Program-made: the position numbers and the translations under genes
Virus record (IMG/VR): IMGVR_UViG_2703718837_000002
Direction: 5' to 3' (one strand)
DNA from: a virus
Lineage: Duplodnaviria > Heunggongvirae > Uroviricota > Caudoviricetes
Length of the DNA stretch: 38,688 nt
The notes under the pieces: generated by a model
What the model saw: only the letters and a program-made list of their open reading frames with translations
What the model was told of the DNA's origin: nothing
Databases searched by the model: none
In this document: positions 1-38,688 of the stretch, in pieces
Position numbering within the stretch: position 1 is the first letter of the stretch
How the letters are laid out: the number at the start of each line of letters is the position of its first letter

Positions 1-107
1 AGCAATAAAGTAAAAGTATCCGGAAAGATAATAATCATGTGTTTTTATTTTTTTAGCTTAATTTGTATTTTTCGGAATTTTATTTATTAATGGGTGTTTT
101 TGGTGCA

Positions 108-132
108 ATAAAAAACCGCTCTGAAGGAGCGG
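108..132 (-). terminator. putative intrinsic terminator read on the minus strand
   Basis: Hairpin CCGCTC-TGAAG-GAGCGG (116-132). An A-run at 110-115 precedes it on the + strand, which is a T-run after it on the minus strand. No minus-strand CDS is adjacent. Confidence 0.4.
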
Positions 133-292
133 TGAAGCGAATAGTCTAAAAATGAGATGCTATATGATTTTTTATCTATGCTACTTGTATCTTTTAGATA
201 ATAAAAGGTTTCTGTTCTTTTTTAAGAGTTTTAATGATTAGAGTGGGGTGGTTGATGTTTCTGTATGCATGAAGGGATAGTGTGTTATGCAT

Positions 293-321
293 AAAAAAAA
301 TCCCGCACTGATTTGGCGGGA
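293..321 (-). terminator. putative intrinsic terminator read on the minus strand
   Basis: Hairpin TCCCGC-N9-GCGGGA (301-321). A8 at 293-300 precedes it on the + strand, which is T8 after it on the minus strand. Confidence 0.45.
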
Positions 322-505
322 GAGCATGTATATAATAGGAGACTTGTACTTACATTATTTTATTAATGATAGAAGAAATATGCTCTGTTGTGAAGTGATA
401 GGGTTTGTTTACAGACTTTTATTCTTTTATTAGATGCCCGCAAGGGAAAATATGAAATTCTGTTCAGGGTATTAAGAGCATGGGAATCAAGGTCGACCGT
501 TTGAG

Positions 506-524
506 AAGTTACTTTGCATACCAT
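506..524 (+). promoter_or_regulatory. Lpa-type late promoter candidate upstream of lydA (LPdar position)
   Basis: AAGTTACTT, then N4, then TACCAT. The same box, spacing and TANNNT pattern is seen at four other sites in this window. It lies about 25 nt upstream of the lydA SD (AGGAGGG). Confidence 0.55.
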
Positions 525-552
525 TACCTCCTGACAACGTAGGAGGGAACTT

Positions 553-882
553 GTGCTTGACACACAGGAATTAGCTCCAGTTGCTATTGCGCTCCTGCTT
601 TCAGTAATTGGTGGGATAGGCACGTTCCTGATGGATGTCCGAGATGGTCGCCAGTCTGGCAATTTGTTGGGATTGGTTACGGAGATCTTTGTTGCAGTGA
701 CAGCTGGCGCGGTGGCGTACCTATTGGGGCAACACGAGGGCTGGGAGTTATCAATTACGTACTTAATGGTAACGATAGCCAGCAATAACGGTCATGAGGT
801 GATTTCAGGGATGAAACGAGTGAATATCGATAGCATTCTGAATGTTCTTACAAGTTTGGTGAAAAAGGGAGGCGGGAAATGA
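553..882 (+). CDS. lydA: LydA-like holin, small membrane protein
   Basis: GTG start 5 nt after AGGAGGG. The 109 aa product has hydrophobic segments. It is the first gene of the darA operon, as in P1. Confidence 0.8.
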   Translation: MLDTQELAPVAIALLLSVIGGIGTFLMDVRDGRQSGNLLGLVTEIFVAVTAGAVAYLLGQHEGWELSITYLMVTIASNNGHEVISGMKRVNIDSILNVLTSLVKKGGGK

Positions 883-1322
883 TTGGCTGGGGTGTATGCG
901 CTCTTGCGTTAGCCTTAGCCGATCGCTATTTGCTAAAACGCAAGGACATCACGCATTTAGAACTTGGTGATGTGGAAATTAAACAGGGCTTCATCCGGGT
1001 GCCGTTCAAATACCGGTCTAAATTCCCGTTTTTGCGCGGCGCAACGGTCAGATATTGGATCCGGGATGTTCAGAAGCCGACGACAGTGATTGAAGGCGAA
1101 CAACGTTGTCTGACGTCGGCTGAACAGGGCGAAAACAGTGAATGGTTGTACATACCCACTGAATATATGGGTAAAGGAGAACGGCTGTGGCATTTCAACG
1201 TCATGGTTACGCATGGTGACTCGTTCATTAACCCGTTGTATCGGATTTTCCCTGTTACTCAGCAAATCCGCAGAAGTTACGTAATAAATCTCGCACAGGA
1301 TGTGTCAGATGACGAAAAATAA
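879..1322 (+). CDS. lydB: LydB-like antiholin or lysis regulator
   Basis: ATGA start-stop overlap with lydA. 147 aa. Assigned by P1 synteny. Confidence 0.75.
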   Translation: MIGWGVCALALALADRYLLKRKDITHLELGDVEIKQGFIRVPFKYRSKFPFLRGATVRYWIRDVQKPTTVIEGEQRCLTSAEQGENSEWLYIPTEYMGKGERLWHFNVMVTHGDSFINPLYRIFPVTQQIRRSYVINLAQDVSDDEK

Positions 1323-1911
1323 GTATGCAACGGTCGATTTTGACCAGGTTAATGAAAAGGGGCTGAAATCCCTTATCGCGGCGATCAATAAAACCGGTGT
1401 TACGGTAATTGAGGTTGACTCCAACAACCGCGCAACAACGAAAGATGGCGTTAAAGTTAAATCCGCAAAGCTGGTTCTTAACGACGGACAAATTCTTGCC
1501 ATACAGGTAAACGATACTGGCGATATATCGTCTGTGAGGCTGAATGGAAAAGCTATTCCTAACGCTCAGTCGCCGGATATCAAGACGCTTGGTACCGTCA
1601 TGGGGCAAGCGGCCCGCAAAAACTCCGCAAAATTCCAGAAATCACTGATCGCCAAAGCGAAGCGTGTTGCCAATCCGGTAGACAAGAAACCGGCAGTAAA
1701 ATCCAACTTTCAGCGCCTGCAAGAAGCAAAACAGCGGAATGCTCAGGTGGTTGCCGCTTATAAGTCCGCGCAGAATTCGGTGTCTTTCAATCAACAGCAG
1801 ATCACAGATTTGCGGGCGAAGTTGGATAAGGAGACGGGCCGACTCAATAACGAAAAGGCACGGAATGGCGAACTCAAACGCCGTCTTAAGCAACTGAAAG
1901 CAGGAAATTAA
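1309..1911 (+). CDS. hdf: Hdf, homolog of a DarA fragment
   Basis: ATG at 1309 has AGGA 8 nt upstream and is preferred over 1300. The product shares the NSAKFQ-containing segment with the downstream DarA. The C-terminus looks like a coiled coil. Confidence 0.7.
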   Translation: MTKNKYATVDFDQVNEKGLKSLIAAINKTGVTVIEVDSNNRATTKDGVKVKSAKLVLNDGQILAIQVNDTGDISSVRLNGKAIPNAQSPDIKTLGTVMGQAARKNSAKFQKSLIAKAKRVANPVDKKPAVKSNFQRLQEAKQRNAQVVAAYKSAQNSVSFNQQQITDLRAKLDKETGRLNNEKARNGELKRRLKQLKAGN

Positions 1912-1912
1912 C

Positions 1913-3832
1913 ATGGAACAGTTCAATATCAATAAAGGGGTGACGATTAAGCCGGGGCTTGACGTGCTTCCCCCGCCGGTGACTGATGATGAATATCGCG
2001 CATTAATGGCTGGTGAGGACCGCTATCTGATGACGGAATCCAACACCCTGGAGGAAATCGAGGCTACGTTCTTCTATGACACGCCGATCCACTGGTGTGC
2101 TACGGATTTACTGGAGGCGATTAGTTCTACTCGTTTGCAGTTACACCGGATCATGCAGGCATTTGTCCGGGCATTGAACCAGAAGCTGAATGGTACCGGA
2201 ATCTCTGCGGGGAGTGATAAAACGGGCGATGTGGCCCAGAGCGGCGCGCGCGCGATCGGCGGCGCTGAAATTGGTCGGGCACGTAACGTTAACGGGCTGC
2301 CGGTCCTGCCAGCCATTATTCCGCTCAGTGATGGTCAGACTATCAGCATTCTGTTTCATAGCCCGACAGCGGAAAACCGGATCACTAATAGCGATACGCT
2401 GGTTGCTTTCCAGTTCTTACTGAATAAAAAAGACGTTACTCACACCGTTGCTCCGATGAGTGGACGTGATATGACGCTGGCGCAGGTCACCATGAAACTT
2501 GCCAACCTTGCAGAGAAAAACTCGGCAAAATTCCAGCGTGCGCAGAAGAAGAAAAAAGCCCTAGTTGATGAAATAACCCAACTACAGGCTGACAGTGACC
2601 AGAAAGAGGATGCCATGAGCGACCTCGCGGATCAGGTGGCAGCGGTAGAAGGCCAGAAGGCAGATCTGGAGCAGAAAATTAACGCGGTTGCTTCGGAAGC
2701 GGATTCTCTTTATCAAGAAAATGAGCGTTTGCAGGCGGAGATTGATCAGCTCAATCGCACTGGTGGGCGCGATACCATTGCTCCAGCGGGGATGACTGGT
2801 GGGCACTCTCGCGCGCTGACGGATCGCCTTGCCAGTATCAAAAATCGTATGCATATGGACGGGGAAACAACGCTCAGTAATGGTGCATCAATGAAGCAAT
2901 TCATTGGGGACGGCGAAGGGTATATCCAGTTAACCGATCCGGATGGCAGCGTGTACATGATCAAGGCTAAATCCATACAGGGTGTGGACATGGCAGATGC
3001 GATCGGCAAGCTGTTTAAAGCCTATAAAGCGGGTAATGTATCGGAATATCTGGTCCTGCCAGAAGAACATAAACCGGAAAACGTCGAACCTGAACCGGCG
3101 GAGGATACCGGTAGCTCTTCGCCTGAACCAGAAGTCTCTGTAGGTGCATATCGATATGCCCTGCAAATGCGTCCGGCGGCCCCTGGCGCGATACCTGAAG
3201 GTAACAAAGCAATTCTGCCGCGCCCTGATGAAGGTGACCCGTATTATGAATATGCACGCTACGGCATTGCTACTTACGATACCCCGCTTTCTGATCAGCA
3301 AATGAGTGAGTACGATCTGAAGTTATTGCCTCGCGAGGATTCTTTCGACTTTCTGGCGAAGACACTTACTAATGGTCCGTTTGGCAAATATGCACAAAAA
3401 GCTCTGGAGCTGGCCACCAGCTCACCAGACGAGTTCCGCGTAATGCTGAAGACTCAGTTTCAAAAAACTTTCCCCAATATTGCGTTTCCGGGTGGCGTTG
3501 GCACCGAGAAAATGGTGCAGAGCATGATCAATGCATTGCAGGCCGAAGTCGGTGAGATTACTCAGCCAGAACCGGCCCCGGCACAGCCTGATGAAACGGT
3601 TAGCGAGGCAGATGCAGAGGCTAATAAAGCCATTGAATATCTCAATAACGTGATGGATATGCAAAGCACTGACATGGCGGAGATCCGTAACGCCCGGGGT
3701 AATGTCCGGGAAGCGATTGCAGCCCTTCAGGCTGCCGGGCGTTTTGAGGAAAACGAAGAGCTGGTTAATGGCGCAGCTCGCCACCTGGCTGATCTGCTGG
3801 TAGCAATCCAGAAAGCGGGGGTAGCGGCATGA
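1913..3832 (+). CDS. darA: DarA, internal head and antirestriction protein precursor
   Basis: 639 aa, matching my recollection of P1 DarA in size and position. It has a central coiled coil and an acidic, Pro-rich linker. Confidence 0.85.
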   Translation: MEQFNINKGVTIKPGLDVLPPPVTDDEYRALMAGEDRYLMTESNTLEEIEATFFYDTPIHWCATDLLEAISSTRLQLHRIMQAFVRALNQKLNGTGISAGSDKTGDVAQSGARAIGGAEIGRARNVNGLPVLPAIIPLSDGQTISILFHSPTAENRITNSDTLVAFQFLLNKKDVTHTVAPMSGRDMTLAQVTMKLANLAEKNSAKFQRAQKKKKALVDEITQLQADSDQKEDAMSDLADQVAAVEGQKADLEQKINAVASEADSLYQENERLQAEIDQLNRTGGRDTIAPAGMTGGHSRALTDRLASIKNRMHMDGETTLSNGASMKQFIGDGEGYIQLTDPDGSVYMIKAKSIQGVDMADAIGKLFKAYKAGNVSEYLVLPEEHKPENVEPEPAEDTGSSSPEPEVSVGAYRYALQMRPAAPGAIPEGNKAILPRPDEGDPYYEYARYGIATYDTPLSDQQMSEYDLKLLPREDSFDFLAKTLTNGPFGKYAQKALELATSSPDEFRVMLKTQFQKTFPNIAFPGGVGTEKMVQSMINALQAEVGEITQPEPAPAQPDETVSEADAEANKAIEYLNNVMDMQSTDMAEIRNARGNVREAIAALQAAGRFEENEELVNGAARHLADLLVAIQKAGVAA

Positions 3833-4194
3833 CACTATCAGCTATTGAGTTAATGGACCTCAGCGATAAGTTGGATGCTCTGATGTCCAAAGCGGCTACC
3901 GCGAGTGGCATGGAGTTGCTGGATATCAGCGATGAAATTGACCAGATCATGCAACAGATGGGGTACGGCGCGTCCGGCGGCAGTAGTGGCGAGGAAAAAC
4001 AACCTTCGGTACATGATGGTGTGCCAAAACTGGTTGCTGATTTCCTAGCTGATAAATTCGTCGATCAGAGCACAGATGCATTTATCGGTACGTTACAGGA
4101 CTTGAGTCAATATGTTGGCACATACATCGACCTGGACCAGGTTAAACAGCACACGGCGGCATGGATAGCCGCCAATATTCAAGAGGCAGCATAA
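3829..4194 (+). CDS. ddrA: DdrA
   Basis: 121 aa, acidic. ATGA overlap with the darA stop. Assigned by P1 synteny. Confidence 0.75.
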   Translation: MTLSAIELMDLSDKLDALMSKAATASGMELLDISDEIDQIMQQMGYGASGGSSGEEKQPSVHDGVPKLVADFLADKFVDQSTDAFIGTLQDLSQYVGTYIDLDQVKQHTAAWIAANIQEAA

Positions 4195-4206
4195 GGCGTA
4201 ACAGGG

Positions 4207-7194
4207 ATGAGCTTAAGCGATCAGGTGGTAATGGCCACCAGCATAGAAACGCTGATCGAGCTGCTAAAAAACCTGCCCGATTTCGGGCGGGTTTCGTATG
4301 TGGTGACAGCGAAGGGTGACGAGGTAAAAACAGCGTTTGATATCGTCGATGCCTCGGCTCTTTTGGTATCCAATACTCTGGACGGGAAAATTAACCCTGA
4401 CTATCCCCAGGAACTTCAGCCGCGCGACCGGACCCGCGCATCCAGCCTTCTTCAGGTTAACCAGATATCCAAGGATTTGCGGCCAGCTCAGCTTACCGAT
4501 TCCGGTTTATCCAGCCATGGCGCGCCGATAATTGGCGAGGACAATGCCGTTGAGTCAGGTAATGGGCGGACCATGGGGATCATTAAAGCCTATCAGGACG
4601 GTAATGCGGATCGGTATCGGGAGTACCTGATTGAACATGCGACCGAATTCGGCATACGGCCTGAAAAGGTTGAATCAATGACGGCTCCGGTACTGGTGCG
4701 CCGCCGGTTAACTAAGGTTGACCGCGTTCAGTTTGCCAAGGACTCAAATATTTCTGATCTTCAGGAAATGGCAGCCAGTGAAAAGGCTTTTGTTGATGCC
4801 GACAGCATAACACCGGCGATGATGGCGTTGTTTAACCCGTCAGAAAGCGGAGATCTGCTTAGCCGCAGTAATGACGCGTTTATTCGCGGATTCATGACGC
4901 AAGTTGGTGCCACACAGGCTGCTGGCCTTGTAACGGAAGATGGGCGACCAACACGGCAACTTGTAGACCGTATACAAAACGCGATCTTTGCCAAGGCATA
5001 TAAGGATGCGCGCCTGGTAAGGATGGTTGCAGAAGAACCTGATCCGGATATGCGTAATGTTCTGACGGCGCTTAATGCGGCGGCCAATGATTTTGTCCAG
5101 ATGCAGGCTTTATCAGGAGAAGCGCACAAGCAGGCTGTGACAACTATCGTTGATGGTATTGAAACAGCGGATAGCCTCGATAAAAAGGCGCTGGCGGCAT
5201 TGAAAGATGCGGTAGACCTGGTAAGGCAATCGAAGGAGTCAGGCCAACATATTACCGATGTTATTGCTCAGGGGGATATGTTCAGCGAAACAGCCCCGGA
5301 AGTGAAAGCTCTCGCGTTGTTCATCGTCGCGAATAACCGTAGCGCGAAGCGTATGGCCACCGCCTTTAAATTGATGGCTCAACGTATCAATGATGAGTTA
5401 CAGCACCAGGGCCAGGCGCTCGGGGATATGTTTGGCGGCGGCGATGTGTCGTTACAGGATATCCTTCGCCAGGTATCTCAGGAACTGGAAAACGAAGGTA
5501 TGCAAGGGATATCTGGCGGTCTTTTCGAGTCAGCTTCCGGCGGTAGTTACAACGGTGTTGCTCCATATACCAGCTTGCTATTACATCGGGCATCCGGCAT
5601 CAAAGACATTATTCATCTGATCAGGCTGCTATCCCGTACAGATCCCCAGGATGAACAGCTTGTTCAAGTGCTTGCGCATTTTGTTCGAATGCCTGTTGCC
5701 GACGTGAAAAAATGGTGCCGATTATTCGGTATCAGCAATTCGTTACTTCGCGGCTTGTTAAATCACGCATCCTCCCTTGGGCGCGATGGCTTTGACGAGA
5801 TAGCGCAGGCTATAAAAAACGGAGATATGCCACCAGCTATTGACTGGTTTTCCATTCGCCCAACCAGGGTGAAAGCATTCCTTAGCGCGGCGCATTCGGC
5901 ATCACCATTGGCAGAAATGGTTCAGAGGTTGTCGCTCATATTCACAGACCATACCGCGTTGGGTGATCTGACTCTGGACGAGATGAAAGAAGCCTCCATT
6001 CAGTGGTCCGATCAACAAAATGAGGTTAACTCTGACTTCTTGCCAGCATTCAGGAAGGCCGTTAGTAAAGCGGATGATGCCCGTGGAATTCTGAAGGCAT
6101 TTAAGGCATTGCAAAGTCGGGTTAATAAACATGTCGGTGATATCGATGGGGTAACGGCGGAAGGCAGGGATATCCTTAAAGAGCACGGCATAACGCCAGA
6201 GTTTATTGATGAGATCAGGACGGATATGCAGCGTGAGGTCGTATCGTCCCTGCAAATTGTAGCCAGAGCGTTGGCGGATGCTAATCCGAAGAGTGCGGCC
6301 ATTGTTAACCGGGTTATTGGTGATATTGAAGCATCGGAGGGCATGGGGGCGCTGAAACTCTTCCTTTCGCGAGCGTTTAATCCTAACGGCAATATTCTCC
6401 CTGGCATTATTGGTGAGGCTAAAAGGTATGTCAGTGAAGAAGAACTTGAGCAGCTTGACCAACTACTTAAGCGATTCTCATATAACCCGCAGACACGCTG
6501 GCAAATGAATCAGCGAAGTATGGGTTCGGTTCACGAGAAAGTGTTATCTGCCATGAACAGTGCGATCGCAAACTCATCCGTATCTGAAGAAAAAGCTCTT
6601 GAGTGGGCCGACTCTTTTATCACGGAAGAAGTGGAAGAAGCCCGCGCTGGACAGAATGGTGGGATAGACCTGCGCAAGGAACTTGCTGATATTTATCGCC
6701 TGACCGGCGGTAAAATTTCGACCTTATCAAAGGTGGTTCACCACCAGGGAAGGGCATATGCAAATCTTAATGGTGTTGTTGCTGTCAATTTGAACGATGA
6801 AAATGCAAGTGCACTGTGGCACGAGCTGGGTCATCATCTTGAGTACAGTAACCCTGGTTTGTTAGAGAAAGCCCGGTCATTCCTGAAGGCCAATGTTGAA
6901 GGGGATAAGCCATCTTTCGTCAATATCGGTGGGCGTGGCAAGCCTGAATGGTGCTTCAGATCTCGATTGAGTAATATTTATATGGCGAAGGTATACCCGC
7001 CAGCCTCAGTAAGTAACACCGGGAAAATTCGGCAGAAATCACCGACTATTTCCAAAACGTCAGCAACGGAAGTATTCTCTATGGCTCTTCAGTTGTATCA
7101 TGACAAAGAGGCCGCTGCCGCATCACTGATGAATGGTGACGGATTGCTGGAACTGTTATTAGGTGTGGCAAAGGAGCTAAATAATGCAGATTAA
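4207..7194 (+). CDS. ddrB: DdrB, large polyvalent virion protein with a ParB-like N-terminal region and an HEXXH metallopeptidase-like motif
   Basis: 995 aa. The N-terminal motifs ELQPRDR, GAPIIG and VESGNGR are typical of ParB/Srx-like domains. HELGH is encoded at 6820-6834. Assigned by P1 synteny. Confidence 0.8.
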   Translation: MSLSDQVVMATSIETLIELLKNLPDFGRVSYVVTAKGDEVKTAFDIVDASALLVSNTLDGKINPDYPQELQPRDRTRASSLLQVNQISKDLRPAQLTDSGLSSHGAPIIGEDNAVESGNGRTMGIIKAYQDGNADRYREYLIEHATEFGIRPEKVESMTAPVLVRRRLTKVDRVQFAKDSNISDLQEMAASEKAFVDADSITPAMMALFNPSESGDLLSRSNDAFIRGFMTQVGATQAAGLVTEDGRPTRQLVDRIQNAIFAKAYKDARLVRMVAEEPDPDMRNVLTALNAAANDFVQMQALSGEAHKQAVTTIVDGIETADSLDKKALAALKDAVDLVRQSKESGQHITDVIAQGDMFSETAPEVKALALFIVANNRSAKRMATAFKLMAQRINDELQHQGQALGDMFGGGDVSLQDILRQVSQELENEGMQGISGGLFESASGGSYNGVAPYTSLLLHRASGIKDIIHLIRLLSRTDPQDEQLVQVLAHFVRMPVADVKKWCRLFGISNSLLRGLLNHASSLGRDGFDEIAQAIKNGDMPPAIDWFSIRPTRVKAFLSAAHSASPLAEMVQRLSLIFTDHTALGDLTLDEMKEASIQWSDQQNEVNSDFLPAFRKAVSKADDARGILKAFKALQSRVNKHVGDIDGVTAEGRDILKEHGITPEFIDEIRTDMQREVVSSLQIVARALADANPKSAAIVNRVIGDIEASEGMGALKLFLSRAFNPNGNILPGIIGEAKRYVSEEELEQLDQLLKRFSYNPQTRWQMNQRSMGSVHEKVLSAMNSAIANSSVSEEKALEWADSFITEEVEEARAGQNGGIDLRKELADIYRLTGGKISTLSKVVHHQGRAYANLNGVVAVNLNDENASALWHELGHHLEYSNPGLLEKARSFLKANVEGDKPSFVNIGGRGKPEWCFRSRLSNIYMAKVYPPASVSNTGKIRQKSPTISKTSATEVFSMALQLYHDKEAAAASLMNGDGLLELLLGVAKELNNAD

Positions 7195-7492
7195 AATCGC
7201 AGCGCCATTAGGTGGAGATGCCATTATCGAATTTGATGATAATGAAGAAGTTTCCGGGCGTTTAAGCATTATCTCCGGTGACATTACCGAGGACATGATC
7301 GCTGAAGCCATAGCTGGGGCAAATCCCAATAGCTATATGGGATTCGTTAACACCCTTGATGCTCCCGCAAGTGATGTTCTCCGAACGCTGCATCTTTACG
7401 CTGGCTGGTTTGTTGATTGGCCAGCAGTAGATGGTGGCGATGAGGACGACGACGATGATTTTGGTGATCATGTAGACCAGATCGTATATTGA
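7184..7492 (+). CDS. iddB: IddB-like acidic protein
   Basis: 102 aa. It overlaps the ddrB end, has a poly-Asp tail, and is the last gene of the operon before the terminator. Confidence 0.65.
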   Translation: MQIKIAAPLGGDAIIEFDDNEEVSGRLSIISGDITEDMIAEAIAGANPNSYMGFVNTLDAPASDVLRTLHLYAGWFVDWPAVDGGDEDDDDDFGDHVDQIVY

Positions 7493-7496
7493 AGAA

Positions 7497-7523
7497 ATCC
7501 CGCCAATCGGCGGGATTTTTTTT
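7497..7523. terminator. bidirectional intrinsic terminator between iddB and orf260
   Basis: Stem ATCCCGCC-AATC-GGCGGGAT followed by T8, with an A-rich tract on the 5' side. It sits between convergent genes. Confidence 0.75.
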
Positions 7524-8304
7524 AATCGCTTTCCACTTCTTCCGTGGTGTTTTCTTGCAGTTCTGTTAATGCAGCACGACATAGGTTCCGGGCATTGGCT
7601 ATAGCCACACTTTTGACTTCATCCGTCATCGTGCAGGTAATGTACTGATCGAGTTCTTCAGCGCGGATGATGCTTTTGCCAATCAGAAACTGTATTTGCC
7701 ATAGCAGATCGGCATCCATAATCAGAATTTCTGCCGGGCCTTCAGGGCCAGCCGGGAAGGAAACATAAGACTGTTTGCCCAGGCCGACAACTCGACAACT
7801 TGCTTCAAGAATTGCGCGCTTGAGGTCTGACTTTATAACGGAAACAGGTTGATTTTCACCAGTGATTACGCCGTTGACATGGAAAGGCATGTAGCTTGAA
7901 ATACGCTCCACTTTCCACACGCCAGCAAGCGATCCTTCATGCAGCACAATGGGGGTAACCGCGAGTTTCATCTCACCATATAACTGCTGGCAGATAGCTG
8001 GATTGCTGAATACATCTAAAGGCTCACATTCAAACAGCGGCGCAATCTGCATGAGGTCCATCATGGTCATCCCTGGGGTACGAGCAGTAATGAATTTGCG
8101 CATACCAGTATCCATTGCGCTCCAGATTGCTACACCATGCTTTTTGCTCACTTCTTCAGTAAAGCCAAGGTGGCACATGATGGTTTTTTCGATAGCCAGA
8201 GCAGAGATAGAAACCTTTTCGCCAGGTACTCCATCATTATTGATGGTCACTTCGACACTCTGGCCATTACGCAGGCGGTATTGAATTGCTTTAGTATTTT
8301 CCAC
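7522..8304 (-). CDS. hypothetical protein (260 aa), last gene of the ssb operon
   Basis: GTG start with GGAG 9 nt upstream, inside the end of the preceding gene. No motif recognised. Acidic C-terminal tail. Confidence 0.7.
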   Translation of the reverse strand: MENTKAIQYRLRNGQSVEVTINNDGVPGEKVSISALAIEKTIMCHLGFTEEVSKKHGVAIWSAMDTGMRKFITARTPGMTMMDLMQIAPLFECEPLDVFSNPAICQQLYGEMKLAVTPIVLHEGSLAGVWKVERISSYMPFHVNGVITGENQPVSVIKSDLKRAILEASCRVVGLGKQSYVSFPAGPEGPAEILIMDADLLWQIQFLIGKSIIRAEELDQYITCTMTDEVKSVAIANARNLCRAALTELQENTTEEVESD

Positions 8305-8310
8305 GTTAAA

Positions 8311-8988
8311 TCACTCCACTACAAACCAGTCACATGCCAGTAAGTCGCCTACAGAAGGAACCCACGGAACAACTACACCTTGTGCATTTTTTAAGGCGAA
8401 ATAAGCACCATACGGAACGAGGTCGCCGGGGAAATATCCCTTAATGGCTTCCATTCGTGCCGGGTACTGTCCTTCAGGAACCAGCCAGCAGAATTGGTTT
8501 TCGCCGTTCCACCCGCGTCGAGCAACTTTCTTGCCATCCTTCAGCCACATCAGCGCGTCAGAAAAGTCGGCTGCTTCAAGGTCGATTTCTTCTTGTAGAG
8601 TAGCGATACCGCCAGCAGAAATAGTTACGTCCCTGGCTGTAATGAATGTCACCCCATTGTGACCTTCAATGCTGAGCGATACCCCATTTTCGAAGAAGTC
8701 GTTAGTCCGACTAAAGCCTTCTTCAAATGTTTTTTCTGGTGAATAGGACAGAGATCCGTCCTCATAAGCGACCAGATATCCGCCAATTTCTGGTCGGTGT
8801 TTTTGCAAAAACATTTTATCAACATGGACTTTTACCCCTTCTGGCTCAACGACTTCGATGTTGCAAAGAAGGACCACATCCATTAGGGCGATAATTTCGA
8901 TATCTTTGATTTTTGAGGCACGAACTGTTTTATGGCTTTTGTATTTTGGAAGTGCCGTCAAAAGCTCTTTCGTTGTCATGTTATTCAT
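8311..8988 (-). CDS. two-domain protein: unknown N-terminal domain plus C-terminal DUF2829 (Tad2-like) domain
   Basis: Strong SD GAGGAAAG. The C-terminal ~85 aa (FSDALMWLKDGKKVARRGWNG ... VPWVPSVGDLLACDWFVVE) match the DUF2829 signature as I know it (AL..LK.GKKV.R.GWNG ... W.PS..DLLA.DW). Confidence 0.75.
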   Translation of the reverse strand: MNNMTTKELLTALPKYKSHKTVRASKIKDIEIIALMDVVLLCNIEVVEPEGVKVHVDKMFLQKHRPEIGGYLVAYEDGSLSYSPEKTFEEGFSRTNDFFENGVSLSIEGHNGVTFITARDVTISAGGIATLQEEIDLEAADFSDALMWLKDGKKVARRGWNGENQFCWLVPEGQYPARMEAIKGYFPGDLVPYGAYFALKNAQGVVVPWVPSVGDLLACDWFVVE

Positions 8989-9002
8989 AGTCTTTCCTCT
9001 GC

Positions 9003-9185
9003 TTAAAACCTGATGTATTGCGCCTTCAGGTGGGTCAGGAATGTTTTCCCACCAGCGAAAGCAATATCTCGGGGTGTTCTATTCGTTAAAAGCGCGTGCC
9101 ATTGCCAACTTTGGCGTTTTTTAGCGAGTTCGTGCTTTTGTTGGCGTCTGGACCACCGCTTTTCTTTCAGTCGTTTTTTACTCAT
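9003..9185 (-). CDS. small basic protein (60 aa), uncertain
   Basis: ATG 5 nt after the ssb stop with no clear SD, so translational coupling is possible. The product is rich in Lys, Arg and Trp. Confidence 0.4.
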   Translation of the reverse strand: MSKKRLKEKRWSRRQQKHELAKKRQSWQWHALLTNRTPRDIAFAGGKTFLTHLKAQYIRF

Positions 9186-9190
9186 AAACT

Positions 9191-9679
9191 CTAAAACGGA
9201 ATATCGTCGTCAAAGTCCATTGGAGGTTCGTTATTGGCGTTGCTCTGAGGTTTGCCGCCACCGCTGTATTGCTGGTGGTTTTGAGGTTGGTTTGATTGCC
9301 CCCAGCCATTTGAGGACTGTGAATCGTCACGGCGAGCGCCGATCATTTGCATGGTGCCGCCCTGGCTGACGATAATTTCCGTCGTGTAACGTTCTACACC
9401 GGCGTCATCTGTCCACTTACGGGTTTTAAGTTTCCCTTCGATGTAGACCTGAGAACCTTTTCGTAAATACTCACTCGCAATTTCAGCAAGTTTTCCGAAC
9501 AAAACGACTTTATGCCATTCTGTTTGCTCTTTCTGTTGGCCCGTTTGCTTGTCGCGCCATGATTCATTCGTTGCGATGCTGAGTCCTCCGACCGCTCCGC
9601 CATTTGGTATATACCTGATCTCCGGGTCTTGCCCCAGGGTACCAATCAGGATGACTTTGTTTACACCGCGTTGTGCCAC
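9191..9679 (-). CDS. ssb: single-stranded DNA-binding protein
   Basis: Canonical SSB sequence: an N-terminal OB fold ([16 protein letters not shown]), a Gly/Gln-rich linker and the C-terminal DFDDDIPF tip. GTG start. Confidence 0.95.
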
Positions 9680-9698
9680 TTATCTTACCTAATAAAAT

Positions 9699-9715
9699 AA
9701 ATTAATTAGAGCAAT
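9699..9715 (-). promoter_or_regulatory. C1 operator upstream of ssb
   Basis: The minus strand reads ATTGCTCTAATTAATTT, 16 of 17 matches to the C1 operator consensus ATTGCTCTAATAAATTT. It lies 20 bp upstream of the ssb start. Confidence 0.75.
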
Positions 9716-9742
9716 AATGTATATCTTTGAAACGTGGCTAAC

Positions 9743-9761
9743 AAGTGATTTGCATTATCCT
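9743..9761 (+). promoter_or_regulatory. Lpa-type late promoter candidate for lyz
   Basis: AAGTGATTT, then N4, then TATCCT, 88 nt upstream of the lyz ATG. Confidence 0.5.
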
Positions 9762-9848
9762 GTGCCTTCTAAAGGGATCGAGTCAGTCGGTATTGGCTGT
9801 GAATGGGTGTTTGTCCTGGAGCGTAAAAAATTCGCTTATGAGGTCTTT

Positions 9849-10406
9849 ATGAAGGGAAAAACAGCCGCAGGAGGCGGTGCAATTTGCGCTATCGCGATGA
9901 TGATTACCATCGTGATGGGTAATGGCAATGTGCGAACCAACCAGGCGGGGCTTGAGCTTATCGGAAACGCTGAAGGTTGCCGACGTGATCCATACAAGTG
10001 CCCGGCGGGTGTATGGACTGACGGGATCGGTAATACACACGGGGTAACGCCGGGTGTGCGAAAAACAGACCAGCAAATCGCCGCTGATTGGGAAAAGAAT
10101 ATCCTGATCGCTGAACGCTGTATTAATCAGCACTTCCGGGGCAAAGACATGCCCGATAATGCCTTCAGTGCAATGACAAGCGCGGCATTCAATATGGGAT
10201 GCAATAGCTTACGGACCTACTACAGCAAAGCGCGAGGCATGCGAGTAGAAACGTCCATCCACAAGTGGGCGCAGAAAGGGGAATGGGTGAATATGTGTAA
10301 CCATCTCCCTGATTTCGTGAACAGTAACGGCGTCCCCCTGCCCGGGTTAAAGATTCGCCGTGAAAAAGAACGCCAGCTTTGCCTGACGGGGCTGATCAAT
10401 GAATAA
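9849..10406 (+). CDS. lyz: Lyz, SAR-type endolysin (T4-lysozyme family)
   Basis: ATG at 9849 with GAGG 5 nt upstream gives 185 aa. It has an N-terminal weakly hydrophobic signal-anchor-release segment (GGGAICAIAMMITIVMG) and the catalytic-region motif E-x8-D/C-x5-T. Confidence 0.9.
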   Translation: MKGKTAAGGGAICAIAMMITIVMGNGNVRTNQAGLELIGNAEGCRRDPYKCPAGVWTDGIGNTHGVTPGVRKTDQQIAADWEKNILIAERCINQHFRGKDMPDNAFSAMTSAAFNMGCNSLRTYYSKARGMRVETSIHKWAQKGEWVNMCNHLPDFVNSNGVPLPGLKIRREKERQLCLTGLINE

Positions 10407-10650
10407 ACTCCGGCAGCTCCGCCGACTTTCGACAATGAAGTTATCGCTGGCGGCGATAGTTTTCGACTCGATTTTCATGGCGGTATATGTGCTCAATGAG
10501 ACGTGGCCACTGGAACCGCTATTGTATGCCGGGCTTCGGCTGTGCCTGACATTTTTGAGCATGGCTGCGAGATTGATGCAACAGAAAGAAACCGCTTCAG
10601 ATTGTCCACGCCGCGCGGTGCGCAAATATATGGCACGCAGGCGAAGATGA
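10399..10650 (+). CDS. small membrane protein downstream of lyz (lydD/lydE position)
   Basis: The start overlaps the lyz stop. 83 aa with two hydrophobic segments and a basic tail. Exact equivalence to P1 lydD or lydE was not verifiable. Confidence 0.55.
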   Translation: MNKLRQLRRLSTMKLSLAAIVFDSIFMAVYVLNETWPLEPLLYAGLRLCLTFLSMAARLMQQKETASDCPRRAVRKYMARRRR

Positions 10651-10660
10651 TTTAACCATT

Positions 10661-10693
10661 ATTGCTCTAATAAATTTGATTTATTAGAGCAAA
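10661..10693. promoter_or_regulatory. paired inverted C1 operators, left end of immI-like module 1
   Basis: A perfect ATTGCTCTAATAAATTT at 10661-10677, plus an inverted copy. Together they form TTGCTCTAATAAAT-TTG-ATTTATTAGAGCAA, 14-bp perfect arms. Confidence 0.85.
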
Positions 10694-10718
10694 TAACCTA
10701 CCATCGAACACGGCTCTA

Positions 10719-10747
10719 TTGATCTCATCGTCGTTCAGGCTTATAGT
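10719..10747 (+). promoter_or_regulatory. sigma70 promoter candidate for the c4-icd-ant transcript (module 1)
   Basis: TTGATC-N17-TATAGT. Both hexamers and the spacing are conserved in module 2. A GATC lies within the -35 element. Confidence 0.55.
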
Positions 10748-10778
10748 TCCACCGTCGTAGCAAATTCTGCGACCAGGT

Positions 10779-10799
10779 TTGACAGCCTGAATACGAATG
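10779..10799 (+). promoter_or_regulatory. upstream c4-complementary site pair a1/b1 (module 1)
   Basis: TTGACAG-N7-ACGAATG. Both heptamers are exact complements of the c4 loop elements at 10904-10923. Confidence 0.55.
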
Positions 10800-10866
10800 C
10801 GGACAACCGCAGATTTCCGATATTGCGGTATTTTTGTGTCCGTAAACCACGTTACGCCCGAATTAT

Positions 10867-10943
10867 GGTGGGGCGTGATGGGGAGGCTTCGGCCTGCTGG
10901 TTTCATTCGTGCCAGTCTGTCAACCCTGTCACGTCCTGCCACC
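10867..10943 (+). ncRNA. c4: c4 antisense RNA, 77 nt (module 1)
   Basis: 77 nt. A closing stem (GGUGG...CCACC and CGUGA/UCACG), an AGGC-UUCG-GCCU hairpin, and a single-stranded CAUUCGU-GCCAGU-CUGUCAA element complementary to the sites flanking it. The size matches the published 77 nt c4 RNA. Confidence 0.8.
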
Positions 10944-10946
10944 TGT

Positions 10947-10985
10947 TTGACAGCGGGTCGCAGGTTGTTAAACCTACGAATGAGG
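10947..10985 (+). promoter_or_regulatory. c4 target a'/b' overlapping the icd ribosome binding site (module 1)
   Basis: TTGACAG-N22-ACGAATGAGG. The b' element abuts and overlaps the SD GAGG, 8 nt before the icd ATG. Confidence 0.65.
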
Positions 10986-10993
10986 CCGTAACT

Positions 10994-11215
10994 ATGGTTA
11001 ATGCCAATCCTTGCGCACGCCCTGAATTTATCTGGCGCTTTTACTCCTGCCAGAAACGTCACTATCACTTCGTAATTGCACCGACAGAAGATGAGGCCCG
11101 CTCTCTGCTTCCTGACGCTCCCTGCATTTTCTCTGCCCGCTTTTCCACTGATTCGCGCAACTCTCTCAGTTACTGGTGCCTCCCTGTTAACGCTTCTGCT
11201 CAGGAGGGACTATGA
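10994..11215 (+). CDS. icd: Icd-like 73-aa protein (module 1)
   Basis: 73 codons, the published size of P1 icd. Its stop overlaps the ant1 start (ATGA). Conserved in all three modules. Confidence 0.8.
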   Translation: MVNANPCARPEFIWRFYSCQKRHYHFVIAPTEDEARSLLPDAPCIFSARFSTDSRNSLSYWCLPVNASAQEGL

Positions 11216-12303
11216 GAACGTCATTAGTCACCCGTGAAGAAATGATTGAGGCAATTGAACAGCACACATCCTGTATCAGTACCAGGGATATACCGGGTGT
11301 TATTGCCAACTACTTCATGATCACCAAACAACTTTACCGGAGAAAGGACAAGAACGCGGTTCACCGCATTCTGTTGTCTGATATCCGCGAATACCTGCTC
11401 GAACAGGGTCGTCTTGATTATGCAACCGTAACCGCCGAAGCACGCAAGGAGGCACACAGGATGAAAGCAACTAATGTTAAATCAGAAAAAATTACCCTGC
11501 CTTCAGTTCAGGAATCCGAGCTGGTGGTTGTTCAGAATCAGTCTGATGAAATTCCCGTTCTGGAATGGCTGGGAGTGCGTGTCGTAACGACCGAAACTCT
11601 TGCTAGAGGGTATGGTACCGATGAAGCCAATATTCGTAAAAATTTGTCTCGCAACTCCGATCGCTTTGAAGAAGGCAAGCATTACTATCTCTTAACCGGT
11701 TCAAAGTTAAAGGAATTTAAAAGGCTAGTGACTATTAGTCACTTGGTTAGCAAATATACAAGTCAGGTAATTCTCTGGACAGAGCGCGGCGCTGCACGCA
11801 TGTCTAAGATCGTGGACACAAATGAAGCATGGGCATTCTTTGAAAAACTGGAAGACAGCTACTTCCGACAAAAAGAACAGCAACCGGTCTCAATTCCCCA
11901 GACGCTTCCAGAAGCTCTGCGCCTGGCTGCCGAGTTGGCAGAACAGAAAATGCAACTGGAACAACAGCTGGTGGCCGCAGCCCCTAAAGTCGATTTTGCC
12001 GACCGGGTATCAGTGGCTAAGGGGATCCTGATTGGAAATTTTGCAAAGGTTGTTGGACTTAAGCAAAACGCGCTGTTTGCCTGGTTACGGGAGAACGGCA
12101 TCCTGATTGCGTCCGGCGGACGTAAAAATGTACCGTTTCAGCAGTACATAAACGCCGGGTATTTCACGGTGAAAGAAGTGGTGCTGGATGATGAAGATGG
12201 CTACCAGATACGGTTGACGCCCCAGCTAACGGGGAAAGGCCAGCAGTGGCTGACGCGTAAACTGCTCGATGCAGGTTTATTAAAGCCTGTAGCGGCTGAG
12301 TGA
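11212..12303 (+). CDS. ant1: antirepressor Ant1 (363 aa), with in-frame Ant2 starting at 11461
   Basis: An ORF6N/KilA-N-like middle region (VRVVTTETLARGYG...RFEEGKHY) and a KilAC/ANT C-terminal domain. An internal ATG at codon 84 is preceded by AAGGAGG and gives 280 aa, consistent with P1 Ant1 (~42 kDa) and Ant2 (~32 kDa). Confidence 0.85.
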   Translation: MRTSLVTREEMIEAIEQHTSCISTRDIPGVIANYFMITKQLYRRKDKNAVHRILLSDIREYLLEQGRLDYATVTAEARKEAHRMKATNVKSEKITLPSVQESELVVVQNQSDEIPVLEWLGVRVVTTETLARGYGTDEANIRKNLSRNSDRFEEGKHYYLLTGSKLKEFKRLVTISHLVSKYTSQVILWTERGAARMSKIVDTNEAWAFFEKLEDSYFRQKEQQPVSIPQTLPEALRLAAELAEQKMQLEQQLVAAAPKVDFADRVSVAKGILIGNFAKVVGLKQNALFAWLRENGILIASGGRKNVPFQQYINAGYFTVKEVVLDDEDGYQIRLTPQLTGKGQQWLTRKLLDAGLLKPVAAE

Positions 12304-12315
12304 TTAAATTAAAAA

Positions 12316-12333
12316 GGCGGCCTTTCGGCCGCC
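12316..12333 (-). terminator. conserved module-end hairpin, minus-strand terminator
   Basis: GGCGGCC-TTTC-GGCCGCC with a T-run on the minus-strand side. An identical hairpin ends module 2. Confidence 0.5.
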
Positions 12334-12347
12334 AGTGATTTCAGATA

Positions 12348-12373
12348 CCCCGGCAGCCGCCGGGGTTATTTTT
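12348..12373 (+). terminator. intrinsic terminator after ant (module 1)
   Basis: CCCCGGC-AGCC-GCCGGGG followed by TTATTTTT. Confidence 0.6.
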
Positions 12374-12378
12374 GGTGG

Positions 12379-15109
<2,731 letters not shown>

Positions 15110-15142
15110 TTAATTAGAATAATTCACATCGTGTTTGAACGG

Positions 15143-15161
15143 AATTTAACACTAGTCACTT
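15143..15161 (-). promoter_or_regulatory. Lpa-type late promoter for prt-pro
   Basis: The minus strand reads AAGTGACTA, then N4, then TAAATT, about 40 nt upstream of the prt start. Confidence 0.6.
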
Positions 15162-15175
15162 GTTAAGGATTACCA

Positions 15176-18100
15176 ATGAACAAGCTATCTATGGGGGTGT
15201 TTCGCTGTTCAAGTGTCAGCGAAATATTGAAATATATTAGGGCAATAACATTTCGCCGAGCGCCGATTAAATACGGCGTGGAAAAGGTGGAAGGCAAAAG
15301 CTATGACCGACTGCGCCGGGAGGCGAATCAGAAGGCGATAGATTTGCTTAATTCGCTGGTGGACGGCGCGACACTGACAGATGAACAGCGCCAGATCCTG
15401 GCTGGGTACACCGGTGAAGGCGGCATTGGCGGGTCCGTCTCCGAATATTACACACCAAAGCCGATCGCTGAAGGTGTCTGGGAGATCATGAAGCTCTACG
15501 GCGCGGACGTAGGTAACACTCTGGAACCATCGGCGGGAACCGGCGTTTTTAATGAGACAAAACCGGTTGGTACGGTGATGACCGCGACTGAGATCAGCAG
15601 TGTTTCCGGTCGTATAAACCAGTTGTTACACCCGGAAGACAGCGTACAGATTTCCCCGTTCGAACAGCTGGCTATAAGCACCCCTAACGATTCATTCGAC
15701 CATGTTGTGGGTAACGTTCCGTTCGGCGGTCGTGATAACACACGCAACATCGATAAGCCTTACGCAGAAGAAACGGACATGGGTTCTTACTTCATGCTCC
15801 GCATGCTGGACAAGATAAAGCCTGGCGGATTCATGTGTGTGATTGTGCCGCCGTCAATTGTTTCAGGTTCAAACATGAAGCGGTTACGCCTGCGCCTATC
15901 CCGTAAAGCTGAATTTCTTGGCGCTCACCGCTTGCCTACCGGTACTTTTGACGCAAACGGGACCAGTACAGTCGTTGATGTGGTGCTGATGCGCAAACAT
16001 CCGGCAGAGATGGCTGAGAAAATCCCCCTGGTGGATGAAAGCACTCTTGAATCGGCAAATGTGCTTTGGCCAACGTTTATTTCTGGCAAGTGGTTTGAAA
16101 AGGACGGCCGCCGGTTTGTTCATGGTACCCAGGAAAAGGGCTTCCAGGGGCGTATTGAGGTTCGTGCCGACGGGCAGATTGATAACCAGGCTCTTAAAGC
16201 GAAGCTGATTCATCGTTTCGAAAGTCGTATCGACTGGTCTTTGCTCGATATGGCTGAACCGTCACCGACCGCAGATGTTGTTGATGAAGGGGAAATGCGC
16301 CTGATTAATGGCGTATGGCAAAAATATGCTGGTGGTCGCTGGATTGAAGCTGATGCTGGTAAGGAGCTTAAGATTGATGCTGCCAGTTATGGCGCGGATA
16401 GCTGGGAGGCTCTTCAGCGTAACCTGACTACAACAGAAGGCCGTCTCGGTATGACATTTACCCAGATGGCAAATGTCCGCGATAAGTACACCACATCAAT
16501 CAGCGACGATATGGTGCAGCTGGTGGACTGGATTAACAGCCAGCCTGAAAAATACCGTGAACGCTTGTATCGCGGGGCGATGATTGGCCGGATGTTAATT
16601 GAATATCAGGATATGAAGGCCGCTGGGCATAGTGCTGAACAAATCGAACAGCAGCGCCTTTCTCTGGTGTCCCGTTTGCAGGCAGAGATTGACCGTTTTG
16701 GTAACCCCGGTCGCGGTCCGATAGCTAAATTATCGGGAAGCGGTGCGCGCGCCTGGTTTGCTTTCCGTGGTGCAATTAAGCTGGATGGCACTATTTCTGA
16801 CGAGCTGACAGGAAAGCTGGTTACGCATGATTCCAGCGCCAGTTATGACTCCACCAGCTATCAGGACACCCTGCGTTATCTCTATAGCGATCTTACCCGC
16901 GATCCAATCCAGCTCGATGATTTCCGCCTTGCGTTTACCGGCGAACTGCCAGCCAGTGATGAAGAGTTGCTTAATTTATTGGCCAGCACCCCTGGTATTG
17001 CGGTTTCACCGTATGGCGGGATTGTTCCGTTCGCCCGCGCCACCAGCGGCGACATTAACGAGATAGTGGCTCCAAAACAGGAATTCCTTGCCACACTCCC
17101 CGACGGTCCAGTAAAGAACAACGTCCTTAATCAGCTGGCAGCGATCGAAGAGAAGCGCATCAAGACGCCAGCAGAGAATATCCGCTTTAAGCTCAATAGC
17201 CGTTGGTTCGACCGCTCCGTCATTCTGGAGTTTTTGCAGGAAAACGGCTATCCGGATCTGCGCTATGTGCAGTCAGTGCAGCTGGAAGGCGACGAAATGG
17301 TTTCTGACACCTATCACGGTGGTGATGGTCTGTTCGTCGGACACCGATACGGTGTCGTCCAGCGCAAGGATAAAGAAACAGGAGAGATCCGCTACGAGTG
17401 GGACCGTAAATCAGGTGAAAACGCGACCGGGTTCCCGGCACAGCTGGAAAAGTATCTCAATGGTGCGCGTATCGGTGGCAAAGATAGCGCGACGGCGAAC
17501 GGCTACCGCGAGCAGATGGCACTGCTTGAGGACCAGTTCAATAAGTGGATCAAGACGCACGATCGCTACGATGAGCTGGTTGCCAAATACAACGATGTGT
17601 TCAATAGCAATATCCCGTATGAACACTCTGGCGATCCGCTTGGGTTGAAGGGATTAAGCGGTAAGCGCCAGCCATTTGATTACCAGAATAGCGAGGTGCG
17701 CCGACTGTCCGAAGATGGGCGCGGCATCCTGGGCTTCGGTACCGGGCTGGGTAAAACCACGACCGCGCTGGCGCTTGAGGCGTTCAACTATGAGAACGGT
17801 CGCTCCACCCGTACTGCTTATGTAGTGCCTAAATCAGTGCTGGAAAACTGGTATTACGAAGCAAAAGAGTTCCTGAGTGAAGAAGCCTTCAGTAACTACT
17901 TGTTCGTTGGACTGGATGTACTAATGGACGGCGATCAGATTCGCCAGGTTCCGGTGCTCGATGAGAACGGTAAACCTGTCCTTGGTGCTGATGGCACTCC
18001 ACTTATGCGCGATGCCCTTAAACTGGCAGATGAAGCCACTATCACGGCGCGTATGAACGCGATCCCGCACTCAAATTACCGTGCAGTCGTGTTTACCAAA

Positions 18101-21100
18101 GAACAATACGCCCGCATTCCGCTACGTGATGACACCGTAGATGAGCATGCACAGGATATGCTTTATGACTTCGTTGCTGCCGGGCGCGTAGCCAGCGCAA
18201 TGGACTCCGACTCCCACCGCAAAGAGGCCGCGCGTCGCCGGGTATTGTCGGAGTATTCAGATACCGGTACCGAAAAAGCAGAGAAGTATCCGTACTTTGA
18301 GGATATGGGCTTCGACAGCGTGATTGCTGACGAAGGCCACAACTACCGCAATAGCTATAAAAATGGTCGCGAAGCGTCACAGCTGGCCTATCTGCCCACC
18401 AGCGCGGTGGCGCAATCGGCGCGAGATATGGCAATCAAAAACGCGTACCTGATGAAAAAGAATGGTGGGCGTGGACCGGTTCTCCTGACTGCAACGCCAG
18501 TCGTTAACACCCCGATCGATGCATACAACATGCTTTCTCATGTTCTGCCGAAGGAATACTGGCAGAAGATGGGGATCTACGGTCCTGATGACTTCGTTAA
18601 ATTCTTCGGCAAGACCAGGCTGGAAACGGTACAGAAAATTAGCGGTGAAGTTGAAGAAAAAATGGCGCTGGTGGGCTTTGAAAACCTTGATGCGCTGCGC
18701 GGTATATTCCATCGCTGGGTAACGCTTAAAACGGCGGAAGACGTTAAGGATACCGTGGAGATCCCGGAGCTGGACGAACACCAGCAGGATGCACCACTTA
18801 CTGAAGAACAACTGGCGGCGTATGAAGAATTGCGTCAGCAGGCGGAAGCGGCGGCCAAAGCCAACAATGGCGTAACGACCTCGGTCAATGAAGACGGCGT
18901 GATTGAGCACGAGAAAGCCCGTCCGATCTTCTCAATAATCAGGGATATGGACCGCGTATGTACTGACATGGACCTGTACTATCGCCGGATCACCTATCGT
19001 TTCCTGCCGGAGTATGCCGATGCGGTGCAGCAGCTGGCGGACAGTTTGCCTAAACAAGCCACCAGCGAAGACGACGACAGTGATGATTCAATCACGCAGC
19101 AATCGCAATACTCCCTGATAGATAAGGGCGAGTTTATTCAGTTGCAGGTTCCGGAAGCGTTCGAGCAGGAAGTGAATAAGCGCCTGGCCAGGTTTGGCAT
19201 TGACGAACAGACCGTAACTCACCCCGTTACGCCCAAATACGCGAAGCTGATTGCCACGCTGAAGGAGTTTTTCCCGGAAGGTAAGCAAATCATCTTCACG
19301 GACGAAAAAACGCAGCACCAGAAGCTCAAGCGCATTATCTGCAATGCTCTTAACCTTGAACCTTCAAAGGTGGGGATCCTGAATGCTCAGACGGTTGCCG
19401 AGGCAGGTAAAACCGGTAAGAAACTGAAAGCGGTTAAACCGCCGAAAGAGTTACCGGATGAACCAACAGATGCACAGATAGCGAAATACAACGAGCAAAT
19501 GGCTCTGTATGACGCCTATATCGCGCAGCAAAATGAAATGTCGTTGGGCGGTCTGGAAAAGATTGCAGCCGACTTCCAGGAGGGCCGGACTCCGATCATC
19601 ATCTGCAACAAAAAGGCAGAGGTGGGTATCAACCTGCATCGAGGAACGACTGACATCCATCATCTGACGTTGCCGTGGACTCCAGCCAGTATCGCACAAC
19701 GTAACGGTCGCGGTGCCCGAGTTGGCTCCAACCGTGCAAGCGTTCGCGTTCACTACTACTGCGGCAAGGGTTCTTTCGATGAATACCGACTGAAGACGCT
19801 GAAGCGTAAAGCAGGCTGGATCTCCGATATCCTCCGTTCAGATAAGTCAGAAATGGAGAACGCCGACGCCAACGATATGATCGAAATGCAGATGTATACC
19901 GCTAAGGATGATGGCGAACGTCTGGCAATGATGCAGGTTCAAATGGATAAGGCGAAAGCCGCGCAACGCGCTCGCCAGAAAGAACAGGCTACTATCGACC
20001 TTCAGAACTACATCAAGGCGCAGCACGCAGCTGGCGAGGATGTGGAGGTACTTACCGCTGAATTAGAGCGAAGCAAAGCGGAACTTGAAAAGACCACCGC
20101 CGACGTCGACAAATTCAAACAAGCAGCAATGGCCAAAGCAGCTGATAACGCAGACTGGAAGGCACGTTGGGGGAGTGTCCATAACGCTGACCGTATGTTG
20201 TTAGCTCGATATCGCGCTTCGTTAAAAAATGCTATTCAACAGAAGGCTAATATCTCTCAAGCCATCTCCCGCTATGAGAAATTATTGAACCGTACCCAGA
20301 AGGCCGCGACGGATATCAAACGCCTGCGCCCGCTGGTGGAGGATGCAATAAATAAAGGCATTCTGGATGTTGATCCTGACCTGGTTAACCATGCGAGTGA
20401 GTTCCTTGTTATCGGCGATCGCTCATGGCGTGTAGGCCAATACTATGATTGTGCCGGTGATATCGTCCGCATTAAGTCTCTGGACTTCGACAGCCAGCGC
20501 GCAGACGTGGAGATCATCTTTACCTTCAAAGGCACAAAATCTGGTAACTGGGATGTGAAGACGCTGGATAAACAGGTGGATGTAACTCCCGATGAAGATG
20601 CTGTTATGCAGAAAATCAGTGGTGGCGTCTCCATCGCCGGGATTAACGACATCATTTCCTGTGACGATTTCTACCGTTTCCAGCAGCGCGGCATGATCAA
20701 AATCACTGACTCGTACGGCGTTCAGACTACAGAGTCAGGCTATAGCATTGATTTTGTTGGTACCTATACGGACCCACTGAAGCATGCGGTTTACCCGGAT
20801 CGCCGTGACGGCGCGCTGAAGTCGTCAATTGCAAAATGGGTGCTTGGTATGATGTCTGAAGGGAATAACCGCCAGGTCCGTTTGGCAGAAGTATTCCTGA
20901 CTGAACTGTTTGGCTCCAATTATGGCGATGTAATCGCGTCATATGGAGATACGCTATCCCCTGAAGCAATTCAGGAGAAAATAGCGGATGCGATCGCCAG
21001 AATGCCGGAGAAAACAAGCCAGGGGGCTACTCGTAACGGGGATTCTGAACTTGAGGTCACCAATGCCATTTTCGGTACCCATGAGTTCCGGGCGTCAGAT

Positions 21101-21943
21101 TATGAGATCACCACAGCACAGTTTGGCACCATTGGCATTTACAGCAATAAAGACGAGATCAAGCAGGCAATGGACGCAGCAAGCGCGCGCATCGCAGCAG
21201 AACGGGAAGCCAATCTGAATCATGCAGTCGCCGCGCTGACTCAATCGTGGGTAACAGCAATCAGGGAGGCCGCCACCACAGGGAAAATCACACCGGCAAT
21301 TGCGGATGTCGTAAACGACGGCTCTAAATTTATGGATGCCTATCAAATGGATGCGGTGCAGTTGCCATCAGCCTATGGCCAACTCAGCTATCGCATGACC
21401 TACAATCTGGTATCAATGTTTTCCGACCTTGCCATCCTTGGGCTGGTGGACCTTAACGAGGTTACGCCGGAATTGCTCAGCATTCGCAATAATCATGTGG
21501 AGATATTGCACAGAATTAACACGGTACTTGCCGGGCGCACCGATGAAGAAAAACAGGCAGACGCTGATCGGATAAACCTGGCCCTAGGCAACATCACGGA
21601 GGAAGAAATTGCCGCCAGAAACGAGAAACAAGAAGAGTTATCATCAATACAGGGTGATGCCACCAGCATAGCTCAGTCTCTTGGTCTGAATTATCGCGTA
21701 TCCACCGCCGACCTGAAGATGATGTACGCACCAAAATTCGCCGCTGGCGAGGTATTTGGGCTTCAGGAGGCGTCCGGCATGAAAGGCATTCTTTTCCGTG
21801 CGAAAGACGCAATCAAGGAAAAATTCGGCGCTCGCTGGCTGCCAGCGAAGGCGAAGAACAGCGATTTCCCAGGCAACTGGTGGATTATCGAGACAAAACA
21901 CAACGTGGCGGACGTTCTGGCCGTCATCCAACAATACGCATAA
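15176..21943 (+). CDS. darB: DarB, antirestriction virion protein (N6-adenine methyltransferase plus SF2 helicase fusion)
   Basis: 2255 aa, the size I recall for P1 DarB. It has an MTase motif (VGNVPFG) and helicase motifs GTGLGKTT, DEGH, LLTATPV and QRNGRGAR. Confidence 0.95.
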   Translation: MNKLSMGVFRCSSVSEILKYIRAITFRRAPIKYGVEKVEGKSYDRLRREANQKAIDLLNSLVDGATLTDEQRQILAGYTGEGGIGGSVSEYYTPKPIAEGVWEIMKLYGADVGNTLEPSAGTGVFNETKPVGTVMTATEISSVSGRINQLLHPEDSVQISPFEQLAISTPNDSFDHVVGNVPFGGRDNTRNIDKPYAEETDMGSYFMLRMLDKIKPGGFMCVIVPPSIVSGSNMKRLRLRLSRKAEFLGAHRLPTGTFDANGTSTVVDVVLMRKHPAEMAEKIPLVDESTLESANVLWPTFISGKWFEKDGRRFVHGTQEKGFQGRIEVRADGQIDNQALKAKLIHRFESRIDWSLLDMAEPSPTADVVDEGEMRLINGVWQKYAGGRWIEADAGKELKIDAASYGADSWEALQRNLTTTEGRLGMTFTQMANVRDKYTTSISDDMVQLVDWINSQPEKYRERLYRGAMIGRMLIEYQDMKAAGHSAEQIEQQRLSLVSRLQAEIDRFGNPGRGPIAKLSGSGARAWFAFRGAIKLDGTISDELTGKLVTHDSSASYDSTSYQDTLRYLYSDLTRDPIQLDDFRLAFTGELPASDEELLNLLASTPGIAVSPYGGIVPFARATSGDINEIVAPKQEFLATLPDGPVKNNVLNQLAAIEEKRIKTPAENIRFKLNSRWFDRSVILEFLQENGYPDLRYVQSVQLEGDEMVSDTYHGGDGLFVGHRYGVVQRKDKETGEIRYEWDRKSGENATGFPAQLEKYLNGARIGGKDSATANGYREQMALLEDQFNKWIKTHDRYDELVAKYNDVFNSNIPYEHSGDPLGLKGLSGKRQPFDYQNSEVRRLSEDGRGILGFGTGLGKTTTALALEAFNYENGRSTRTAYVVPKSVLENWYYEAKEFLSEEAFSNYLFVGLDVLMDGDQIRQVPVLDENGKPVLGADGTPLMRDALKLADEATITARMNAIPHSNYRAVVFTKEQYARIPLRDDTVDEHAQDMLYDFVAAGRVASAMDSDSHRKEAARRRVLSEYSDTGTEKAEKYPYFEDMGFDSVIADEGHNYRNSYKNGREASQLAYLPTSAVAQSARDMAIKNAYLMKKNGGRGPVLLTATPVVNTPIDAYNMLSHVLPKEYWQKMGIYGPDDFVKFFGKTRLETVQKISGEVEEKMALVGFENLDALRGIFHRWVTLKTAEDVKDTVEIPELDEHQQDAPLTEEQLAAYEELRQQAEAAAKANNGVTTSVNEDGVIEHEKARPIFSIIRDMDRVCTDMDLYYRRITYRFLPEYADAVQQLADSLPKQATSEDDDSDDSITQQSQYSLIDKGEFIQLQVPEAFEQEVNKRLARFGIDEQTVTHPVTPKYAKLIATLKEFFPEGKQIIFTDEKTQHQKLKRIICNALNLEPSKVGILNAQTVAEAGKTGKKLKAVKPPKELPDEPTDAQIAKYNEQMALYDAYIAQQNEMSLGGLEKIAADFQEGRTPIIICNKKAEVGINLHRGTTDIHHLTLPWTPASIAQRNGRGARVGSNRASVRVHYYCGKGSFDEYRLKTLKRKAGWISDILRSDKSEMENADANDMIEMQMYTAKDDGERLAMMQVQMDKAKAAQRARQKEQATIDLQNYIKAQHAAGEDVEVLTAELERSKAELEKTTADVDKFKQAAMAKAADNADWKARWGSVHNADRMLLARYRASLKNAIQQKANISQAISRYEKLLNRTQKAATDIKRLRPLVEDAINKGILDVDPDLVNHASEFLVIGDRSWRVGQYYDCAGDIVRIKSLDFDSQRADVEIIFTFKGTKSGNWDVKTLDKQVDVTPDEDAVMQKISGGVSIAGINDIISCDDFYRFQQRGMIKITDSYGVQTTESGYSIDFVGTYTDPLKHAVYPDRRDGALKSSIAKWVLGMMSEGNNRQVRLAEVFLTELFGSNYGDVIASYGDTLSPEAIQEKIADAIARMPEKTSQGATRNGDSELEVTNAIFGTHEFRASDYEITTAQFGTIGIYSNKDEIKQAMDAASARIAAEREANLNHAVAALTQSWVTAIREAATTGKITPAIADVVNDGSKFMDAYQMDAVQLPSAYGQLSYRMTYNLVSMFSDLAILGLVDLNEVTPELLSIRNNHVEILHRINTVLAGRTDEEKQADADRINLALGNITEEEIAARNEKQEELSSIQGDATSIAQSLGLNYRVSTADLKMMYAPKFAAGEVFGLQEASGMKGILFRAKDAIKEKFGARWLPAKAKNSDFPGNWWIIETKHNVADVLAVIQQYA

Positions 21944-21976
21944 CAGGAGCGCCCGGTTCGCCGGGCGTCGCATAAT

Positions 21977-22417
21977 ATGGCCACACTATCTGATACAATA
22001 AAACCGAATAAAACATATCTTGAGGCGGTACTCCGTACAGCGTTGTTAGGAAAGACAGAAGACGAATACGTTGATTTCTTCCTGTCAGGGCTACGCGGGC
22101 GATTACTGAAAAATCCCCGCCTGTACCGCAGCTATGGTCCATACTGGCCGGAAATTAAAAAATTATTACTGGAGCGCGGTTATGGTAATTTCGGTCGTCT
22201 CGTTGACCGTGACGTTCGCAAAATTTATCGTTATGACCGCCCGGCGCTAACACTCATAGCCGCGACGCTCTACAGCCAGGAGCGTTTTGATAATGGTCAG
22301 ATATACTCAGCCTGGCATTTACTGCCAGTGCCTGAAGAAGTTGACGACCAGGACTATGAGTTTGAGTCTTACGATTTGGAAGTTGAAGCCTTGGCACAGG
22401 CTGGAGAGAAAACTTGA
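21977..22417 (+). CDS. ulx: Ulx (upstream of lxc)
   Basis: 146 aa. Located between darB and lxc, as in P1. Confidence 0.7.
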   Translation: MATLSDTIKPNKTYLEAVLRTALLGKTEDEYVDFFLSGLRGRLLKNPRLYRSYGPYWPEIKKLLLERGYGNFGRLVDRDVRKIYRYDRPALTLIAATLYSQERFDNGQIYSAWHLLPVPEEVDDQDYEFESYDLEVEALAQAGEKT

Positions 22418-22662
22418 AAAAGCGATACTACACAGTAAAGCATGGGACGCTACGAGCATTACAAGAGTTTGCTGACAAGCATAACGTTGAGGTGCGCAGG
22501 GAAGGGGGAAGTAAAGCTCTGCGCATGTACCGTCCGGACGGGAAATGGCGTACGGTCGTCGATTTCAAAACTAACAGTGTTCCCCAAGGCGTCCGCGATC
22601 GGGCATTCGAAGAATGGGAGCAGATCATCATAGATAACGCATTGCTCCTTAATGCTGATTAA
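22414..22662 (+). CDS. lxc: Lxc (Bof), C1 corepressor
   Basis: 82 codons with a TTG start after GGAGAG, overlapping the ulx stop. This matches my recollection that bof/lxc is an 82-codon gene starting with TTG. Confidence 0.8.
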   Translation: MKKRYYTVKHGTLRALQEFADKHNVEVRREGGSKALRMYRPDGKWRTVVDFKTNSVPQGVRDRAFEEWEQIIIDNALLLNAD

Positions 22663-22710
22663 TGGTTTTGTTTCCCGGTATCGTATTATACCGGGAAATA
22701 TCTTTTTATA

Positions 22711-23109
22711 TTAACCCGCGGCTGCAATTAGTGCCGACCCAACCGCCAGTGTGGTGACAAGGCCTATAATGACGACTGTAGCTGTTACCCCACCTGCAAC
22801 AGCTGCTCCAGTCTTTGTTTTGGATAACTCTTTCTTTTCTAGAGAAATGATTTCACCCATAGGAATAGACTGGTTGTTAATACCATTGATATATTGTGGG
22901 GTAACGTTCGATACTGTCATTTCACCTTCGCTACCTGATTTTAACTTGTATTTAATTAGGTCACCAGCATATATCGGTGGCTCTGTTAAATAATAGGTAC
23001 TTCTTTCAAGGTTTTTTTGCTTTATGTTAACTCCTTGATAAGACTGACATCCACATAACACAAGTGATAAAATTAGCGTCATCAGTAAATTTCTTTTATT
23101 TTTTATCAT
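22711..23109 (-). CDS. lipoprotein with a C-terminal Gly/Ala-rich hydrophobic segment
   Basis: ATG at 23109 after AAGGAGAAGGAG. The signal peptide carries a lipobox (LVLCGC). The C-terminal segment is TGAAVAGGVTATVVIIGLVTTLAVGSALIAAAG. The gene is AT-rich relative to its flanks. Confidence 0.75.
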   Translation of the reverse strand: MIKNKRNLLMTLILSLVLCGCQSYQGVNIKQKNLERSTYYLTEPPIYAGDLIKYKLKSGSEGEMTVSNVTPQYINGINNQSIPMGEIISLEKKELSKTKTGAAVAGGVTATVVIIGLVTTLAVGSALIAAAG

Positions 23110-23243
23110 TGTCTGCACTCCTTCTCCTTTTCTTTGTATAGCTAAAACAAATCATTTATTCTTGTCAAATAGTTTTTAGTTTGAGAGTGAGGTTTACGTG
23201 ACGATGCTCTAAAAGTTGCAGATAGCGGTAAAGATAATTTTAT

Positions 23244-23885
23244 TTACAATATGTTACCTTTTCCGGTAAGTATACCTTGCGGTACTTTTCTTTCCCCCAT
23301 AAGTTGAGTGGCATGAATGATATTAATAAATGACATTAGTTGTGATGAACTCTGATTCACATTTATCTTTCCAGCCATTGCCCTGATGTAGTCAGCGCTG
23401 GCAACGTTGTTGTATTCCGTTGCGAAGCAGCATAACAACGTCAGAACGTGCTCTGTCGTTATTTCACTCCAGTTGATGTTGAAAAATTCATCGCCTTTTT
23501 TGTCGTGTTCGGAATCGAAGATGCTTTGGTGGAGGATATATTTGCCGGATTCCTTGCGCGGTAACTTTATCGCTTTCTGGCGTTCCAATTCCTTGTAAAT
23601 CTGCATTGCTTCAATCAGTACCGGTCTGCCGTTCATGAAGGGATCACGCAACCTTACACGCTGGCCAACTCGACCGGTAATAAAGCTGTTTTCCTCTTCC
23701 ACCAGCACGATAAAACCCTTTTCCTCTTTTTCTCGCAATTCGCGCAGCAGCTGGAGTTCCATATCGCGGCGGCGCTCAGGGTAGCTGGTCCGCTCAGCCA
23801 TTATCAGCTCATTGTTGATCCATGCAGCAGTCATTGACGCCGGTTTGCCGACGCTCATTGAAACAACGCATATTTTCTTATCCAT
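23244..23885 (-). CDS. hypothetical protein (213 aa), possibly the P1 mat counterpart by position
   Basis: ATG at 23885 with AGGGG 5 nt upstream is preferred over GTG at 23912. A late-promoter box lies upstream. No motif recognised, and identity to Mat could not be verified. Confidence 0.7.
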   Translation of the reverse strand: MDKKICVVSMSVGKPASMTAAWINNELIMAERTSYPERRRDMELQLLRELREKEEKGFIVLVEEENSFITGRVGQRVRLRDPFMNGRPVLIEAMQIYKELERQKAIKLPRKESGKYILHQSIFDSEHDKKGDEFFNINWSEITTEHVLTLLCCFATEYNNVASADYIRAMAGKINVNQSSSQLMSFINIIHATQLMGERKVPQGILTGKGNIL

Positions 23886-24014
23886 AGCGCCCCTACAAAA
23901 AAGAAAAGCCACCAGCGGCGGCTTAGCAAAACAACTGAAGGTAGCGCCCGGTACTCAGACTGTGCCGTCCATGGAATATTTGAAAAGGGATCCATCCGTA
24001 CCGGGCGTGTGATG

Positions 24015-24033
24015 ATTCTGACTCAAGTCACTT
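24015..24033 (-). promoter_or_regulatory. Lpa-type late promoter candidate for orf213
   Basis: The minus strand reads AAGTGACTT, a perfect 9-bp palindrome (extendable to CAAGTGACTTG), then N4, then CAGAAT. Confidence 0.45.
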
Positions 24034-24066
24034 GTCAGTTGTCAATTATTTCAGATTAAAAATAAT

Positions 24067-24083
24067 ATATTTATTAGTGCATA
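24067..24083 (-). promoter_or_regulatory. variant C1 operator-like site
   Basis: The minus strand reads TATGCACTAATAAATAT. It shares ATGCACTAATAAAT with the site at 28477-28493 upstream of c1. Confidence 0.35.
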
Positions 24084-24144
24084 CAATTAAAACAATAAGT
24101 GTGCACATTGCAACCTCGGAGAGGAAACATTCAACCAGATTGTT

Positions 24145-24161
24145 ATTGCTCTAATAAATTT
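24145..24161 (+). promoter_or_regulatory. C1 operator, left end of immI-like module 2
   Basis: A perfect ATTGCTCTAATAAATTT. The inverted partner seen in module 1 is degenerate here (TTATTGAAACAA). Confidence 0.85.
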
Positions 24162-24202
24162 GATTTATTGAAACAAATAAACTACTATTGGACGCCAGAC
24201 TA

Positions 24203-24231
24203 TTGATCTTCCTGTTGTTCAGGCTTATAGT
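24203..24231 (+). promoter_or_regulatory. sigma70 promoter candidate for c4-icd-ant (module 2)
   Basis: TTGATC-N17-TATAGT, with hexamers identical to module 1. Confidence 0.55.
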
Positions 24232-24262
24232 TCCTACGTCATAGCAAATTCTGCGACCGGGT

Positions 24263-24283
24263 TTAGCAGCCTGAATGTACATG
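24263..24283 (+). promoter_or_regulatory. upstream c4-complementary site pair a1/b1 (module 2)
   Basis: TTAGCAG-N7-GTACATG, exact complements of the c4 elements at 24389-24408. Confidence 0.55.
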
Positions 24284-24351
24284 CGGACAACCGCAGATTT
24301 CCGATATTGCGGTATTTTTATGTCCGTAAAACCGCGTTACGCCCGAATTAT

Positions 24352-24428
24352 GGTGGGGCGTGATGGGGAGGCTTCGGCCTGCTGGTTTCATGTACGCCAG
24401 TCTGCTAACCCCGTCACGTCCTGCCACC
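24352..24428 (+). ncRNA. c4: c4 antisense RNA, 77 nt (module 2, different specificity)
   Basis: The same scaffold as module 1. The recognition elements read CAUGUAC and CUGCUAA instead of CAUUCGU and CUGUCAA. Confidence 0.8.
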
Positions 24429-24431
24429 TGT

Positions 24432-24470
24432 TTAGCAGCGGGTAGCAGGTTGTTAAACCTGTACATGAGG
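24432..24470 (+). promoter_or_regulatory. c4 target a'/b' overlapping the icd ribosome binding site (module 2)
   Basis: TTAGCAG-N22-GTACATGAGG, with the SD GAGG 8 nt before the icd ATG. Confidence 0.65.
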
Positions 24471-24478
24471 CCGTAACT

Positions 24479-24700
24479 ATGGTTAATGCCAATCCTTGCG
24501 CACGCCCTGAATTTATCTGGCGCTTCTATTCTTGTCAAAAACGTCACTATCACTTCGTTATCGCACCAACAGAAGATGAGGCACGTTCTCAGCTTCCGGA
24601 TGCTCCCTGCATTTTCTCCGCCCGCTTTTCTACCGATTCGCGCAATTCTCTCAGTTACTGGTGCCTCCCTGTTAACGCTTCGGCTCAGGAGGGGCTATGA
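24479..24700 (+). CDS. icd: Icd-like 73-aa protein (module 2)
   Basis: 73 codons, differing from the module 1 copy at one residue (L/Q). ATGA overlap with ant1. Confidence 0.8.
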   Translation: MVNANPCARPEFIWRFYSCQKRHYHFVIAPTEDEARSQLPDAPCIFSARFSTDSRNSLSYWCLPVNASAQEGL

Positions 24701-25809
24701 GAACGTCATTAGTCACCCGTGAAGAGATGATCGAGGCAATTGAACAGCACACTGCCTGTATCAGTACCAGGGATATACCAGGTGTTATTGCCAACTACTT
24801 CATGATCACCAAACAACTTTACCGGAGAAAGGACAAGAACGCGGTTCACCGCATTCTGCTAACCGATATCCGTGAATACCTGCTCGAACAGGGTCATCTG
24901 AATTATGCAACCGTCGCAGCCGAAGCACGCAAGGAGGCACACAGAATGAAAGCAACTAACGTTAAATCAGAAAAAATTCATGCACCTTCAGTTCAGGAAT
25001 CAGAGCTGGTGGTTGTTCAGAATCAGCCTGATGAAATTCCCGTTCTGGAATGGCAGGGAGTACGTGTCGTGACAACCGAAACTCTTGCTAGAGGGTATGG
25101 GACCGAAACTAATAACATCAAAGTTAACTATACGCGTAATGCTGATCGCTTTGAGGAAGGTAAACATTACTTTCTACTAACTGGTTCAAAATTAAAAGAA
25201 TTGAAGGACAAGGTTACTCAAAGTAACTTAGTCGCACCGCGAGCAAAGCACCTCACTCTCTGGACGGAACGCGGCGCAGCCCGCCACGCTAAAATGATCG
25301 AAACCGATCAGGCATGGGCATTCTTTGAAAAACTGGAAGACAGCTACTTCCGACAAAAAGAACAGCAACCGGTTGCAATCCCCCAGACGCTTCCAGAAGC
25401 CCTGCGCCTGGCTGCCGAACTGGCTGAACAAAAGCAACTTCTGGAACAGAAAGCCCACCAGCTAAATCAGCAGCTGGTGGCCGCAGCCCCCAAAGTCGAT
25501 TTTGCCGACCGGGTATCAGTGGCCAAGGGGATCCTGATTGGGAATTTTGCAAAGGTTGTTGGACTTAAGCAAAACGCGCTGTTTGCCTGGTTACGGGAGA
25601 ACGGCATCCTGATAGCGTCCGGCGGACGTAAAAATGTGCCGTTCCAGCAATACATCAACGCCGGGTATTTTTCTGTGAAAGAAGTGGTGCTGGATGATGA
25701 AGATGGCTATCAGATACGACTGACGCCCCAGTTAACGGGGAAAGGCCAGCAGTGGTTGACGCGTAAACTGCTCGATGCTGGCTTGTTAAAACCGGTGGCG
25801 GCTGAGTGA
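24697..25809 (+). CDS. ant1: antirepressor Ant1 (370 aa), with in-frame Ant2 starting at 24946
   Basis: The same architecture as module 1. The central ~65 aa are divergent, and there is a 7-aa insertion in the coiled-coil linker. Confidence 0.85.
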   Translation: MRTSLVTREEMIEAIEQHTACISTRDIPGVIANYFMITKQLYRRKDKNAVHRILLTDIREYLLEQGHLNYATVAAEARKEAHRMKATNVKSEKIHAPSVQESELVVVQNQPDEIPVLEWQGVRVVTTETLARGYGTETNNIKVNYTRNADRFEEGKHYFLLTGSKLKELKDKVTQSNLVAPRAKHLTLWTERGAARHAKMIETDQAWAFFEKLEDSYFRQKEQQPVAIPQTLPEALRLAAELAEQKQLLEQKAHQLNQQLVAAAPKVDFADRVSVAKGILIGNFAKVVGLKQNALFAWLRENGILIASGGRKNVPFQQYINAGYFSVKEVVLDDEDGYQIRLTPQLTGKGQQWLTRKLLDAGLLKPVAAE

Positions 25810-25817
25810 TTAAAAAA

Positions 25818-25835
25818 GGCGGCCTTTCGGCCGCC
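25818..25835 (-). terminator. conserved module-end hairpin (module 2)
   Basis: GGCGGCC-TTTC-GGCCGCC with T6 on the minus-strand side. Identical to 12316-12333. Confidence 0.5.
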
Positions 25836-25888
25836 AATGATGTCACGGAGTCTGTAATAGCAATGTCTTTGTAGTTGACTAATTATAT

Positions 25889-25905
25889 AAATAAATTATA
25901 GCAAT
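25889..25905 (-). promoter_or_regulatory. degenerate C1 operator with an embedded TATAAT, orphan promoter-operator
   Basis: The minus strand reads ATTGCTATAATTTATTT, 14 of 17 matches. It points toward the 3' end of module 2, where P1 has ref. Confidence 0.35.
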
Positions 25906-26015
25906 TATATGTGGTTTGCTTATCGGGAATCACATTTCCTCACTTCAGTACCTATGTGCTATACTCCTTTTTGATTGATTGATTGGATGCGGAACACAAA
26001 CCCGCTCTTTTGTGC

Positions 26016-26042
26016 AGCCTGGCTCCTTGCCAGGCTTTTTTT
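26016..26042 (+). terminator. intrinsic terminator (+ strand) abutting the cra stop
   Basis: AGCCTGGC-TCCTT-GCCAGGCT followed by T7. Confidence 0.65.
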
Positions 26043-26352
26043 ATTTCATCATGGAAGCTGTTAACGCTTTGGACCTTGCTGAACTGATTGAAAGGACATT
26101 GTTAACCTTACCCAAGAGTTCGCCAAACTCAGACATCACTTTAGCAAAACCACGCCGTGCTTCTTCCTCGGTGGCATTCATCACGAAATGTTCAGCACTA
26201 CGCATACTTTTGACAGGGAACGCAACGGATATTGAGTCAATATCAGGCATTCTATCGCTCAGCTTTACAGTGACAATGACGGCTGGCGACTGAATATTAG
26301 TGCTTACAGACAGCACTACATATTTTACGTCGATGTTGAAATCCTTTCTCAT
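26041..26352 (-). CDS. cra: Cra (cre-associated) protein
   Basis: A 103 aa ORF 51 bp downstream of cre on the same strand, as in P1. Confidence 0.65.
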   Translation of the reverse strand: MRKDFNIDVKYVVLSVSTNIQSPAVIVTVKLSDRMPDIDSISVAFPVKSMRSAEHFVMNATEEEARRGFAKVMSEFGELLGKVNNVLSISSARSKALTASMMK

Positions 26353-26368
26353 ATGTCACCATAAATAT

Positions 26369-26385
26369 CAAATAATTAGAGCAAT
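26369..26385 (-). promoter_or_regulatory. C1 operator-like site between cre and cra
   Basis: The minus strand reads ATTGCTCTAATTATTTG, 14 of 17 matches with a perfect left half. Confidence 0.5.
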
Positions 26386-26402
26386 CATTTGCACGTTAAA
26401 GG

Positions 26403-27434
26403 CTAATCGCCATCTTCCAGCAGGCGCACCATTGCCCCTGTTTCACTATCCAGGTTACGGATATAGTTCATGACAATATTTACGTTGGTCCAGCCACCAG
26501 CTTGCATGATCTCCGGTATTGAAACTCCGGCGCGGGCCATATCTCGCGCGGCTCCGACACGGGCACTGTGTCCAGACCAGGCCAGGTACCTCTGGCCAGA
26601 GTCATCCTTAGCCCCGTAAATCAATCGGTGAATTGCTTCAAAAATCCCTTCCAGGGCGCGAGTTGATAGCTGGCTGGTGGATGATGGCGCGGCAACACCA
26701 TTTTTTCTGACCCGGCAAAACAGGTAGTTATTCGGATCATCAGCTACACCAGAGACAGAAATCCATCGCTCGACCAGTTTAGTTACCCCCAGGCTAAGTG
26801 CCTTCTCTACACCTGCGGTGCTAACCAGCGTTTTCGTTCTGCCAATATGGATTAACATTCTCCCACCGTCAGTACGTGAGATATCTTTAACCCTGATCCT
26901 GGAAATTTCGGCTATACGTAACAGGGTGTTATAAGCAATCCCCAGAAATGCCAGATTACGTATATCCTGGCAGCGATCGCTATTTTCCATGAGTGAACGA
27001 ACCTGGTCGAAATCAGTGCGTTCGAACGCTAGTGCCTGTTTTGCACGTTCACCGGCATCAACGTTTTCTTTTCGGATCCGCCGCATGACCAGTGAAACAG
27101 CATTGCTGTCACTTGGTCGTGGCAGCCCGGACCGACGATGAAGCATGTTTAGCTGGCCCAAATGTTGCTGGATAGTTTTCACAGCCAGACCACGCGCCTG
27201 AAGATATAGAAGGTAATCGCGAACATCTTCAGGTTCTGCGGGAAACCATTTCCGGTTATTCAACTTGCACCATGCCGCCCACGACCGGCAAACGGACAGA
27301 AGCATTTTCCAGGTATGCTCAGAAAACGCCTGGCGATCCCTGAACATGTCCATCAGATTCTTGCGAGCCTCATCACTCGTTGCATCGACCGGTAATGCAG
27401 GCAAATTTTGGTGTACGGTCAGTAAATTGGACAT
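26403..27434 (-). CDS. cre: Cre tyrosine recombinase
   Basis: 343 aa beginning MSNLLTVHQNLPALPVDATSDE and ending RLLEDGD. It differs from the P1 Cre sequence as I recall it at only a few positions. Confidence 0.99.
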   Translation of the reverse strand: MSNLLTVHQNLPALPVDATSDEARKNLMDMFRDRQAFSEHTWKMLLSVCRSWAAWCKLNNRKWFPAEPEDVRDYLLYLQARGLAVKTIQQHLGQLNMLHRRSGLPRPSDSNAVSLVMRRIRKENVDAGERAKQALAFERTDFDQVRSLMENSDRCQDIRNLAFLGIAYNTLLRIAEISRIRVKDISRTDGGRMLIHIGRTKTLVSTAGVEKALSLGVTKLVERWISVSGVADDPNNYLFCRVRKNGVAAPSSTSQLSTRALEGIFEAIHRLIYGAKDDSGQRYLAWSGHSARVGAARDMARAGVSIPEIMQAGGWTNVNIVMNYIRNLDSETGAMVRLLEDGD

Positions 27435-27441
27435 TTAACAC

Positions 27442-27663
27442 TCAGATAATGGTTTTAAGTAAAGTGTACAGGATCGGCTCTGCCTTTACCTGTTTATGGT
27501 TCTCGTCATAGAAACGCCAGCGACCGCGCGTGCGTTCTATTTTCTCTTCACCGCGCGATAATGACAGTTGACAACTATCACGATCAAACCCTTTTGCCCG
27601 CCAGTAACCACGGTTTTTCTCAAGCTCAATATGAGTGGACACTTTAGCAGCTGAATATCCCAT
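27442..27663 (-). CDS. 73-aa ORF immediately upstream of cre
   Basis: Strong SD GAGGTG 5 nt before the ATG. The stop lies 7 nt before the cre ATG. Function unknown. Confidence 0.6.
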   Translation of the reverse strand: MGYSAAKVSTHIELEKNRGYWRAKGFDRDSCQLSLSRGEEKIERTRGRWRFYDENHKQVKAEPILYTLLKTII

Positions 27664-27760
27664 TTTTCACCTCTGATTGATTGGTGGTGCTAAGTGCGCT
27701 ACGCGAAATCTGGAGCACTAACACTGCCAACATTTCGCAGATTTTACGTAGCGCAACCTT

Positions 27761-27780
27761 GATCAAATGATCAAGTGATC
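27761..27780. promoter_or_regulatory. cluster of three GATC (Dam) sites in the cre upstream region
   Basis: GATCAAATGATCAAGTGATC. Dam-sensitive cre promoter activity is described for P1. Confidence 0.5.
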
Positions 27781-27852
27781 ACTATTTGAGCTGATAAGGT
27801 ATTGAACTGTATGGATTTACAGGTAAATTAATTATGTTCAATAACCCTTAAT

Positions 27853-27886
27853 ATAACTTCGTATAATGTATGCTATACGAAGTTAT
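27853..27886 (+). other. loxP: loxP recombination site
   Basis: An exact ATAACTTCGTATA-ATGTATGC-TATACGAAGTTAT, 34 bp. Confidence 0.99.
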
Positions 27887-27929
27887 TAGGTCTGAAGAGG
27901 AGTTTACGTCCAGCTGCGCATAAAAATCA

Positions 27930-27946
27930 AGAATTATTAGAGCAAT
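27930..27946 (-). promoter_or_regulatory. C1 operator (immC cluster)
   Basis: The minus strand reads ATTGCTCTAATAATTCT, 15 of 17 matches. Confidence 0.65.
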
Positions 27947-28012
27947 AAATTTTGAGAGAAAAATCCCACTCCACCAGCCAAAAACTGGATTGTTTTTCAT
28001 AGTTGTTTGACA

Positions 28013-28029
28013 ATTGCTCTAATAAATTA
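28013..28029 (+). promoter_or_regulatory. C1 operator overlapping a promoter reading toward coi and c1
   Basis: ATTGCTCTAATAAATTA, 16 of 17 matches. TTGACA lies immediately upstream (28007-28012) and TATAGT at 28028-28033. Confidence 0.8.
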
Positions 28030-28267
28030 TAGTTTTGCCGCCGTTTCGTAATACGACTTTGGATTCACTATTTAATGTGTCTTCAGCGTTGTAGAGCGGC
28101 TCAGAAGGAAATGAGCAAACAGGGAAACCTTATACAACGGCATTACAGCTATGCATTGCTCATCTTACACACAGCGCAATGTTGTTAGATTACCCCAGCA
28201 TGGATCATGGGTGAAACAGTAGGTCAGAGCTTCAGGCTCTGTGTTGTCAATACAGTGAGGCATAATT

Positions 28268-28477
28268 ATGGCTTTCATTCCACCAACCATCGACGACGTT
28301 AGACATTGCTCTAACGCTTTATCTGTAGACCCCGCCGAAACCGACGCTGCCCGCGCCATTGCTGAACACTACTCAAAGATATCCAATCAGGAGTACCGCA
28401 TCACCCAAGACGACCTGGATGATCTCACTGACACAATCGAATATCTCATGGCCACTAACCAGCCAGACTCACAATAA
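28268..28477 (+). CDS. coi: Coi, C1 inactivator
   Basis: 69 aa, the size of P1 Coi. It lies directly upstream of c1 on the same strand, with GAGG 8 nt before the ATG. Confidence 0.85.
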   Translation: MAFIPPTIDDVRHCSNALSVDPAETDAARAIAEHYSKISNQEYRITQDDLDDLTDTIEYLMATNQPDSQ

Positions 28478-28493
28478 ATGCACTAATAAATCT
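28477..28493 (+). promoter_or_regulatory. variant C1 operator upstream of c1
   Basis: AATGCACTAATAAATCT, 14 of 17 matches. Confidence 0.5.
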
Positions 28494-28523
28494 ATTATTT
28501 TCGTTGGATCCTTCTATAATGGT

Positions 28524-28564
28524 GGCCAACAACTCCCAGTGTAATCCGCTGTGAGTTGTTGGCC
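28524..28564 (+). promoter_or_regulatory. 12-bp perfect stem-loop just upstream of the c1 ribosome binding site
   Basis: GGCCAACAACTC-N17-GAGTTGTTGGCC. No T-run follows. It ends 13 nt before GGAGGAGG. Confidence 0.5.
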
Positions 28565-28587
28565 ATGTCAATTCTGGAGGAGGATCA

Positions 28588-29439
28588 ATGATAAATTATG
28601 TCTACGGCGAACAACTGTACCAGGAGTTCGTCAGCTTCAGGGATCTCTTTCTAAAAAAAGCTGTTGCACGCGCCCAACACGTTGATGCCGCCAGCGACGG
28701 TCGTCCTGTTCGCCCGGTTGTCGTTCTGCCGTTCAAAGAAACGGACAGCATTCAGGCTGAAATTGATAAATGGACTTTAATGGCGCGGGAACTGGAACAG
28801 TACCCAGACCTCAATATCCCAAAGACTATTTTATATCCAGTGCCTAACATCCTTCGCGGTGTGCGTAAGGTTACAACTTATCAGACAGAAGCTGTGAACA
28901 GCGTCAACATGACCGCTGGCCGCATTATTCATCTGATTGATAAGGACATTCGCATCCAGAAAAGCGCGGGGATCAATGAGCACAGTGCGAAATACATAGA
29001 GAACCTGGAAGCAACAAAAGAGCTAATGAAGCAGTACCCGGAGGATGAAAAATTCCGTATGCGTGTACACGGCTTTAGCGAAACAATGCTGCGCGTCCAT
29101 TACATTTCCAGTAGCCCTAACTACAATGATGGTAAATCAGTTAGTTACCATGTGCCGCTGTGTGGTGTGTTTATCTGCGATGAAACTCTCCGTGATGGAA
29201 TCATCATCAACGGTGAATTCGAGAAAGCAAAATTTAGCCTTTATGACTCTATAGAACCGATCATCTGCGACCGCTGGCCGCAGGCAAAAATATATCGCCT
29301 GGCAGATATTGAAAATGTAAAAAAACAAATTGCCATCACTCGCGAAGAGAAAAAGGTCAAATCAGCCGCATCAGTTACGCGCAGCCGTAAAACCAAGAAG
29401 GGGCAGCCAGTAAACGACAACCCCGAAAGCGCGCAATAA
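28588..29439 (+). CDS. c1: C1 repressor of lysis
   Basis: 283 aa, the size of P1 C1. SD GGAGGAGG. Located next to coi and the operator cluster. Confidence 0.97.
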   Translation: MINYVYGEQLYQEFVSFRDLFLKKAVARAQHVDAASDGRPVRPVVVLPFKETDSIQAEIDKWTLMARELEQYPDLNIPKTILYPVPNILRGVRKVTTYQTEAVNSVNMTAGRIIHLIDKDIRIQKSAGINEHSAKYIENLEATKELMKQYPEDEKFRMRVHGFSETMLRVHYISSSPNYNDGKSVSYHVPLCGVFICDETLRDGIIINGEFEKAKFSLYDSIEPIICDRWPQAKIYRLADIENVKKQIAITREEKKVKSAASVTRSRKTKKGQPVNDNPESAQ

Positions 29440-29442
29440 ATT

Positions 29443-29465
29443 ATGCCCGGCATCAACCGGGCATT
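29443..29465. terminator. bidirectional hairpin between convergent c1 and ant (module 3)
   Basis: TGCCCGG-N6-CCGGGCA, T-rich on both sides. It sits 3 nt after the c1 stop and 7 nt after the ant stop. Confidence 0.6.
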
Positions 29466-29471
29466 CTTCCA

Positions 29472-30584
29472 TTATTCAGCCGCCACCGGTTTTAACAAGC
29501 CAGCATCGAGCAGTTTACGCGTCAACCACTGCTGGCCTTTACCCGTTAATTGGGGCGTCAGCCGTATCTGGTAGCCATTTTCATCATCCAGCACCACTTC
29601 TTTCACCGTGAAATACCCCGCGTTGATGTACTGCTGGAACGGCACATTTTTACGTCCACCGGACGCTATCAGGATGCCGTTCTCCCGTAACCAGACAAAC
29701 AGCGCGTTTTGCTTAAGTCCAACAACCTTTGCAAAATTCCCAATCAGGATCCCTTTAGCTACTGATACCCGGTCGGCAAAATCGACTTTAGGAGCGGCGG
29801 CCACCAGCTGCTGATTTAGCTGGTGGGCTTTCTGTTCCAGAAGTTGCTTTTGTTCAGCCAGCTCGGCAGCCAGACGCAGGGCTTCTGGAAGCGTCTGGGG
29901 GATTGCGATCGGTTGCTGTTCTTTTTGTCGGAAGTAGTTGTCTTCCAGTTTTTCAAAGAATGCCCATGCTTCATTTGTGTCCACGATCTTAGACATGCGT
30001 GCAGCGCCGCGCTCTGTCCAGAGTGTAAGGCTTCTGGCGTTCTTACCAACAGAGTAACTTCCGGTTACTCTGTTCTTAAATTCTCTTAATTTTAAACCAG
30101 TTAGAAGAAAGTAATGCTTACCTTCTTCAAAGCGGTCAAGGTTGCGAGACAAATTGTTGCGAATATTGGCTTCATCGACCCCATACCCTCTAGCAAGAGT
30201 TTCGGTTGTCACGACACGTACTCCCTGCCATTCCAGAACGGGAATTTCATCCGGCTGATTCTGAACAACCACCAGCTCTGATTCCTGAACTGAAGGTGCA
30301 TAAATTTTTTCTGATTTAACGTTAGTTGCTTTCATTCTGTGTGCCTCCTTGCGTGCTTCGGCTGCGACGGTTGCGTAATTCAGATGACCCTGTTCGAGCA
30401 GGTATTCACGGATATCGGTTAGCAGAATGCGGTGAACCGCGTGTTTGTCCTTTCTCCGGTAAAGTTGTTTGGTGATCATGAAGTAGTTGGCAATAACGCC
30501 CGGTATATCCTTGGTACTGATACAGGCAGTGTGCTGTTCAATTGCCTCGATCATCTCTTCACGGGTGACTAATGACGTTCTCAT
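29472..30584 (-). CDS. ant1: antirepressor Ant1 (370 aa), with in-frame Ant2 starting at 30335 (module 3)
   Basis: The same architecture as modules 1 and 2. A third variant of the central region. AAGGAGG precedes the internal ATG. Confidence 0.85.
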   Translation of the reverse strand: MRTSLVTREEMIEAIEQHTACISTKDIPGVIANYFMITKQLYRRKDKHAVHRILLTDIREYLLEQGHLNYATVAAEARKEAHRMKATNVKSEKIYAPSVQESELVVVQNQPDEIPVLEWQGVRVVTTETLARGYGVDEANIRNNLSRNLDRFEEGKHYFLLTGLKLREFKNRVTGSYSVGKNARSLTLWTERGAARMSKIVDTNEAWAFFEKLEDNYFRQKEQQPIAIPQTLPEALRLAAELAEQKQLLEQKAHQLNQQLVAAAPKVDFADRVSVAKGILIGNFAKVVGLKQNALFVWLRENGILIASGGRKNVPFQQYINAGYFTVKEVVLDDENGYQIRLTPQLTGKGQQWLTRKLLDAGLLKPVAAE

Positions 30585-30802
30585 AGTCCCTCCTGAGCAG
30601 AAGCGTTAACAGGGAGGCACCAGTAACTGAGAGAGTTGCGCGAATCAGTGGAAAAGCGGGCAGAGAAAATGCAGGGAGCGTCAGGAAGCTGAGAACGGGC
30701 CTCATCTTCTGTCGGTGCAATAACGAAGTGATAGTGACGTTTCTGGCAGGAATAGAAGCGCCAGATGAATTCAGGATGAGTTGGGGTAGGGACAGTAGCC
30801 AT
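30581..30802 (-). CDS. icd: Icd-like 73-aa protein (module 3, variant N-terminus)
   Basis: 73 codons. The first 9 residues differ (MATVPTPTH versus MVNANPCAR) and the rest is essentially identical. ATGA overlap with ant1. Confidence 0.75.
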   Translation of the reverse strand: MATVPTPTHPEFIWRFYSCQKRHYHFVIAPTEDEARSQLPDAPCIFSARFSTDSRNSLSYWCLPVNASAQEGL

Positions 30803-30810
30803 AATGGCAG

Positions 30811-30852
30811 CCTCCTTTGACTAAGTTAAGGAGCTACCGCGTGAGGTCTCAA
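30811..30852 (-). promoter_or_regulatory. target a'/b' overlapping the icd ribosome binding site (module 3)
   Basis: The minus strand reads TTGAGAC-N24-GTCAAAGGAGG. Both elements complement the loop of the RNA at 30860-30938. The SD GGAGG is included. Confidence 0.6.
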
Positions 30853-30859
30853 TCTCAAT

Positions 30860-30938
30860 GGCGGTAGCACTGACTGGGTTGAGACTACCGGCGTCAAAGG
30901 GAACCGGCCTGCCTTTCGGCAGCCCAGCCAGCACTACC
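30860..30938 (-). ncRNA. c4-analogous antisense RNA on an unrelated scaffold (module 3)
   Basis: About 76-79 nt. A 13-bp closing stem (GGUAGUGCUGGCU / AGUCAGUGCUACC, including G-U pairs), a CUGCC-GAAA-GGCAG hairpin, and the single-stranded elements CCCUUUGAC and GUCUCAA. Confidence 0.65.
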
Positions 30939-30985
30939 ATTGATTTCGGAGCTAAACGCTACGTATGGCTGTGCGATGGCATGAC

Positions 30986-31011
30986 ACAAAAAAAAGACGC
31001 TTTCGGCGTCT
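30986..31011 (-). terminator. intrinsic terminator inside the module 3 leader, between the decoy site and the RNA gene
   Basis: The minus strand reads AGACGC-CGAAA-GCGTCT followed by T8. Confidence 0.55.
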
Positions 31012-31017
31012 GTGTCG

Positions 31018-31042
31018 CCTTTGACATTATTCGGGGTCTCAA
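31018..31042 (-). promoter_or_regulatory. upstream complementary site pair a1/b1 (module 3)
   Basis: The minus strand reads TTGAGAC-N10-GTCAAAGG. Confidence 0.5.
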
Positions 31043-31142
31043 TCCCGGCACCCGTTTTAATGAGGTGCCTGATAAGCATAAACCGAAAATGCCTCAAGGC
31101 GCAAGAGGTCAGGTTCAATGTAACATCGGCAGTTAAAAAACA

Positions 31143-31159
31143 CAATTTATTAGAGCAAA
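31143..31159 (-). promoter_or_regulatory. C1 operator, start of module 3, abutting the pacB stop
   Basis: The minus strand reads TTTGCTCTAATAAATTG, 15 of 17 matches. Confidence 0.7.
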
Positions 31160-31162
31160 TAT

Positions 31163-32647
31163 TCATTCATTAAGCCATGCCAGAGCTTCATCAACCTGCG
31201 CTTCGTCTTCGACGCTAAGCACTTCATCCTGGGGAACATAATCCGCCAGCATAGCGAAACAATATGTATCCCAATGGTCTGGTGAGTGCAGGTTGAGTTT
31301 TTTCTTCATATCCTCCTTACTCATCACCTTCCATTGACCTGCGGAGTTAATCCCTACAGGGATTTTCGACGCTTCCTCAATAGTTTCATTACCCTTATCC
31401 AGTCTCATACGACCAGATTTTACGGCCTCTGCGGCTTGAACGTTGGCATAAGCACGTTTATCAAAGTACAGGCTCTTATCTTCACGGCTATGCATCTTTT
31501 TACCCCAGCGTATGCGCTGTACGGTAATACCATAATACTCGTACATCAGATCCGCCGTTGCTTTACCCAGGCCATCGCCGTCTATCGCTATGGTGATATT
31601 TGGGAATCGCTCAGGATTACATTCTGCGAAAATTTTGGCGGCAAGCTGCGTTTCTGTAACGTCTGTGTATTCCAGCATTCGATAGTTGATTACACGGCGT
31701 TTATTTCGCTGGCCGGACACCATCATGATATTGATAACGGACTTATCCCGTCCCGTACCACCAGCAACGTCCACACATGCAAGCCAGCCCCATCCTTTTG
31801 CAATCTTGACTTTCCGCCGCGTTGCACGTTCAACCTCATCACGTCCAAGAAGGAAGCCATCCTGTGATTTAGGGAATAGGCCGCGTACCTTAATCATGTA
31901 CATAGGGTTATCACGCCCGCCGTACTCCGCCAGCTTCATTTTGATAAATGCTGGCGTTACCAACGGTGATTCCTCACTGTTAAGCGTGATCGCCGTATAA
32001 ACGCCATCAGGGTTACCAGGACGCTTGGCCAGTTTATGGTGTGTATCGTAGAAATAGCCGCTTGGGCGTGTAGGCTGTGACAGCAATAAGATGCGGTTAT
32101 CCTGTCCGGTAAGAGCACCGGTGATGATACCGAAAGCTCTATCACTGACACCGGAGGCTTCATCGATAATATACAGAAGATGATCTGCGTGTTCACCGGC
32201 GAGAGCTTCTTCACTTCCCAGACGAAAGCCCTTCGGTACTACAGTCCATACACCTTTACCAGTAACCTCATAGAAAGCGGTTTCTGTCAGAACAAAATAA
32301 TCAGCAAGCCATGGAAAACGGCTGGTGGCAGTAGCCCAGTTTATCTTGATGTACTTGAATATACCGGTCATTACCTGCTGAATTTTGTTCGCAACGATAA
32401 TGGCGCGGGCACCGGGATACATGATTATGAACAACATGATCATGATAGAAGTCATGTCTGATTTCCCGGTACCGTGACCAGACGAAACAGATGTCTTGCT
32501 ACCCTGTTCCTGCACAGACTCAATAATCAGATCCTGCTGCCAGGTAGGTGTTTTGCCGAACAAAACATCAGCGGCCGCAATCCAGTCATAACGATATAGC
32601 GCCACCAGCTCGCGCCAACGTGGGTCCGTTACGCAACTTCTGGCCAT
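31163..32647 (-). CDS. pacB: PacB, terminase large subunit
   Basis: 494 aa with Walker A-like SSGHGTGKS and a terminase-type nuclease C-terminal half. The start overlaps the pacA stop. Confidence 0.9.
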
Positions 32648-33840
32648 TAATCATCATCCCCGTACAGTTTGCGGGTAACTTCTTCGTCTTCCTCCTCGTC
32701 TTCGTCCAGATCCTGTTCAAGCCATGCTTCGTTTGATATGCCTTCCGCATCGACATCACCATAACCACCTGTATCGACGATATCGGCAATTTCTTCTCTA
32801 CGATGCTCAATCCACAATGCGGCATCAGCGCGGCGGCTGGCGGCCCGTTCTCGCGCGATTTTATCCAGATCTTCAAGTGATGGAGCGCCAGATGCTGTTT
32901 GGTTTTCCTCATCATCGGTATTGGTCTTAGGAGCACGCAGATCGGCTTTGATTTGCTCCAGCATCAGGGGCGGCACTTTCCCTCCATGCGCCTCGATGAA
33001 TTCAGCCGCTTCCAGAACTGACCAGTTATTTTCACGCTTTCGTTCGTATGCCAACTTAACAATGCCAGCTTGCCCCATAGATAAAGCGTGCTTTTCCGCC
33101 TCCCGGCTTTCTTTTCGATAGTTATTCCGGATGCTGTAAATGGTGTTGATCAGGCTGCTTATCTGCGCGGAACAGCTGTTTAGCATGCTCGCGATACGGT
33201 ATTCAGGCGGAGTACCTTCATCATCGTCTTTTTTCTGATCGCGCATTTCCTGCACCAGGCGAATACACGTATCCCTGGCGTTCTCCAGCATAAGGAGATG
33301 AGAAAGAGACTTTTCAAGAAGAGTTGTTTCCAGAACATCGGCCCCGGACCGACGCAACATAGCGCGCGCGGCCTTCCGCGCTTCAACGTTATCTATCAGG
33401 TAATCGCCAGCTTCGAATTCAAAGCGTTCACCATCATCATCCAGGGTGTCGCGTTCCAGGCGATCACGTAAGGTCCGGTGGGCGCGGGTGATCACGTCAT
33501 GATCATCAGAACGATCATTTATGCGCTTATTTTGGCGCTTCGCATTCTCGACTGCGGCACTGACAACGGCATTAACTCTCTGTTTTTCCGCTATTTCAGC
33601 CGCAATATGATCACCTGCATGTTGATCATTAGAGTGATCAATGATCATGCTTTTTAGTGGCTTCCTGACTGGCTTATTTGGCTTGCGGCTGTCCGCAGTC
33701 CTGGTGTCTTCTTTGAAGGCACGGAGATAACGACGTGCGGTATTAGGGTTAAGATTAAACTCGGCGGCATACTGTGCGATGGTGTAACCACCATCTCGCG
33801 CCAGGCGAGCAAAATTCTTCTTGTGATCGTCCCAGGTCAC
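32647..33840 (-). CDS. pacA: PacA, terminase small / pac-recognition subunit
   Basis: 397 aa. GTG start after AAGGAAG. N-terminal HTH-like region and acidic C-terminus. The pac site lies inside its 5' part, as in P1. Confidence 0.9.
33489..33647. other. pac: pac packaging site with clustered hexanucleotide repeats
   Basis: Three TGATCA/CGATCA elements at 33489-33517 and four TGATCA at 33608-33647, about 90 bp apart. This matches the described 162-bp P1 pac site with seven Dam-methylatable hexamers. Confidence 0.85.
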
Positions 33841-33876
33841 TTATGCTTCCTTTCGTATAAAACTCTTTTTGACGCG

Positions 33877-33896
33877 AGGGTAACGAAAGTCACATG
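33877..33896 (-). promoter_or_regulatory. Lpa-type late promoter candidate for pacAB
   Basis: The minus strand reads ATGTGACTT, then N4, then TACCCT, about 35 nt upstream of the pacA start. Confidence 0.5.
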
Positions 33897-33926
33897 TCAA
33901 AAGGCCCGGAACGGGCAAGCAATCAA

Positions 33927-34379
33927 TCAGATACGTGCGGATGTGGCATTACCGTAATGACGGTGCTGACGGGCCACCTTATTGAAAAGTTGACGCGCCA
34001 TTACCCAAGGCTGATGCTCCCGGCGTTCCTTTTCGTCCTGCGTCATATAGAGTTCGTTCTGGAGTTTTTCATCAAACCGGCGCGGCGCGCGGCTGCGGCG
34101 AAAGAATTCAGGATTCAGAGAGTGGATCTGAAATCTACGTGGGCGTGTACTGTCATCAATCAAAACAGACGAATACTTAGACACAGCGATAGCCTTTAAG
34201 CGCAGATAAACGTCGCGCTTATCGACATCCAGATGCGGGTATTCCTTTTCAAGGATTGCTGCGAGTTCTTTCGCTGATAGAAGAGACTTAGTGCGGATCA
34301 TGTAATCCGCAATCTCATACGATGTTATTCGTGAGTGATTTATTTCCATGAAGTGGCGTCCCTGCCAGTTAAGTAACAT
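33927..34379 (-). CDS. lpa: Lpa (gp10), late promoter activator
   Basis: 150 aa, directly upstream of pacA and downstream of a C1 operator, as described for P1 gene 10. Confidence 0.8.
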   Translation of the reverse strand: MLLNWQGRHFMEINHSRITSYEIADYMIRTKSLLSAKELAAILEKEYPHLDVDKRDVYLRLKAIAVSKYSSVLIDDSTRPRRFQIHSLNPEFFRRSRAPRRFDEKLQNELYMTQDEKERREHQPWVMARQLFNKVARQHRHYGNATSARI

Positions 34380-34449
34380 CCTGTCACCTACTGATTAGCC
34401 CATGTCAACTAATCAACGTGGAATATAATACCATCGATTAAAGAAATAG

Positions 34450-34466
34450 CAATACATTAGAGCAAT
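34450..34466 (-). promoter_or_regulatory. C1 operator-like site upstream of lpa
   Basis: The minus strand reads ATTGCTCTAATGTATTG, 14 of 17 matches with a perfect left 11 nt. C1 control of lpa is established for P1. Confidence 0.55.
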
Positions 34467-34467
34467 T

Positions 34468-35511
34468 TTATCTAACGCTCGACGAGCGACTTGTGATAGC
34501 GCCGACTCCAAGCGCGTAATCAAAGAACAATCGTTGATGCATCGCCAGCCTACCGTGCGTCTTCTCCCAATTATCGCGGTCACGCTCAATATCACGCTGG
34601 CATGACTGGCACAGAGGAATTGCGTAAATGTCATGCGCGCATAATCGACTATGACGAACGATATAAGGCGTAATGTGAGCGCCAGCTCCCGCAGCTCCAC
34701 ACCCACAGCATGGACGGGAAGCAACAAAGTCCATGTACTCAGGCAATTTTAGCGATTGCAGTTTTGGTATTTTGAAATGCGCCATGCCAGGGTCGGAGTC
34801 AACATCCACAGGGCATACTTTTGCACGCATCGGCGCGGCGCGTTCTTCCATCATCTGAACATATGCTGTAGCGCGATCGTCATACGGGCGAATATCCGCC
34901 TCTTTCAGAGGTCCGCTATCCTGCGTTGCGGCTTTCATCTTATTTATTGATATACGGCAAACTTCTTCCGGCATCAGGTGCATCATGTTGCGCATGAAAG
35001 CCCACCAGCACAGTTCCTGAATACTTAAATCATGGCCATCTGAAAGCCCCATTTCCTGACGGGCGACATCCAGTATCCAGTTAACGCGATTATTATGCAG
35101 CGTTTCTTTCAGCTCATTAAAACCACGCATCCGGTAATGGTTATCGTGATGCCAGCACAACAACACCGCGCTATTGTCTCGTTCAGCGTGGACAATATGG
35201 TTGTCACACCAACTACGATCTGCGGCCTGGCATTGCCCCTCTTTCCTGCGCAACCACGCCACCAGCGAGTCAATTCCACCAATACGGCGAAACAGTTCAT
35301 CGCTGTTAAAAAACGGCTGCAACGCCTCATTTGTTGCCATGGTTTGCTCGGTAACAACGAGGCCGTCTTCCATGTGCTCGATTAACTCACGCGGCACCGG
35401 CTCCATAATAAATTTACGGCCAGCCTCCACCAGCTTTCTGACCTCCTGATCCACTTTGAACGTGGCGAGGCCAAGCTCTTTCTGTACAAAGGGAGTAATT
35501 ACGGCTTTCAC
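34468..35511 (-). CDS. pdcB: PdcB-like protein (347 aa)
   Basis: Located between pdcA and lpa, as in P1. Several Cys/His clusters (CWHHDNH, CCGCG, CQSC). Confidence 0.7.
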
Positions 35512-35538
35512 ATCACACCTTTCATCACTGATTGGGCT

Positions 35539-35718
35539 TTATCTGCTGCCCGGCATTCTCTGTTTAAGCACAACCATTTCCTGACGGCATAACACAGCAA
35601 TAGCGGTCCTGGCACCAATTTGCTTACCAACCAGGTATTGCTTTACCTCGCGGCGACTCACGCCATCAAGAAGCATCTTTAACGCTTCACGGGACAATTT
35701 GTTGTATTTGCGTGCCAT
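35539..35718 (-). CDS. pdcA: PdcA-like small HTH protein
   Basis: ATG at 35718 with GGAG 7 nt upstream, 4 nt after the doc stop. The 59 aa product has an HTH-like segment. Confidence 0.6.
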   Translation of the reverse strand: MARKYNKLSREALKMLLDGVSRREVKQYLVGKQIGARTAIAVLCRQEMVVLKQRMPGSR

Positions 35719-35722
35719 TAAT

Positions 35723-36103
35723 CTACTCCGCAGAACCATACAATCTACGTAACGTGTCGGCGACAGAAGATACAGATATCTCGCCAGTCGCAGCGCCTAC
35801 AGTAAGGTCTGCCAGTTCAGGTGAATCAAATACCTGCACCCCGTTACGGCGTAGAAATAACAGCGCACTGTTTAGCGCGGTACGCTTATTGGCATCATTG
35901 AATATATGCCCTCTCGCTGTAGCCACCAGGTAGGTGGCAGAGACTTCGAAAAGGTCGGTGATCTCTTCGTAGGCAACTCTGGCCTGAACTCTCCCGATAA
36001 TGGCCTCTGCCCTACCCTGATCTGACATTCCCGGCAGGCCGCCGTAGCGGTTTATATTCGCATCATGAAGCGCAATAAGTTCTTCCGGTGATATATGCCT
36101 CAT
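35723..36103 (-). CDS. doc: Doc toxin (Fic-fold kinase)
   Basis: 126 aa beginning [22 protein letters not shown], with the Fic motif region [11 protein letters not shown]. Confidence 0.97.
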
Positions 36104-36324
36104 TATCGGTTAACCAGTTCCTTGTTGGTGGAGTCCAGGGTGTCAAACAGGGATGCAAATTCAGCATCCAGCGCCGCTTTTTTGTAGGCTTCAAAAGTAG
36201 CCTTGCTGACAATTACTGCTGGCTCACGGCCTCTGCGGGTGATTTCAACCTCTTCCCCAGCTTCAACATTGTTGAGCACTTCAGAAAGGTTGCCACGCGC
36301 GGTACGGAAGTTAATGGATTGCAT
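36103..36324 (-). CDS. phd: Phd antitoxin
   Basis: 73 aa beginning [32 protein letters not shown]. The start used is the third codon of the listed ORF. TAATG overlap with doc. Confidence 0.97.
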
Positions 36325-36330
36325 AAACAT

Positions 36331-36356
36331 CTCGTGTACTCGTTATGTGTACACAA
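36331..36356. promoter_or_regulatory. phd-doc operator region with GTGTAC palindromes
   Basis: CTCGTGTACTCG and TGTGTACACA lie adjacent, just upstream of phd. Two palindromic Phd sites are described for P1. Confidence 0.5.
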
Positions 36357-36396
36357 TTATAAACTTCACAGGCATAAAGCACCAGCACTTTGTAGC

Positions 36397-36696
36397 TTAA
36401 ATCACCGGACAATCATCAAATTCCCCACTTCGGGCATCATTGATGACATGAGTGATCACACCCAAAACAGCATTACTACCCGTGTAACCATCGTCATCTA
36501 CTGGTAACGCCTCTTTCTTCCCGGTGCTTAAATCCTCCAGGTGCTGGCGCGGATACTTTCGGTATCTCTTTATGCGATATTCACCCTCCATAGCGCAGAC
36601 AAGCAGCGAACCATCAACCGGAGTAAGCGAGGAATCAACCACCAGCAAAGCACCCTGCAATATTCCCTCACGGTGATGGCTGTCTGCCACCCGCAT
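36397..36696 (-). CDS. humD: HumD (UmuD'-like); the listed ORF is 5'-truncated relative to the homology
   Basis: Contains the Ser (ADSHH) and Lys (RIKRY) positions of the UmuD family. The in-frame upstream sequence to 36792 encodes KRYGFPSPAADYVESRISLDQQLIRHPSATYF but has no start codon. Confidence 0.8.
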   Translation of the reverse strand: MRVADSHHREGILQGALLVVDSSLTPVDGSLLVCAMEGEYRIKRYRKYPRQHLEDLSTGKKEALPVDDDGYTGSNAVLGVITHVINDARSGEFDDCPVI

Positions 36697-36804
36697 GAAG
36701 TAGGTCGCTGATGGATGCCTGATTAGTTGCTGATCAAGAGAAATTCTGCTTTCAACATAATCCGCCGCAGGAGAAGGGAAGCCATAGCGTTTTCACCTCA
36801 ACAA

Positions 36805-36824
36805 TACTGTTCATTTATACAGTA
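36805..36824. promoter_or_regulatory. LexA (SOS) box upstream of humD
   Basis: TACTGTTCATTTATACAGTA, which fits CTGT-N8-ACAG exactly. Confidence 0.85.
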
Positions 36825-36959
36825 TACATTAAAGAGACACCTTTGGTGCAAACGCGTTATGTACATCAACCACCGCAGATGATTTTGTGCGCTTTGCTAC
36901 TATTCATCACCAACGGATCAGCGTAACCTCGTTGCCAATCAGTTAATAAGGAATTAGCT

Positions 36960-37532
36960 ATGCCTAATCGCATTCCTCTCGATCCTGTATTGCCCAAAAA
37001 TTTTGACTGCACTCCTAACGAGAAACGCTCTAAAGCTCAGCTGGACGCCTGGTGGGACCATCCCTATGGGGTTACAGAACATGACGGGAAAATTGTTGTT
37101 TATTGTCTGAATGGTGGCGCGTGGGACCGTCCATCCGTGCTTGGTTTGGCAAATAACTATGATGAAGCCTGTGAACTTGCCGAAAGACAGCAGGCTAGAT
37201 GGGTGAAAACACGTTCTGAACCGACATTCATGTTTTCAAAAGAACCGCCATTTATACTGGCGAGGATGCCGCAGCGACCGGATCATCAACAAGAAATTGT
37301 TGCTGAATTTTCCTCAAGGGATGAGATGAATATCTTCTCATTAAAGCAGGAAGAAAGGGATCGCGTCGAAGTGTCTCCAACTCTCGACCACAACCGGATG
37401 AACCTGGCCCAACTCGCCTGGTACAGCAAAGAATTAGAGATGTCTATTGCCCGGCTTGAGAACGAAAAAGCCGCTATCCAGGCCCAGCATGACGTAGTTC
37501 TGAACCGGATTAGAGAAATGCAAAACCGATAA
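36960..37532 (+). CDS. hypothetical protein (190 aa) with a C-terminal coiled coil
   Basis: AAGGAA 7 nt before the ATG. Divergent from humD. No motif recognised. Confidence 0.7.
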   Translation: MPNRIPLDPVLPKNFDCTPNEKRSKAQLDAWWDHPYGVTEHDGKIVVYCLNGGAWDRPSVLGLANNYDEACELAERQQARWVKTRSEPTFMFSKEPPFILARMPQRPDHQQEIVAEFSSRDEMNIFSLKQEERDRVEVSPTLDHNRMNLAQLAWYSKELEMSIARLENEKAAIQAQHDVVLNRIREMQNR

Positions 37533-37579
37533 TAGGAAATAGGTGATAGGATGTTTTTATAAAAAACTATAAATATAAA

Positions 37580-37611
37580 GTACCTAGTGATCATATAAAA
37601 CCACTAGGTAC
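37580..37611. terminator. stem-loop between convergent genes
   Basis: GTACCTAGTG-N12-CACTAGGTAC, 10-bp perfect arms in an AT-rich context. Confidence 0.5.
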
Positions 37612-37639
37612 AAGTTATTAACAACCAGTATTCAGTACA

Positions 37640-38688
37640 TTATCTCCATGCAGCACAGAATACAGGGAAAAGAAATTGAGCATGAACGGCACTAGTATCA
37701 GTTGATGGTCCCTGATACTTATCTGGTTTCACACTCGTTCCATTAGGCCAATTGAAGTTTCTATATGCCTCTATAGCATAATTGTAGACGATATTTCTGC
37801 CGTTATAAGCTGTCCCAAGCAAACCATCAACTAACTGTCCTCCATATTTACCAGCATTCGTACCCACTCCATGTTTATCCTTTTTACATTGCACCCTTGA
37901 GAGGCCCACTGCAAAATTTGCAGTACCCCCTGTTGTATTATCATCACTATGCCACCAAATATCTGAACAGCCACCTCCTGATGCAGAGTTCCATACTCGA
38001 TTAACAACCCAGTTAGTACTTGAAGTCTTCTCAGTTAACCAGCCAGTTGAATCAATAGAAAAAATACGTCCACTCCCCCCATCATAACGTGATGACGACG
38101 GGTTTGGACCAGCAGAGTCTGCATGCGCATATATCCAACCAGGGCCTACCCAAGCCGCAGATGTGATTGTTGCTGCGTTTGAAGAAAAAGCATTAGCCCA
38201 TACAGCAGTTCCGAGACTTCTCGCATTACCTTTAGTTCCACTTATCAGGACAATTCCTGTTCCGGAAACACTTCCCATATTGTTTCCTGCTGTCAGGATC
38301 CGCGAATTATAAGATGCGGCGGTAACAGGCGACATCAATCCATCTGCAAGATTCGTTAAACTGACGCCTCGTGCCGCAGCCTGCTTCAGCGCAGAGGTTG
38401 CCCACTGAACGTCCTGCATATTGCCAGCATTACAGCTCATTCCGCTAACCATTGGCGCTGTAAACGTTGTCTCTCCTTTGACATTATTGATGCTGTTTTC
38501 CTTAAATGACGTCAAGCCCCGAGGAGTAGTTACGGTCAGCGTTTTTCCTGTGCTCTGGTTGGTGAATGTAAATGTTTTTGGCCACTCTTTATTGATGCGA
38601 GGCGTAGCAGCCCAGGTTGTGGTGGTACTCCATGTTTTTAAATCGCCACTTACACCATTATCCTTATAGTTCGAAATATTAGAATTAT
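37640..38688 (-). CDS. partial CDS (C-terminal part), Gly/Ser/Thr/Asn/Trp-rich beta-type protein, possibly fibre- or adhesin-like
   Basis: The reading frame is open from the window edge (38688) to the stop at 37640. The listed TTG at 38515 is internal. The composition is typical of receptor-binding or fibre domains. Confidence 0.7.
   Translation of the reverse strand, partial: NSNISNYKDNGVSGDLKTWSTTTTWAATPRINKEWPKTFTFTNQSTGKTLTVTTPRGLTSFKENSINNVKGETTFTAPMVSGMSCNAGNMQDVQWATSALKQAAARGVSLTNLADGLMSPVTAASYNSRILTAGNNMGSVSGTGIVLISGTKGNARSLGTAVWANAFSSNAATITSAAWVGPGWIYAHADSAGPNPSSSRYDGGSGRIFSIDSTGWLTEKTSSTNWVVNRVWNSASGGGCSDIWWHSDDNTTGGTANFAVGLSRVQCKKDKHGVGTNAGKYGGQLVDGLLGTAYNGRNIVYNYAIEAYRNFNWPNGTSVKPDKYQGPSTDTSAVHAQFLFPVFCAAWR

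Follow-up and report, generated by a model that had tools for sequence, protein, structure and literature searches.

Organization of the ssb operon

We detected a compact operon on the minus strand of the window (here, the whole stretch of 38,688 nucleotides of viral DNA that was analysed), in which ssb is followed by a small basic open reading frame, a gene for a 225-aa protein, and isaA (Table 1). An earlier sequence-only reading of this DNA had described three tightly packed genes downstream of ssb, placed behind a C1 operator and close to the dar antirestriction genes, and this description was borne out throughout: the three reading frames lie on the minus strand with intergenic gaps of 5, 14, and 6 nt from ssb onward, the operator ahead of ssb was recovered with a single mismatch, and the operon lies beside the dar region, at its ddrB/hxr end.

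Table 1. Coordinates of the ssb operon, its expression signals and its flanking features in the window
Feature	Position	Strand	Remarks
ddrB counterpart of P1	4207-7194		flanking ORF
hxr	7184-7492	+	P1 counterpart; adjoins the isaA end of the operon
GC-rich hairpin	7495-7518		common to the converging isaA (-) and hxr (+) transcripts
isaA	7522-8304	-	260 aa; GTG start; 6 nt past the stop of the Tad2 gene
225-aa ORF (OB domain, linker, Tad2)	8311-8988	-	RBS GAGGAAAG upstream
Tad2 domain (DUF2829, PF11195)	8314-8577	-	aa 138-225
Variable linker	8578-8697	-	aa 98-137
N-terminal OB-fold domain	8698-8976	-	aa 5-97
60-aa ORF, very basic	9003-9185	-	starts 5 nt past the ssb stop
ssb	9191-9679	-	162 aa; heads the operon; Pfam SSB E=4.5e-39; P1 ssb homologue
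Promoter region P1ssb/P2ssb	9682-9744	-	homology with the P1 annotation (offset +4198 from locus L002)
C1 operator Ossb (formerly Op21)	9699-9715	-	ATTGCTCTAATTAATTT; 16/17 to consensus

The ssb operator has the same sequence as Ossb/Op21 in the P1 annotation and overlaps the ssb promoters; with up to three mismatches allowed, the whole window holds 12 matches to the C1 operator against 0.22 expected. Both promoter hexamer pairs are identical to those of P1 in alignment, with the sole change (position 9736) falling in a spacer. A simple sigma-70 scan found no site here, and it overlooked the annotated P1 promoters too. At the other end of the operon, the hairpin shared with hxr folds as RNA with a dG of -17.1 kcal/mol (z of -3.3), carries a T8 tail on the plus strand, and is predicted to be a strong terminator on that strand and a weaker one on the minus strand. 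Within the operon, a terminator scan gave no prediction on the minus strand; the same scan also overlooked this hairpin. We infer that the 60-aa ORF, the 225-aa gene, and isaA are co-transcribed with ssb from Pssb, which makes the small basic ORF and IsaA likely co-transcribed neighbours of the 225-aa gene.

Comparison with P1 and the two neighbouring genes

The window and the ssb-isaA-IS1-isaB region of P1 share the operator, the promoters, ssb, the small ORF, and isaA at 94-97% identity. They differ at two places. A 685-bp segment (about 8300-8985) carrying the 225-aa gene lies between the small ORF and isaA in the window and is absent from P1, where the isaA coding sequence uses as its start the RBS and ATG which in the window belong to the 225-aa gene. 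The isaA-hxr interval, occupied by IS1 and isaB in P1, holds only the hairpin in the window. The sequence-only reading had taken the content of this interval to differ from the hxr, isaA/isaB, and IS1 of P1; this is correct in that IS1 and isaB are missing and a Tad2 gene has been added, but isaA and hxr are both present. GC content gave no clear foreign signature for the added cassette. The locus is the known variable region RD-2 of P1-like plasmids, and ssb and isaA are non-essential in P1. The 225-aa gene appears to be accessory, since P1 lacks it and it sits in RD-2.

The 60-aa ORF is probably coding. Its homologues formed just two near-identical clusters in a search of 5.8 billion proteins, which made a divergence-based test impossible, so codon-position statistics on nine P1-like sequences were used instead: the frame is open in 8 of the 9, and its 18 variable columns split 4/2/12 over codon positions 1, 2, and 3. 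Searches of Pfam, NCBIfam, and PHROG returned no family match for it. The annotations of SJ46 gp048 (281 aa) and P1 IsaA (320 aa) extend isaA at its N-terminus, and we rejected this extension because its frame contains stop codons in three of the nine sequences, mostly lacks the ATG, and has its variable sites on the first codon position.

The third gene of the group had been described as encoding a 260-aa protein with no recognizable motif. That holds as far as no Pfam or NCBIfam match and no informative PHROG was found (the protein matches phrog_2326, a PHROG of unknown function), but its identity can be recognized, as 245 of 261 residues (94%) are identical to residues 60-320 of P1 IsaA at the equivalent locus downstream of ssb. 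Judged by its sequence, the protein is P1 IsaA, and the 320-aa P1 annotation is over-extended. The IsaA family is narrow, with 20 homologues, nearly all of them near-identical; AF2 modelled the protein poorly (mean pLDDT 49.8), and a Foldseek search against the PDB from that model gave no fold match below E=0.3.

A Tad2 domain at the end of a fusion protein

The second gene, for which PGAP calls the same 678-nt coding sequence in related plasmids and RefSeq uses the name DUF2829, encodes the protein on which the interpretation of this locus turns. Its C-terminal ~85 residues had been assigned to DUF2829 from the sequence alone, and a Pfam profile search agreed: PF11195 (Tad2-like) matches aa 141-224 with E=1.6e-22 and a score of 80.3 bits, where the cut-off is 25, and the match takes in positions 2-73 of the 73 in the profile. 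The Tad2 fold, an N-terminal helix and an antiparallel sheet, is present in the domain. By family membership, the domain is a Tad2-type sponge, for which sequestration of a signal molecule is predicted. The additional N-terminal domain, earlier placed at residues 1-135, is real and folded in the AF2 model (pLDDT 77-91 for aa 5-97), but the limits of that fold show that the extra part consists of residues ~1-97 plus a linker instead of a single 135-aa domain. The linker is modelled with low confidence (pLDDT about 33), and homologues carry unrelated sequences in its place.

The closest solved relative of the Tad2 domain is ModTad2, from a Myroides odoratus prophage (PDB 9eib, 8v3e), with 45-46% identity over the whole domain, one gap, and the beta2-beta3 insertion included, a level of identity from which ligand specificity cannot be read. 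ModTad2 binds the His-ADPR of type II Thoeris and in a separate pocket sequesters cUMP and cCMP too; HgmTad2 binds CBASS nucleotides there. The contacts of SPO1 Tad2 (W25, N26, W73, S76, and D79) align to W160, N161, W209, S212, and D215. Among 37 homologues W160, W209, and D215 are invariant and S212 nearly so, while N161 is kept in the 225-aa protein and most homologues; conservation within the domain is highest at these ADPR-pocket residues. Secondary and water-mediated contacts differ from those of SPO1 Tad2 (T78 to G214, T65 to N201, D67 to Q203, and H71 to V207). ModTad2 and all other characterized Tad2 proteins consist of this domain alone, in about 90-100 aa, whereas here Tad2 forms the C-terminal third of the protein, behind the OB-fold domain and a 40-aa linker. 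A fusion this bulky at the N-terminus could hinder formation of the Tad2 tetramer.

Tad2 genes in P1 and D6 phage-plasmids have been reported already, with a published DefenseFinder screen finding Tad2 in 56% of P1-type and 93% of D6-type elements. That phages use Tad2 sponges to counter TIR-based bacterial immunity is established, and finding them in these phage-plasmids is ordinary. The accessible part of the supplementary tables of two large Tad2 screens did not contain the motifs of the 225-aa protein.

The N-terminal domain and its family

The new part of the protein is the N-terminal domain, which belongs to a family of 5,117 clusters at E<=1e-3 and has no Pfam model. The family consensus reads LPxYKCHKVVxAxKI ... 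KHxPxxGGYxVVYEDGYxSYSPAxAFExGY, with nearly invariant polar, aromatic, and basic residues at H19, K20, Y71, Y75, D77, Y79, S81, S83, E89, and Y92. Phages of Escherichia, Ralstonia, Pseudomonas, and Caulobacter all retain these residues, and the conserved surface is probably functional. Among the best 139 members, the only recurrent Pfam partners were Sequestin (18), Tad2 (14), Acb4 (6), and Acb2/Tad1 (3), and these members include triple fusions of the N-terminal domain with Tad2 and Sequestin. In 61 of 95 longer members, the extensions contain none of the three sponge domains that were scored. The domain also occurs alone, in proteins of 83-130 aa. In Ralstonia phage GP4 one member is encoded with the portal gene on one side and the major head gene on the other, and five stand-alone genes in metagenomes lie on short contigs or in arrays of small genes without Pfam matches. 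Two candidate identities were rejected: Lockin, with an hhalign probability of 0.06% for the N-terminal domain profile against six Lockin sequences, and TadIV-1, because TadIV-1 is helical.

Fusions of this kind have precedents. Other enterobacterial elements encode close relatives of the Tad2 domain, at 78-85% identity, joined to Sequestin (PF21825), and the sponge-sponge fusions described in a preprint by Tal et al. 2025, Acb4-Tad2 of Pasteurella phage Pm86 and Tad2-Sequestin, likewise join Tad2 to a second small phage domain. The logic that a domain fused to a sponge is itself a sponge revealed Sequestin in that study. The partner in the 225-aa protein differs in having no Pfam family, and would be missed by their Pfam-based fusion search; the lack of a Pfam model would also explain why the family has been overlooked so far. 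Tentatively, the N-terminal domain may represent a new and very large immune-evasion family, spread over phages of many Proteobacteria and comprising at least 5,000 clusters at 50% identity, either as an eighth family of sponges or as a capsid-targeting module that positions sponges; we regard this as possible, though somewhat short of an even chance.

The only characterized relative of the domain is Dec of phage L (PDB 6e3c), a homologous OB-fold with a profile E of 5.5e-7 and 24-26% identity, which shares the sequence core P-E-x-G-G-Y-L ... A-F-E-x-x-Y. Dec is a capsid decoration protein and not a sponge; it is a late protein that binds the capsid as a trimer and has a beta-helix spike at its C-terminus. 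The 225-aa protein, by contrast, is encoded in an early operon, shows no conserved spike, and bears a sponge domain. If the domain does define a new immune-evasion family, Dec would be a diverged relative recruited to it or derived from it.

Proposed role and alternatives

We suggest that the 225-aa protein is an early two-module counter-defence protein and a candidate sponge for TIR-derived ADPR signals, a reading to which we assign a probability of about 0.6. The protein would be expressed early, when the ssb promoter is not under C1 repression or has been released from it, whether upon infection or upon induction. Its C-terminal 88 residues would then form a Tad2 sponge, presumably a homotetramer with pockets between its protomers as in solved relatives, that sequesters ADP-ribose-derived alarm molecules made by TIR proteins. 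The domain might also bind gcADPR or N7-cADPR, or take up cyclic nucleotides in a second pocket. With the alarm molecule held by the sponge, the host effector would not be switched on. The N-terminal domain, carried on its variable linker, may add a second binding function, most likely for another immune-signal ligand. A counter-defence role is plausible, and it agrees with the DefenseFinder screen of P1 and D6 phage-plasmids.

The fusion partner matters more than the Tad2 domain itself, given its solved relative, strongly conserved surface, thousands of members, and recurrent partners confined to four sponge families. Should it prove active against defence, a major family would be added to the counter-defence repertoire of phages, and a common unannotated gene of many phages would be explained. 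P1-type phage-plasmids have a wide distribution in clinical E. coli, Shigella, and Salmonella, with this locus among the sites where their cargo varies.

The N-terminal module is a candidate for either a second sponge or a capsid tether. As a tether, it would be a Dec-like capsid binder holding the Tad2 sponge to procapsids or capsids, which could bring the sponge to the site at which capsid-sensing TIR proteins are set off, or could mask the capsid trigger. We consider this unlikely. The gene lies in the C1-repressed ssb operon and not in the head module, and in our reading of the alignment the Dec capsid contacts K30, Y31, and Y49 correspond to parts of the family that vary, while Dec Y71 and E73 align to different residues, D77 and Y79. 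Conversely, Dec lacks the nearly invariant polar residues of the family, including the H-K and Y-x-D-G-Y-x-S-Y-S-P residues, which are conserved across phages of four host genera whose capsids presumably differ. The linker, which would be the counterpart of the spike of the Dec trimer, is modelled with low confidence, much as the Dec tail is disordered in the monomer, but it is not conserved among homologues; members of 83-100 aa that stand alone lack a spike entirely.

For the Tad2 domain, an alternative to ADPR-type signals is that it is not anti-Thoeris in these hosts and that its chief targets are cyclic nucleotides (cCMP and cUMP of Pycsar, or CBASS dinucleotides) bound in the second pocket. 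The separate-pocket binding by ModTad2 and HgmTad2 is consistent with this, as are the retention in the 225-aa protein of a beta2-beta3 insertion of ModTad2 length, which builds the second pocket, and the finding that alleles in related plasmids vary chiefly in that loop. The best-conserved positions are nevertheless those of the canonical ADPR pocket, and we judge a chiefly cyclic-nucleotide sponge to be less likely still than a capsid tether. ADPR-type and cyclic-nucleotide targets are not mutually exclusive.

E. coli and Salmonella are not known to carry type II CRISPR-Cas, and we count this against the protein being an AcrIIA7-type anti-CRISPR. Such a function, or that of an accessory "moron" without a counter-defence role, is very improbable: AcrIIA7, a DUF2829 protein originally described as an anti-CRISPR, ranks second among the structural matches and the DefenseFinder label for the Tad2 match is "Tad2 AcrIIA7", but Yirmiya et al. 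make the case that proteins of the DUF2829 type are anti-Thoeris sponges and not anti-CRISPRs. Of 5,426 complete E. coli genomes, moreover, 213 have the gene in intact, conserved form, and the binding residues are kept.

A Tad2 fusion gene in a probable ssb operon

Over 7400-9800, the window was 98.4% identical to Salmonella phage SJ46, 99.0% identical to a 97,938-bp E. coli plasmid, and ~95% identical to phage P1 with only two-thirds of the length matched, identities that mark it as a P1-type phage-plasmid (Punavirus). ORF and sequence checks confirmed every gene coordinate that an earlier sequence-only reading had given for 7522-9185, and its proposed 16/17 C1 operator upstream of ssb was recovered with a single mismatch. 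The operator (Ossb/Op21 in P1) and the hexamers of the two ssb promoters (P1ssb and P2ssb) match the P1 annotation exactly, the gaps between successive genes from ssb to isaA are 5, 14, and 6 nt, a terminator scan predicted no minus-strand intrinsic terminator inside the block, and a hairpin follows isaA, so we infer that the block is likely co-transcribed from the C1-controlled promoter. At ≤3 mismatches, the C1-operator consensus matched 12 times across the window (0.22 expected). The eleven further sites (10661-10693, 24145-24161, 27930-28029, and others), two of them perfect, include a pair at 10661-10693 whose members lie side by side on opposite strands and overlap in part; such multiplicity is as expected of a P1-type genome.

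Features of the ssb-hxr region and of related plasmid loci
Feature	Position	Strand	Basis or remark
ssb	9191-9679	-	Pfam SSB, E=4.5e-39
60-aa ORF	9003-9185	-	ORF listing
225-aa ORF (Tad2 fusion gene)	8311-8988	-	ORF listing, Pfam
isaA (260-aa ORF)	7522-8304	-	Identity to P1 IsaA
hxr	7184-7492	+	Comparison with P1
ddrB	995-aa ORF before hxr		Comparison with P1
C1 operator match	9699-9715	-	One mismatch to consensus
GC-rich hairpin	7495-7518		Downstream of isaA, common to converging hxr; dG -17.1 kcal/mol, z -3.3
Alternative cargo, other P1-like plasmids	L008 325-1629; L009 325-1419

The Tad2 domain

The DUF2829 signature noted earlier in the C-terminal part of the 225-aa protein was borne out by Pfam (PF11195 at residues 141-224, E=1.6e-22), and the Tad2 assignment of this domain is solid. 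Its best sequence matches among solved structures were ModTad2 (9eib and 8v3e; E ~1e-20, 45-46% identity, one gap), followed in order by AcrIIA7/HgmTad2, SPO1 Tad2, and SptTad2. The gcADPR contacts of SPO1 Tad2 (W25, N26, W73, S76, and D79; Yirmiya et al.) align to W160, N161, W209, S212, and D215, and across 37 full-length homologs W160, W209, and D215 were invariant and S212 nearly so; the secondary contacts differ, with T78, T65, D67, and H71 replaced by G, N, Q, and V. ModTad2 binds type II Thoeris His-ADPR without blocking type I, and a second pocket from its beta2-beta3 insertion, which is kept at equal length in the window protein, binds cUMP and cCMP. Among other Tad2 proteins, some block Thoeris of type I or of type IV and some block all three types, so the exact ligand here is not assignable from sequence. 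Tad2 alleles of related plasmids vary mainly in the beta2-beta3 loop (homolog alignment A2; aa ~166-195, window ~8404-8493), which occurs at the window length, ~17 aa shorter, or ~8 aa longer. In both ModTad2 and HgmTad2, the second nucleotide pocket is built from this region, and the pattern of lengths may reflect specificity diversification.

A search of 5,426 complete E. coli genomes found the gene, labeled 'DUF2829 domain-containing protein' in RefSeq, or a close relative in 213, with plasmids of ~90-100 kb as the nearly constant location, and the whole gene arrangement occurred in 106 of 628 matching PLSDB plasmids. A 2025 preprint using DefenseFinder reported 'Tad2 AcrIIA7' hits for 56% of phage-plasmids of the P1 type and 93% of those of the D6 type. 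We found no functional test of the 225-aa protein in the literature open to searching, and its sequence motifs were absent from the searched supplementary tables of two large sponge screens. A counter-defense role, suggested earlier by automated screens, appears reasonable.

The N-terminal domain and its sponge partners

Structure modeling agreed with the earlier proposal of an extra N-terminal domain fused to DUF2829: residues 5-97 form a well-predicted beta-rich domain (pLDDT 77-91), followed by a low-confidence linker of 40 residues, where homologs carry unrelated sequences. This N-domain has no Pfam model, and its single specific Foldseek match was the OB-fold of Dec, the phage L decoration protein (E=7e-4, 26% identity). 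Against 1.84 billion representative proteins, the N-domain profile matched 5,117 clusters at E≤1e-3, of which 2,893 reached E≤1e-10, with strong conservation of the consensus LPxYKCHKVVxAxKI ... KHxPxxGGYxVVYEDGYxSYSPAxAFExGY. The best 139 matches, giant repeat proteins excluded, were taken as the detailed set, comprising 44 stand-alone proteins (83-130 aa) and 95 longer ones. The giant proteins P0143 (4559 aa), P0144 (4188 aa), P0150, P0159, and P0175 each had 11 to 28 partial matches, at profile positions of about 33-86 or 59-86, and the GGY...SYSP hairpin seems to be a repeat unit in very large proteins.

Only four partners recurred in a Pfam scan of the best 139: Sequestin PF21825 (18), Tad2 (14), Acb4 PF13876 (6), and the Acb2/Tad1 hairpin (3), every one an immune-signal sponge family. 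When three of these families were re-scanned locally, 34 of the 95 longer proteins were positive, some with triple architectures (N-domain, Tad2, and Sequestin; N-domain, Acb4, and Sequestin). Sponge families listed as of April 2026 are Tad1, Tad2, Acb2, Acb4, Sequestin, and Lockin, plus TadIV-1; the N-domain is neither Lockin (hhalign probability 0.06%) nor TadIV-1, which is helical. Tal et al. discovered Sequestin by the same fusion logic limited to Pfam families, so the N-domain would have escaped them, and one N-domain-Sequestin fusion is present, without comment, in their Sequestin table. What is new here, judged from profile and fold comparisons, is the assignment of the fusion partner to a huge, uncharacterized, Dec-related family found with four sponge families; on the strength of that company, the N-domain is a candidate new module of immune evasion that is open to direct testing.

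We tentatively suggest, at a probability of roughly one in three, that the N-domain is a second ligand-binding (sponge) module. Three features point this way: the choice of fusion partners, the occurrence of small stand-alone forms, and a set of basic, aromatic, and polar residues that hardly vary. A fourth is the conservation of those residues in phages of Escherichia, Klebsiella, Ralstonia, Pseudomonas, Burkholderia, and Caulobacter, hosts whose phage capsids presumably differ. Other N-domain genes lie in a lambdoid right-end accessory region and at the end of a small-gene array, and whatever probability is not taken by sponge or capsid binding falls to some other accessory role. That the N-domain tethers the protein to capsids, as a Dec-like capsid-binding module, is unlikely: it is homologous to Dec, which binds capsids through its OB-fold, but in mapped alignments the Dec contacts K30, Y31, and Y49 lie where the N-domain family is variable, Y71 and E73 are matched by other residues that are invariant in the family, the family's polar signature is missing from Dec, and the window gene lies in an early operon. 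The sole context that favors a capsid-related role is that of Ralstonia phage GP4 gp05 (L017 2986-3261), a 91-aa canonical stand-alone member between portal and major head genes. GP4 gp05 also adjoins a CsrA-like regulator gene.

A variable locus shared with P1 and D6

The sequence-only reading had contrasted this interval with the hxr, isaA/isaB, and IS1 of P1; IS1 and isaB are indeed missing from the window, but isaA and hxr are both present, and the supposedly unknown 260-aa protein is IsaA, with 245 of 261 residues identical to P1 IsaA residues 60-320. P1 lacks a counterpart of window 8300-8985, and there the RBS and ATG used here by the 225-aa gene lead directly into isaA ('MTAQNTK...'). 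IS1 and isaB separate isaA from hxr in P1, and the window has just the hairpin there; in other P1-like plasmids this position is taken by yjjJ, which encodes a HipA-like kinase, or by a 364-aa gene without assigned function. The locus is a published variation hot spot, RD-2, among P1-like plasmids (PMC6906374), and a P1 CRISPRi screen found ssb, isaA, isaB, and hxr all non-essential, which fits accessory-gene status.

Two reference annotations, IsaA in P1 (320 aa) and gp048 in SJ46 (281 aa), were rejected as over-extensions in another frame (window 8989-9161; P1 L002 4784-4963; SJ46 L001 4607-4760), which contains stop codons in three of nine P1-like sequences, the window included, and mostly lacks an ATG. 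By this comparison, the real starts of both genes are the RBS-preceded ATGs; newer PGAP annotations give 264 aa for IsaA and 225 aa for the DUF2829 protein.

In phage D6, dut, a DUF2829 gene of 146 aa, and an isaA-like gene cluster near cre (L003 2767-4499); the Tad2 domain and first 14 isaA codons of this cluster share 97% DNA identity with window 8262-8633. Related elements join this Tad2 domain to a dUTPase (P0056), and the Tad2/isaA-start segment thus behaves as a unit that recombines between different N-terminal partners. Tad2-like and IsaA-like genes adjoin in two different genomic contexts, which hints at a functional link. For IsaA, homolog and fold searches gave no clue to its role.

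The 60-aa ORF and the lysozyme start

The very basic 60-aa ORF is probably coding: its frame is open in eight of nine P1-like sequences (the ninth is interrupted by a stop at codon 15 and has lost 9 nt in frame), and of its 18 variable columns across the nine, 12 are third codon positions, 4 first, and 2 second (binomial P ~0.004). Its start directly follows the ssb stop in P1 and SJ46 (TGAATG), and comes after TAG plus 5 nt in the window. A protein search found no homologs beyond P1-like elements, and Pfam, PHROG, and NCBIfam gave no family match. The lysozyme gene at 9717-10406 (+) is listed as a 229-aa ORF; P1 lyz (185 aa) and SJ46 lys (214 aa) are shorter, so its first listed start codon is probably not the real one.

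Follow-up and report, generated by a model that had tools for sequence, protein, structure and literature searches.

Extra immI-type antirepressor operons with sharp operator and hairpin edges in a P1-like phage-plasmid

The 38,688-nt stretch of DNA analyzed here (the window) belongs to a P1-like phage-plasmid and carries three paralogous immI-type operons, termed M1 (10657-12346, plus strand, at lydD|pro), M2 (24083-25835, plus strand, in the ref locus, mat|c8), and M3 (29440-31162, minus strand, at pacB|c1). Judged by their sequence, all three are extra copies of the P1 immI antirepressor operon and self-contained transcription units; the module is a known kind of element, of the immI type. 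We consider it probable (roughly 0.7) that the modules are autonomous, moron-like units that rare illegitimate recombination set down at convergent gene ends and homologous recombination subsequently reshuffled.

Anatomy of the three modules

In each unit, a C1 operator and promoter are followed by the a1/b1 decoy targets, a c4 antisense RNA, the a2/b2 targets, icd, ant, and a GC hairpin. Its annotated homologue in P1 is the c4-icd-ant1/2 operon, which starts at Oc4. Open reading frame analysis of the window identified three intact icd/ant pairs, each with an ATGA overlap. The Ant proteins of all three modules possess the PF03374 (KilAC) and PF10543 (ORF6N) domains; Icd has no Pfam model, and its homologues are annotated as 'host cell division inhibitor Icd-like protein'. 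The Rfam matches in the window comprised three C4, two c4-a1b1, and one isrK, with the c4 genes of the three modules scoring 69.8, 70.8, and 75.4 bits against RF01695 (gathering score, 45). For these modules, Ant is predicted to inactivate C1 and c4 to repress icd/ant in trans. The window holds three paralogous copies and a complete relative holds four; in pEA50_2, the canonical copy is separate (76032-77293), and the canonical slot between sim and kilA-repL is not used by M1, M2, or M3. Scanning a one-genome-per-species collection for Ant returned only a handful of P1-like loci.

The C1 operator of M1 (10661-10693, plus strand), a homologue of Op51/Oc4 that aligns with P1 Oc4, is a palindromic bivalent site in which an exact consensus copy of ATTGCTCTAATAAATTT (10661-10677) is joined by an inverted half-site with three mismatches (10677-10693). 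It is followed by a predicted sigma-70-like promoter (TTGATC-17-TATAGT; 10719-10747, plus strand), which was found by promoter scan and, by alignment to P1, is the homologue of the annotated P51b/P1c4; here and throughout, promoter and terminator calls are consensus matches. The a1/b1 C4 RNA targets (10741-10793, plus strand; RF03163, 57.1 bits), with a1 reading TTGACAG and b1 ACGAATG, are complementary to the loops of the c4 antisense RNA (10861-10946, plus strand; RF01695, 69.8 bits; b' CATTCGT, a' CTGTCAA). The pairing is also seen in covariation: a1/b1, a'/b', and a2/b2 covary perfectly in 13/13 T1-scaffold modules, M1 and M2 included. The a2/b2 targets (10947-10985, plus strand), aligned to the annotated P1 a2/b2, have the same sequences as a1/b1, and b2 overlaps the Shine-Dalgarno sequence of icd (10994-11215, plus strand; 73 aa), an open reading frame with Icd-annotated homologues. 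The icd stop codon overlaps the start of ant within the ATGA at 11212-11215, and ant itself (11212-12303, plus strand; 363 aa; ORF6N, PF10543, 9e-18; KilAC, PF03374, 3e-32) matches P1 ant1/ant2. The unit closes with a hairpin, GGCGGCC-TTTC-GGCCGCC (12316-12333, minus strand), whose T-run lies on the minus strand; we refer to it as hairpin A.

M2 follows the same plan on the plus strand, with an operator identical to ATTGCTCTAATAAATTT (24145-24161, zero mismatches), a promoter-like consensus match (24203-24231), a1b1 (24225-24277), c4 (24346-24431), icd (24479-24700), and ant (24697-25809). M3 lies on the minus strand and comprises an operator with two mismatches to ATTGCTCTAATAAATTT (31143-31159), a leader matching the Rfam isrK model (30990-31068), c4 (30857-30944), icd (30581-30802), ant (29472-30584), and a different hairpin, hairpin B (ATGCCCGG-TTGA-CCGGGCAT followed by AATTTATT; 29443-29464, minus strand), which the terminator scan identified as the sense-strand terminator of M3. 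The M3 pairs of target sites and c4 loops, read from the sequence, are TTGAGAC/GTCTCAA and GTCAAAGG/CCTTTGAC.

Edges, junctions, and empty sites

An earlier note on this DNA had placed the module boundaries at a C1 operator on the left and a GC hairpin on the right, and our analysis bears this out with the same coordinates. As it described, the similarity between M1 and M2 starts near the operator, 2-9 nt before 10661/24145, and stops just past the identical hairpin (12316-12333 / 25818-25835), 10 nt beyond it; ungapped repeat families extend from 10659/24143 to 12343/25845, and a gapped alignment adds a weak extension to ~10652/24133. M3, too, starts at an operator and ends at a different hairpin (29443-29464), as claimed. 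The module ends in the window are indeed free of flanking direct repeats, transposase, and integrase: no direct repeats of >=8 nt bracketing any module were found, the sole flanking repeat being the 6-mer TGATTT at 10648 and 12336, which is missing from the empty site, and no transposase ORF was found inside or adjoining the modules. The hallmarks of a transposable element (target-site duplication, terminal inverted repeats, and transposase) are absent from these modules, and their ends bear no sequence relation to each other. Cre, which belongs to P1 itself, is the sole recombinase, and the single loxP (27853-27886) is located away from the module edges.

The same edges recur outside the window. 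Among 79 IMG/VR loci, the immI-type unit was found in at least six backbone contexts, with equal unit edges in all of them. Identity between contexts was 33% over the 20 nt upstream of the operator versus 92% over the 17-nt operator; immediately 5' of the operator, flank similarity falls to background level, and in several contexts the context-specific sequence begins 0-2 nt before the operator. Past hairpin B, the flanks share only 1-7 nt between contexts. The edges lie at the operator and the hairpin because both are the outermost functional elements of the unit, and beyond them lie unrelated insertion contexts. Still, they are tighter than predicted from random breakpoints alone, which counts against our best explanation; for selection to explain such tight edges, longer donor flanks would have to be harmful. 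A possible candidate for a flank of this kind is the divergent PsimA promoter, located 5 nt from Oc4 in P1. In the ref locus, the res-mod slot, and the dbn side, fillers of 47 to ~580 nt separate the backbone from the operator. In the ref-locus context, we asked whether hypervariability exactly at the operator edge signals repeated edge targeting and rejected this evidence, as diversity is raised over ~+/-50 nt and shows no specific focus on the edge.

The comparison with empty sites in related genomes, which the earlier note had proposed, defined the junctions for lydD|pro (empty in P1 and NZ_CP062890.1), pacB|c1 (empty in P1), and the dbn side (dbn|next gene, empty in pEA50_2). In PLSDB, the three sites of the window were occupied in 11/780, 56/826, and 259/804 records. 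The dbn-side insertion replaces a resident terminator and adds fillers of 47 nt and 50 nt. At lydD|pro, the window, NZ_CP027575.1, and pEA50_2 share exactly the same M1 junctions, and the M1 insertion has a single origin. The putative intergenic lydD/pro terminator that follows it (CCCCGGCAGCCGCCGGGG with TTATTTTT; 12347-12366, plus strand; terminator scan) is a resident of the backbone and is also present in the empty lydD|pro sites of P1 and NZ_CP062890.1. At pacB|c1, the M3 operator begins 4 nt past the pacB stop codon, and the module stands in place of the 24-nt P1 spacer, from stop codon to stop codon, with both stops re-created. Hairpin B accompanies the module in four contexts (S3, S4, S5, and locus L048); since it moves with the module, we rejected its identification as the resident c1 terminator.

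At the ref locus, comparison with P1 revealed that M2 (24145-25809) takes the place of the ref gene in inverted orientation; what was exchanged is exactly the ref ORF, and the Omat operator and the hairpin that border it were both retained. Omat (24064-24082; alignment with P1 2560-2760 and P1 annotation) is intact, and homology to P1 ends exactly there, where the ref stop codon used to lie. A 62-nt filler (24083-24144, plus strand), conserved in all loci of this context, separates Omat from the M2 operator. On the other side, the copy of hairpin A at M2 (25818-25835, minus strand) is a resident terminator of the cre-c8 side that lies upstream of ref in P1, and the right flank is homologous to P1 from 25836 on.

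These comparisons qualify the description of hairpin A as conserved: it is identical at M1 and M2, but it is not an intrinsic part of the module, being present in module-free ref loci. Eight such loci carry the hairpin (loop TAAT) and the same 3' flank, AATGATGTCA, immediately before the start codon of ref. The 14 nt that follow the M1 hairpin (12334-12347; AGTGATTTCAGATA) resemble this flank, matching its variant AATGATTTCAAGAA at 11/14 positions. A module-2-type (ref-locus) arrangement was the source of the M1 right end, a copy that includes the resident terminator plus ~14 nt of its flank. A copy of the whole of M1 from an M2-type locus was rejected; the right end alone fits it, and the M1 leader resembles the dbn-side lineage. 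At the left end, M1 and the M2 filler display a weak likeness (ATTTAACCA versus ATTCAACCA). Hairpin A scores as an intrinsic terminator solely on the strand antisense to ant (tails TTTTTAATTT and TTTTTTAATC), consistent with its predicted role, suggested previously, as a terminator against incoming antisense transcription. On the sense strand, the putative terminator of M1 and M2 is the next resident one, and that of M3 is hairpin B. The three hairpin types are unrelated in sequence.

Origin, movement, and exchange

We infer that a few rare illegitimate-recombination events set the unit into 'safe' spacers located at convergent-gene 3' ends (lydD|pro, pacB|c1, the dbn side, and the mat|res-mod slot) and that, at the ref locus, such an event swapped the unit for ref. 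The survivors would be those junctions that kept both the unit and the neighboring genes and terminators intact. At M1, hairpin A would stop minus-strand (pro/prt-side) transcription from entering ant antisense. The insertions would then have spread via homologous recombination in the conserved flanks, and the copies swap segments of ant and of c4 specificity within the unit, through gene conversion or homologous recombination. The pairwise identity of M1, M2, and M3 is mosaic, and a single IMG/VR genome holds two loci, L035 and L097, in which the dbn-side and pacB|c1 contexts are combined as reciprocal chimeras. The GC content of the modules (0.482-0.492, versus 0.487 for the window) equals that of the backbone, suggesting an origin within the P1 family. 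A retro-copy origin via an RNA intermediate was excluded because the promoter and the operator, which lie upstream of the transcript start, belong to the unit.

The earlier note had suggested that the units are moved by recombination at operators, and in this form homologous recombination would take place between scattered 17-bp C1 operators, with the hairpin as the right-hand site. The operators are scattered as it described, with 12 operator-like sites (<=3 mismatches) in the window versus 0.22 expected, and each module starts at one; moreover, the left junction of the M2 replacement abuts the resident Omat, and hairpin A, which the locus carries both in its form with ref and in its form with the module, would allow a crossover on the right. 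However, no operator-like sequence was found in the three empty sites, where the best matches carry 7-9 mismatches of 17, as in shuffles; at these three sites, the proposal is contradicted. M2 retains both Omat and its own operator in intact form, with 62 nt between them and Omat in the opposite orientation; therefore, M2 has no hybrid operator junction. In addition, the leader haplotypes (operator to -35) follow the insertion site regardless of c4 type, whereas c4 types are shuffled among sites, placing the exchange between modules downstream of the operator, further inside the unit. The other operators of the window (9699, 15230, 27930-28493, and 34450) sit in conserved backbone. A search for microhomology yielded no donor-recipient-product triplet reconstructed with unambiguous microhomology. 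Taken together, movement through the operators appears very unlikely. Somewhat less improbable, although still doubtful, is that breakpoints were guided by structure or bound protein, such that the C1-bound operator and the stable GC hairpins stall replication or are cleaved (e.g. by SbcCD). Illegitimate joints would then fall preferentially at the unit edges, making the unit a quasi-mobile cassette without a recombinase of its own. Several contexts have tight edges, 0-2 nt away from the operator and 1-7 nt away from hairpin B, in agreement with such guidance, as is a secondary deletion in locus L022 that stops precisely at hairpin A's 3' base and joins it to the right end of a TnpB-type IS. 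Yet only about five independent events are available, the raised diversity around the operator in the ref locus is broad (~+/-50 nt) and lacks a sharp peak at the edge, and selection for intact units and intact neighbors accounts for the same pattern.

IS200/IS605 elements insert without target duplications and make use of subterminal hairpins. These features would fit mobilization in trans by a TnpA of this type acting on the hairpin ends, with Cre or Cin as other candidates; a TnpB-type IS adjoins the lydD|pro site in other plasmids, and Cre is encoded between M2 and M3. Against this stand the single loxP of the window (27853-27886) and the lack of lox-like sequence at the module ends, the non-palindromic left end of M3, the three unrelated hairpin types, and the insertion point of the IS, which differs and lies after the resident terminator. 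Neither a TnpA gene, nor conserved cleavage motifs at fixed distances from the ends, nor excised circular or single-stranded intermediates were found, and we regard such mobilization as the least credible of these explanations, with hardly any chance of being correct. Rare illegitimate insertion followed by homologous exchange is the reading that we favor.

Relation to known systems and implications

The P1/P7 immI operon (Op51/Oc4 - c4 - icd - ant1/ant2) displays the same part order as the modules, and the two are alike in the operator that overlaps the promoter, in b2 lying over the icd ribosome-binding site, and in the overlap of icd with ant. The terminal hairpin of P1 immI, like that of M1 and M2, carries its T-run on the antisense strand, and the leader and c4 region of M1 and M2 are 63-100% identical to P1. 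They differ in location and number, since P1 immI lies between sim and kilA, whereas the modules occupy lydD|pro, the ref locus, and pacB|c1 in several copies per genome. The b' loops (ACGAATG and GTACATG versus GTTAGTG in P1), the central part of Ant (20-50% identical in alignment), and the terminal hairpins (A and B versus CCTGCCAG-CAAA-CTGGCAGG in P1) differ as well.

To explain the mosaicism of lambdoid phages, Clark et al. (2001) reportedly proposed for HK620 a 'boundary sequence' model, in which recombination is guided by short conserved stretches where modules meet, as in the earlier note's proposal; here, however, the boundary sequence in question is missing from the recipient sites. 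With 59.8 bits, the M3 leader is a match to Rfam isrK and, as in the isrK-anrP locus of Salmonella Gifsy-type prophages (RF01394), lies upstream of a c4-like RNA and an antirepressor, a likeness drawn from the Rfam match. Unlike isrK-anrP, the M3 leader resides in a P1 backbone under a C1 operator.

A moron is defined as an independent transcription unit that brings along a promoter and a terminator of its own (PMC3594210; Hendrix/Juhala concept). The modules resemble morons in possessing a putative promoter and terminator, by consensus matches (10719-10747 and 24203-24231; hairpin B for M3), and in being extra DNA between genes that is absent from the collinear relatives P1, NZ_CP062890.1, and pEA50_2. 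Unlike morons, their GC content equals that of the backbone, they carry a paralogue of the immunity module that the phage itself uses rather than a host-benefit gene, and they are repressor-controlled, whereas morons are designed for expression from a repressed prophage. Passages in Venturini et al. 2019 (PMC6906374) already report an ant insertion between pacB and c1 as well as icd-ant homologues in the res-mod region; of the insertions described there for pTZ20_1P, RCS47, and pSvP1, those at pacB|c1 correspond to the M3 context and those at res-mod to the S4 context. Those passages contain no c4 typing and no account of a module in place of ref, and they make no mention of the lydD|pro and dbn-side sites or of edges at operator and hairpin.

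Across the modules, we distinguished 12 c4 loop types, and co-resident modules never shared a c4 type in the 12 multi-module genomes examined. Tentatively, and with the odds against it, P1-like phage-plasmids may amass an arms-race kit for immunity, made up of as many as four c4-icd-ant units that are orthogonal to one another, with the module edges as preferred breakpoints; the unshared loop types and the tight edges in six contexts are hints in this direction. If so, each extra c4 type of a prophage would silence the antirepressor of another superinfecting class, an invader whose Ant belongs to a c4 type missing in the resident would escape and inactivate the shared C1, and the operator and hairpin edges, as favored breakpoints, would let the kit grow.

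The sharp operator-to-hairpin edges are a real pattern, whereas operators as recombination sites are an unsupported mechanism. Together with the empty sites, the modules provide a worked case of a phage-plasmid regulatory module duplicated into safe intergenic spots. As repeats of 1.3-1.7 kb, they are substrates for inversion of c8-cre-lox-c1 through M2 and M3 and for deletion of pro-prt-darB through M1 and M2, which matters to the assembly and typing of P1-like plasmids. Finally, the combinatorial c4 'barcodes' may permit sequence-based prediction of immunity groups among P1-like plasmids that carry resistance genes.

Three antirepressor operons in a P1-like segment

The 38.7-kb window is a P1-like phage-plasmid segment with 95–99% identity to hundreds of P1-type plasmids from Escherichia and Salmonella. 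Its closest relatives are E. albertii pEA50_2 (NZ_CP117572.1; 99.2% over 10000–13000) and an IMG/VR contig with an Ant protein 100% identical to the window's. Comparison to P1 and annotated relatives gave the plus-strand order as ssb(-), lyz, lydD, module 1 (10657–12346, +), pro(-), prt(-), darB, ulx, lxc, two small ORFs, mat(-), module 2 (24083–25835, +), c8(-), cre(-), cra(-), loxP, coi, c1, module 3 (29440–31162, -), pacB(-), and pacA(-). In pEA50_2, darB is absent between lxc and prt. The P1 res-mod (EcoPI) slot, between lxc and mat, holds a lone small ORF in the window (135 aa; 22711–23118, minus strand) and, in relatives, SIR2, a type III restriction-modification system, EAL/HTH genes, or an extra c4-icd-ant module.

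Every module contains a C1-consensus operator, a 73-aa icd ORF with a stop codon overlapping the start of ant, and a 363–370-aa Ant with ORF6N and KilAC domains. Rfam matches placed the C4 antisense RNA in all three (10861–10946, 24346–24431, and, on the minus strand, 30857–30944), the c4-a1b1 target motif in modules 1 and 2, and an isrK-like leader in module 3. Alignment to the annotated immI operon of P1 shows modules 1 and 2 to be collinear with it between the Oc4 (Op51) operator and the stop codon of ant, indicating that the modules are paralogs of this antirepressor operon at noncanonical positions; the complete pEA50_2 carries the window's three copies and the canonical sim/kilA copy, four in all. 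Extra ant/icd insertions, both between pacB and c1 and in the res-mod region, have been reported before (PMC6906374), and Rfam has curated families for the c4 and a1b1 RNAs. Our additions are the edge analysis, the hairpin provenance, and the finding that c4 types differ within a genome, a level of detail that does not amount to a new kind of system.

The module 1 operator (10661–10693) is almost perfectly palindromic, forming a bivalent site as in some other P1 operators, while the second half-site of the module 2 operator (24145–24176) has degenerated (TTGAAACAA) and is retained by other ref-locus alleles. The module 3 leader (30990–31068, minus strand) matches isrK at 59.8 bits and contains a terminator-like hairpin (30995–31011). 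PGAP calls an 'ash family protein' within such leaders in related plasmids; the 90-aa ORF found there in the window (30894–31166, minus strand) had no Pfam match and overlaps c4, and the annotation may be spurious.

Module edges and their backbone contexts

Modules 1 and 2 are similar from 10659/24143 (weakly from about 10652/24133 when gaps are allowed) to 12343/25845, and they share, as the earlier note stated, an operator (10661 and 24145) and an identical hairpin, hairpin A (GGCGGCC-TTTC-GGCCGCC; 12316–12333 and 25818–25835). Module 3 likewise starts with an operator, 4 nt past the pacB stop codon, and ends with a different hairpin, hairpin B (29443–29464). Consistent with that note, no bracketing direct repeats of at least 8 nt were found at the modules, nor any transposase, and a loxP scan of the window returned a single site, at its normal place.

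Classifying the flanks of 79 fetched IMG/VR loci with Ant relatives placed the unit in at least six backbone contexts: lydD/pro (S1; 2 loci), mat/c8, replacing ref (S2; 14), pacB/c1 (S3; about 50), the res-mod slot after mat (S4; 4), between the dbn-side gene and the next convergent gene (S5; 5), and canonical sim/kilA (3). Between contexts, identity is 33% in the 20 nt preceding the operator versus 92% in the operator itself, and only 1–7 nt of flank are shared past hairpin B; the sharp operator-to-hairpin pattern is real and general. The three window sites, in order, are occupied in 11/780, 56/826, and 259/804 matching PLSDB records, the lydD/pro copy being rare. At the four S4 loci (L030, L042, L053, and L061; about 1990–2440), ~580 nt separate mat from the module operator and include an opposite-strand small ORF starting with a lipoprotein-like signal sequence (MKLGNLLAAAIVLTITACAG...).

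The empty S1 site in P1 and NZ_CP062890.1 reads ...GGCGAAGG(C/T)GATAATAGTTAACGAGAA/CCCCGGCAGC..., and the window's module sits between TTAAC and CCCCGG. At S3, the 24-nt spacer separating the pacB and c1 stop codons in P1 is replaced in the window stop codon to stop codon, with both stops re-created, and at S5, a 57-nt terminator-containing spacer (pEA50_2) gives way in occupied loci to the unit, with fillers of 47 nt before it and 50 nt after it. Nothing operator-like was found in these three empty sites, the best match having 7–9 mismatches in 17, the level of shuffled sequence. At S2, P1 homology stops exactly at the resident Omat operator (24064–24082), an element overlapping what was the ref stop codon; next come a 62-nt filler and the module's own operator, so the left junction holds two intact operators and no hybrid. 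The leader haplotype (operator to -35) is site-specific while c4 specificity types are shuffled among sites, which argues that modules exchange sequence inside the unit and not at the operator. Operator-less empty sites, the lack of a hybrid at S2, and site-specific leaders thus leave unsupported the earlier proposal that the cassettes moved by recombination at operators.

Provenance of the terminal hairpins

In P1 and seven other module-free loci, GGCGGCC-TAAT-GGCCGCC followed by AATGATGTCA adjoins the ref ATG on its upstream side, its T-run pointing to ref. Genomes of the S2 context retain this hairpin and flank, with ant now abutting the A-run, so hairpin A at S2 is a resident element, the predicted terminator of the cre-c8 side. 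This genome lacks the recombination-enhancement gene ref; module 2 (24083–25817) lies in its place, inverted relative to it and bounded by Omat on one side and the upstream terminator on the other, both retained, and has replaced exactly the ref ORF. Module 1 ends with hairpin A plus 14 nt (AGTGATTTCAGATA) in front of the resident lydD/pro terminator; 11 of these 14 positions match an S2 flank variant (AATGATTTCAAGAA), indicating that this end was copied from an S2-type locus. Its junctions, identical in three genomes, point to a single event.

In a consensus scan, hairpin A scored as a terminator on one strand only, the one antisense to ant, supporting the earlier guess that it acts against incoming antisense transcription. 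The canonical P1 hairpin is similar: its long T-run also lies on the antisense strand and faces PaskilA, an annotated promoter. Hairpin B is a predicted sense-strand terminator that travels with the unit.

In P1 itself (NC_005856, L005), hairpin A plus T8 (2046–2071; cf. window 25810–25835) lies between the predicted P1ref -10 (2039–2044) and the ref ATG (2077). Transcripts arriving from upstream (cre-c8 and P2ref) would be expected to end immediately before ref, P1ref transcripts are predicted to start within the hairpin, and an attenuator arrangement is possible; the P1 GenBank features examined carry no terminator annotation for this hairpin. In some plasmids, e.g. L103 (NZ_AP027471.1), a TnpB-type IS (IS200/IS605 family) directly follows the resident lydD/pro terminator, and at locus L022 a deletion removed this terminator, leaving hairpin A joined at precisely its 3' end to the final ~80 nt of that IS.

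Insertion of the unit and recombination among copies

In P1, Ant inactivates C1, and pairing of c4 RNA with a2/b2 blocks icd translation and thereby ant expression (Citron and Schuster 1990; Riedel et al. 1993; Heinrich et al. 1995). We propose that the unit is an autonomous antirepressor operon, C1-repressed and c4-attenuated, whose edges would coincide with its first and last functional parts. A small number of illegitimate insertions, either replacing ref or entering spacers where convergent genes end, would have survived because they left both the unit and its neighbors intact. Such placement fits the moron pattern (PMC3594210), although the GC content of the modules equals that of the backbone. 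Alternatively, C1-bound operators or hairpins may bias where joints form, as the unit edges are tighter than expected from random breakage and the secondary deletion at L022 stops right at the hairpin A base; only about five independent events are available.

Once in place, the copies recombine among themselves; this is shown by the mosaic pairwise identity of the three modules, by the presence of one c4 type at several sites, and by two loci of one IMG/VR genome (L035 and L097), each a chimera of the S5 and S3 contexts and the reciprocal of the other, which implies an inversion. The c4 recognition loops (window 10741–10985, 24225–24470, and 30810–31070; loci L021–L099) form a combinatorial code, in which the P1-like scaffold combines two a-types (TTGACAG/CTGTCAA and TTAGCAG/CTGCTAA) with at least five b-types and the isrK-like scaffold adds five more types. 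The a1/b1 and a2/b2 targets match the c4 loops in 13/13 modules, and co-resident modules never had an a'/b' pair in common (12 multi-module genomes).

Within the window, modules 2 (24506–25820) and 3 (29461–30775) form inverted repeats, 92–96% identical, that bracket c8-cre-cra-loxP-coi-c1, and modules 1 (10659–12343) and 2 (24143–25845) form direct repeats bracketing pro-prt-darB-ulx-lxc-mat. These repeats are substrates for inversion and deletion, and the reciprocal chimeras show that such events do occur.

Follow-up and report, generated by a model that had tools for sequence, protein, structure and literature searches.

The window, that is, the whole stretch of 38,688 nucleotides analysed here, contains three c4-icd-ant1/ant2 modules at 10647-12346 (+), 24083-25811 (+) and 29439-31164 (-), and their sequences support their assignment to the immI type and their ectopic position relative to P1. 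Each unit is probably an autonomous immunity cassette of a P1-like phage-plasmid, and orthogonal immunity is the best explanation that we can offer for the stacking. The paralogy of the three units was seen as repeat families D1-D5 and I1-I5 in the repeat analysis of the window. Each of them combines a C1 operator and a C4 RNA of the Rfam family with a 73-codon icd and a coupled Ant that has a nested Ant2 start (Table 1). A preliminary description had already proposed three paralogous immI-type units at these places, ectopic relative to P1, each opened by a C1-operator match and an untranslated leader with a structured RNA like P1 c4, and followed by a 73-codon ORF, an ATGA overlap and a 363- or 370-codon ORF with an ATG at codon 84 behind AAGGAGG. 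Repeats, Rfam matches, operators and ORFs agreed with it at every sequence-level point that could be tested; only the boundaries had to be corrected, as the modules reach from a few to about 60 bp farther than described.

The sites were located by local blastn against P1. Module 1 lies between P1 coordinates 20085 and 20065 (lydD/lydE-pro), module 2 stands in for P1 2070-2628, which is exactly the ref ORF, and module 3 takes the place of the 24-bp c1-pacB spacer. These are the neighbourhoods anticipated in the preliminary description (between the lysis genes and pro, at the site of ref, and in the gap from c1 to pacB). The P1 locus lies between sim and kilA-repL, whereas the modules of the window are all elsewhere; sim, kilA and repL were absent from the window, as had been noted. 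The canonical immI locus is present in pEA50_2, the closest complete relative, and a fourth, canonical copy probably lies outside the window, which would give a total of four per replicon.

Table 1: Coordinates of the elements of the three modules and of the c1 gene in the window.
Feature	Position	Strand	Remarks
Module 1 C1 operator	10661..10693	+	perfect 17-mer 10661-10677; overlapping inverted 3-mismatch copy 10677-10693; aligns with P1 Oc4
Module 1 sigma-70 promoter TTGATC-17-TATAGT	10719..10747	+	homologous to P1 promoter P1c4 (P51b)
Module 1 a1b1 element	10741..10799	+	RF03163 match 10741-10793, 57.1 bits; a1 TTGACAG 10779-10785, b1 ACGAATG 10793-10799
Module 1 C4 antisense RNA	10861..10946	+	RF01695, 69.8 bits; b' CATTCGT 10904-10910, a' CTGTCAA 10917-10923
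Module 1 a2/b2 targets	10947..10982	+	a2 10947-10953, b2 10976-10982; b2 abuts icd Shine-Dalgarno GAGG
Module 1 icd	10994..11215	+	73 codons; 59/73 identical to P1 Icd; stop overlaps ant1 start (ATGA)
Module 1 ant1	11212..12303	+	363 aa; N-terminal region, ORF6N, KilAC; nested ant2 start 11461 behind AAGGAGG
Module 1 3' boundary	12316..12366	.	GGCGGCC hairpin 12316-12333 (- strand terminator), then backbone terminator 12347-12366 (+)
Module 2 C1 operator	24145..24161	+	perfect 17-mer
Module 2 promoter TTGATC-17-TATAGT	24203..24231	+	
Module 2 a1b1 element	24225..24283	+	RF03163 match 24225-24277, 47.5 bits; a1 TTAGCAG 24263-24269, b1 GTACATG 24277-24283
Module 2 C4 RNA	24346..24431	+	RF01695, 70.8 bits; b' CATGTAC 24389-24395, a' CTGCTAA 24402-24408
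Module 2 a2/b2 targets	24432..24467	+	a2 24432-24438, b2 24461-24467
Module 2 icd	24479..24700	+	73 codons
Module 2 ant1	24697..25809	+	370 aa; ant2 start 24946
Module 2 3' GGCGGCC hairpin, then T-run	25818..25835	-	
c1 repressor	28588..29439	+	one difference at most to the P1 c1.100 product
Hairpin between convergent c1 and module 3 ant	29443..29464	.	
Module 3 ant1	29472..30584	-	370 aa; ant2 start 30335
Module 3 icd	30581..30802	-	73 codons
Module 3 a2/b2 targets	30814..30852	-	a2 30846-30852, b2 30814-30821; b2 overlaps icd Shine-Dalgarno AAGGAGG
Module 3 C4 RNA	30857..30944	-	RF01695, 75.4 bits; b' CCTTTGAC 30893-30900, a' GTCTCAA 30879-30885
Module 3 IsrK-family leader RNA	30990..31068	-	RF01394, 59.8 bits, model positions 1-77; a1 TTGAGAC 31036-31042, b1 GTCAAAGG 31018-31025
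Module 3 C1 operator TTTGCTCTAATAAATTG	31143..31159	-	2 mismatches

The C1 operator consensus ATTGCTCTAATAAATTT is matched 12 times in the window, where 0.22 matches were expected. The module operators, two perfect and one with two mismatches, fall at the 5' end in the same alignment column as P1 Oc4 and overlap the upstream promoter. At the other end of module 2 there is a GGCGGCC hairpin, which in P1 stands upstream of the ref ATG, and the ref promoter/operator is kept beyond the module at about 25889-25905. On the minus strand this hairpin would halt transcripts from the kept ref promoter/operator before their antisense entry into module 2.

The C4 RNA (RF01695, gathering score 45) was matched over the full-length model, positions 1-87, in all three leaders. 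The a1 and b1 sites of modules 1 and 2 are carried by an RF03163 a1b1 element (cut-off 46.7), and those of module 3 by an IsrK-family element (RF01394, cut-off 50 bits) which ends in an intrinsic terminator (31011-30995 followed by T8). The C4 of module 3 is also built on a sequence scaffold unlike that of modules 1 and 2. The preliminary description had spoken of three c4 specificities, and three distinct a'/b' pairs were indeed found, each with exact complements at its own a1, b1, a2 and b2 in cis. None of the pairs is of the P1 type (CTGTCAA/CACTAAC) or of the P7 type (CTGCTAA/CACAATC, read from the P7 record). When the pair of each module was set against the other modules, P1 and P7, the b site was mismatched; a' is common to module 1 and P1, and to module 2 and P7, which counts against a clean orthogonality. 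Duplex energies calculated on bare sites for P1, P7 and modules 1-3 were about -6.5 to -9.8 kcal/mol for cognate sites and +1.5 to -1.7 kcal/mol for non-cognate b sites.

The similarity to P1 extends to the proteins. The three Icd are identical to P1 Icd in 54-60 of 73 residues and match phrog_1426 at E values of 1e-45 to 1e-47, and the icd stop/ant start overlap is ATGA in every module. All three Ants have ORF6N and KilAC (ANT) domains, and their codon 84 is an invariant ATG (M84) behind CGCAAGGAGGCACACAG / AAGGAGG, the nested Ant2 start. Calculated masses are 41.3-42.0 kDa for Ant1 and 31.5-32.3 kDa for Ant2. In comparison with P1 Ant, identity is about 58% in the first 96 residues and 85-93% in the C-terminal 135 residues (KilAC), but 22-25% in the central 130-140 residues, where P1 Ant1 has no ORF6N, so that orthology over the whole length to P1 Ant failed at the central region. 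The likeness to P1 Ant1 (~42 kDa) and Ant2 (~32 kDa) put forward in the preliminary description thus holds for masses, nesting and KilAC and not for the central domain. That description had not brought out this last point, nor the a1/b1 targets, the IsrK-type leader of module 3 or the likelihood of a canonical copy beyond the window.

The mechanism of P1/P7 immI is annotated in NC_005856 and summarised in PMC6906374. By column-by-column alignment the order of elements (Oc4, P51a/b, a1/b1, c4, a2/b2, icd, ant1/ant2), the C1 operator and the promoter are all the same in the window modules, which also share with P1/P7 the C4 of about 77 nt, the length and coupling of Icd, the position of Ant2 and a b2 site, complementary to the C4 loops, that abuts or overlaps the icd ribosome-binding site. 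Besides their location, the modules differ from P1/P7 in the recognition loops, in the centre and the first 96 residues of Ant and in number (three copies in the window, probably four per replicon). The leader of module 3, terminator included, relates it to the isrK-orf45-anrP-isrJ locus of the Salmonella prophage Gifsy-1, in which IsrK was shown to activate in trans the translation of the ORF that follows it (Hershko-Shalev et al. 2016, PMC4825925). There too a leader RNA is followed by a small ORF with an AUGA overlap with the antirepressor gene, whose translation depends on that ORF (PMC4825925). However, that paper describes no separate C4 RNA. In module 3 a bona fide C4 lies between the IsrK-like element and icd, and the a1/b1 sites of that element are exactly complementary to it; the module also has a C1 operator and P1-type Icd and Ant. 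The same authors name P4 CI RNA as a structural homologue (PMC4825925); as they state the comparison, in seqA-seqB immunity an sRNA processed from an untranslated leader pairs with two short complementary sites on transcripts of the same family and shuts off the lytic genes downstream. The P4 RNA, in contrast, terminates transcription of replication genes and comes without Icd or antirepressor.

Taking this homology into account, we propose the following operation of each cassette. As sequence and homology show, a C1-operated promoter and a constitutive one serve a leader in which an a1b1 element of decoy-like character (an IsrK-like one in module 3) is followed by the C4 RNA. By analogy with P1/P7, where these steps are established, the a'/b' loops of C4 would pair with a2/b2 at the icd ribosome-binding site and block icd translation, and via translational coupling neither Ant1 nor Ant2, which would inactivate C1, would be made. 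Considering that the three codes are mutually mismatched, each C4 should silence its own cassette only. C1 would presumably be the target that all Ants have in common; their KilAC is shared, and they are encoded beside a C1 essentially identical to that of P1. While resident as a prophage, the element would silence the antirepressors of superinfecting relatives that use any code out of its three (probably four). On invasion it would express every Ant for which the resident has no matching code, and C1 immunity would therefore be broken unless the resident matches all codes. More modules also mean more routes to self-induction, a cost outside the model that counts against stacking.

The codes were then surveyed in a family set of 201 modules, mostly from IMG/VR scans, 185 of them with full flanks (IMG/VR and fetched reference records). 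There were 16 a'/b' combinations among the 201 modules, and a third scaffold brings the total to at least 17 specificities. In the 185 modules with full flanks the cognate sites were exact in 739 of 740 cases, and no non-cognate a2/b2 match was found in 1480 b-type and 555 a-type comparisons. Scaffold-B modules were found in apparently non-P1 contexts too. Identical codes were seen in 2 of 66 pairs of co-resident modules. The expected number was 5.4 ± 2.2 (P ~0.08) with a null model in which neither site nor phylogeny is considered; avoidance of identical codes by co-resident modules is thus not statistically established. In pMTY1886 there are two modules that differ at a' only.

Multiple copies turned out to be common. 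Among the P1-like E. coli records sampled, about 55% had two or more modules and about 13% three or four; RCS47, JL22, 673R5 and phi456 have them in two places each (BLAST search), and modules at the lydD-pro site, as module 1, are rare (11/637 PLSDB records). In E. albertii, the complete circular plasmid pEA50_2 (99.1% identity to the window over 5.4 kb, 94.7% identity over 10.6 kb) has the same three ectopic junctions plus canonical immI, with four codes that are all different. PMC6906374 reports extra icd-ant or ant copies for the P1-like plasmids RCS47, pTZ20_1P and pSvP1 (in pSvP1, icd-ant1/2 homologues in the res-mod region), and PMC6799933 a second copy of the c4-icd region for pYU39_89, a D6-like plasmid. 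These reports are descriptive and contain no analysis of the C4 codes, of the matches at a1/b1 and a2/b2 or of the Ant domain swap. Since multi-immI genomes are frequent, auto-annotated as 'Icd-like' and 'KilAC antirepressor' and mentioned in passing in papers, the novelty assumed in the preliminary description does not stand by the criterion set there, and the arrangement is under-studied rather than newly discovered.

As the central domains of these Ants and of P1 Ant agree in only about 22-25% of residues, it is possible that C1 is not the sole target. The swapped ORF6N centres, found only in the window proteins and also the most variable region among the paralogues (100-109 of 139 residues identical), could aim at other prophage repressors or C1 alleles, so that the ectopic Ants would be agents of cross-induction ('prophage crosstalk') and not redundant C1 inactivators. 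This would be in line with the trans-acting antirepressors of Salmonella Gifsy phages against several repressors (PMC3121763; IsrK-AnrP, PMC4825925) and with the non-P1 contexts of scaffold B. We consider it unlikely, however, as a C1 operator opens every module, the P1-like KilAC and the Ant1/Ant2 nesting are kept and the modules accompany P1-type C1 backbones.

A still less probable reading is that the extra modules are passive cargo, duplicated by recombination among P1-like plasmids with no gain beyond canonical immI. The sites are known variable regions of these plasmids (RD regions, PMC6906374), and in sibling plasmids the same intergenic hot spots hold SIR2, DUF2971, TnpB and HigB, defence cargo among them; the code distinctness within genomes is not significant, and in one IMG/VR contig a module is duplicated in tandem with an identical code. 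Against this speak the intact ORFs (dN/dS 0.01-0.34 in icd, 0.15-0.26 in ant), a four-site complementarity almost without exception across 17 codes and the frequency of multi-module genomes. Moreover, the leader of module 3 shares 35-52% identity with the leaders of modules 1 and 2, in contrast to 90-100% in the coding parts. These sequence comparisons suggest that the modules are kept intact by purifying selection and that recombination homogenises the coding parts but leaves the RNA codes different. On the favoured reading, too, the cassettes occupy the hot spots that serve for defence cargo in sibling plasmids. That the three copies are an assembly artefact, such as collapsed or chimeric repeats, is highly improbable: repeats of 0.6-0.7 kb at 90-96% identity within one replicon could fool short-read assemblers, but leaders, codes and flanks are unique to each copy, the independent pEA50_2 shares all three junctions and single junctions recur in many other records.

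P1-like phage-plasmids often carry resistance genes in E. coli, Salmonella and relatives, and to our knowledge the controls of their mutual exclusion, co-residence and induction are poorly understood. As a tentative generalisation, to which we give slightly less than even chances, these elements may use a modular, combinatorial RNA lock-and-key with, in the present sample, at least 17 specificities, three C4 scaffolds, at least five exchange hot spots and up to four cassettes per genome. The set of codes would decide which relatives are resisted and which residents are induced, in an arms race by accumulation, and the a1b1 or IsrK-like leader would be a cognate anti-C4 decoy within a three-RNA switch. 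The worth of this proposal lies in a testable model and not in the existence of the copies, visible already in hundreds of database records. The covarying a1/b1/a'/b'/a2/b2 sets, as read from the sequences, may constitute a ready library of orthogonal antisense regulators. If the model is true, the two-member P1/P7 heteroimmunity would be widened to a large natural family, and the network of superinfection and induction around a plasmid would be predictable from its list of C4 codes.

As read from its sequence, the window carries three self-contained immI cassettes, modules 1 to 3, with mutually mismatched C4 codes beside a P1-type c1. Database searches and a local BLAST comparison with P1 identify it as a segment of a P1-like phage-plasmid with the gene run darA-ddrA-ddrB, ssb, lyz-lydD, pro, prt, darB, ulx-lxc, mat, c8, cre, coi, c1, pacB, pacA, lpa, pdcB, doc-phd. 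The backbone in common with P1 is 94-98% identical, c1 encodes essentially the same protein as in P1, and overall identity to the best database matches is about 96%. In the comparison with P1, ref and the type III restriction-modification genes res and mod were absent, the latter at 22663-23243, and the lxc-mat interval holds a single 135-aa ORF with no Pfam or PADLOC match. A 225-aa ORF occupies the variable spot between ssb and ddrB/hxr, where P1 has isaA-IS1; its domain resembles Tad2, Thoeris anti-defence 2 (PF11195 in Pfam, E 1.6e-22), and its 260-aa neighbour gave no match in Pfam or PADLOC. At the P1 humD position, a 99-aa ORF with a partial, weak Peptidase_S24 match (E 5e-4, below cut-off) may be a truncated humD.

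The modules are genuine repeats by repeat analysis, and alignment with the annotated P1 immI locus gave the same order of elements: operator, promoter, a1/b1, c4, a2/b2, icd, and ant1/ant2. There were 12 operator-like sites in the window against 0.22 expected by chance. All three leaders contain a full-length Rfam C4 antisense RNA (69.8-75.4 bits; gathering score 45). In every module icd has 73 codons, and 54-60 of the 73 residues are identical to P1 Icd; the stop codon of icd overlaps the first codon of ant (ATGA). The Ants, 363 or 370 residues long, contain ORF6N and KilAC domains, and in all three codon 84 is a nested in-frame start preceded by AAGGAGG; the calculated products are of 41-42 and 31.5-32.3 kDa. 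The preliminary description had read these as three paralogous, ectopic immI-type units, each with C1 operator, C4 RNA, 73-codon icd, ATGA junction and an Ant with ORF6N-like core, KilAC C-terminus and internal start; the repeats, operator matches, Rfam hits and homology to P1 immI confirm that reading, the Ant1/Ant2 masses being calculated ones. Module 1 has two overlapping inverted operator copies, an arrangement resembling a bivalent operator, and its operator forms a 40-nt inverted repeat (83% complementary) with the ssb/lyz C1 operator region.

Coordinates of the modules and of other features in the window
Feature	Coordinates	Strand	Remarks
260-aa ORF	7522-8304	-	
225-aa Tad2-like ORF	8311-8988	-	
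40-nt inverted repeat	9680-9719 with 10657-10696		
lydE, putative antiholin gene	10500-10655	+	
Module 1	10647-12346		inserted between P1 coordinates 20085 and 20065, end of lydD; a' CTGTCAA, b' CATTCGT; scaffold as P1/P7
C1 operator, module 1	10661	+	perfect match
Overlapping operator copies, module 1	10661-10677, 10677-10693		inverted
P1c4-homologous promoter, module 1	10719-10747		
Hairpin, module 1	12316-12333		
135-aa ORF	22711-23118	-	
Module 2	24083-25811		replaces P1 2070-2628, the ref ORF, in opposite orientation; a' CTGCTAA, b' CATGTAC; scaffold as P1/P7
C1 operator, module 2	24145	+	perfect match
P1c4-homologous promoter, module 2	24203-24231		
Hairpin, module 2	25818-25835		
Module 3	29439-31164		replaces 24-bp spacer of convergent c1 and pacB; a' GTCTCAA, b' CCTTTGAC; different C4 sequence scaffold
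isrK match, module 3	30990-31068	-	
C1 operator, module 3	31143-31159	-	2 mismatches
99-aa ORF	36397-36696	-	

Local BLAST against P1 also bore out the ectopic positions first proposed, namely between the lysis genes and pro, in the place of ref, and between c1 and pacB. Beside the module 1 insertion lydD is intact, and lydE loses its C-terminus to the module (reading frame of about 49 residues; 71 in P1). The operators of ref and mat and the promoter of ref all persist around module 2. A GGCGGCC-NNNN-GGCCGCC hairpin lies at the end of modules 1 and 2, and the same hairpin is present in P1 at about 2046-2066, between the ref promoter and the nearby ref ATG. Since both modules end in this ref-upstream hairpin, it is suggested that module 1 derived from a ref-site cassette. 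The hairpin may be a cassette boundary or recombination point, and in the window it would stop transcription from the kept ref promoter. The C1 operators were also considered as crossover points for module 2, which was not supported: the P1 Omat is separate (about 24066-24083), with the module's own operator 62 bp inward of it.

In the annotated P1 immI (NC_005856), C4 has two loops, a' (CTGTCAA) and b' (CACTAAC), which pair with a2/b2 at the icd ribosome-binding site and with the upstream a1/b1; we refer to this loop pair as the code. The P7 record gave CTGCTAA and CACAATC. In all three modules, a1, b1, a2, and b2 each match the reverse complement of a loop of the same module exactly. Considering P1, P7 and modules 1 to 3 together, cognate bare-site duplexes had energies of about -6.5 to -9.8 kcal/mol, and at non-cognate b sites the duplex energy was about zero in all cases. 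The a site is common to module 1 and P1, and to module 2 and P7. The proposal of three c4 specificities is thus well supported at the sequence level, by three mutually mismatched codes with exact cis targets. The a1/b1 sites of module 3 lie in a match to the IsrK sRNA family (59.8 bits, cut-off 50) which ends in an intrinsic terminator. This match contains a1 and b1 sites exactly complementary to the neighbouring C4 RNA, which implies functional equivalence of the IsrK family and the c4-a1b1 motif; the Rfam search output places the two under no common clan.

We extended the comparison by scanning IMG/VR twice with exact patterns and adding the window and a set of reference records. This census gave 201 modules with 16 a'/b' combinations: seven b' and two a' alleles in scaffold A (the P1/P7-like C4 type), and two b' and two a' in scaffold B (the type of module 3). 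Scaffold C, first met in the Escherichia albertii plasmid pEA50_2, added one combination, making 17. Among the 185 modules whose flanks are complete (on contigs that are not phylogenetically independent), 739 of 740 cognate a1, b1, a2 and b2 sites were exact, and none of 1480 b-type and 555 a-type comparisons revealed a non-cognate a2/b2 sequence; every code is self-consistent at four sites, contig kinship notwithstanding. Modules with at least seven codes were found at the canonical sim-kilA site, with all four scaffold-B codes at pacB-c1, and with at least five at mat-c8; the lyz-pro and mat-lxc sites also hold modules, and some lie in surroundings that do not look like P1. For 21 scaffold-B modules (for example among IMG/VR loci L128-L197) the nearest upstream P1-related gene was a ref-like sequence, and a darB-like sequence lay downstream of 13 scaffold-A modules. 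Unlike the five P1 sites, these contexts may be D6-like or chromosomal prophages.

Before scaffold C was included, one of 43 co-resident pairs had an identical code (P about 0.11); with it, there were 2 of 66 against 5.4 +/- 2.2 expected (P about 0.08), which is weakly suggestive of co-resident codes avoiding identity. The only two such cases were the IMG/VR contigs 2698536372_000019 (locus L207, about 1001-2587), with tandem scaffold-C C4 genes 1.5 kb apart, and 3300045988_157941 (loci L158/L175), whose pair lies about 50 kb apart and may be an assembly repeat.

The closest complete relative, pEA50_2 (circular, 100,730 bp), has the same three ectopic sites filled. Its module 1 region is 99.1% identical, and one 10.6-kb alignment (94.7%) covers modules 2 and 3. 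The same architecture in this independent plasmid, together with single module junctions recurring in many other records, effectively excludes an assembly artefact. Since pEA50_2 also has the canonical icd-ant-kilA-repL locus, a fourth, canonical immI copy is likely beyond the present window; the four codes of pEA50_2 are all different. Coverage of the 23-kb region with the three sites reached 80% or more in 135 records of PLSDB and in 149 complete genomes of E. coli. The rare site is lyz-pro, that of module 1, occupied in 11 of 637 matching PLSDB records.

The stacked arrangement is common and was partly noted before. BLAST counting with an icd-ant query found 1198 places in 738 E. coli records, with at most four per record, and 33 of 60 evenly spaced rows of the matches had at least two copies (one in 27, two in 25, three in 4, and four in 4). 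Usual automatic annotation names the genes "host cell division inhibitor Icd-like protein" and "phage antirepressor KilAC domain-containing protein." Venturini et al. mention extra copies, including RCS47, and note that the res-mod region of pSvP1 contains homologues of icd-ant1/2 (PMC6906374), and a second c4-icd region is described in a study of D6-like plasmids (PMC6799933). The claim that multiple immI copies are unprecedented was therefore rejected. On the function of multiple immI, C4 codes or heteroimmunity in P1-like plasmids, our literature search found nothing specific; an earlier description in D6 or P1-diversity work is possible.

Identity to P1 Ant1 is about 58% over the first 96 residues of the window Ants, 85-93% over the C-terminal 135 (KilAC) and only 22-25% over the central 130-140; P1 Ant1 gave no ORF6N match. 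On this basis the window Ants are domain-swap variants of P1 Ant and not straightforward orthologues. A PDB sequence search found no solved structure related to Ant. PADLOC gave only weak matches in the ORF6N region (PDC-S05, E about 5e-6), which we do not count as a sign of a defence system. The dN/dS values were low (icd 0.01-0.34, ant 0.15-0.26), indicating purifying selection on all three copies. The leader of module 3 shares 35-52% identity with those of modules 1 and 2, and the coding regions share 90-100% in places, a mosaic expected if recombination homogenises the genes and the codes are kept apart. Over 601 nt (24506-25106 and 30175-30775, from about icd codon 10 into ant), the identity of modules 2 and 3 is 96%, higher than that of either to the same-site pEA50_2 module (92-95%), which suggests intragenomic gene conversion halting at the leader.

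It is established in P1 and P7 that C4 prevents translation of icd and thereby also of the coupled ant, and that Ant1/Ant2 inactivates C1 (PMC6906374). By homology, the most likely mechanism here is that the C4 RNA of each module would halt icd translation and hence the coupled Ant synthesis, and Ant1/Ant2 would inactivate C1. By inference from the work of Hershko-Shalev et al. on the IsrK family (PMC4825925), the a1b1/IsrK-like leader RNAs may be cognate anti-C4 decoys. The ectopic Ants may instead aim at other targets, in favor of which is the ORF6N swap in their central domain; the modules may also be neutral hot-spot cargo. If the cassettes act as immI does in P1, stacking them would broaden the range of incoming antirepressors that the prophage can silence, as well as the range of residents that an invader can derepress. 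The worth of the finding is a testable model of stacked, orthogonal RNA-coded immunity.

Follow-up and report, generated by a model that had tools for sequence, protein, structure and literature searches.

Three immI-type operons with different C4 recognition codes in a segment of a P1-like phage-plasmid: probable stacked heteroimmunity

P1 and P7 are described as heteroimmune through c4 (PMC12197685; PMC6906374), an observation credited to Citron & Schuster 1990 (as cited in PMC12197685), and accounts of the P1 c4 mechanism are available (PMC12197685; PMC8198154; PMC8546580). In P1, processing by RNase P releases a C4 RNA of about 77 nt from the transcript of the operon, and this RNA represses ant in trans (references cited in PMC8546580). 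Specificity between P1 and P7 resides in the a'/b' loops with compensating target changes, and the two phages carry one code each. A similar arrangement is found in the isrK-orf45-anrP region of the Salmonella prophage Gifsy-1, which yields the IsrK sRNA and a processed RNA, STnc1160, and controls a different antirepressor, AnrP; the sense copies in its leader can activate in trans, and IsrK, an Hfq-binding RNA, raises the downstream antirepressor 140-fold when supplied in trans (PMC4825925). In the satellite phage P4, the CI RNA is likewise a processed small RNA lying between upstream (seqA) and downstream (seqC) complementary sites, an analogy to the isrK system drawn by the authors of PMC4825925. 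Finally, the sar RNA of P22 immI is an antisense RNA that restrains the antirepressor gene ant (PMC12197685).

The window, i.e. the whole 38.7-kb stretch of DNA that was analysed, is about 95-98% identical to P1-like phage-plasmids over the shared parts (P1, P7, SJ46 and many Escherichia/Salmonella plasmids), and on its sequence we assign it as a segment of a P1/SJ46-like phage-plasmid. Judged from its open reading frames and from how relatives are annotated, its genes are arranged in the order ssb, lyz, module 1 (M1, 10661-12303, plus strand), pro, prt, darB (2255 aa), ulx, lxc, two small genes, module 2 (M2, 24145-25809, plus strand), c8, cre, cra, c1, module 3 (M3, 29472-31159, minus strand), pacB, pacA, lpa, pdcB, doc and phd. 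The three modules, which lie within 21 kb, are complete, paralogous immI-type operons at non-canonical sites, namely lyz-pro (M1), lxc-c8/cre (M2) and c1-pacB (M3), each flanked by distinct genes that are syntenic with P1. Every operon consists of a C1 operator, a leader with the sense copies a1 and b1, a C4 RNA with a' and b', the a2/b2 pair at the ribosome site of icd, and the genes icd and ant (Table 1). The canonical P1 immI site, between sim and kilA-repL, falls outside the 38.7-kb window; by analogy, the replicon behind the window probably has a fourth module there.

Table 1. Features of the three immI-type modules and their recognition sites (window coordinates)
Feature	Position	Strand	Details
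M1 C1-repressor operator	10661-10677	+	Exact ATTGCTCTAATAAATTT; counterpart of P1 Oc4/Op51; alignment with annotated P1 operator
M1 sigma-70-like promoter	10719-10747	+	TTGATC-17-TATAGT; position of P1 promoter P1c4 (P51b); alignment with P1 annotation
M1 leader	10741-10799	+	Rfam c4-a1b1 (RF03163) at 10741-10793, 57.1 bits; holds a1; b1 starts on last base of motif
M1 C4 antisense RNA	10861-10946	+	RF01695, 69.8 bits; b' in hairpin loop, a' in single-stranded junction
M1 target a2 + b2	10947-10985	+	b2 overlaps icd Shine-Dalgarno GAGG 10982-10985
M1 icd, 73 aa	10994-11215	+	ATG at 10994; product 81% identical to P1 Icd; stop overlaps ant start (ATGA)
M1 antirepressor, 363 aa	11212-12303	+	ORF6N + KilAC; N- and C-terminal parts P1 Ant1-like, centre replaced
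M1 a = TTGACAG	a1 10779-10785; a' (reverse complement CTGTCAA) 10917-10923; a2 10947-10953	+	
M1 b = ACGAATG	b1 10793-10799; b' (reverse complement CATTCGT) 10904-10910; b2 10976-10982	+	
M2 C1 operator	24145-24161	+	Exact consensus ATTGCTCTAATAAATTT; operator scan
M2 leader	24225-24283	+	Rfam c4-a1b1 at 24225-24277, 47.5 bits; holds a1; b1 starts on last base of motif
M2 C4 antisense RNA	24346-24431	+	RF01695, 70.8 bits; fold
M2 target a2 + b2	24432-24470	+	Adjoins icd Shine-Dalgarno
M2 icd, 73 aa	24479-24700	+	Product 99% identical to M1 Icd
M2 antirepressor, 370 aa	24697-25809	+	ORF6N + KilAC
M2 a = TTAGCAG	a1 24263-24269; a' (reverse complement CTGCTAA) 24402-24408; a2 24432-24438	+	
M2 b = GTACATG	b1 24277-24283; b' (reverse complement CATGTAC) 24389-24395; b2 24461-24467	+	
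M3 C1 operator-like site	31143-31159	-	2 mismatches; operator scan
M3 leader, isrK-type sRNA element	30990-31068	-	RF01394, 59.8 bits; a1, b1 and intrinsic terminator 30995-31011
M3 C4 antisense RNA	30857-30944	-	RF01695, 75.4 bits; different scaffold; fold
M3 target a2 + b2	30811-30852	-	Overlaps GGAGG Shine-Dalgarno of icd
M3 icd, 73 aa	30581-30802	-	Product differs from that of M2 only in first ~9 residues
M3 antirepressor, 370 aa	29472-30584	-	Convergent with c1 (28588-29439, +)
M3 a = TTGAGAC	a1 31036-31042; a' (reverse complement GTCTCAA) 30879-30885; a2 30846-30852	-	
M3 b = GTCAAAGG	b1 31018-31025; b' (reverse complement CCTTTGAC) 30893-30900; b2 30814-30821	-	

M1 and M2 follow P1 immI in the order of the parts and in the C4 scaffold, with 85-88% nucleotide identity from the leader through icd (88% for M1). 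The positions of the C1 operator and promoter match, b2 is located at the icd Shine-Dalgarno sequence, and icd overlaps ant. Unlike P1 immI, however, the window modules lack sim upstream and kilA-repL downstream, their Ant proteins have an ORF6N centre where P1 Ant1 has its own middle region, and the b code is ACGAATG or GTACATG, not GTTAGTG. P1 has one module, whereas the window has three, and P1 and P7 distribute between two phages what is combined here as several codes in one replicon.

M3 resembles the Gifsy-1 system in sequence. Its leader, with a terminator, is of the same kind and is followed by a C4-type RNA and a small ORF coupled by ATGA to an antirepressor, as in Gifsy-1. In contrast to Gifsy-1, the small ORF is a P1-type icd, the antirepressor is a P1-like ORF6N-KilAC Ant, antQ is missing, and the module resides on a P1-like plasmid, adjoining c1 and behind a C1 operator-like site. 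The Gifsy-1 isrK type extends over the leader, the C4 RNA and nine codons at the start of icd, and the remainder is an M2-like icd-ant body. Since the Icd difference is confined to the first ~9 residues, a mosaic junction in M3 is indicated. A hairpin (29443-29464) is also found between M3 ant and c1. The resemblance to the other two systems is looser: P4 CI makes transcription of replication genes terminate prematurely and does not block an icd ribosome site, and P22 sar is a true cis-antisense RNA of the ant leader, without separate key and lock loops and from an unrelated RNA family. The window has no P4 genes, and RNA families were compared with P4 through Rfam clan competition.

All three C4 RNAs match the Rfam family over its full length (model positions 1-87) and, at 69.8-75.4 bits, lie well above its gathering score of 45. 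The c4-a1b1 element scores above its gathering score of 46.7 in M1 and M2; M3 carries isrK in its place, above the gathering score of 50 and with the intrinsic terminator at the end of the short form. In the minimum-free-energy folds, b' occupies a 9-nt hairpin loop and a' a 7-nt junction; the Rfam consensus structure likewise has b' in a hairpin loop and a' in the junction next to it. Seven C1 operator sites were detected in the window with the 17-bp consensus, against 0.01 expected, and C1 control of all three modules through promoter operators is predicted from these sites.

Taken with the evidence below, we consider it probable that the three paralogous operons constitute stacked heteroimmunity, in which each C4 silences its own ant. 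The individual steps are drawn from P1 by homology (GenBank annotation; PMC8198154; PMC8546580; PMC12197685), and that of IsrK from Gifsy-1 (PMC4825925). Each operon would be transcribed from the C1-operator-controlled promoter region, and the transcript would be processed to a C4 RNA of ~77-88 nt, whose hairpin loop (b') and junction (a') would pair with b2 and a2 on the mRNA of the same operon. Since b2 overlaps the Shine-Dalgarno sequence of icd, this pairing would block icd translation; since ant is translationally coupled to icd through ATGA, antirepressor synthesis would be blocked as well, which would keep the C1 repressor active. In P1, blocked icd translation results in Rho-dependent termination before ant. 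The upstream sense copies may act as competitor or anti-antisense sites for C4, and in M3 they would lie on a separately terminated IsrK-like sRNA. Because the a+b code differs from module to module, silencing by a given C4 should be limited to the ant of its own operon. With several keys, a prophage would then be immune to superinfecting relatives carrying any of those locks, and an infecting phage with several locks would escape a resident prophage that misses even one key.

The recognition codes had been pointed out in an earlier note on this DNA, which proposed that M1 and M2 share one RNA scaffold and differ in two heptamers, each present as an upstream sense copy, a reverse complement in C4 and a downstream sense copy, with six nucleotides changing in concert at all three places. 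On re-check, the heptamer coordinates of M1 and M2 proved exact to the base, and in the alignment with P1 and P7 immI the heptamers coincide exactly with the features annotated as a1, b1, C4 (a', b'), a2 and b2. The two differences in a and four in b, at three sites, amount to 18 coordinated substitutions with complementarity kept in 18/18. The corresponding number of differences per set of sites between P1 and P7 is 2+2 = 4, against 2+4 = 6 here. The common scaffold is that of P1, with 27 differences between M1 and M2 in the 253-nt non-coding leader. Comparison of these two leaders, part of a check that the note had suggested, locates 18 of the 27 within the 42 nt that the six heptamers cover (Fisher p = 4e-10). 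M3 is built on another scaffold. As the note had stated, M3 does have a third code; it has three sites for each element, on the minus strand. The downstream b element, said to abut the icd Shine-Dalgarno sequence, reaches it in every module; the last G of b2 in M1 is the first base of GAGG. By raw count, each heptamer occurs 4-9 times in the window on both strands, against ~4.7 expected by chance. Therefore, homologous placement and not copy number carries the signal.

To what extent the codes are kept in natural variants was evaluated with a pattern containing the conserved flanks of the b' loop, which retrieved at least 120 P1-scaffold loci from IMG/VR. The set analysed for complementarity consisted of 116 untruncated IMG/VR loci together with M1, M2, P1 and P7 (120). 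Among the matches listed, the reverse complements of a' and b' are exact at a1, b1, a2 and b2 in 120/120 cases. In an alignment of 40 distinct leaders from these matches, cells joining the C4 loops to a2-b2 are paired in 99.8% with 138 double-sided changes, and those joining the C4 loops to a1-b1 in 100% with 141 double-sided changes. When the partner was slid by 1-3 columns, pairing was 27-52%, and shuffles gave ~80%. Column entropy, computed over 56 unique leaders among the matches listed, is highest at two bases of a1, a' and a2 and at the six bases that vary in b1, b' and b2. On the isrK-type scaffold, a2/b2 match C4 in 48/48 unique contexts and a1/b1 in 45/48. These results demonstrate that complementarity inside each module is strongly conserved. 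Since the three sites remain complementary in essentially every natural variant, the code is under strong purifying selection within each module.

The sole deviant, the locus L049, sits where a contig of 4.9 kb ends. Its C4 and b1 have the M1 code and its b2 has that of P1; the locus must be a natural recombinant or else the product of chimeric assembly. Such a mismatch between key and lock where a short contig ends, and the fact that near-identical scaffolds could mislead short-read assemblers, would be in line with the triple arrangement being an assembly or chimera artefact. However, closed plasmids occupy the same sites with four modules each, and the three modules have different flanking genes, syntenic with P1 as described above. 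Chance matching of the heptamers is ruled out by the enrichment and by the covariation. Both explanations were rejected on the enrichment, the covariation and the closed four-module plasmids, and we regard them as extremely improbable.

The allele repertoire is combinatorial. The P1 scaffold shows two a alleles, at least eight b alleles and at least 14 combinations among the matches listed, which implies that a and b reassort, and on the isrK-type scaffold there are two alleles of a and at least four of b. The b heptamers are GTTAGTG in P1, GATTGTG in P7 and ACTTACG in D6, and those of M1 and M2 add to this series; the changes are concerted at b1, b' and b2. The comparison of the window heptamers with P1 and P7 c4, also suggested in the earlier note, therefore gave a divided outcome: both b codes differ from those of P1, P7 and D6, but a is not new, since M1 carries the allele of P1 and D6 and M2 carries that of P7. 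The P1-scaffold pattern had no match in the species-representative genomes; thus, the scaffold appears to be confined to P1-like plasmids, mostly absent from representative genomes.

Whether these differences are large enough for discrimination was estimated with a crude duplex model, in which pairing is restricted to the b' loop and a' junction against the a2-b2-Shine-Dalgarno region, for the set M1, M2, M3, P1 and P7. As the earlier note had anticipated in naming duplex prediction as a check, the predicted loop-restricted energies favor cognate C4/target pairs: summed duplex energies are -19.3 to -21.8 kcal/mol for cognate and -6.3 to -15.8 kcal/mol for non-cognate pairs. The cognate advantage in this loop-restricted model, 6-13 kcal/mol, is comparable to or larger than that of P1 vs P7; the cross terms are -9.3 and -14.3 kcal/mol for P1/P7 and -8.9 and -10.9 kcal/mol for M1/M2. 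The C4 of M3 on the M1 target yields -15.8 kcal/mol in the crude loop model, a non-cognate energy that is not negligible. All pairs among the eight b alleles differ in at least two of six positions, and their b duplexes give ~-11 kcal/mol for cognate and -0.6 to -6.8 kcal/mol for cross pairs. Full-length RNAcofold returned an identical ddG for every P1-scaffold C4 over all C4/target pairs, and was dropped because cofold cannot represent loop-loop contacts inside the folded C4.

Since P1 and P7 are described as heteroimmune and the energies are comparable, the model predicts that M1-M3 discriminate about as well as P1 vs P7. Partial cross-talk with canonical modules through a is conceivable, given that M1 and M2 have the P1 and P7 a alleles, respectively. 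Rfam membership, the immI alignment, covariation and duplex energies all agree with the view of the earlier note that the modules encode differently keyed c4 RNA repressors of the P1/P7 type.

Multiple modules are not restricted to the window. P1 and P7 possess one P1-scaffold module each, and the M1 leader is found at 747 places in 633 PLSDB records, implying a single P1-scaffold module in most P1-like plasmids and more than one in a minority. In the IMG/VR sample, at least 20 contigs carry one P1-type and one isrK-type module, and a few carry three modules. The complete plasmid closest to M1, the closed E. albertii plasmid pEA18_2 (99.7% identity over M1), has four C4 genes, no two of them with the same a+b code. 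The M1 code is located at lyz-pro and that of M2 towards cre; the canonical site holds the full P7 code, and pacB-c1 a further code of the isrK type. The closed E. coli plasmid pMTY1886 also has four C4 modules with four different a+b codes. With four modules in each of two complete relatives, stacking is recurrent. Accordingly, the three codes in one genome that had been singled out at the outset are unusual compared with P1 and P7 but not unique. On one IMG/VR contig, the M1-M2 spacing equals that of the window (13,485 bp) with another a in M2 and another M3 code; codes are thus exchanged while the rest of the background is conserved.

The same data have to be weighed against the possibility that the modules are redundant, recombination-derived immI copies with codes from different donors and substantial cross-talk. 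If functional, they would be C1-controlled amplifiers: failure of C1 would fire all ant operons and sharpen induction, and the code differences would have no role of their own. C1 operators on all three modules would fit such a scheme, as would outputs that look redundant, the Icd and Ant proteins being 88-99% identical between modules, and the mosaic modules with freely reassorting a and b alleles. In addition, two divergent modules of pMTY1886 share b ACTTACG and differ only in a. The complementarity of the three sites in essentially every variant argues against it, as do the concentration of variation in the codes and not in the scaffold, and the heteroimmunity of P1 and P7 with fewer code differences (PMC12197685). 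The full a+b code is repeated in 0/30 replicons with two or more modules; however, the chance of no repeated code given the allele frequencies is roughly p ~0.1, in a sample of mutually related replicons, so that the case for codes avoiding each other within a replicon does not reach significance. On balance, redundancy appears unlikely, and stacked heteroimmunity remains the reading that we prefer. A stricter rule, that co-resident modules never share b, held in 29 replicons and was discarded since pMTY1886 breaks it. In other replicons among the IMG/VR contigs, modules have the same a and different b.

The proteins are intact in all three modules, and icd and ant are joined by the ATGA overlap throughout. 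The Icd proteins of M1-M3 are 88-99% identical to one another and 81% to P1 Icd; the Ant proteins (363, 370 and 370 codons) are 88-90% identical to one another and contain ORF6N and KilAC domains. Compared with P1 Ant1 (59% identity), the N-terminal ~95 residues and the C-terminal KilAC are conserved, there is an internal Met where Ant2 starts, and another domain has taken the place of the central one. The replacement means that the target need not be C1. It is therefore worth considering that the modules are weapons or defences, with Ant directed against repressors of unrelated prophages, or Icd serving as an abortive-infection or cell-division effector, and with C4 as a private safety catch. 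The central domain of Ant is the most variable part between modules, the leader and C4 of M3 belong to the isrK type that in Salmonella controls AnrP (PMC4825925), and the module sites are known variable hot spots of P1-like plasmids (PMC6906374), all of which would suit such a function. The high similarity of the N-terminal 95 residues, the Met of the Ant2 start included, and of KilAC to P1 Ant1, the C1 operators that link the modules to the P1 immunity circuit, and the fact that nothing points directly to another target make this role very unlikely, and stacked heteroimmunity accounts for the modules better.

The c4 mechanism and the principle of heteroimmunity are classic and not new. What appears to be new are the b specificities, the mosaic M3 and the multiple copies in one replicon, which extend the P1/P7 principle. 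P1-like plasmids are already known to carry extra icd-ant copies, both at res-mod and in the pacB-c1 interval (PMC6906374), and a second c4-icd region has been noted in a D6-like plasmid (PMC6799933). In the part of the full-text literature that was searchable, we found no description of the C4 RNAs of the extra modules, their distinct codes or the allele repertoire. Duplicated c4 genes may already be discussed by Gilcrease & Casjens 2018.

We tentatively propose, as a possibility that we rate somewhat below even, that a stack of up to four immI operons serves as a multi-key shield and a multi-lock weapon, with combinatorial keys (two a by at least eight b on the P1 scaffold and two a by at least four b on the isrK-type scaffold, among the matches listed) and with code diversity driven by negative frequency-dependent selection among phage-plasmids in competition. 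If this is true, the shield would provide immunity to every relative with a matched lock, and the weapon would enable escape from, and induction of, a resident prophage missing one key. The modules would then form a natural programmable RNA 'barcode' immunity system, apparently without earlier description in the literature searched. The 1990 two-phage observation on P1 and P7 is here widened to a population-wide picture of discrete, stackable recognition codes. The pairs of 7-8-nt loops and targets on a fixed scaffold are also candidate orthogonal translational repressors for synthetic biology. P1-like elements often carry resistance genes, and their coexistence, exclusion and induction may depend on the codes; such elements are present in ~15% of complete E. 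coli genomes (798/5426).

In the complete E. coli plasmid pMTY1886, a mat-like gene is located between two c4-icd-ant modules in divergent orientation (L202:16883-21514). These two modules have the common b sequence ACTTACG, the D6 code, and the sole difference in their codes resides in a, which is TTGACAG (P1 allele) in one and TTAGCAG (P7 allele) in the other. The pair therefore constitutes a natural test case for whether specificity can originate from a alone.

The match between the C4 antisense RNA and its targets is not perfect in all natural loci. In two isrK-type IMG/VR loci, L170 and L177, the leader copy a1 is the other a allele relative to a' and a2, and the b1 code is identical to those of b' and b2. 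Both loci are recombinants with a mismatched upstream a copy. Since a1 is mismatched in both, a perfect a1 match is therefore not obligatory. A different mismatch is found in an IMG/VR contig of 4,928 bp (L049:4693-4912), where C4 and b1 carry the M1 code ACGAATG and b2, at the icd Shine-Dalgarno, carries the P1 code GTTAGTG. Either the assembly has joined two copies of the repeated scaffold into a chimera at this locus, or key and lock are naturally mismatched here; in the latter case, ant would stay unrepressed.

In a third C4 scaffold variant, found in the pacB-c1 module of pMTY1886 and of the E. albertii plasmid pEA18_2 (table), key and target pair using G-U wobbles: b' CCTTGGAC vs b1 and b2 GTCTAAGG, and a' AGGCCAA vs a2 TTGGTCT. 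The 'ash family protein' ORF that overlaps this RNA region in the NCBI annotation is spurious. At the same pacB-c1 site in approximately 16 isrK-type IMG/VR contigs (among L128-L201), the 1.4 kb past C4 maps directly to c1 and not to icd-ant, which suggests that the module also comes in shorter forms that lack a full-length ant.

Features of the modules M1 to M3 and of the third C4 scaffold variant
Feature	Location	Remark
Ant paralogue, M1	window 11212-12303	
Ant paralogue, M2	window 24697-25809	
Ant paralogue, M3	window 29472-30584	
Nested hairpin 3' of b1, M1 leader	window 10806-10835	predicted fold, z = -3.1
M2 counterpart of this hairpin	window about 24290-24320	
GC-rich hairpin	window 29443-29464	inside the c1/M3 ant gap
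Third C4 scaffold variant, pEA18_2	L125:41054-41300	pacB-c1 module
Third C4 scaffold variant, pMTY1886	L202:27037-27256	pacB-c1 module

The M1 hairpin, CCGCAGATTTCCGATATTGCGG followed by TATTTTTG in the predicted fold, looks like an attenuator or terminator, the putative counterpart in P1-type leaders of the M3 IsrK terminator. If it terminates, the P1-type modules might likewise yield a short a1b1 RNA. Alignment of 56 natural leaders also displays a short, highly variable block immediately 3' of the leader promoter -10 box (window 10749-10755), outside all six code sites.

The three Ant paralogues are nearly invariant in their N-terminal and KilAC parts, and the central ORF6N domain (approximately residues 136-190) is their most variable stretch; its target or partner may differ from module to module. 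The M3 ant gene (- strand, end 29472) converges with the repressor gene c1 (+ strand, end 29439) across a gap of 32 bp, and the GC-rich hairpin therein may insulate c1 against antisense read-through from the ant operon.

The window carries darB (2255 aa; 15176-21943), which is not present in the otherwise close pEA18_2, where res-mod is found. This exchange is a further swap at the known variable hot spot adjacent to M2.

Follow-up and report, generated by a model that had tools for sequence, protein, structure and literature searches.

What does the leader in front of the c4 antisense RNA do in P1-like immunity operons, and in particular the stretch that joins its decoy site b1 to c4? The sites a1 and b1 are annotated as “putative” in the genome of P1, c4 having been described in 1990. 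In the literature apart from the primary P1 papers, the sole published idea about them that we found, as set out in the supplement of PMC2864571, is competition with a2/b2 for c4; the same literature, the primary P1 papers again aside, yielded no statement on an attenuation mechanism for P1 or P7. The original prediction for this locus was that the 3′ end of b1 enters a small hairpin, one arm of which can instead build a terminator upstream of c4, so that pairing of c4 with a1/b1 would favor termination and give negative feedback on the precursor transcript. Here we follow up this proposal in the window, i.e., the whole 38,688-nt stretch of DNA that was analyzed (IMG/VR record IMGVR_UViG_2703718837_000002).

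Three immunity modules and the anatomy of their leaders

We identify the window as a P1-like element; it contains three c4-icd-ant immunity modules (Table 1), and the surroundings of the feature under study are 85-93% identical to immI of phage P1 and its relatives. Each module comprises a C1 operator, a leader, a c4 RNA, an icd gene, and an antirepressor with ANT and ORF6N domains. An Rfam search of the window recovered three C4 antisense RNAs, with c4-a1b1 upstream of the first two and isrK upstream of the third; the C4 matches lie 26-46 nt downstream of the leaders on the same strand, and the leader sites complement both c4 loops. The a/b sites and the c4 loops vary in concert among the modules, the specificity sequences being UUUGACAG/ACGAAUG in module 1, UUUAGCAG/GUACAUG in module 2, and AUUGAGAC/GUCAAAGG in module 3, and modules that differ in this way should not cross-react. 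Two to three modules are also present on several P1-like contigs of IMG/VR, e.g., IMGVR_UViG_2698536372_000019 (L021, L025, L044). The operator of module 1 is the counterpart of the annotated Oc4 in P1, and at up to three mismatches the window holds 12 C1-operator-like sites against 0.22 expected by chance (among them 9699-9715, 15230-15246, 27930-27946, 28013-28029, and 34450-34466); given this excess, C1 control appears to be dense across the window, beyond the three immI modules.

Table 1 Coordinates of the immunity modules in the window and of the parts of their leaders
Feature	Position	Strand	Evidence or remark
Module 1, complete immI-like module	10661-12303	+	
C1 operator (Op51/Oc4-like)	10661-10677	+	exact match to ATTGCTCTAATAAATTT
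P51b (P1c4)-like sigma-70 promoter, TTGATC-17-TATAGT	10719-10747	+	promoter scan (-35 box 10719-10724, -10 box 10742-10747); aligns with annotated P1c4 of P1
Leader hairpins 1 and 2	10754-10789	+	Rfam c4-a1b1, 57.1 bits; RNAfold
a1 (TTTGACAG)	10778-10785	+	in loop of hairpin 2
b1 (TACGAATG), single-stranded decoy site	10792-10799	+	complementary to c4 loop CAUUCGUG
Anti-terminator hairpin, UGCGG-ACAA-CCGCA	10798-10811	+	predicted, dG -7.0 kcal/mol; arms 10798-10802 and 10807-10811
Terminator-like hairpin, ACCGCAG..UUGCGGU, then AUUUUU	10806-10835	+	isrK model places terminator stem here
Outer stem, 3′ arm (UGUCCGUA)	10837-10844	+	pairs with 10798-10805; MFE of 10755-10870
c4 antisense RNA	10861-10946	+	Rfam C4, 69.8 bits
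Module 2, complete immI-like module	24145-25809	+	
C1 operator	24145-24161		
Leader, anatomy as in module 1	24238-24328	+	alignment; Rfam c4-a1b1, 47.5 bits
b1	24276-24283	+	
Anti-terminator hairpin	24282-24295	+	
Terminator hairpin	24290-24313	+	
TATTTTT	24313-24319	+	
Outer stem, 3′ arm	24321-24328	+	
c4 antisense RNA	24346-24431	+	Rfam C4, 70.8 bits; loop specificity differs
Module 3, complete immI-like module	29472-31159	-	
C1 operator	31143-31159		
Leader, IsrK/seqA-t1-type	30983-31068	-	Rfam isrK, 59.8 bits; folding
a1	31043-31036	-	
b1	31025-31018	-	
Competing arms GGCG and CGCC	31019-31016; 31008-31005	-	
Terminator, AGACGC-CGAAA-GCGTCT	31011-30995	-	
U8	30995-30988	-	
Outer stem, GACACA with UGUGUC	31016-31011; 30988-30983	-	
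c4 antisense RNA	30857-30944	-	Rfam C4, 75.4 bits

Behind the P51b-like promoter, modules 1 and 2 have two leader hairpins, the second of which carries a1 in its loop, then b1, a 5-bp hairpin, the terminator hairpin with UAUUUUU, and an outer stem. We place the probable transcription start near 10754, where the 5′ end of the isrK model also aligns. A start site downstream of a1/b1 had been named as an observation that would refute the original prediction; the promoter scan and the annotated P1c4/P51b promoter of P1, which also lies upstream of a1, both put the promoter ahead of the two sites, and the scan, whose only call was the P51b-like site, gave no promoter within the spacer between b1 and c4. 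With b1 defined as the longest contiguous complement to c4, positions 10792-10799 are the best such complement to the c4 of module 1 itself. In module 2 and in P1 this site has changed along with c4 and b2, and a1 likewise varies jointly with the c4 loop and a2 between the modules and P1.

The strings on which the proposal was built, GCGG-ACAA-CCGC (10799-10802, 10803-10806, and 10807-10810) and the alternative partners CCGCA (10807-10811) and TGCGG (10824-10828), separated by 12 nt and followed by TATTTTT (10829-10835), are all in place. Both hairpins turn out somewhat larger than described: the competing one has 5 bp rather than 4, U10798-A10811 being added, and the terminator hairpin extends beyond CCGCA/TGCGG to A10806-U10829. 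The 5′ arm of the small hairpin takes in the last two nucleotides of b1 (U10798 and G10799), and CCGCA is common to both helices, as the 3′ arm of the anti-terminator and the 5′ arm of the terminator. The terminator hairpin of modules 1 and 2 has five GC-rich pairs, a bulge (a G in module 1), two to four upper A-U pairs, a large loop, and the tail UAUUUUUGUGU, with a dG of -7.5 to -8.5 kcal/mol in module 1. A simple terminator scan did not call it in either module, owing to its loop limit of 8 nt; the minus-strand terminator at 10811-10798 was set aside, as it is merely the small hairpin read in reverse.

To these parts we add an outer stem, with a core of CGGACA (10800-10805) paired to TGTCCG (10837-10842), that encloses both the terminator and the U-run. 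The predicted minimum free energy (MFE) structure of the full leader combines the parts into a single long hairpin, whose internal loop holds the U-run (z = -2.2). The outer stem is possible only in read-through RNA and would bury the U-run; its role may be reset, stability, or the hiding of a possible Hfq site.

The spacer between b1 and c4 is nearly invariant among module 1, module 2, and P1, where the adjoining specificity bases vary, and the feature therefore belongs to classical P1. As predicted, module 2 carries the hairpin and terminator sequence of module 1 unchanged (24282-24319). Its hairpin 1 (24238-24257) has an A-C mismatch at A24241 (GTCATAG as opposed to GTCGTAG in the closest relatives, e.g., L017), which lowers the c4-a1b1 score to 47.5 bits and alters the predicted fold of the leader. 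Module 3 had been described as unrelated sequence following the same logic. Its parts do lie where they had been placed, but the sequence is that of a homologue: the isrK match (59.8 bits) spans 30990-31068 on the minus strand, and the motif UUUUUGUGUC is found in all three modules and in P4. The terminator of module 3 is a classical one, with 6 bp and U8.

Relationship to the IsrK and seqA leaders

At a permissive threshold, positions 1-77 of the isrK model (RF01394) align full-length to 10754-10835 of module 1 at 44.1 bits (E 7e-9 in that search), a score below the gathering score of 50 bits, which module 3 exceeds. The alignment sets the terminator stem and U-tail of the model on ACCGCAG..GCGGU AUUUUU of module 1, and according to model alignment and RNAfold all three modules have the isrK-type architecture of two 5′ hairpins, a single-stranded site, and a stem-loop with a U-tail. 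The c4-a1b1 model (RF03163; gathering score 46.7 bits) matches 10741-10793 and 24225-24277, and module 3 falls below its gathering score. Outside the window, isrK and C4 also match the seqA-t1 region and the cI RNA of P4, as well as N15, phiKO2, PY54, and related Klebsiella phages; in three N15-like phages (phiKO2, NAR688, and 48ST307) c4-a1b1 and isrK fall on one element, and in N15 and phiKO2 a terminator is annotated at the corresponding place (GenBank). The order of parts common to P4, module 3, and modules 1 and 2 is hairpin 1, hairpin 2 with site a, site b, the outer 5′ arm, the terminator, the U-run, a G, and the outer 3′ arm. Judged by sequence and position, the hairpin and U-run of modules 1 and 2 appear to be the counterpart of the IsrK terminator and of P4 t1. 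The two Rfam models overlap and describe a single leader. Their overlap is seen at 10741-10835 of the window and at 335-421 of L093; isrK lies outside clan CL00128. The first ca. 13 positions of the c4-a1b1 model fall on the -10 box (TATAGT) and on what lies between it and the inferred start, i.e., on untranscribed DNA.

For a wider comparison IMG/VR was searched with a pattern of hairpins 1 and 2 only, which gave 122 matches, 95 of them with a c4 located 60-200 nt downstream. Icd-based retrieval added 7 contig loci and 80 IMG/VR loci; a protein search with Icd returned a narrow family, and these 80 loci, all close P1-likes, supplied within-type variation and no deep divergence. Pattern matches, Icd-derived loci, and phage records together made up 130 unique leaders, in 124 of which a hairpin with a U-rich tail lies between b1 and c4 (median hairpin dG -6.2 kcal/mol; 7-8 U in the 10-nt tail in 106 of the 124). 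In an alignment of the 63 short-arm leaders, 91.5% of the cells of the terminator helix are paired, one pair alternating between GC (36) and CG (19), and none of 500 shuffles matched the score. Among Pseudomonas copies (Weinberg alignment) b1 is followed by a hairpin and often by a terminator; some copies are terminator-less, in others the small hairpin and the terminator have no arm in common, and we do not extend the shared-arm logic to them.

Predicted switching and the alternatives to it

We propose, with a probability of roughly 0.5, that the hairpin and U-run form a leaky c4-sensitive attenuator that is homologous to P4 t1 and exerts negative feedback on c4. We base this reading on the homology with isrK and P4, the covariation of the terminator and the outer stem, the complementarity of the b1 segment, and the predicted energetics, together with the published behavior of P4 and IsrK. 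The attenuator would sit in the leader of the c4-icd-ant transcript started at the P51b-like promoter. In the nascent leader UGCGG-ACAA-CCGCA would form first and sequester the 5′ arm of the terminator, most polymerases would then read through, and c4 would be made. In the read-through RNA the 5′ strand would re-pair with the downstream UGUCCG, burying the terminator and U-run in the long hairpin, i.e., a reset. Once mature c4 is abundant, it would dock on a1 in the loop of hairpin 2 and on b1; the c4:b1 pairing would cost the anti-terminator two of its five pairs and let the terminator hairpin form, and transcription would stop near 10833-10836. The outcome would be negative feedback on c4 synthesis and the release of a ca. 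80-nt RNA with a1/b1, able to titrate c4. We infer both that termination takes place in vivo at the weak site of module 1 and that it depends on c4; weighing against this are the bulged stem, the UAUUUUU tail, and the fact that c4 itself must be made through the terminator. More tentatively, a1/b1 might be regarded as the sensor of a trans-RNA-responsive attenuator, in which occupancy of b1 would flip a near-isoenergetic pair and hold the c4 set point while surplus transcription went into the IsrK-like decoy; three such non-cross-reacting circuits would stand side by side in the window, and the whole C4/IsrK family would have conserved the three-strand logic and the stem that resets read-through RNA.

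The folding predictions for module 1 agree with such a switch. Less than 1 kcal/mol separates its anti-terminator state from its terminator state, and the direct path between them crosses a barrier of 9.3 kcal/mol. With the RNA 3′ end at 10811-10823, the predicted occupancy of the anti-terminator is 1.0 when b1 is free and falls from 0.94 to 0.14 when b1 is blocked; with the end at 10828-10835, that of the terminator rises from 0.04-0.39 for free b1 to 0.98-1.0 for blocked b1; once the end reaches 10843 or beyond, the long hairpin takes over (0.98) in either case. The model thus predicts that blockage of b1 flips module 1 from anti-terminator to terminator, and blockage of the a1 loop alone has nearly no predicted effect in most relatives. 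The claim that c4 favors the terminator therefore stands for module 1 as a folding prediction, but it is lineage-dependent. Across the 20 P1-type variants the c4-free probability of the terminator runs from 0.0 to 0.95, in an equilibrium model that is noisy, and both P1 itself (0.95) and module 2 (0.84) favor the terminator without c4. The high value in P1 arises because its a1 (UUGACA) and b1 (UGUUAG) can pair with each other. This predicted pairing (L001, 748-770) is absent from modules 1 and 2 of the window. For P1-type leaders we consider a c4-responsive interpretation plausible.

One rival reading is a constitutive leaky terminator, which would stop a fixed fraction of transcripts whatever the level of c4, with the short IsrK-like a1/b1 RNA serving as a c4 sponge and the small hairpin only tuning read-through. 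It is compatible with the c4-responsive model, and we think it unlikely as the whole explanation. In its short form IsrK is stable and activates the read-through transcript in trans (PMC4825925), Citron and Schuster proposed a decoy role for a1/b1 (the competition idea is quoted in supplement 1 of PMC2864571), and a decoy would equally need a1/b1 to vary with c4 specificity. Leaders with strong terminators also fit it, since blocking b1 hardly alters their predicted terminator occupancy: in these relatives, P4 included, the value goes from 0.91 to 1.0, an equilibrium effect so small that the alternative hairpin may not be the route taken by CI at t1. The same holds for module 3, where the 4-bp competitor that had been predicted is present but barely shifts the equilibrium occupancy of the terminator (0.85 to 1.0). 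In P4, module 3, PY54, N15, and phiKO2 the small hairpin is nonetheless predicted to be in place already when the 3′ arm emerges.

What a constitutive terminator leaves unexplained is that the segment at the 3′ end of b1 is complementary to the 5′ arm of the terminator across diverged lineages; in addition, P4 CI is reported to control early termination via seqA (PMC10111431). The complementarity recurs in divergent lineages, as the shared-arm logic of the original prediction would have it, but covariation in a fixed register, taken from the alignment of 63 short-arm leaders, is non-significant: the anti-terminator GGCG:CGCC is paired in 77.0% of cells as compared to 75.8% in shuffled alignments (83 of 500 shuffles), in a test whose power is limited by the invariance of the main P4-like group at these columns. 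A register-free test took the best contiguous helix between the last three nucleotides of b1 plus the bases that follow and the terminator 5′ arm plus three loop nucleotides. Over 47 distinct combinations the mean helix score was 6.15, against 4.20±0.16 for shuffled letters and 5.77±0.09 for permuted partners (0 of 2000 each); over 28 class representatives it was 6.23, against 4.27±0.20 (p 0.0002) and 5.77±0.14 (p 0.0006), respectively, and as the sequences are related these p-values are optimistic. Terminator parsing mis-assigned the P1-type leaders, because their anti-terminator wins the local MFE, so most of them are absent from the 47-combination test, and one representative was added by hand to the 28-class test. 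In nearly all combinations one to three bases of b1 lie inside the best helix. Lineages with the P1 spacing change all three strands together: the b1-overlapping strand, terminator 5′ arm, and 3′ arm are UGCGG, CCGCA, and UGCGG in the P1 type, GGCGC, GCGCC, and GGCGC in the L205 group, AGCGC, GCGCU, and AGCGC in L111, and (A)GCGC, GCGCC, and GGCGC in L165, which has the loop AUUUCCGAU as in P1.

It is rather improbable that the leader is instead a structural element, i.e., a long irregular hairpin that helps the c4 precursor to fold, to stay stable, or to be processed by RNase P or another RNase, and in which the U-run would be a decayed ancestral terminator. Such a role would agree with the MFE fold of the full leader and with the cutting of c4 from its precursor by RNase P (as cited in PMC5499578). 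It would also agree with the strong covariation of the outer stem in the 63-leader alignment, 76% paired versus 69.6% after shuffling, with double changes at 7 of 7 pairs and a score equaled in 0 of 500 shuffles, and with the weakness of the P1-type terminator, the weakest of the family, the tail being reduced to UAUUUUC with only U4 in L010 and L011. In one IMG/VR lineage (L116, L139, L163, L182, L191, and L212) the U-run has degenerated to UUAUUAU beside a weak terminator hairpin, while the outer stem and c4 are retained; it looks as if these leaders had lost their terminator naturally, and because L116, L139, L163, and L191 lost the U-run yet kept the outer stem, the outer hairpin would seem to have some value of its own. 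However, the polymerase is already beyond the U-run when it makes the outer 3′ arm, and this reading therefore cannot account for the conservation of a hairpin with a U-tail in 124 of 130 leaders. It also leaves unexplained the P1-specific strengthening of the b1-overlapping hairpin (5 bp and a tetraloop), and the U5 run is retained in 17 of the 20 unique P1-type variants.

Chance would mean that the brief GC-rich complementarities and the T-run of this intergenic spacer have no function. This is a very remote prospect: the stems are only 4-7 bp long and the site went unflagged by the simple terminator scan, but the full-length isrK match, the near-invariance of the spacer, and the recurrence and covariation across the family contradict it.

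Comparison with known systems

Control of termination by c4-type RNAs is already known for P4 and has been suggested for IsrK; here P1-type leaders are placed in this family. The placement suggests a testable function for a1/b1, autoregulatory attenuation together with decoy production, and unites the RNA immunity of P1, P4, N15, and Gifsy-1 under one leader design. Several orthogonal copies are common on P1-like plasmids, which matters for predicting heteroimmunity and prophage induction. For annotation, the point is that the Rfam models isrK and c4-a1b1 overlap on a single element. The c4-a1b1 motif, to which modules 1 and 2 belong, ends just 5′ of b1, and its published description (Weinberg 2010, PMC2864571) makes no mention of a terminator or an alternative hairpin.

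The seqA-t1-CI immunity leader of P4 (Sabbattini 1995; Briani et al. 2000, pmid 10844696) and the P1-type leader have their parts in the same order: behind a constitutive promoter stand two hairpins, the second with the first target site in its loop, then a second site that is single-stranded, a terminator hairpin, a U-run, a GUGUC outer arm, and a C4-family RNA that is cut from read-through RNA. The P4 terminator t1, between PLE and cI, reportedly works only with CI and seqA, terminates better in vitro when CI is present, and serves the autoregulation of CI (Briani, Ghisotti and Deho, 2000); deletion of t1 is reported in the same work to have raised CI RNA. The two systems differ in strength, P4 t1 being a strong terminator (6 GC-rich bp and U7) with a 4-bp GGCG:CGCC competitor, whereas the P1-type hairpin is weaker, bulged, and long-looped, has U5, and faces a stronger 5-bp tetraloop competitor. 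They also differ in downstream targets, which in P4 control the replication genes by termination and in P1 (a2/b2) act on icd translation. PMC10111431 and PMC4825925 describe P4 CI RNA as controlling early termination through seqA binding.

In the Salmonella prophage Gifsy-1, IsrK has a Rho-independent terminator at its end, some transcripts continue into orf45-anrP, and a stable processed RNA, STnc1160, lies downstream (Hershko-Shalev 2016, PMC4825925). The authors of that paper consider IsrK structurally homologous to seqA of P4 and raise the possibility that its terminator is modulated by STnc1160, on the model of CI in P4; one co-expression test (S14 Fig of that paper) was without the effect on growth arrest predicted by this idea. 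Barquist et al. equated IsrK/C4 with seqA/CI (PMC3632133). The likeness to the IsrK-STnc1160 pair extends to module 3, above the isrK gathering score, and to module 1, a full-length match below it, with module 2 nearly identical in sequence. The Gifsy-1 system is unlike ours in its emphasis on short IsrK activating translation of the read-through transcript and in having orf45-anrP rather than icd-ant downstream. The IsrK paper (PMC4825925) also describes a “helix b-I”, in which the middle of IsrK pairs with the 3′ part of orf45, as proven by compensatory mutations, with c4 unmentioned; this helix looks like the a1:a′ pairing, i.e., the leader with an embedded c4-like RNA in cis (cf. 31043-31036 and 30944-30857). 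The N15-type locus (icd-antA-antB with a small processed RNA) has the same isrK and C4 arrangement and an annotated Rho-independent terminator at the equivalent place, but differs from the P1 type in its strong terminator and GCGC:GCGC competitor.

The nearest mechanistic parallel we considered outside the family is that of pT181 RNAI/II, pIP501 RNAIII, and pAMbeta1. In these systems a small RNA binds the nascent leader, blocks an anti-terminator, and thereby lets an intrinsic terminator form ahead of the gene under control; their antisense RNAs are encoded in cis on the opposite strand and are fully complementary. Module 1 resembles them in its mutually exclusive helices that share a strand and in an antisense site that overlaps the anti-terminator. 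It is unlike them in its regulator: c4 is encoded further downstream on the leader strand, becomes available by processing, uses two sites of 7-8 nt for pairing, and would regulate its own precursor. The element of module 1 would thus work like a pT181-type attenuator without being a member of that type, since c4 is encoded on the same strand and pairs through two short sites.

Follow-up and report, generated by a model that had tools for sequence, protein, structure and literature searches.

The three ant genes of the DNA analyzed here each contain a 27-nt inverted repeat centered on the same codon, and we predict that this palindrome most likely serves as the DNA target of a recognition helix that belongs to the domain encoded there. 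A dimer of the ORF6N domain, in other words, probably binds an operator located within the domain's own codons. We infer physical binding, dimerization, and a regulatory outcome because the palindrome is conserved, covaries, and is coupled to the helix, and because the resulting code carries over to unrelated phages and to other reading frames. The window (the whole stretch of 38,688 nt that was analyzed) is part of a P1-like phage-plasmid of Escherichia albertii. Every ant belongs to its own c4-icd-ant module, with a C4 RNA upstream; an icd-like coding sequence that overlaps the ant start is annotated in identical plasmids. The ant genes (from the open reading frame list and Pfam) and the C4 antisense RNAs (from Rfam) lie at the following positions:

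11212..12303, + strand, ant copy 1, 363 aa, ORF6N and ANT/KilAC domains
24697..25809, + strand, ant copy 2, 370 aa, ORF6N and ANT/KilAC domains
29472..30584, - strand, ant copy 3, 370 aa, ORF6N and ANT/KilAC domains
10861..10946, + strand, C4 antisense RNA of module 1 (RF01695, 69.8 bits)
24346..24431, + strand, C4 antisense RNA of module 2 (RF01695, 70.8 bits)
30857..30944, - strand, C4 antisense RNA of module 3 (RF01695, 75.4 bits)

ORF6N (PF10543) is matched at aa 116-200 of the three Ants with 64.7, 73.2, and 66.7 bits (cutoff, 27.8) and ANT/KilAC (PF03374) with 107-112 bits (cutoff, 25.3); in Ant1, the two domains span aa 117-200 and aa 250-352. On E. albertii plasmids, genes that carry the annotation antirepressor are 99.9% identical to ant1. 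Within the three genes, the inverted repeats are arranged as follows:

11727-11743, center 11735, ant1 palindrome, AGTGACTA-T-TAGTCACT
11722..11748, ant1 27-bp dyad, with inner site GTGACT-ATT-AGTCAC at 11728-11742
25212-25228, center 25220, ant2 palindrome, GGTTACT-CAA-AGTAACT
25207..25233, ant2 27-bp dyad, with inner site GTTACT-CAA-AGTAAC at 25213-25227
30048-30074, center 30061, ant3 palindrome, AACAGAGTAAC-TTCCG-GTTACTCTGTT, with 11-bp perfect arms
30048..30074, ant3 27-bp dyad, with inner site GTAAC-N5-GTTAC at 30054-30068

The half-sites have dyad geometry, spanning pairs d2-d7 on either side of a 3-bp center. In all three copies, this center falls on the middle base of the x codon in the motif V-T-x-S-(H/N/Y), Ant residues 173-177, which lies in the most divergent stretch of proteins that are otherwise 88-90% identical. 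The outermost pair of the ant2 palindrome is G.T. At 27 bp, the symmetric site is long for a simple helix-turn-helix (HTH) dimer.

A sequence-only reading of this DNA had placed a palindrome at the same codons of the three genes. Its sequences are confirmed, as are its coordinates for ant1 and ant2; the ant3 repeat lies one base to the left of where it had been put (30048-30074 rather than 30049-30075). The same reading held that the third base of the Val codon is always complementary to the first base of the H/N/Y codon. This is true of the three copies (G-C, T-A, and A-T), but "always" is too strong: 26 of 40 Val-containing variant rows are complementary, against an expected ∼25%, and the VTLSN type (GTG/AAC) provides an example in which the two bases do not pair.

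Among the ∼1085 possible centers in each ant gene, the palindrome center ranks best or second best. Part of this pairing follows from the protein, since the amino acid sequence alone gives an expected 5-7 of 14 pairs compared to 3.5 gene-wide. When synonymous codons were resampled with the protein held fixed, however, the probability of reaching at least the observed number of pairs was 0.004, 0.015, and 0.002 for copies 1-3; across the synonymous nulls, P ranged from 5e-5 to 0.015, so that codon choice adds pairing beyond what the protein sequence imposes. Each of the three sites is present as a perfect match at one place only when the window and the remaining 61 kb of plasmid pEA18_2 are searched; all further matches carry 1-2 mismatches and occur at chance level.

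As judged from sequence, the embedded palindrome runs through the ORF6N family, from E. coli plasmids to phages of Bacillus and Lactococcus. We searched 121 distinct ORF6N gene regions from elsewhere for palindromes between the anchors RF.EG.H and W.E.GAAR, and in 118 of them the strongest one shared its center and codon phase with the ant repeats (75 of 76 distinct ORF6N regions and 43 of 45 more distant ones). In 10 phages of Bacillus, Lactococcus, Paenibacillus, Azospirillum, and Acinetobacter, it ranks first in the whole domain in 6 and second in 3. Some members (Brochothrix BL3, L107, and L139) do not have the element. Complementarity persists in the larger alignment of 76 distinct 33-mers, where 87.4% of pair cells are complementary versus 60.8 ± 1.1 in shuffled sets (none of the 500 shuffles reached the observed value), two-sided changes occur at 12/12 pairs, and the covariation score is 0.631 versus 0.209, with slid controls at 0.04-0.15. 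The proposal that the amino acid change tracks base pairing thus extends, through compensatory changes in 76 distinct sequences, far beyond the three copies from which it was drawn. Pair d5 is mismatched in ∼40% of sequences. The sequences of the element elsewhere are quite different, with GCCACT, CCATCT, and CTGAAT among those of lambdoid, Acinetobacter, Bacillus, and Lactococcus phages. Searches of the literature on ORF6N, on KilA-N with palindromes, and on intragenic operators of antirepressors turned up no description of the element.

The identity of the half-site bases is tied to the protein, at a distance. Pairs d3-d7 share their highest mutual information not with adjacent codons but with five columns upstream (spaced i, i+3/4, i+7/8), ∼30 codons before the palindrome. 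All five columns sit on a single helix of an AlphaFold2 (AF2) model (model residues 39-48), the second of an HTH pair, at helix positions 2, 5, 6, 9, and 10. The outer pairs, d8-d13, are coupled to adjacent flanks only; they are symmetric, yet have no partner in the protein. In the same model, the palindrome motif falls where a helix ends and a loop begins. The HTH assignment draws on this one model (pLDDT 82, ∼70 around the loop) and on weak fold matches (E 0.07-0.7). The structures matched are the Dachshund/Ski winged-helix (DHD), the APSES DNA-binding domain of Mbp1 (1mb1 and 1bm8), and PCG2-DNA (4ux5), with E values of 0.07-4 over the set; a sequence search of the PDB gave no ORF6N relative with a solved structure. 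In the window, the predicted recognition helices are:

11623..11652, + strand, ant1 helix EANIRKNLSR, aa 138-147 (AF2 model and translation), covarying residues A139, R142, K143, S146, and R147
25108..25137, + strand, ant2 helix TNNIKVNYTR, code residues N, K, V, T, and R
30144..30173, - strand, ant3 helix EANIRNNLSR, code residues A, R, N, S, and R

The relation of helix to base is near-deterministic. At residue 142, R or K goes with G at d7 in 55 of 58 cases and Q with C in 16 of 17; K at residue 139 accompanies C at d6 (C:G) in 23/25; and at residue 147, R is found with C at d3 in 57/58 and N with A in 6/7. Residue 143, which is K, V, or N in the window copies with G, T, or A at d5, follows a looser code than the other positions (K with G in 8 of 13), and TP901-1 and Stx1 AU5 depart from it. 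Fisher p values run from 0.0025 to 7.5e-36 and are ≤1.5e-7 in 10 of 11 tests; these statistics ignore phylogeny, and independence is argued instead from the reassortment of flanks, from distant taxa, and from frame-shifted cases. Different codons for R and K go with the same base, so that it is the amino acid that links helix and base. A given combination of core and helix also recurs amid differing intervening flanks and N-terminal contexts (VALNY, NSLRV, VTQSN, and ATDSG). When applied to annotated phages outside the derivation set, the code predicts 90 of 126 half-site bases (25% expected). In three genes, the palindrome is read in another frame—GTGACT in Acinetobacter BUCTT11, GTAGTT in Acinetobacter Attikon1, and CCCTCT in Azospirillum Cd—and encodes unrelated peptides (VGDLKSL, VSSLKLL, and DPLWEGQ), while the half-site is still the one expected of the helix class.

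From these observations, we propose the following model. The ORF6N domain would adopt a winged-helix/HTH fold of the KilA-N/APSES type, and its second HTH helix (E138-R147 in Ant1) would read a dyad site ∼80 bp downstream in the same open reading frame, where the stretch that encodes the last part of the next long helix and the ensuing loop of the same domain would double as the operator. This site would comprise two 6-bp half-sites (GTNACT in the window) separated by 3 bp, with the outer arms widening the symmetry to 27 bp; with this 3-bp gap, 9-10 bp separate the half-site centers, a spacing that suits a dimer bound to one face of the DNA. Specificity classes would arise by concerted change of the helix and both half-sites, and the three copies in the window would represent three orthogonal classes (K/V/N at residue 143 and G/T/A at d5). 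Because the half-sites are codons, the residues that they encode are dragged along as reverse-complement codon pairs; the proposed pairs are V with H/N/Y, A with G, T with S, R with S, N with V, and L with Q. A perfect site exists only inside its own gene on the 99.8-kb plasmid, which makes action in cis on that gene likely. One possible outcome would be negative autoregulation by an intragenic roadblock. The site lies in the middle of the reading frame, and no sigma-70-like promoter was called there.

The earlier reading had listed an RNA hairpin among the possible roles, and a hairpin in the ant mRNA, with a role in RNase processing or message stability, in pausing, or in the binding of a protein to the stem, is in our judgment unlikely. 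Such a stem would agree with the predicted sense hairpins of the three copies (-10.0, -10.5, and -14.4 kcal/mol; z = -2.6, -2.4, and -4.9), with the compensatory changes at every pair, and with the excess of G.T over A.C mismatches (27 versus 8 in the first 49 sequences, d10 left out). The sense strand is not favored, however, either by G.U asymmetry or by hairpin energy: mean energies are -11.1 kcal/mol for sense and -11.3 for antisense, and the two compare as 12 versus 16 across 30 clusters (Wilcoxon p = 0.64). One large family keeps a C.A at d10, a mismatch that the antisense strand alone would turn into G.U, and complementarity is enriched at d1 (22/49), although d1 is unable to pair in a hairpin. 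At gathering thresholds, Rfam has no family at the three sites (its only matches are C4, c4-a1b1, and isrK), and no terminator-like tail is present. An RNA stem would also leave unexplained why its sequence tracks residues on one face of an upstream helix.

A protein-binding role, also among those proposed earlier, is the one that we favor, but with the ORF6N domain of Ant itself as the probable binder and not Lpa. That the arms are Lpa boxes, and the palindrome an Lpa-binding site or late promoter inside ant, we regard as very improbable. According to the boxes annotated in the P1 GenBank record, P1 late promoters read AAGT[G/T]ACTT, then 4 nt, then TANNNT. The second arm of ant2 matches the box at 9/9 positions, and its antisense strand, AAGTTACTT-tgag-TAACCT at 25229-25211, gives the full late-promoter pattern; the arms of ant1 and ant3 match at 8/9. 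The resemblance to the late-promoter box that had been pointed out holds at the level of AGTNACT. A -10 element at the right spacing exists in ant2 alone, on the antisense strand; on neither strand of ant1 or ant3 does a TANNNT follow at the distance needed. The similarity to the box stems largely from the half-site, GTNACT. Furthermore, phages that are not P1-like (lambdoid, Acinetobacter, Bacillus, and Lactococcus phages) have the same element with its quite different sequences, and the true late promoters of the window stand upstream of late genes.

Covariation between helix and core could in principle reflect loop residues that pack on the helix within the protein, the palindrome being there for an unrelated reason. 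Lys139 does occur with small core residues (A/P/T and G) and a small residue 139 with V and H/Y/N, a possible compensation of size. Yet it is the codon base, rather than chemistry, that sorts the core residues (V and A occur with R/K; L and P with Q; N, T, I, and K with T/H), and the three genes with the palindrome in another frame retain the DNA half-site of their helix class although their peptides are unrelated. In HTH proteins, the outward face of the recognition helix carries the DNA-reading residues; helix positions 2, 5, 6, 9, and 10 make up that outward face, and the conserved I141, N144, and L145 point inward. We regard packing as very improbable.

We give as little credence to a functionless palindrome, whether an ancestral inverted repeat kept by quasipalindrome template switching or a by-product of the peptide motif. 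Template switching homogenizes imperfect inverted repeats in E. coli, the equal stability of the two strands would suit a process at the DNA level, and the protein sequence by itself raises expected pairing, as given above. Against this stand the significant contribution of codon choice and the recurrence of the element at the same place in phages of Firmicutes and of alpha- and gammaproteobacteria, sometimes in another reading frame. In the AF2 model, the motif occupies a helix end and loop and not a beta-hairpin, so that cross-strand residue pairing is not the cause. A neutral process would be unable to yield the coupling to helix residues or a chemically sensible code (R/K-G and N-A).

Other candidates were tried and rejected. 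An intrinsic terminator on either strand lacks a T run and is absent from the 8 terminator-like sites in 10600-12500; a programmed frameshift has no in-frame slippery heptamer upstream (by eye); the spacing and orientation of LexA and CRP sites do not fit (by eye); and a protein beta-hairpin with cross-strand covariation disagrees with the helix-end placement of the motif in the AF2 model. A recombination breakpoint, which had been suggested for module shuffling, found no specific support, although flanks do reassort around the core.

ORF6N/KilA-N antirepressors are among the commonest and least understood genes of temperate phages, and we know of no defined DNA target for proteins of this type. 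If the self-embedded operator is real, annotated antirepressors may act on DNA. Each ORF6N gene would then disclose its own binding site, specificity would be predictable from sequence, and the pairings of helix position 5 (R/K-G), position 2 (K-C:G), and position 10 (R-C and N-A) would form a first recognition code. The self-embedded operator would also explain the hypervariable loop and its residues in reverse-complement codon pairs—a rare case of a DNA-level constraint that dictates protein sequence—as well as the coexistence of several ant modules on one replicon. More tentatively, and at somewhat less than an even chance, antirepressor-type winged-HTH domains (ORF6N and, apparently, the Rha-like center of P1-type Ant as well) may be self-addressing gene-protein pairs with orthogonal, private operators. 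On this view, antirepressors of the class would recognize specific DNA sequences and work in cis on the genes that encode them, an undescribed mode of regulation, or of module incompatibility, with a readable code.

Among known systems, Roi of HK022 reportedly binds its own gene. Its C-terminal ANT/KilAC domain is homologous to the one in these Ants, and a JL22 homologue of the ant genes is annotated roi. Unlike the Ants, however, HK022 Roi has a Rha-like N-terminal domain (a weak PF09669 match of 25.2 bits, below the cutoff) and no ORF6N match, and no strong palindrome was found in its gene. To our knowledge, there is no description of a recognition code or of a site embedded in the codons for the DNA-binding domain itself. 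In phage lambda, the iterons of ori lie inside gene O and covary with protein specificity among related phages, so that here too a DNA-binding protein has its sites within its own coding sequence. The lambda sites differ in being four iterons that form a replication origin and encode a linker, whereas ant usually has a single dyad inside the codons of the binding domain; three dyads on one replicon make an origin role unlikely.

The modules themselves resemble P1 immI (c4 RNA - icd - ant1/ant2) in having a C4 RNA upstream and an icd-like gene that overlaps the ant start, and P1 Ant shares its N-terminal 110 residues and C-terminal ANT domain with the Ants of the window. The central domain of P1 Ant has no Pfam match, whereas the window Ants have ORF6N there; P1 matches the ant gene at nt 679-1082 only, and P1 Ant1 has no ORF6N match. 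The replicon also differs from P1 in having three extra modules besides the canonical one. P1 late promoters, with their Lpa box AAGTNACTT at -22, are similar in that each ant half-site contains AGTNACT; unlike them, the ant sites are intragenic, lack a -10 in 2/3 copies, and belong to an element also present in phages that are not P1-like.

At the level of fold, the nearest relatives are KilA-N/APSES domains such as that of Mbp1 (Iyer, Koonin and Aravind 2002). On the AF2 model, the ORF6N domain would belong to the same fold class, an HTH with a recognition helix. APSES proteins differ in that their targets are the promoters of other genes. The operators of lambdoid repressors (434 and P22) are likewise dyad symmetric, with half-sites about one helical turn apart and specificity set by outward helix residues. 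Those operators, however, are intergenic and control promoters, whereas the ant site would consist of its reader's own codons.

Three antirepressor-type genes lie in the window, and Pfam places a central ORF6N domain (PF10543, residues ~116 to 200) and a C-terminal ANT/KilAC domain (PF03374) in each of their products. Rfam detects a C4 antisense RNA upstream of every copy, which makes three complete c4-icd-ant modules in the window:

11212-12303, + strand, ant1 (ORF6N and ANT/KilAC domains)
24697-25809, + strand, ant2 (ORF6N and ANT/KilAC domains)
29472-30584, - strand, ant3 (ORF6N and ANT/KilAC domains)
10741-12303, first c4-icd-ant(ORF6N) module, own C4 RNA
24225-25809, second c4-icd-ant(ORF6N) module, own C4 RNA
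29472-31068, third c4-icd-ant(ORF6N) module, own C4 RNA

The proteins (Ant1 to Ant3) are 88 to 90% identical to one another. The genes are 99.9% identical to those of P1-like Escherichia albertii phage-plasmids, e.g., pEA18_2 (NZ_CP117639.1), and parts of the ant genes of P1, P7, RCS47, and JL22 are 86 to 89% identical to them. Together with a canonical P1-type icd-ant-kilA-repL module in the rest of the plasmid (NZ_CP117639.1, 87524-90621; 16525-19622 in L448, the plasmid sequence used here), four immI-type modules reside on one replicon. An isrK match (Rfam, 59.8 bits; cutoff, 50) lies at 30990-31068 on the - strand, just upstream of the third C4 RNA; modules 1 and 2 have c4-a1b1 target elements in its place (10741-10793 and 24225-24277).

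Inspection of the sequence confirmed the palindromes that a sequence-only reading had described at the same codons of all three genes, with the third moved one base to the left, to 30048-30074. Their common center is the middle base of the x codon in V-T-x-S-(H/N/Y). When each amino-acid sequence was fixed and synonymous codons were resampled, pairing exceeded the amino-acid constraint in ant1, ant2, and ant3 (P = 0.004, 0.015, and 0.002, respectively), and this center ranked best or second-best among ~1085 centers per gene. In a close relative of ant1 (the type-A variant L092), two synonymous substitutions in Leu codons (CTA to CTG and TTG to CTG) have converted the eighth pair from the center (d8, in a numbering that runs outward from d1 to d13) from A-T into G-C. 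This variant contains an in-frame stop (LTG*KLKEF) and may be a pseudogene still keeping the dyad. An 8-bp perfect palindrome, TTTGCAAA, is common to the ANT-domain codons G-N-F-A-K-V of the three ant genes and HK022 roi (window 12037-12049, 25543-25555, and 29726-29738; record L325, 5111-5126) and may simply be a by-product of that conserved peptide.

Among ant and ORF6N genes collected from viral contigs, genomes, metagenomes, and annotated phages, the strongest palindrome between the anchors RF.EG.H and W.E.GAAR shared its center and codon phase with the ant element in 75 of 76 distinct regions, and in 43 of 45 more distant ORF6N regions. The sampled regions encode ~50 different five-residue cores at this center, including VTISH, VTGSY, ATDSG, VALNY, LSFSE, PSLRG, NSLRV, and LTLSK. 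Codons -1/+1 through -4/+4 form reverse-complement pairs (ACT/AGT, TCT/AGA, GTA/TAC, GCC/GGC, AGA/TCT, TTG/CAA, and AAC/GTT) and codons -5/+5 do not, which delimits an element of nine codons, or 27 nt. Codon-level covariation, proposed as a check on the original observation, was found across 76 distinct 33-mers: 87.4% of pair cells were complementary versus 60.8 ± 1.1% after shuffling (0/500 shuffles as high), with two-sided changes at all 12 pairs, 222 compensatory cells versus 81.5 ± 6.3, and a covariation score of 0.631 versus 0.209. Sliding the partner by 1 to 3 columns reduced pairing to 31 to 42%. The reported complementarity between the third base of the Val codon and the first base of the H/N/Y codon is real in the three copies (G-C, T-A, and A-T) but not universal, being present in only 26 of 40 Val-containing variant rows.

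When the palindromes of the domain were ranked in 10 phages of Bacillus, Lactococcus, Paenibacillus, Azospirillum, and Acinetobacter, the one in the same loop came first in six and second in three, in some cases in another reading frame. Mismatches are tolerated at d5 and d10, and the element is missing from a few members of the ORF6N family. In some ORF6N proteins, the one loop bears a tandem pair of palindromic units (L260, L273, and L245; protein P0083), e.g., NLR-VTLSN-SQN then LQ-PSLRG-LQI, or DR-VSQRY-SV then DR-VTLSH-SV, amounting to two different sites per gene. A literature search, most subscription journals being outside its scope, found no description of the ant/ORF6N palindromic element.

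The core covaries with a segment ~30 to 35 residues upstream (DEANIRKNLSRN in Ant1), whatever the intervening sequence. VALNY is always paired with RIRQNHHEN, in both of the flank families where it occurs, which are unrelated, and in both of its N-terminal contexts; NSLRV accompanies ERQR[LV]TNNFNRN, VTQSN accompanies NNIKVN, and AT.SG accompanies EK[SN]IRMN. At least six cores share the flank type ..SVKIARNV, and each of them has a helix of its own. A mutual-information scan of 130 distinct proteins identified five upstream columns as the best predictors of the inner positions d3 to d7: column 33 for d6 (0.91 of d6 entropy), 36 for d7 (0.78), 33 and 37 for d5, 40 for d4, and 41 for d3 (0.86). 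For d8 to d13 the best predictors were adjacent codons only, and no reader of these outer arms was identified in the Ant protein. The five columns correspond to A139, R142, K143, S146, and R147 of Ant1, which occupy helix 39-48 of an AlphaFold2 model (pLDDT 82) at positions 2, 5, 6, 9, and 10; this helix is the second one in a predicted helix-turn-helix (HTH). In HTH proteins, residues so placed lie on the outward side of the helix and contact bases; the invariant I141, N144, and L145 are predicted to point inward. The model is weakly similar to the winged-helix domain of Dachshund/Ski and to the APSES DNA-binding domain of Mbp1, and a sequence search of the PDB found no relative of the ORF6N domain.

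Helix residues (Ant1 numbering) and half-site bases in 80 distinct helix/site combinations; association counts are without phylogenetic correction
Residue 142: R or K with G at d7, 55/58
Residue 142: Q with C at d7, 16/17
Residue 142: T or H with A at d7, 4/4
Residue 139: K with C at d6, 23/25
Residue 139: residues other than K with T or A at d6, no count
Residue 147: R with C at d3, 57/58
Residue 147: N with A at d3, 6/7
Residue 146: S or T with A at d4, 38/45
Residue 146: H with G at d4, 8/9
Residue 143: K with G at d5, 8/13
Residue 143: V with T at d5, 7/8
Residue 143: M with C at d5, 11/17
ant1: helix class A-R-K-S-R, half-site GTGACT
ant2: helix class N-K-V-T-R, half-site GTTACT
ant3: helix class A-R-N-S-R, half-site GTAACY

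From the three window combinations, the covarying pair first noticed tracks helix residue 143 (K, V, and N with G, T, and A), and the claim that the amino-acid change follows base pairing is upheld. Since R and K have unrelated codons and accompany the same base, the link between helix and site runs through the amino acid rather than through nucleotide complementarity. Core residues cluster by codon base, not chemistry (V and A; L and P; N, T, I, and K). Applied to annotated phages not used in its derivation, the code was correct for 90 of 126 predicted half-site bases (25% expected); the residue 147 prediction was right in every independent phage genome with a palindrome in the loop, and all five positions fit in Bacillus phage McSteamy. 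Three genes have frame-shifted palindromes that encode unrelated peptides:

Acinetobacter BUCTT11, peptide VGDLKSL, half-site GTGACT, helix class D-K-Q-S-R
Acinetobacter Attikon1, peptide VSSLKLL, half-site GTAGTT, helix class V-R-Q-N-E (VALNY class)
Azospirillum Cd, peptide DPLWEGQ, half-site CCCTCT, helix class K-Q-N-S-R (PSLRG class)

Given this transfer of the code and the frame-shifted genes, the coupling would be left unexplained by an RNA stem. A hairpin in the ant transcript had been offered as a role, and the sense-strand hairpins are indeed stable (-10.0, -10.5, and -14.4 kcal/mol; z-scores, -2.4 to -4.9), but sense and antisense stabilities are equal (means of -11.1 and -11.3 kcal/mol for 74 distinct elements; 12 versus 16 across 30 clusters, p = 0.64). 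Moreover, the C.A conserved at d10 in one large family could wobble only in an antisense transcript, d1 is complementary above chance although it is unable to pair in a hairpin, and the ant palindromes have neither a terminator-like tail nor a match to any Rfam family. The constraint therefore looks like duplex dyad symmetry rather than the fold of a single transcript.

The half-sites also resemble the late-promoter box of Lpa, as had been noted, because GTNACT is nearly self-complementary. A scan with the P1 late promoter pattern (AAGT[G/T]ACTT, 4 nt, TANNNT) returned the sites expected for the window and one complete match, box and spacing included, in the ant2 palindrome:

506, + strand, late promoter
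9743, + strand, late promoter
15161, - strand, late promoter
24033, - strand, late promoter
33895, - strand, late promoter
25229-25211, - strand, antisense pattern in the ant2 palindrome, AAGTTACTT-tgag-TAACCT

Apart from the ant2 site, these patterns match P1 LPdar, LPlyz, LPpro, and LPmat exactly or almost exactly, with one more upstream of a pacA-like gene; the LPmat-like site has the same -10 as P1, CAGAAT. Lpa-dependent antisense transcripts that cross icd and c4 of module 2 could start from the ant2 pattern. However, the scan found no -10 at this spacing in ant1 or ant3, and the element occurs in phages that are not P1-like, so Lpa cannot be its general explanation. Packing within the protein, as a source of the coupling between helix and core, is excluded by the code transfer and the frame-shifted genes.

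The central domain of P1-type Ant, which has no Pfam match and is Rha-like by eye, contains a palindrome that likewise covaries and keeps to one codon (record L063, ~nt 1960-1980, gene nt 470; also L065, L075, L076, and L079), in the forms ACCTACACAA-A-AAGTGTAGGT, TACTACGAAA-T-TTTCGTAGTG, and GGGTTACGAAA-T-TTTCGTAACCC. Its core follows the upstream helix (RNNKFIEK with YTKSV; RNNDFIAR with YE[IN]FV) independently of the downstream flank; in P1 Ant1 itself, the palindrome is weak. Self-embedded sites may be general for antirepressor N-terminal domains. In record L418 (10325-10390), an intergenic pair of units, TTTGCGGGTGACTAATAGTCACGCACAAATT then AACTAACCCTCTTAAAGAGGTTAAGTT, follows a terminator-like hairpin. 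Its reading frame runs into a stop (LRVTNSHAQIPN*), and the pair represents either a gene remnant or free-standing operators; a Rha-like gene lies nearby on the opposite strand.

In the best-supported interpretation, the ORF6N domain binds as a dimer to the dyad contained in the sequence that encodes it, where we infer both binding and dimerization. None of the three ant sites recurs perfectly in the window or the other 61 kb of the plasmid, and of the 111 exact matches to the ant1-type core in 2.9 million viral contigs, 83 fall inside ORF6N genes; the site thus appears to be peculiar to its own gene, which suggests action in cis. Two plasmid near-matches, both within chance expectation, are GTTAGTCAGAGTAAC (L448 22523-22537, plasmid record ~93522), which is intergenic with one mismatch to the ant2 site, and GTATCTTCCGGATAC (L448 23876-23890, plasmid record ~94875), a perfect palindrome with the same center as the ant3 site. 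Binding of the ORF6N domain at the intragenic site would form a roadblock, with negative autoregulation as the simplest outcome. A precedent is HK022 Roi, which has the ANT domain in common with the window Ant proteins and reportedly binds a site inside its own gene.

Follow-up and report, generated by a model that had tools for sequence, protein, structure and literature searches.

What lies between lxc and mat in this P1-like element, where P1 itself carries a type III restriction–modification system, and does the gene found there act in defence? The window (the whole stretch of 38,688 nucleotides analysed, IMG/VR record IMGVR_UViG_2703718837_000002) has neither mod/res nor ref by BLASTN against P1, as the initial annotation had said. 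The same annotation proposed that an AT-rich island with a small lipoprotein gene had replaced them, that a neighbouring 213-aa protein was unknown and that the locus was the variable defence hotspot of the backbone. We are highly confident in a different description: the locus is the variable region already published as “res-mod”, the window carries there a cassette typical of Escherichia albertii P1-like plasmids, Mat, LPmat and Omat are ordinary, the absence of mod/res is common and the replacement of ref was a separate event.

Limits and composition of the cassette

The conserved left flank is lxc (22414..22662, + strand, 82 aa, assigned from the P1 annotation and homology), and identity with P1 is 97.8% on this side as far as 22662, the lxc stop codon (BLASTN). 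Homology to P1 returns at 23370, within the 3′-terminal part of mat, extends to 24082 and then resumes at 25812. The P1 counterpart of the intervening 707 bp (22663–23369) consists of mod, res, IS5 and the final 126 nt of mat. In all relatives compared, divergence on the left begins at the lxc stop codon or a few bases beyond it. The limits of the low-GC cassette (22663..23369) are the points where homology breaks off in comparisons with P1, Ro157c2YLVW and E. albertii plasmids; between them lie a hairpin, the gene for the lipoprotein, 134 bp of spacer and a 3′ end of mat that is specific to the cassette.

The AT-richness that had been remarked on for the lipoprotein gene relative to its flanks is borne out: the window averages 48.9% GC (sd 3.3% over 707-bp windows) and the cassette only 36.1%, the lowest value for any stretch of its length in the window; equally low positions amount to 0.19%, and all of them overlap the cassette. 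The spacer between mat and the lipoprotein gene (23110..23243, − strand) has 32.8% GC. A hairpin with a 13-bp stem followed by a T-run (22669..22700, + strand, terminator scan) is specific to this cassette and looks like a terminator for lxc; among the relatives compared, the hairpin after lxc differs with each type of cargo at the slot. A search for P1-type operators and late-promoter boxes inside the cassette returned none. We are confident that the locus is the point where the darB-ulx-lxc operon and mat converge, and that different low-GC cargo cassettes are exchanged there through recombination; they break with the backbone at the lxc stop codon on the left and within the final ~41 mat codons on the right.

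The mat gene and its control region

By sequence, the 213-aa ORF (23244..23885, − strand) is ordinary P1 Mat, the maturation control protein, with normal LPmat and Omat, and not the unknown protein first supposed. BLASTP finds 194 of 218 positions identical to P1 Mat (89%, E=1e-149), on which ground its candidacy as a novel protein was rejected, and the ORF belongs to PHROG 1837 (E=7e-108). Across residues 1–172 the identity with P1 Mat is about 99%, both proteins having 213 aa from a common ATG and the same position, whereas the last ~41 residues in the window form a divergent allele linked to the cassette. An alignment of 10 Mat proteins from P1-like elements has residues 1–170 nearly invariant and a hypervariable tail; codons 1 to about 172 of mat belong to the backbone, and the last 126 nt (23244–23369) to a cassette-linked variable tail. 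The 250-aa N-terminal extension annotated in P1 is not kept in the window because of a 1-bp indel upstream of the ATG.

The mat leader contains a terminator-like hairpin (23906..23924, − strand) that is conserved in P1. The late promoter LPmat occupies 24015..24033 (− strand), with its −10 at 24015–24020 and its −22 box, AAGTGACTT, at 24025–24033; the window has no second exact copy of this box, and LPmat agrees position for position with the LPmat annotated in P1. Omat, the C1 operator controlling mat, lies approximately at 24066..24083 (+ strand, from the P1 annotation and alignment), where the P1 homology ends (24082). The perfect late-promoter box and variant operator reported in front of the 213-aa ORF are therefore present, and they are the LPmat −22 box and Omat of P1.

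Absence of mod/res and ref

The annotated P1 gene order is lxc-mod-res-mat-ref-c8-cre-cra, so that the interval is limited by c8 and cre and not, as had been stated, by cra. Most P1-like plasmids lack mod/res: P1-type res, counted at at least 90% identity, is found in at most 66 of the about 748 P1-like PLSDB plasmids, these being the ones with the lxc–mat backbone. The idea that the cassette replaces mod/res was dropped because the two coexist in relatives (L003, L013, L017, L019 and L021); the lipoprotein and ref occur together in another (L011). Lipoprotein, mod/res and ref are three independent polymorphisms, which the picture of one island replacing the others had merged.

In place of P1 ref stands a second immI-like module (24083..25811, + strand). 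It consists of a consensus C1 operator (24145–24161), an a1b1 element (24225–24277) and a C4 RNA (24346–24431), both recognised by Rfam, an icd-like ORF (24479–24700) and ant (24697–25809), which encodes the Ant protein. Such a module had been noted as following here, and the two Rfam elements together with Ant confirm it. The module also occurs in E. coli and E. albertii relatives; it lies outside the lipoprotein cassette, and the swap of ref for c4-icd-ant is a separate event.

Alternative cargos at the slot

A published list of variable regions in P1-like phage-plasmids includes res-mod and notes its low GC (PMC9603915). Among relatives of the window, the lxc–mat slot has eight different states. 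It is empty in L012 and holds mod-res in P1, an HTH protein with a hypothetical protein in L001, a GNAT protein in L022, a PIN protein in L023 (PADLOC PDC-S34), a DUF2971 protein in L024 (PADLOC PDC-S31) and a RelA/SpoT protein of the CapRel type in L025 and SJ46 (PADLOC PDC-S33, E=7e-87). In the relatives compared, the slot cargos all have 33–39% GC. The GNAT and HTH cargos gave zero PADLOC matches, so the cargo is not uniformly defence; it is mostly of defence type. What survives of the proposed variable defence hotspot is thus a variable site with defence-type cargo, as the alternative cassettes in relatives attest, while the hotspot itself is not new, having been published as the “res-mod” region (PMC9603915). 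The lipoprotein is a new cargo gene in this already known hotspot.

The lipoprotein gene and its predicted product

The gene occupies 22711..23109 on the − strand. The ORF at this place (22711–23118, − strand) starts at a GTG and has 135 aa; the ATG at 23109, which is preceded by the Shine–Dalgarno sequence AAGGAGAAGGAG 9 nt upstream, gives 132 aa, and RefSeq annotates the same 399-nt gene in relatives. Its product is a predicted lipoprotein: the n-region (K3/K5/R6) and the lipobox TLILSLVLCGC (LCG↓C) satisfy the PROSITE PS51257-type rule, with lipidation and signal peptidase II cleavage predicted at Cys21. Residues 100–132 have Kyte–Doolittle values of 1.9–2.4 and are 62% Gly/Ala/Ser/Thr. Both the lipobox and the C-terminal Gly/Ala-rich segment had been read correctly from the sequence.

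An alignment-based AF2 model (pLDDT 89; the single-sequence model is poor, pLDDT 56) places a β-domain at residues 23–94, folded as a compact Sm/SH3-like barrel, and a Gly/Ala-rich hydrophobic helix at about 97–131. The protein would be exported via its lipoprotein signal peptide and lipidated at Cys21, and the helix would serve as a second anchor. Because the modelled barrel begins 2 residues past the lipid anchor and stops 2–3 residues short of the helix, both anchors are most likely in the same membrane, probably the inner one, and the barrel would face the periplasm. The helix carries lysines on its periplasmic side and has no basic cytoplasmic tail, which is atypical for a stop-transfer anchor and was counted against this topology.

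Regarding expression, the spacer (23110..23243) contains a perfect −35 TTGACA at 23168–23163 (− strand) without a good −10, and a promoter scan of the minus strand combined with inspection of the sequence found no convincing sigma-70 promoter upstream of the gene. A minus-strand terminator scan detected no terminator between mat and the lipoprotein gene, and therefore read-through from mat is possible. Expression may occur in this way, on the mat transcript (Pmat/LPmat), or the gene may have its own weak promoter.

Distribution, selection and family

The cassette is present in 24 of the about 748 P1-like PLSDB plasmids, and all 24 come from E. albertii; P1-like plasmids are common in this species, which is emerging as an enteropathogen. 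No match covering the cassette occurs in 5,426 complete E. coli genomes, and the lipoprotein is absent from 50,697 phage records (tblastn, E≥2 for all). The exact lipoprotein is indexed in 80 assembly-collection blocks, and each of the six places examined has a P1-like context. Of the two genes that the initial annotation had considered together, Mat has thus proved ordinary, while the gene for the lipoprotein does not belong to the P1 core. Between lipoprotein alleles, dN/dS is 0.03–0.12 with dS of 0.09–0.16, and the ORF is intact in every copy examined; the gene is under strong purifying selection and is a real, functional gene.

The family has 58 representatives, whose members are 25–55% identical with a conserved architecture. 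Cys21, GD49-50, G59 and K99-T100 are kept across 40 family members, and at least 90% of 40 homologues have the lipobox Cys, mostly as part of L-S/T-G-C. It is a small unannotated lipoprotein family with a predicted small β-barrel and C-terminal hydrophobic helix. Distant members occur singly on chromosomes, in non-phage settings, for instance in Yokenella (between transporters) and Thalassomonas, and a neighbourhood comparison revealed no recurrent gene partner of distant homologues. One Escherichia paralogue (P0010) has DUF535, lipid A acyltransferase, glycosyltransferase and polysaccharide deacetylase genes as neighbours; another (P0005) adjoins an AIDA-like autotransporter with IS elements on its flanks. 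Three further candidates (P0009, P0041 and P0046) are large SpaA/DUF7507 repeat adhesins, and their multiple β-domain matches were treated as repeat-driven false positives.

Searches with the lipoprotein gave zero matches in Pfam and NCBIfam, 0 families at E≤1 in PADLOC-DB 2.0, matches at the level of the signal peptide only in PHROGs and nothing under E=0.05 against PDB sequence profiles; the 40 family members against Pfam produced scattered noise only. The predicted fold had no match in BFVD at E≤0.001 and, in the PDB, retrieved generic Sm/SH3 barrels and nothing beyond. Similarity to Bor, Iss or TraT was not detected in PHROGs or Pfam.

Possible functions of the lipoprotein

Our best guess, and a weak one, is that the lipoprotein serves in exclusion or defence at the envelope, where it would interfere with the entry of competing phages or other elements. 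We prefer this role because the slot elsewhere holds type III restriction–modification, CapRel and PADLOC candidate defence genes. Such a factor would be nearer to inner-membrane superinfection-exclusion proteins than to the outer-membrane receptor blockers Cor and Llp. The assignment to defence is guilt by association, and the GNAT and HTH cargos count against it. Two further points count against exclusion: no known defence or exclusion protein proved homologous (PADLOC, PHROGs, tblastn, folds), and no convincing sigma-70 promoter was found for expression in the lysogen. A bolder form of the exclusion reading, which we regard as unlikely, is that the lipoprotein founds an unrecognised class: a single-gene, envelope-acting anti-phage or exclusion factor, doubly anchored, with an Sm/SH3-like barrel, recruited by the P1 hotspot from a chromosomal family.

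It is possible, if doubtful, that the protein instead serves the host's envelope or fitness, for instance in stress tolerance, in resistance to serum or colicins or in colonising the avian gut, and is encoded by a lysogenic-conversion gene from a chromosomal family. The chromosomal singletons of the family lie beside transporters, porins and regulators (Yokenella, Thalassomonas, other contigs), and their non-phage contexts are a better fit for a protein of general envelope function than for one devoted to stopping phages. Moreover, P0010 and P0005 are located in accessory, virulence-type regions, and the limitation of the cassette to E. albertii plasmids suggests a host-specific benefit. The enrichment of the slot for defence-type cargo speaks against a host-envelope role, as does the lack of resemblance to Bor, Iss and TraT.

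We consider it improbable that the lipoprotein is a unimolecular-spanin-like protein or other late lysis accessory, co-transcribed with mat from LPmat and bridging or perturbing the envelope in lysis. U-spanins are defined by an outer-membrane lipoprotein signal, a C-terminal TMD and a β-rich periplasmic domain with no periplasmic Cys, and their families are extremely diverse (PMC6139136); judged by the AF2 model and hydropathy, the lipoprotein has this architecture, with a lipoprotein signal, a β-rich periplasmic part, a C-terminal anchor and no periplasmic Cys. [quoted passage not shown] Its gene follows mat on the same strand, and the scan detected no terminator separating the two. However, the weak PHROG matches to “Rz-like spanin” (E=0.02–0.1) cover residues 7–30 and 8–71 and were counted as signal peptide only, and hhalign against gp11, the sole u-spanin compared directly, gave 25% probability, again in the signal peptide only; past it there is no homology. 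Gp11 has a basic cytoplasmic tail after its helix, which the lipoprotein lacks, and the lipoprotein gene sits between lxc and mat, outside any lysis cassette. The β-rich part is predicted to form a compact barrel and not extended strands, and with only 2–3 residues to either anchor (AF2) this barrel could not span the periplasm unless unfolded. Family members are mostly chromosomal and outside prophages. The supplement of PMC6139136 assigns to P1 an overlapped i-/o-spanin pair (gp064), a two-component spanin whose counterpart gene in this element would fall outside the window. That the cassette is a neutral passenger, a functionless gene hitch-hiking with the Mat-tail allele, might be argued from the lack of assignable function or homology (Pfam, NCBIfam, PADLOC) and of a clear promoter, and is scarcely credible given the strong purifying selection (dN/dS 0.03–0.12), the ORF intact in all copies examined and an architecture conserved across a family only 25–55% identical.

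Significance and comparison with known systems

The lxc–mat slot resembles the hotspots for defence genes in P2/P4 and lambdoid prophages and, since it behaves as one, its uncharacterised cargo is a sensible set of candidates in which to seek new defence or exclusion genes. The lipoprotein is unusual in the slot, being a membrane lipoprotein as against cytoplasmic enzymes, and its cassette is tied to one host species, E. albertii. Should it exclude phages or plasmids, as the preferred reading has it, the hotspot would gain an envelope-level mechanism and the unannotated lipoprotein family its first function; were it to found a new class, the slot could be used to discover defence genes that act outside the cytoplasm. 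If there is no exclusion, the cassette is routine mosaicism within a known variable region.

Cor (phi80/N15) and Llp (T5), which had been offered as analogues, are small phage-borne accessory lipoproteins, as is the one in the window. The analogy finds no support in sequence or fold (PHROGs, tblastn, BFVD, PDB). Our lipoprotein is about twice as large and has a second, C-terminal membrane anchor that those two lack. A role of the Cor type would also have no cognate receptor logic, because P1 adsorbs to LPS and not to FhuA.

The closest known system is the locus itself, the published “Region 1 (res-mod)” (PMC9603915), which holds EcoP1I in P1 and CapRel in SJ46. From the other res-mod cargos the window's differs in being a single membrane lipoprotein, without a match to any listed defence family; with the region it has in common the position, the low GC and the cassette-type swap.

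Results

The segment belongs to a P1-like phage-plasmid and runs in reverse of the P1 coordinates: darB (15176–21943, +), ulx (21977–22417, +) and lxc (22414–22662, +) are followed by the 132-aa lipoprotein ORF (22711–23109, −), the 213-aa ORF (23244–23885, −), a c4-icd-ant module (about 24083–25811, +), c8 (26041–26352, −), cre (26403–27434, −) and cra (27442–27663, −). The annotated P1 order is lxc-mod-res-mat-ref-c8-cre-cra; the interval described initially as "between lxc and cra" was thus right at lxc and slightly off at its other end, as P1 has c8 and cre between ref and cra. P1 homology (BLASTN) extends to 22662, the lxc stop codon, returns from 23370, inside mat, to 24082, the end of the C1 operator Omat, and returns again from 25812. 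The 707 bp at 22663–23369 occupy the place of P1 mod, res, IS5 and the final 126 nt of mat, and 24083–25811 that of ref. At 36.1% GC against a window mean of 48.9%, the 707-bp block is the lowest of that length anywhere in the window. The initial annotation was accurate on the missing mod/res and ref and on the AT-rich island; the lipobox, the C-terminal hydrophobic Gly/Ala-rich segment, the late-promoter box and the operator are each present as it described. Its observation is confirmed, and its interpretation is partly supported.

The 213-aa protein, listed there as unknown, is by sequence comparison ordinary Mat with ordinary controls, since it is 89% identical to P1 Mat (E=1e-149) and the box AAGTGACTT (24025–24033) and operator (24066–24083) align to the late promoter LPmat and to Omat as annotated in P1. 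Counted from the common ATG, Mat has 213 aa in both window and P1. The P1 record annotates the counterpart of 23886–23924 as coding (250-aa Mat); within this upstream stretch the window and P1 differ by a 1-bp indel (a run of four C residues against five in P1), which suggests that translation really begins at the downstream ATG and yields 213 aa. The mat leader, downstream of LPmat and upstream of the ATG at 23885, contains a terminator-like hairpin (23924–23906, −). In an alignment of ten P1-like elements, residues 1–170 are almost invariant and the last ~41 are hypervariable; this C-terminus (about 172–213; window 23244–23369) co-varies with the adjoining cargo type. Tail positions S181, N188, I190, V201-P202, G204, L206-T207-G208 and N211 are still conserved.

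In all relatives examined, the left edge of the variable region is the lxc stop codon or a few bases beyond, and the right edge is the same point within mat. Every cassette type in this slot has 33–39% GC and its own hairpin 3′ of lxc. The GC-rich hairpin directly after the lxc stop differs in the window, L012, L022, L023, L024 and L025, empty site included; it is thus the cassette, not lxc, that brings the terminator. The slot may be empty (L012; PADLOC not applicable) or hold mod-res, a type III R-M system (P1; not scanned with PADLOC), an HTH protein with a hypothetical (L001; no PADLOC match), a GNAT protein (L022; no match), a PIN protein (L023; PDC-S34), a DUF2971 protein (L024; PDC-S31), a RelA/SpoT protein (L025 and SJ46; PDC-S33, E=7e-87) or the lipoprotein (window and L011; no match). 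The RelA/SpoT cargo is of the CapRel type, a demonstrated anti-phage system (PMC9712102). P1-type res (at least 90% identity) occurs in at most 66 PLSDB plasmids, against about 748 with the lxc-mat backbone; absence of mod/res is the normal state among P1-like plasmids. A second cargo site is the mat-c8 interval: in the E. coli P1-like plasmid L024 it has acquired an MBL-fold hydrolase gene (3908–4708), which separates mat from the icd-ant module.

Presence of the lipoprotein cassette, of mod-res and of either ref or the immI-like module varies independently among relatives. E. albertii plasmid pEA15_2 (L003) reads lxc-mod-res-lipoprotein-mat, pEA40_1 (L013) mod-res-IS481-lipoprotein-mat and p2RM9976 (L011) lxc-lipoprotein-mat-ref; among six contigs examined with the identical lipoprotein, mod-res is present in three and missing in three. 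"Replaced", as the island's relation to res/mod and ref had been worded, is therefore the wrong word. Direct repeats of ~100 bp of the lxc 3′ end bracket mod-res in L003 (about 751–850 and about 5900–5999), consistent with recombination between them as a simple route by which mod-res may be gained or lost. The window lxc 3′ end (22562–22662) resembles the L003 copy downstream of res, not the P1-type copy.

Relatives with mod-res beside the lipoprotein (L003 1–850, L017, L019, L021) lack ~7 kb holding darB and ulx, which places lxc almost immediately after the portal gene (compared with window 15320–22385); relatives without mod-res keep darB-ulx, as does the window. Type III R-M and the DarB/Ulx anti-restriction genes are thus inversely associated, although P1 itself has both.

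Three c4-icd-ant (immI-like) modules are present, at 10741–12303 (+), 24145–25809 (+) and 29472–31068 (−), with C4 RNAs (Rfam) at 10861–10946, 24346–24431 and 30857–30944, each followed by an Ant-like ORF of 363–370 aa. The second lies at the P1 ref position. The third separates c1 from pacB, an interval that is empty in E. albertii plasmids L013 and L018.

The lipoprotein had no match in 50,697 phage records at DNA or protein level, and none of 5,426 complete E. coli genomes had a match covering the cassette. It occurs in 24 PLSDB plasmids, all P1-like and from E. albertii; the exact protein is indexed in 80 assembly-collection blocks, next to mat in all six places examined. Alleles differ mainly synonymously (dS 0.09–0.16, dN/dS 0.03–0.12), the signature of a functional coding gene. 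Upstream there is a perfect −35, and no usable −10 was found. A terminator scan found none separating mat from the lipoprotein gene, so read-through from C1-controlled Pmat and late LPmat is possible.

A word-indexed search for relatives returned only five 90% clusters; an exhaustive HMMER search returned 58 representatives, nearly all of 110–165 aa, three of them large repeat adhesins that we treated as false positives. The common architecture is a lipoprotein signal, a short beta-domain, an E-K/R-K-E-x-S-x-x-K-T motif and a Gly/Ala-rich hydrophobic C-terminus without a tail; no member matched a Pfam family. Distant relatives occur singly on chromosomes, with no phage genes around them. The Escherichia paralogues are found in accessory regions. 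An E. coli homologue, P0005 (55–59% identical; L004 5807–6223), is directly downstream of a 1376-aa AIDA-like autotransporter gene flanked by IS elements. The second E. albertii member, P0010 (43% identical; L007–L009, 6001–6408 in L007), neighbours DUF535, lipid A acyltransferase, glycosyltransferase and polysaccharide deacetylase genes, with an IS fragment nearby.

Discussion

The lipoprotein gene adds a new and uncharacterised cargo to an already known hotspot of variable, defence-type cargo. Eight regions of P1-like phage-plasmids have been listed as highly variable and low in GC, res-mod among them (PMC9603915), and a large survey reports that P1-like elements, including those of E. albertii, carry type III R-M, CapRel and further systems (bioRxiv 10.1101/2025.09.12.675607). 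The proposal of a variable defence hotspot is supported, with several cargos at one site.

The sequence carries predicted export and lipidation signals (Cys21). Gln at its +2 position is not an inner-membrane retention signal by the E. coli +2 rule. The C-terminal segment has a hydropathy above 2, and the modelled barrel is only 2–3 residues from each anchor; both anchors would sit in one membrane, probably the inner one because the transmembrane helix should prevent Lol extraction, and the barrel would then be on the periplasmic face.

Given the enrichment of defence cargo in this slot, our best guess for the protein, a tentative and associative one, is exclusion or defence at the envelope level. 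A role in host fitness or in the envelope follows closely in likelihood. A unimolecular spanin, whose architecture (T1 gp11) the protein matches, is quite unlikely: homology to gp11 is confined to the signal peptide, the gene is not part of a lysis cassette, a basic tail is lacking, P1 already has a two-component spanin and the family is mostly non-phage. The finding is modest, and would gain weight if the protein proved to be an envelope-acting exclusion factor.

P1 uses LPS, not an outer-membrane protein receptor. The suggested likeness to the exclusion lipoproteins Cor and Llp may be one of function, but membership in their group is not supported: searches found no sequence or fold similarity, and the lipoprotein, unlike them, is doubly anchored and about twice their size.
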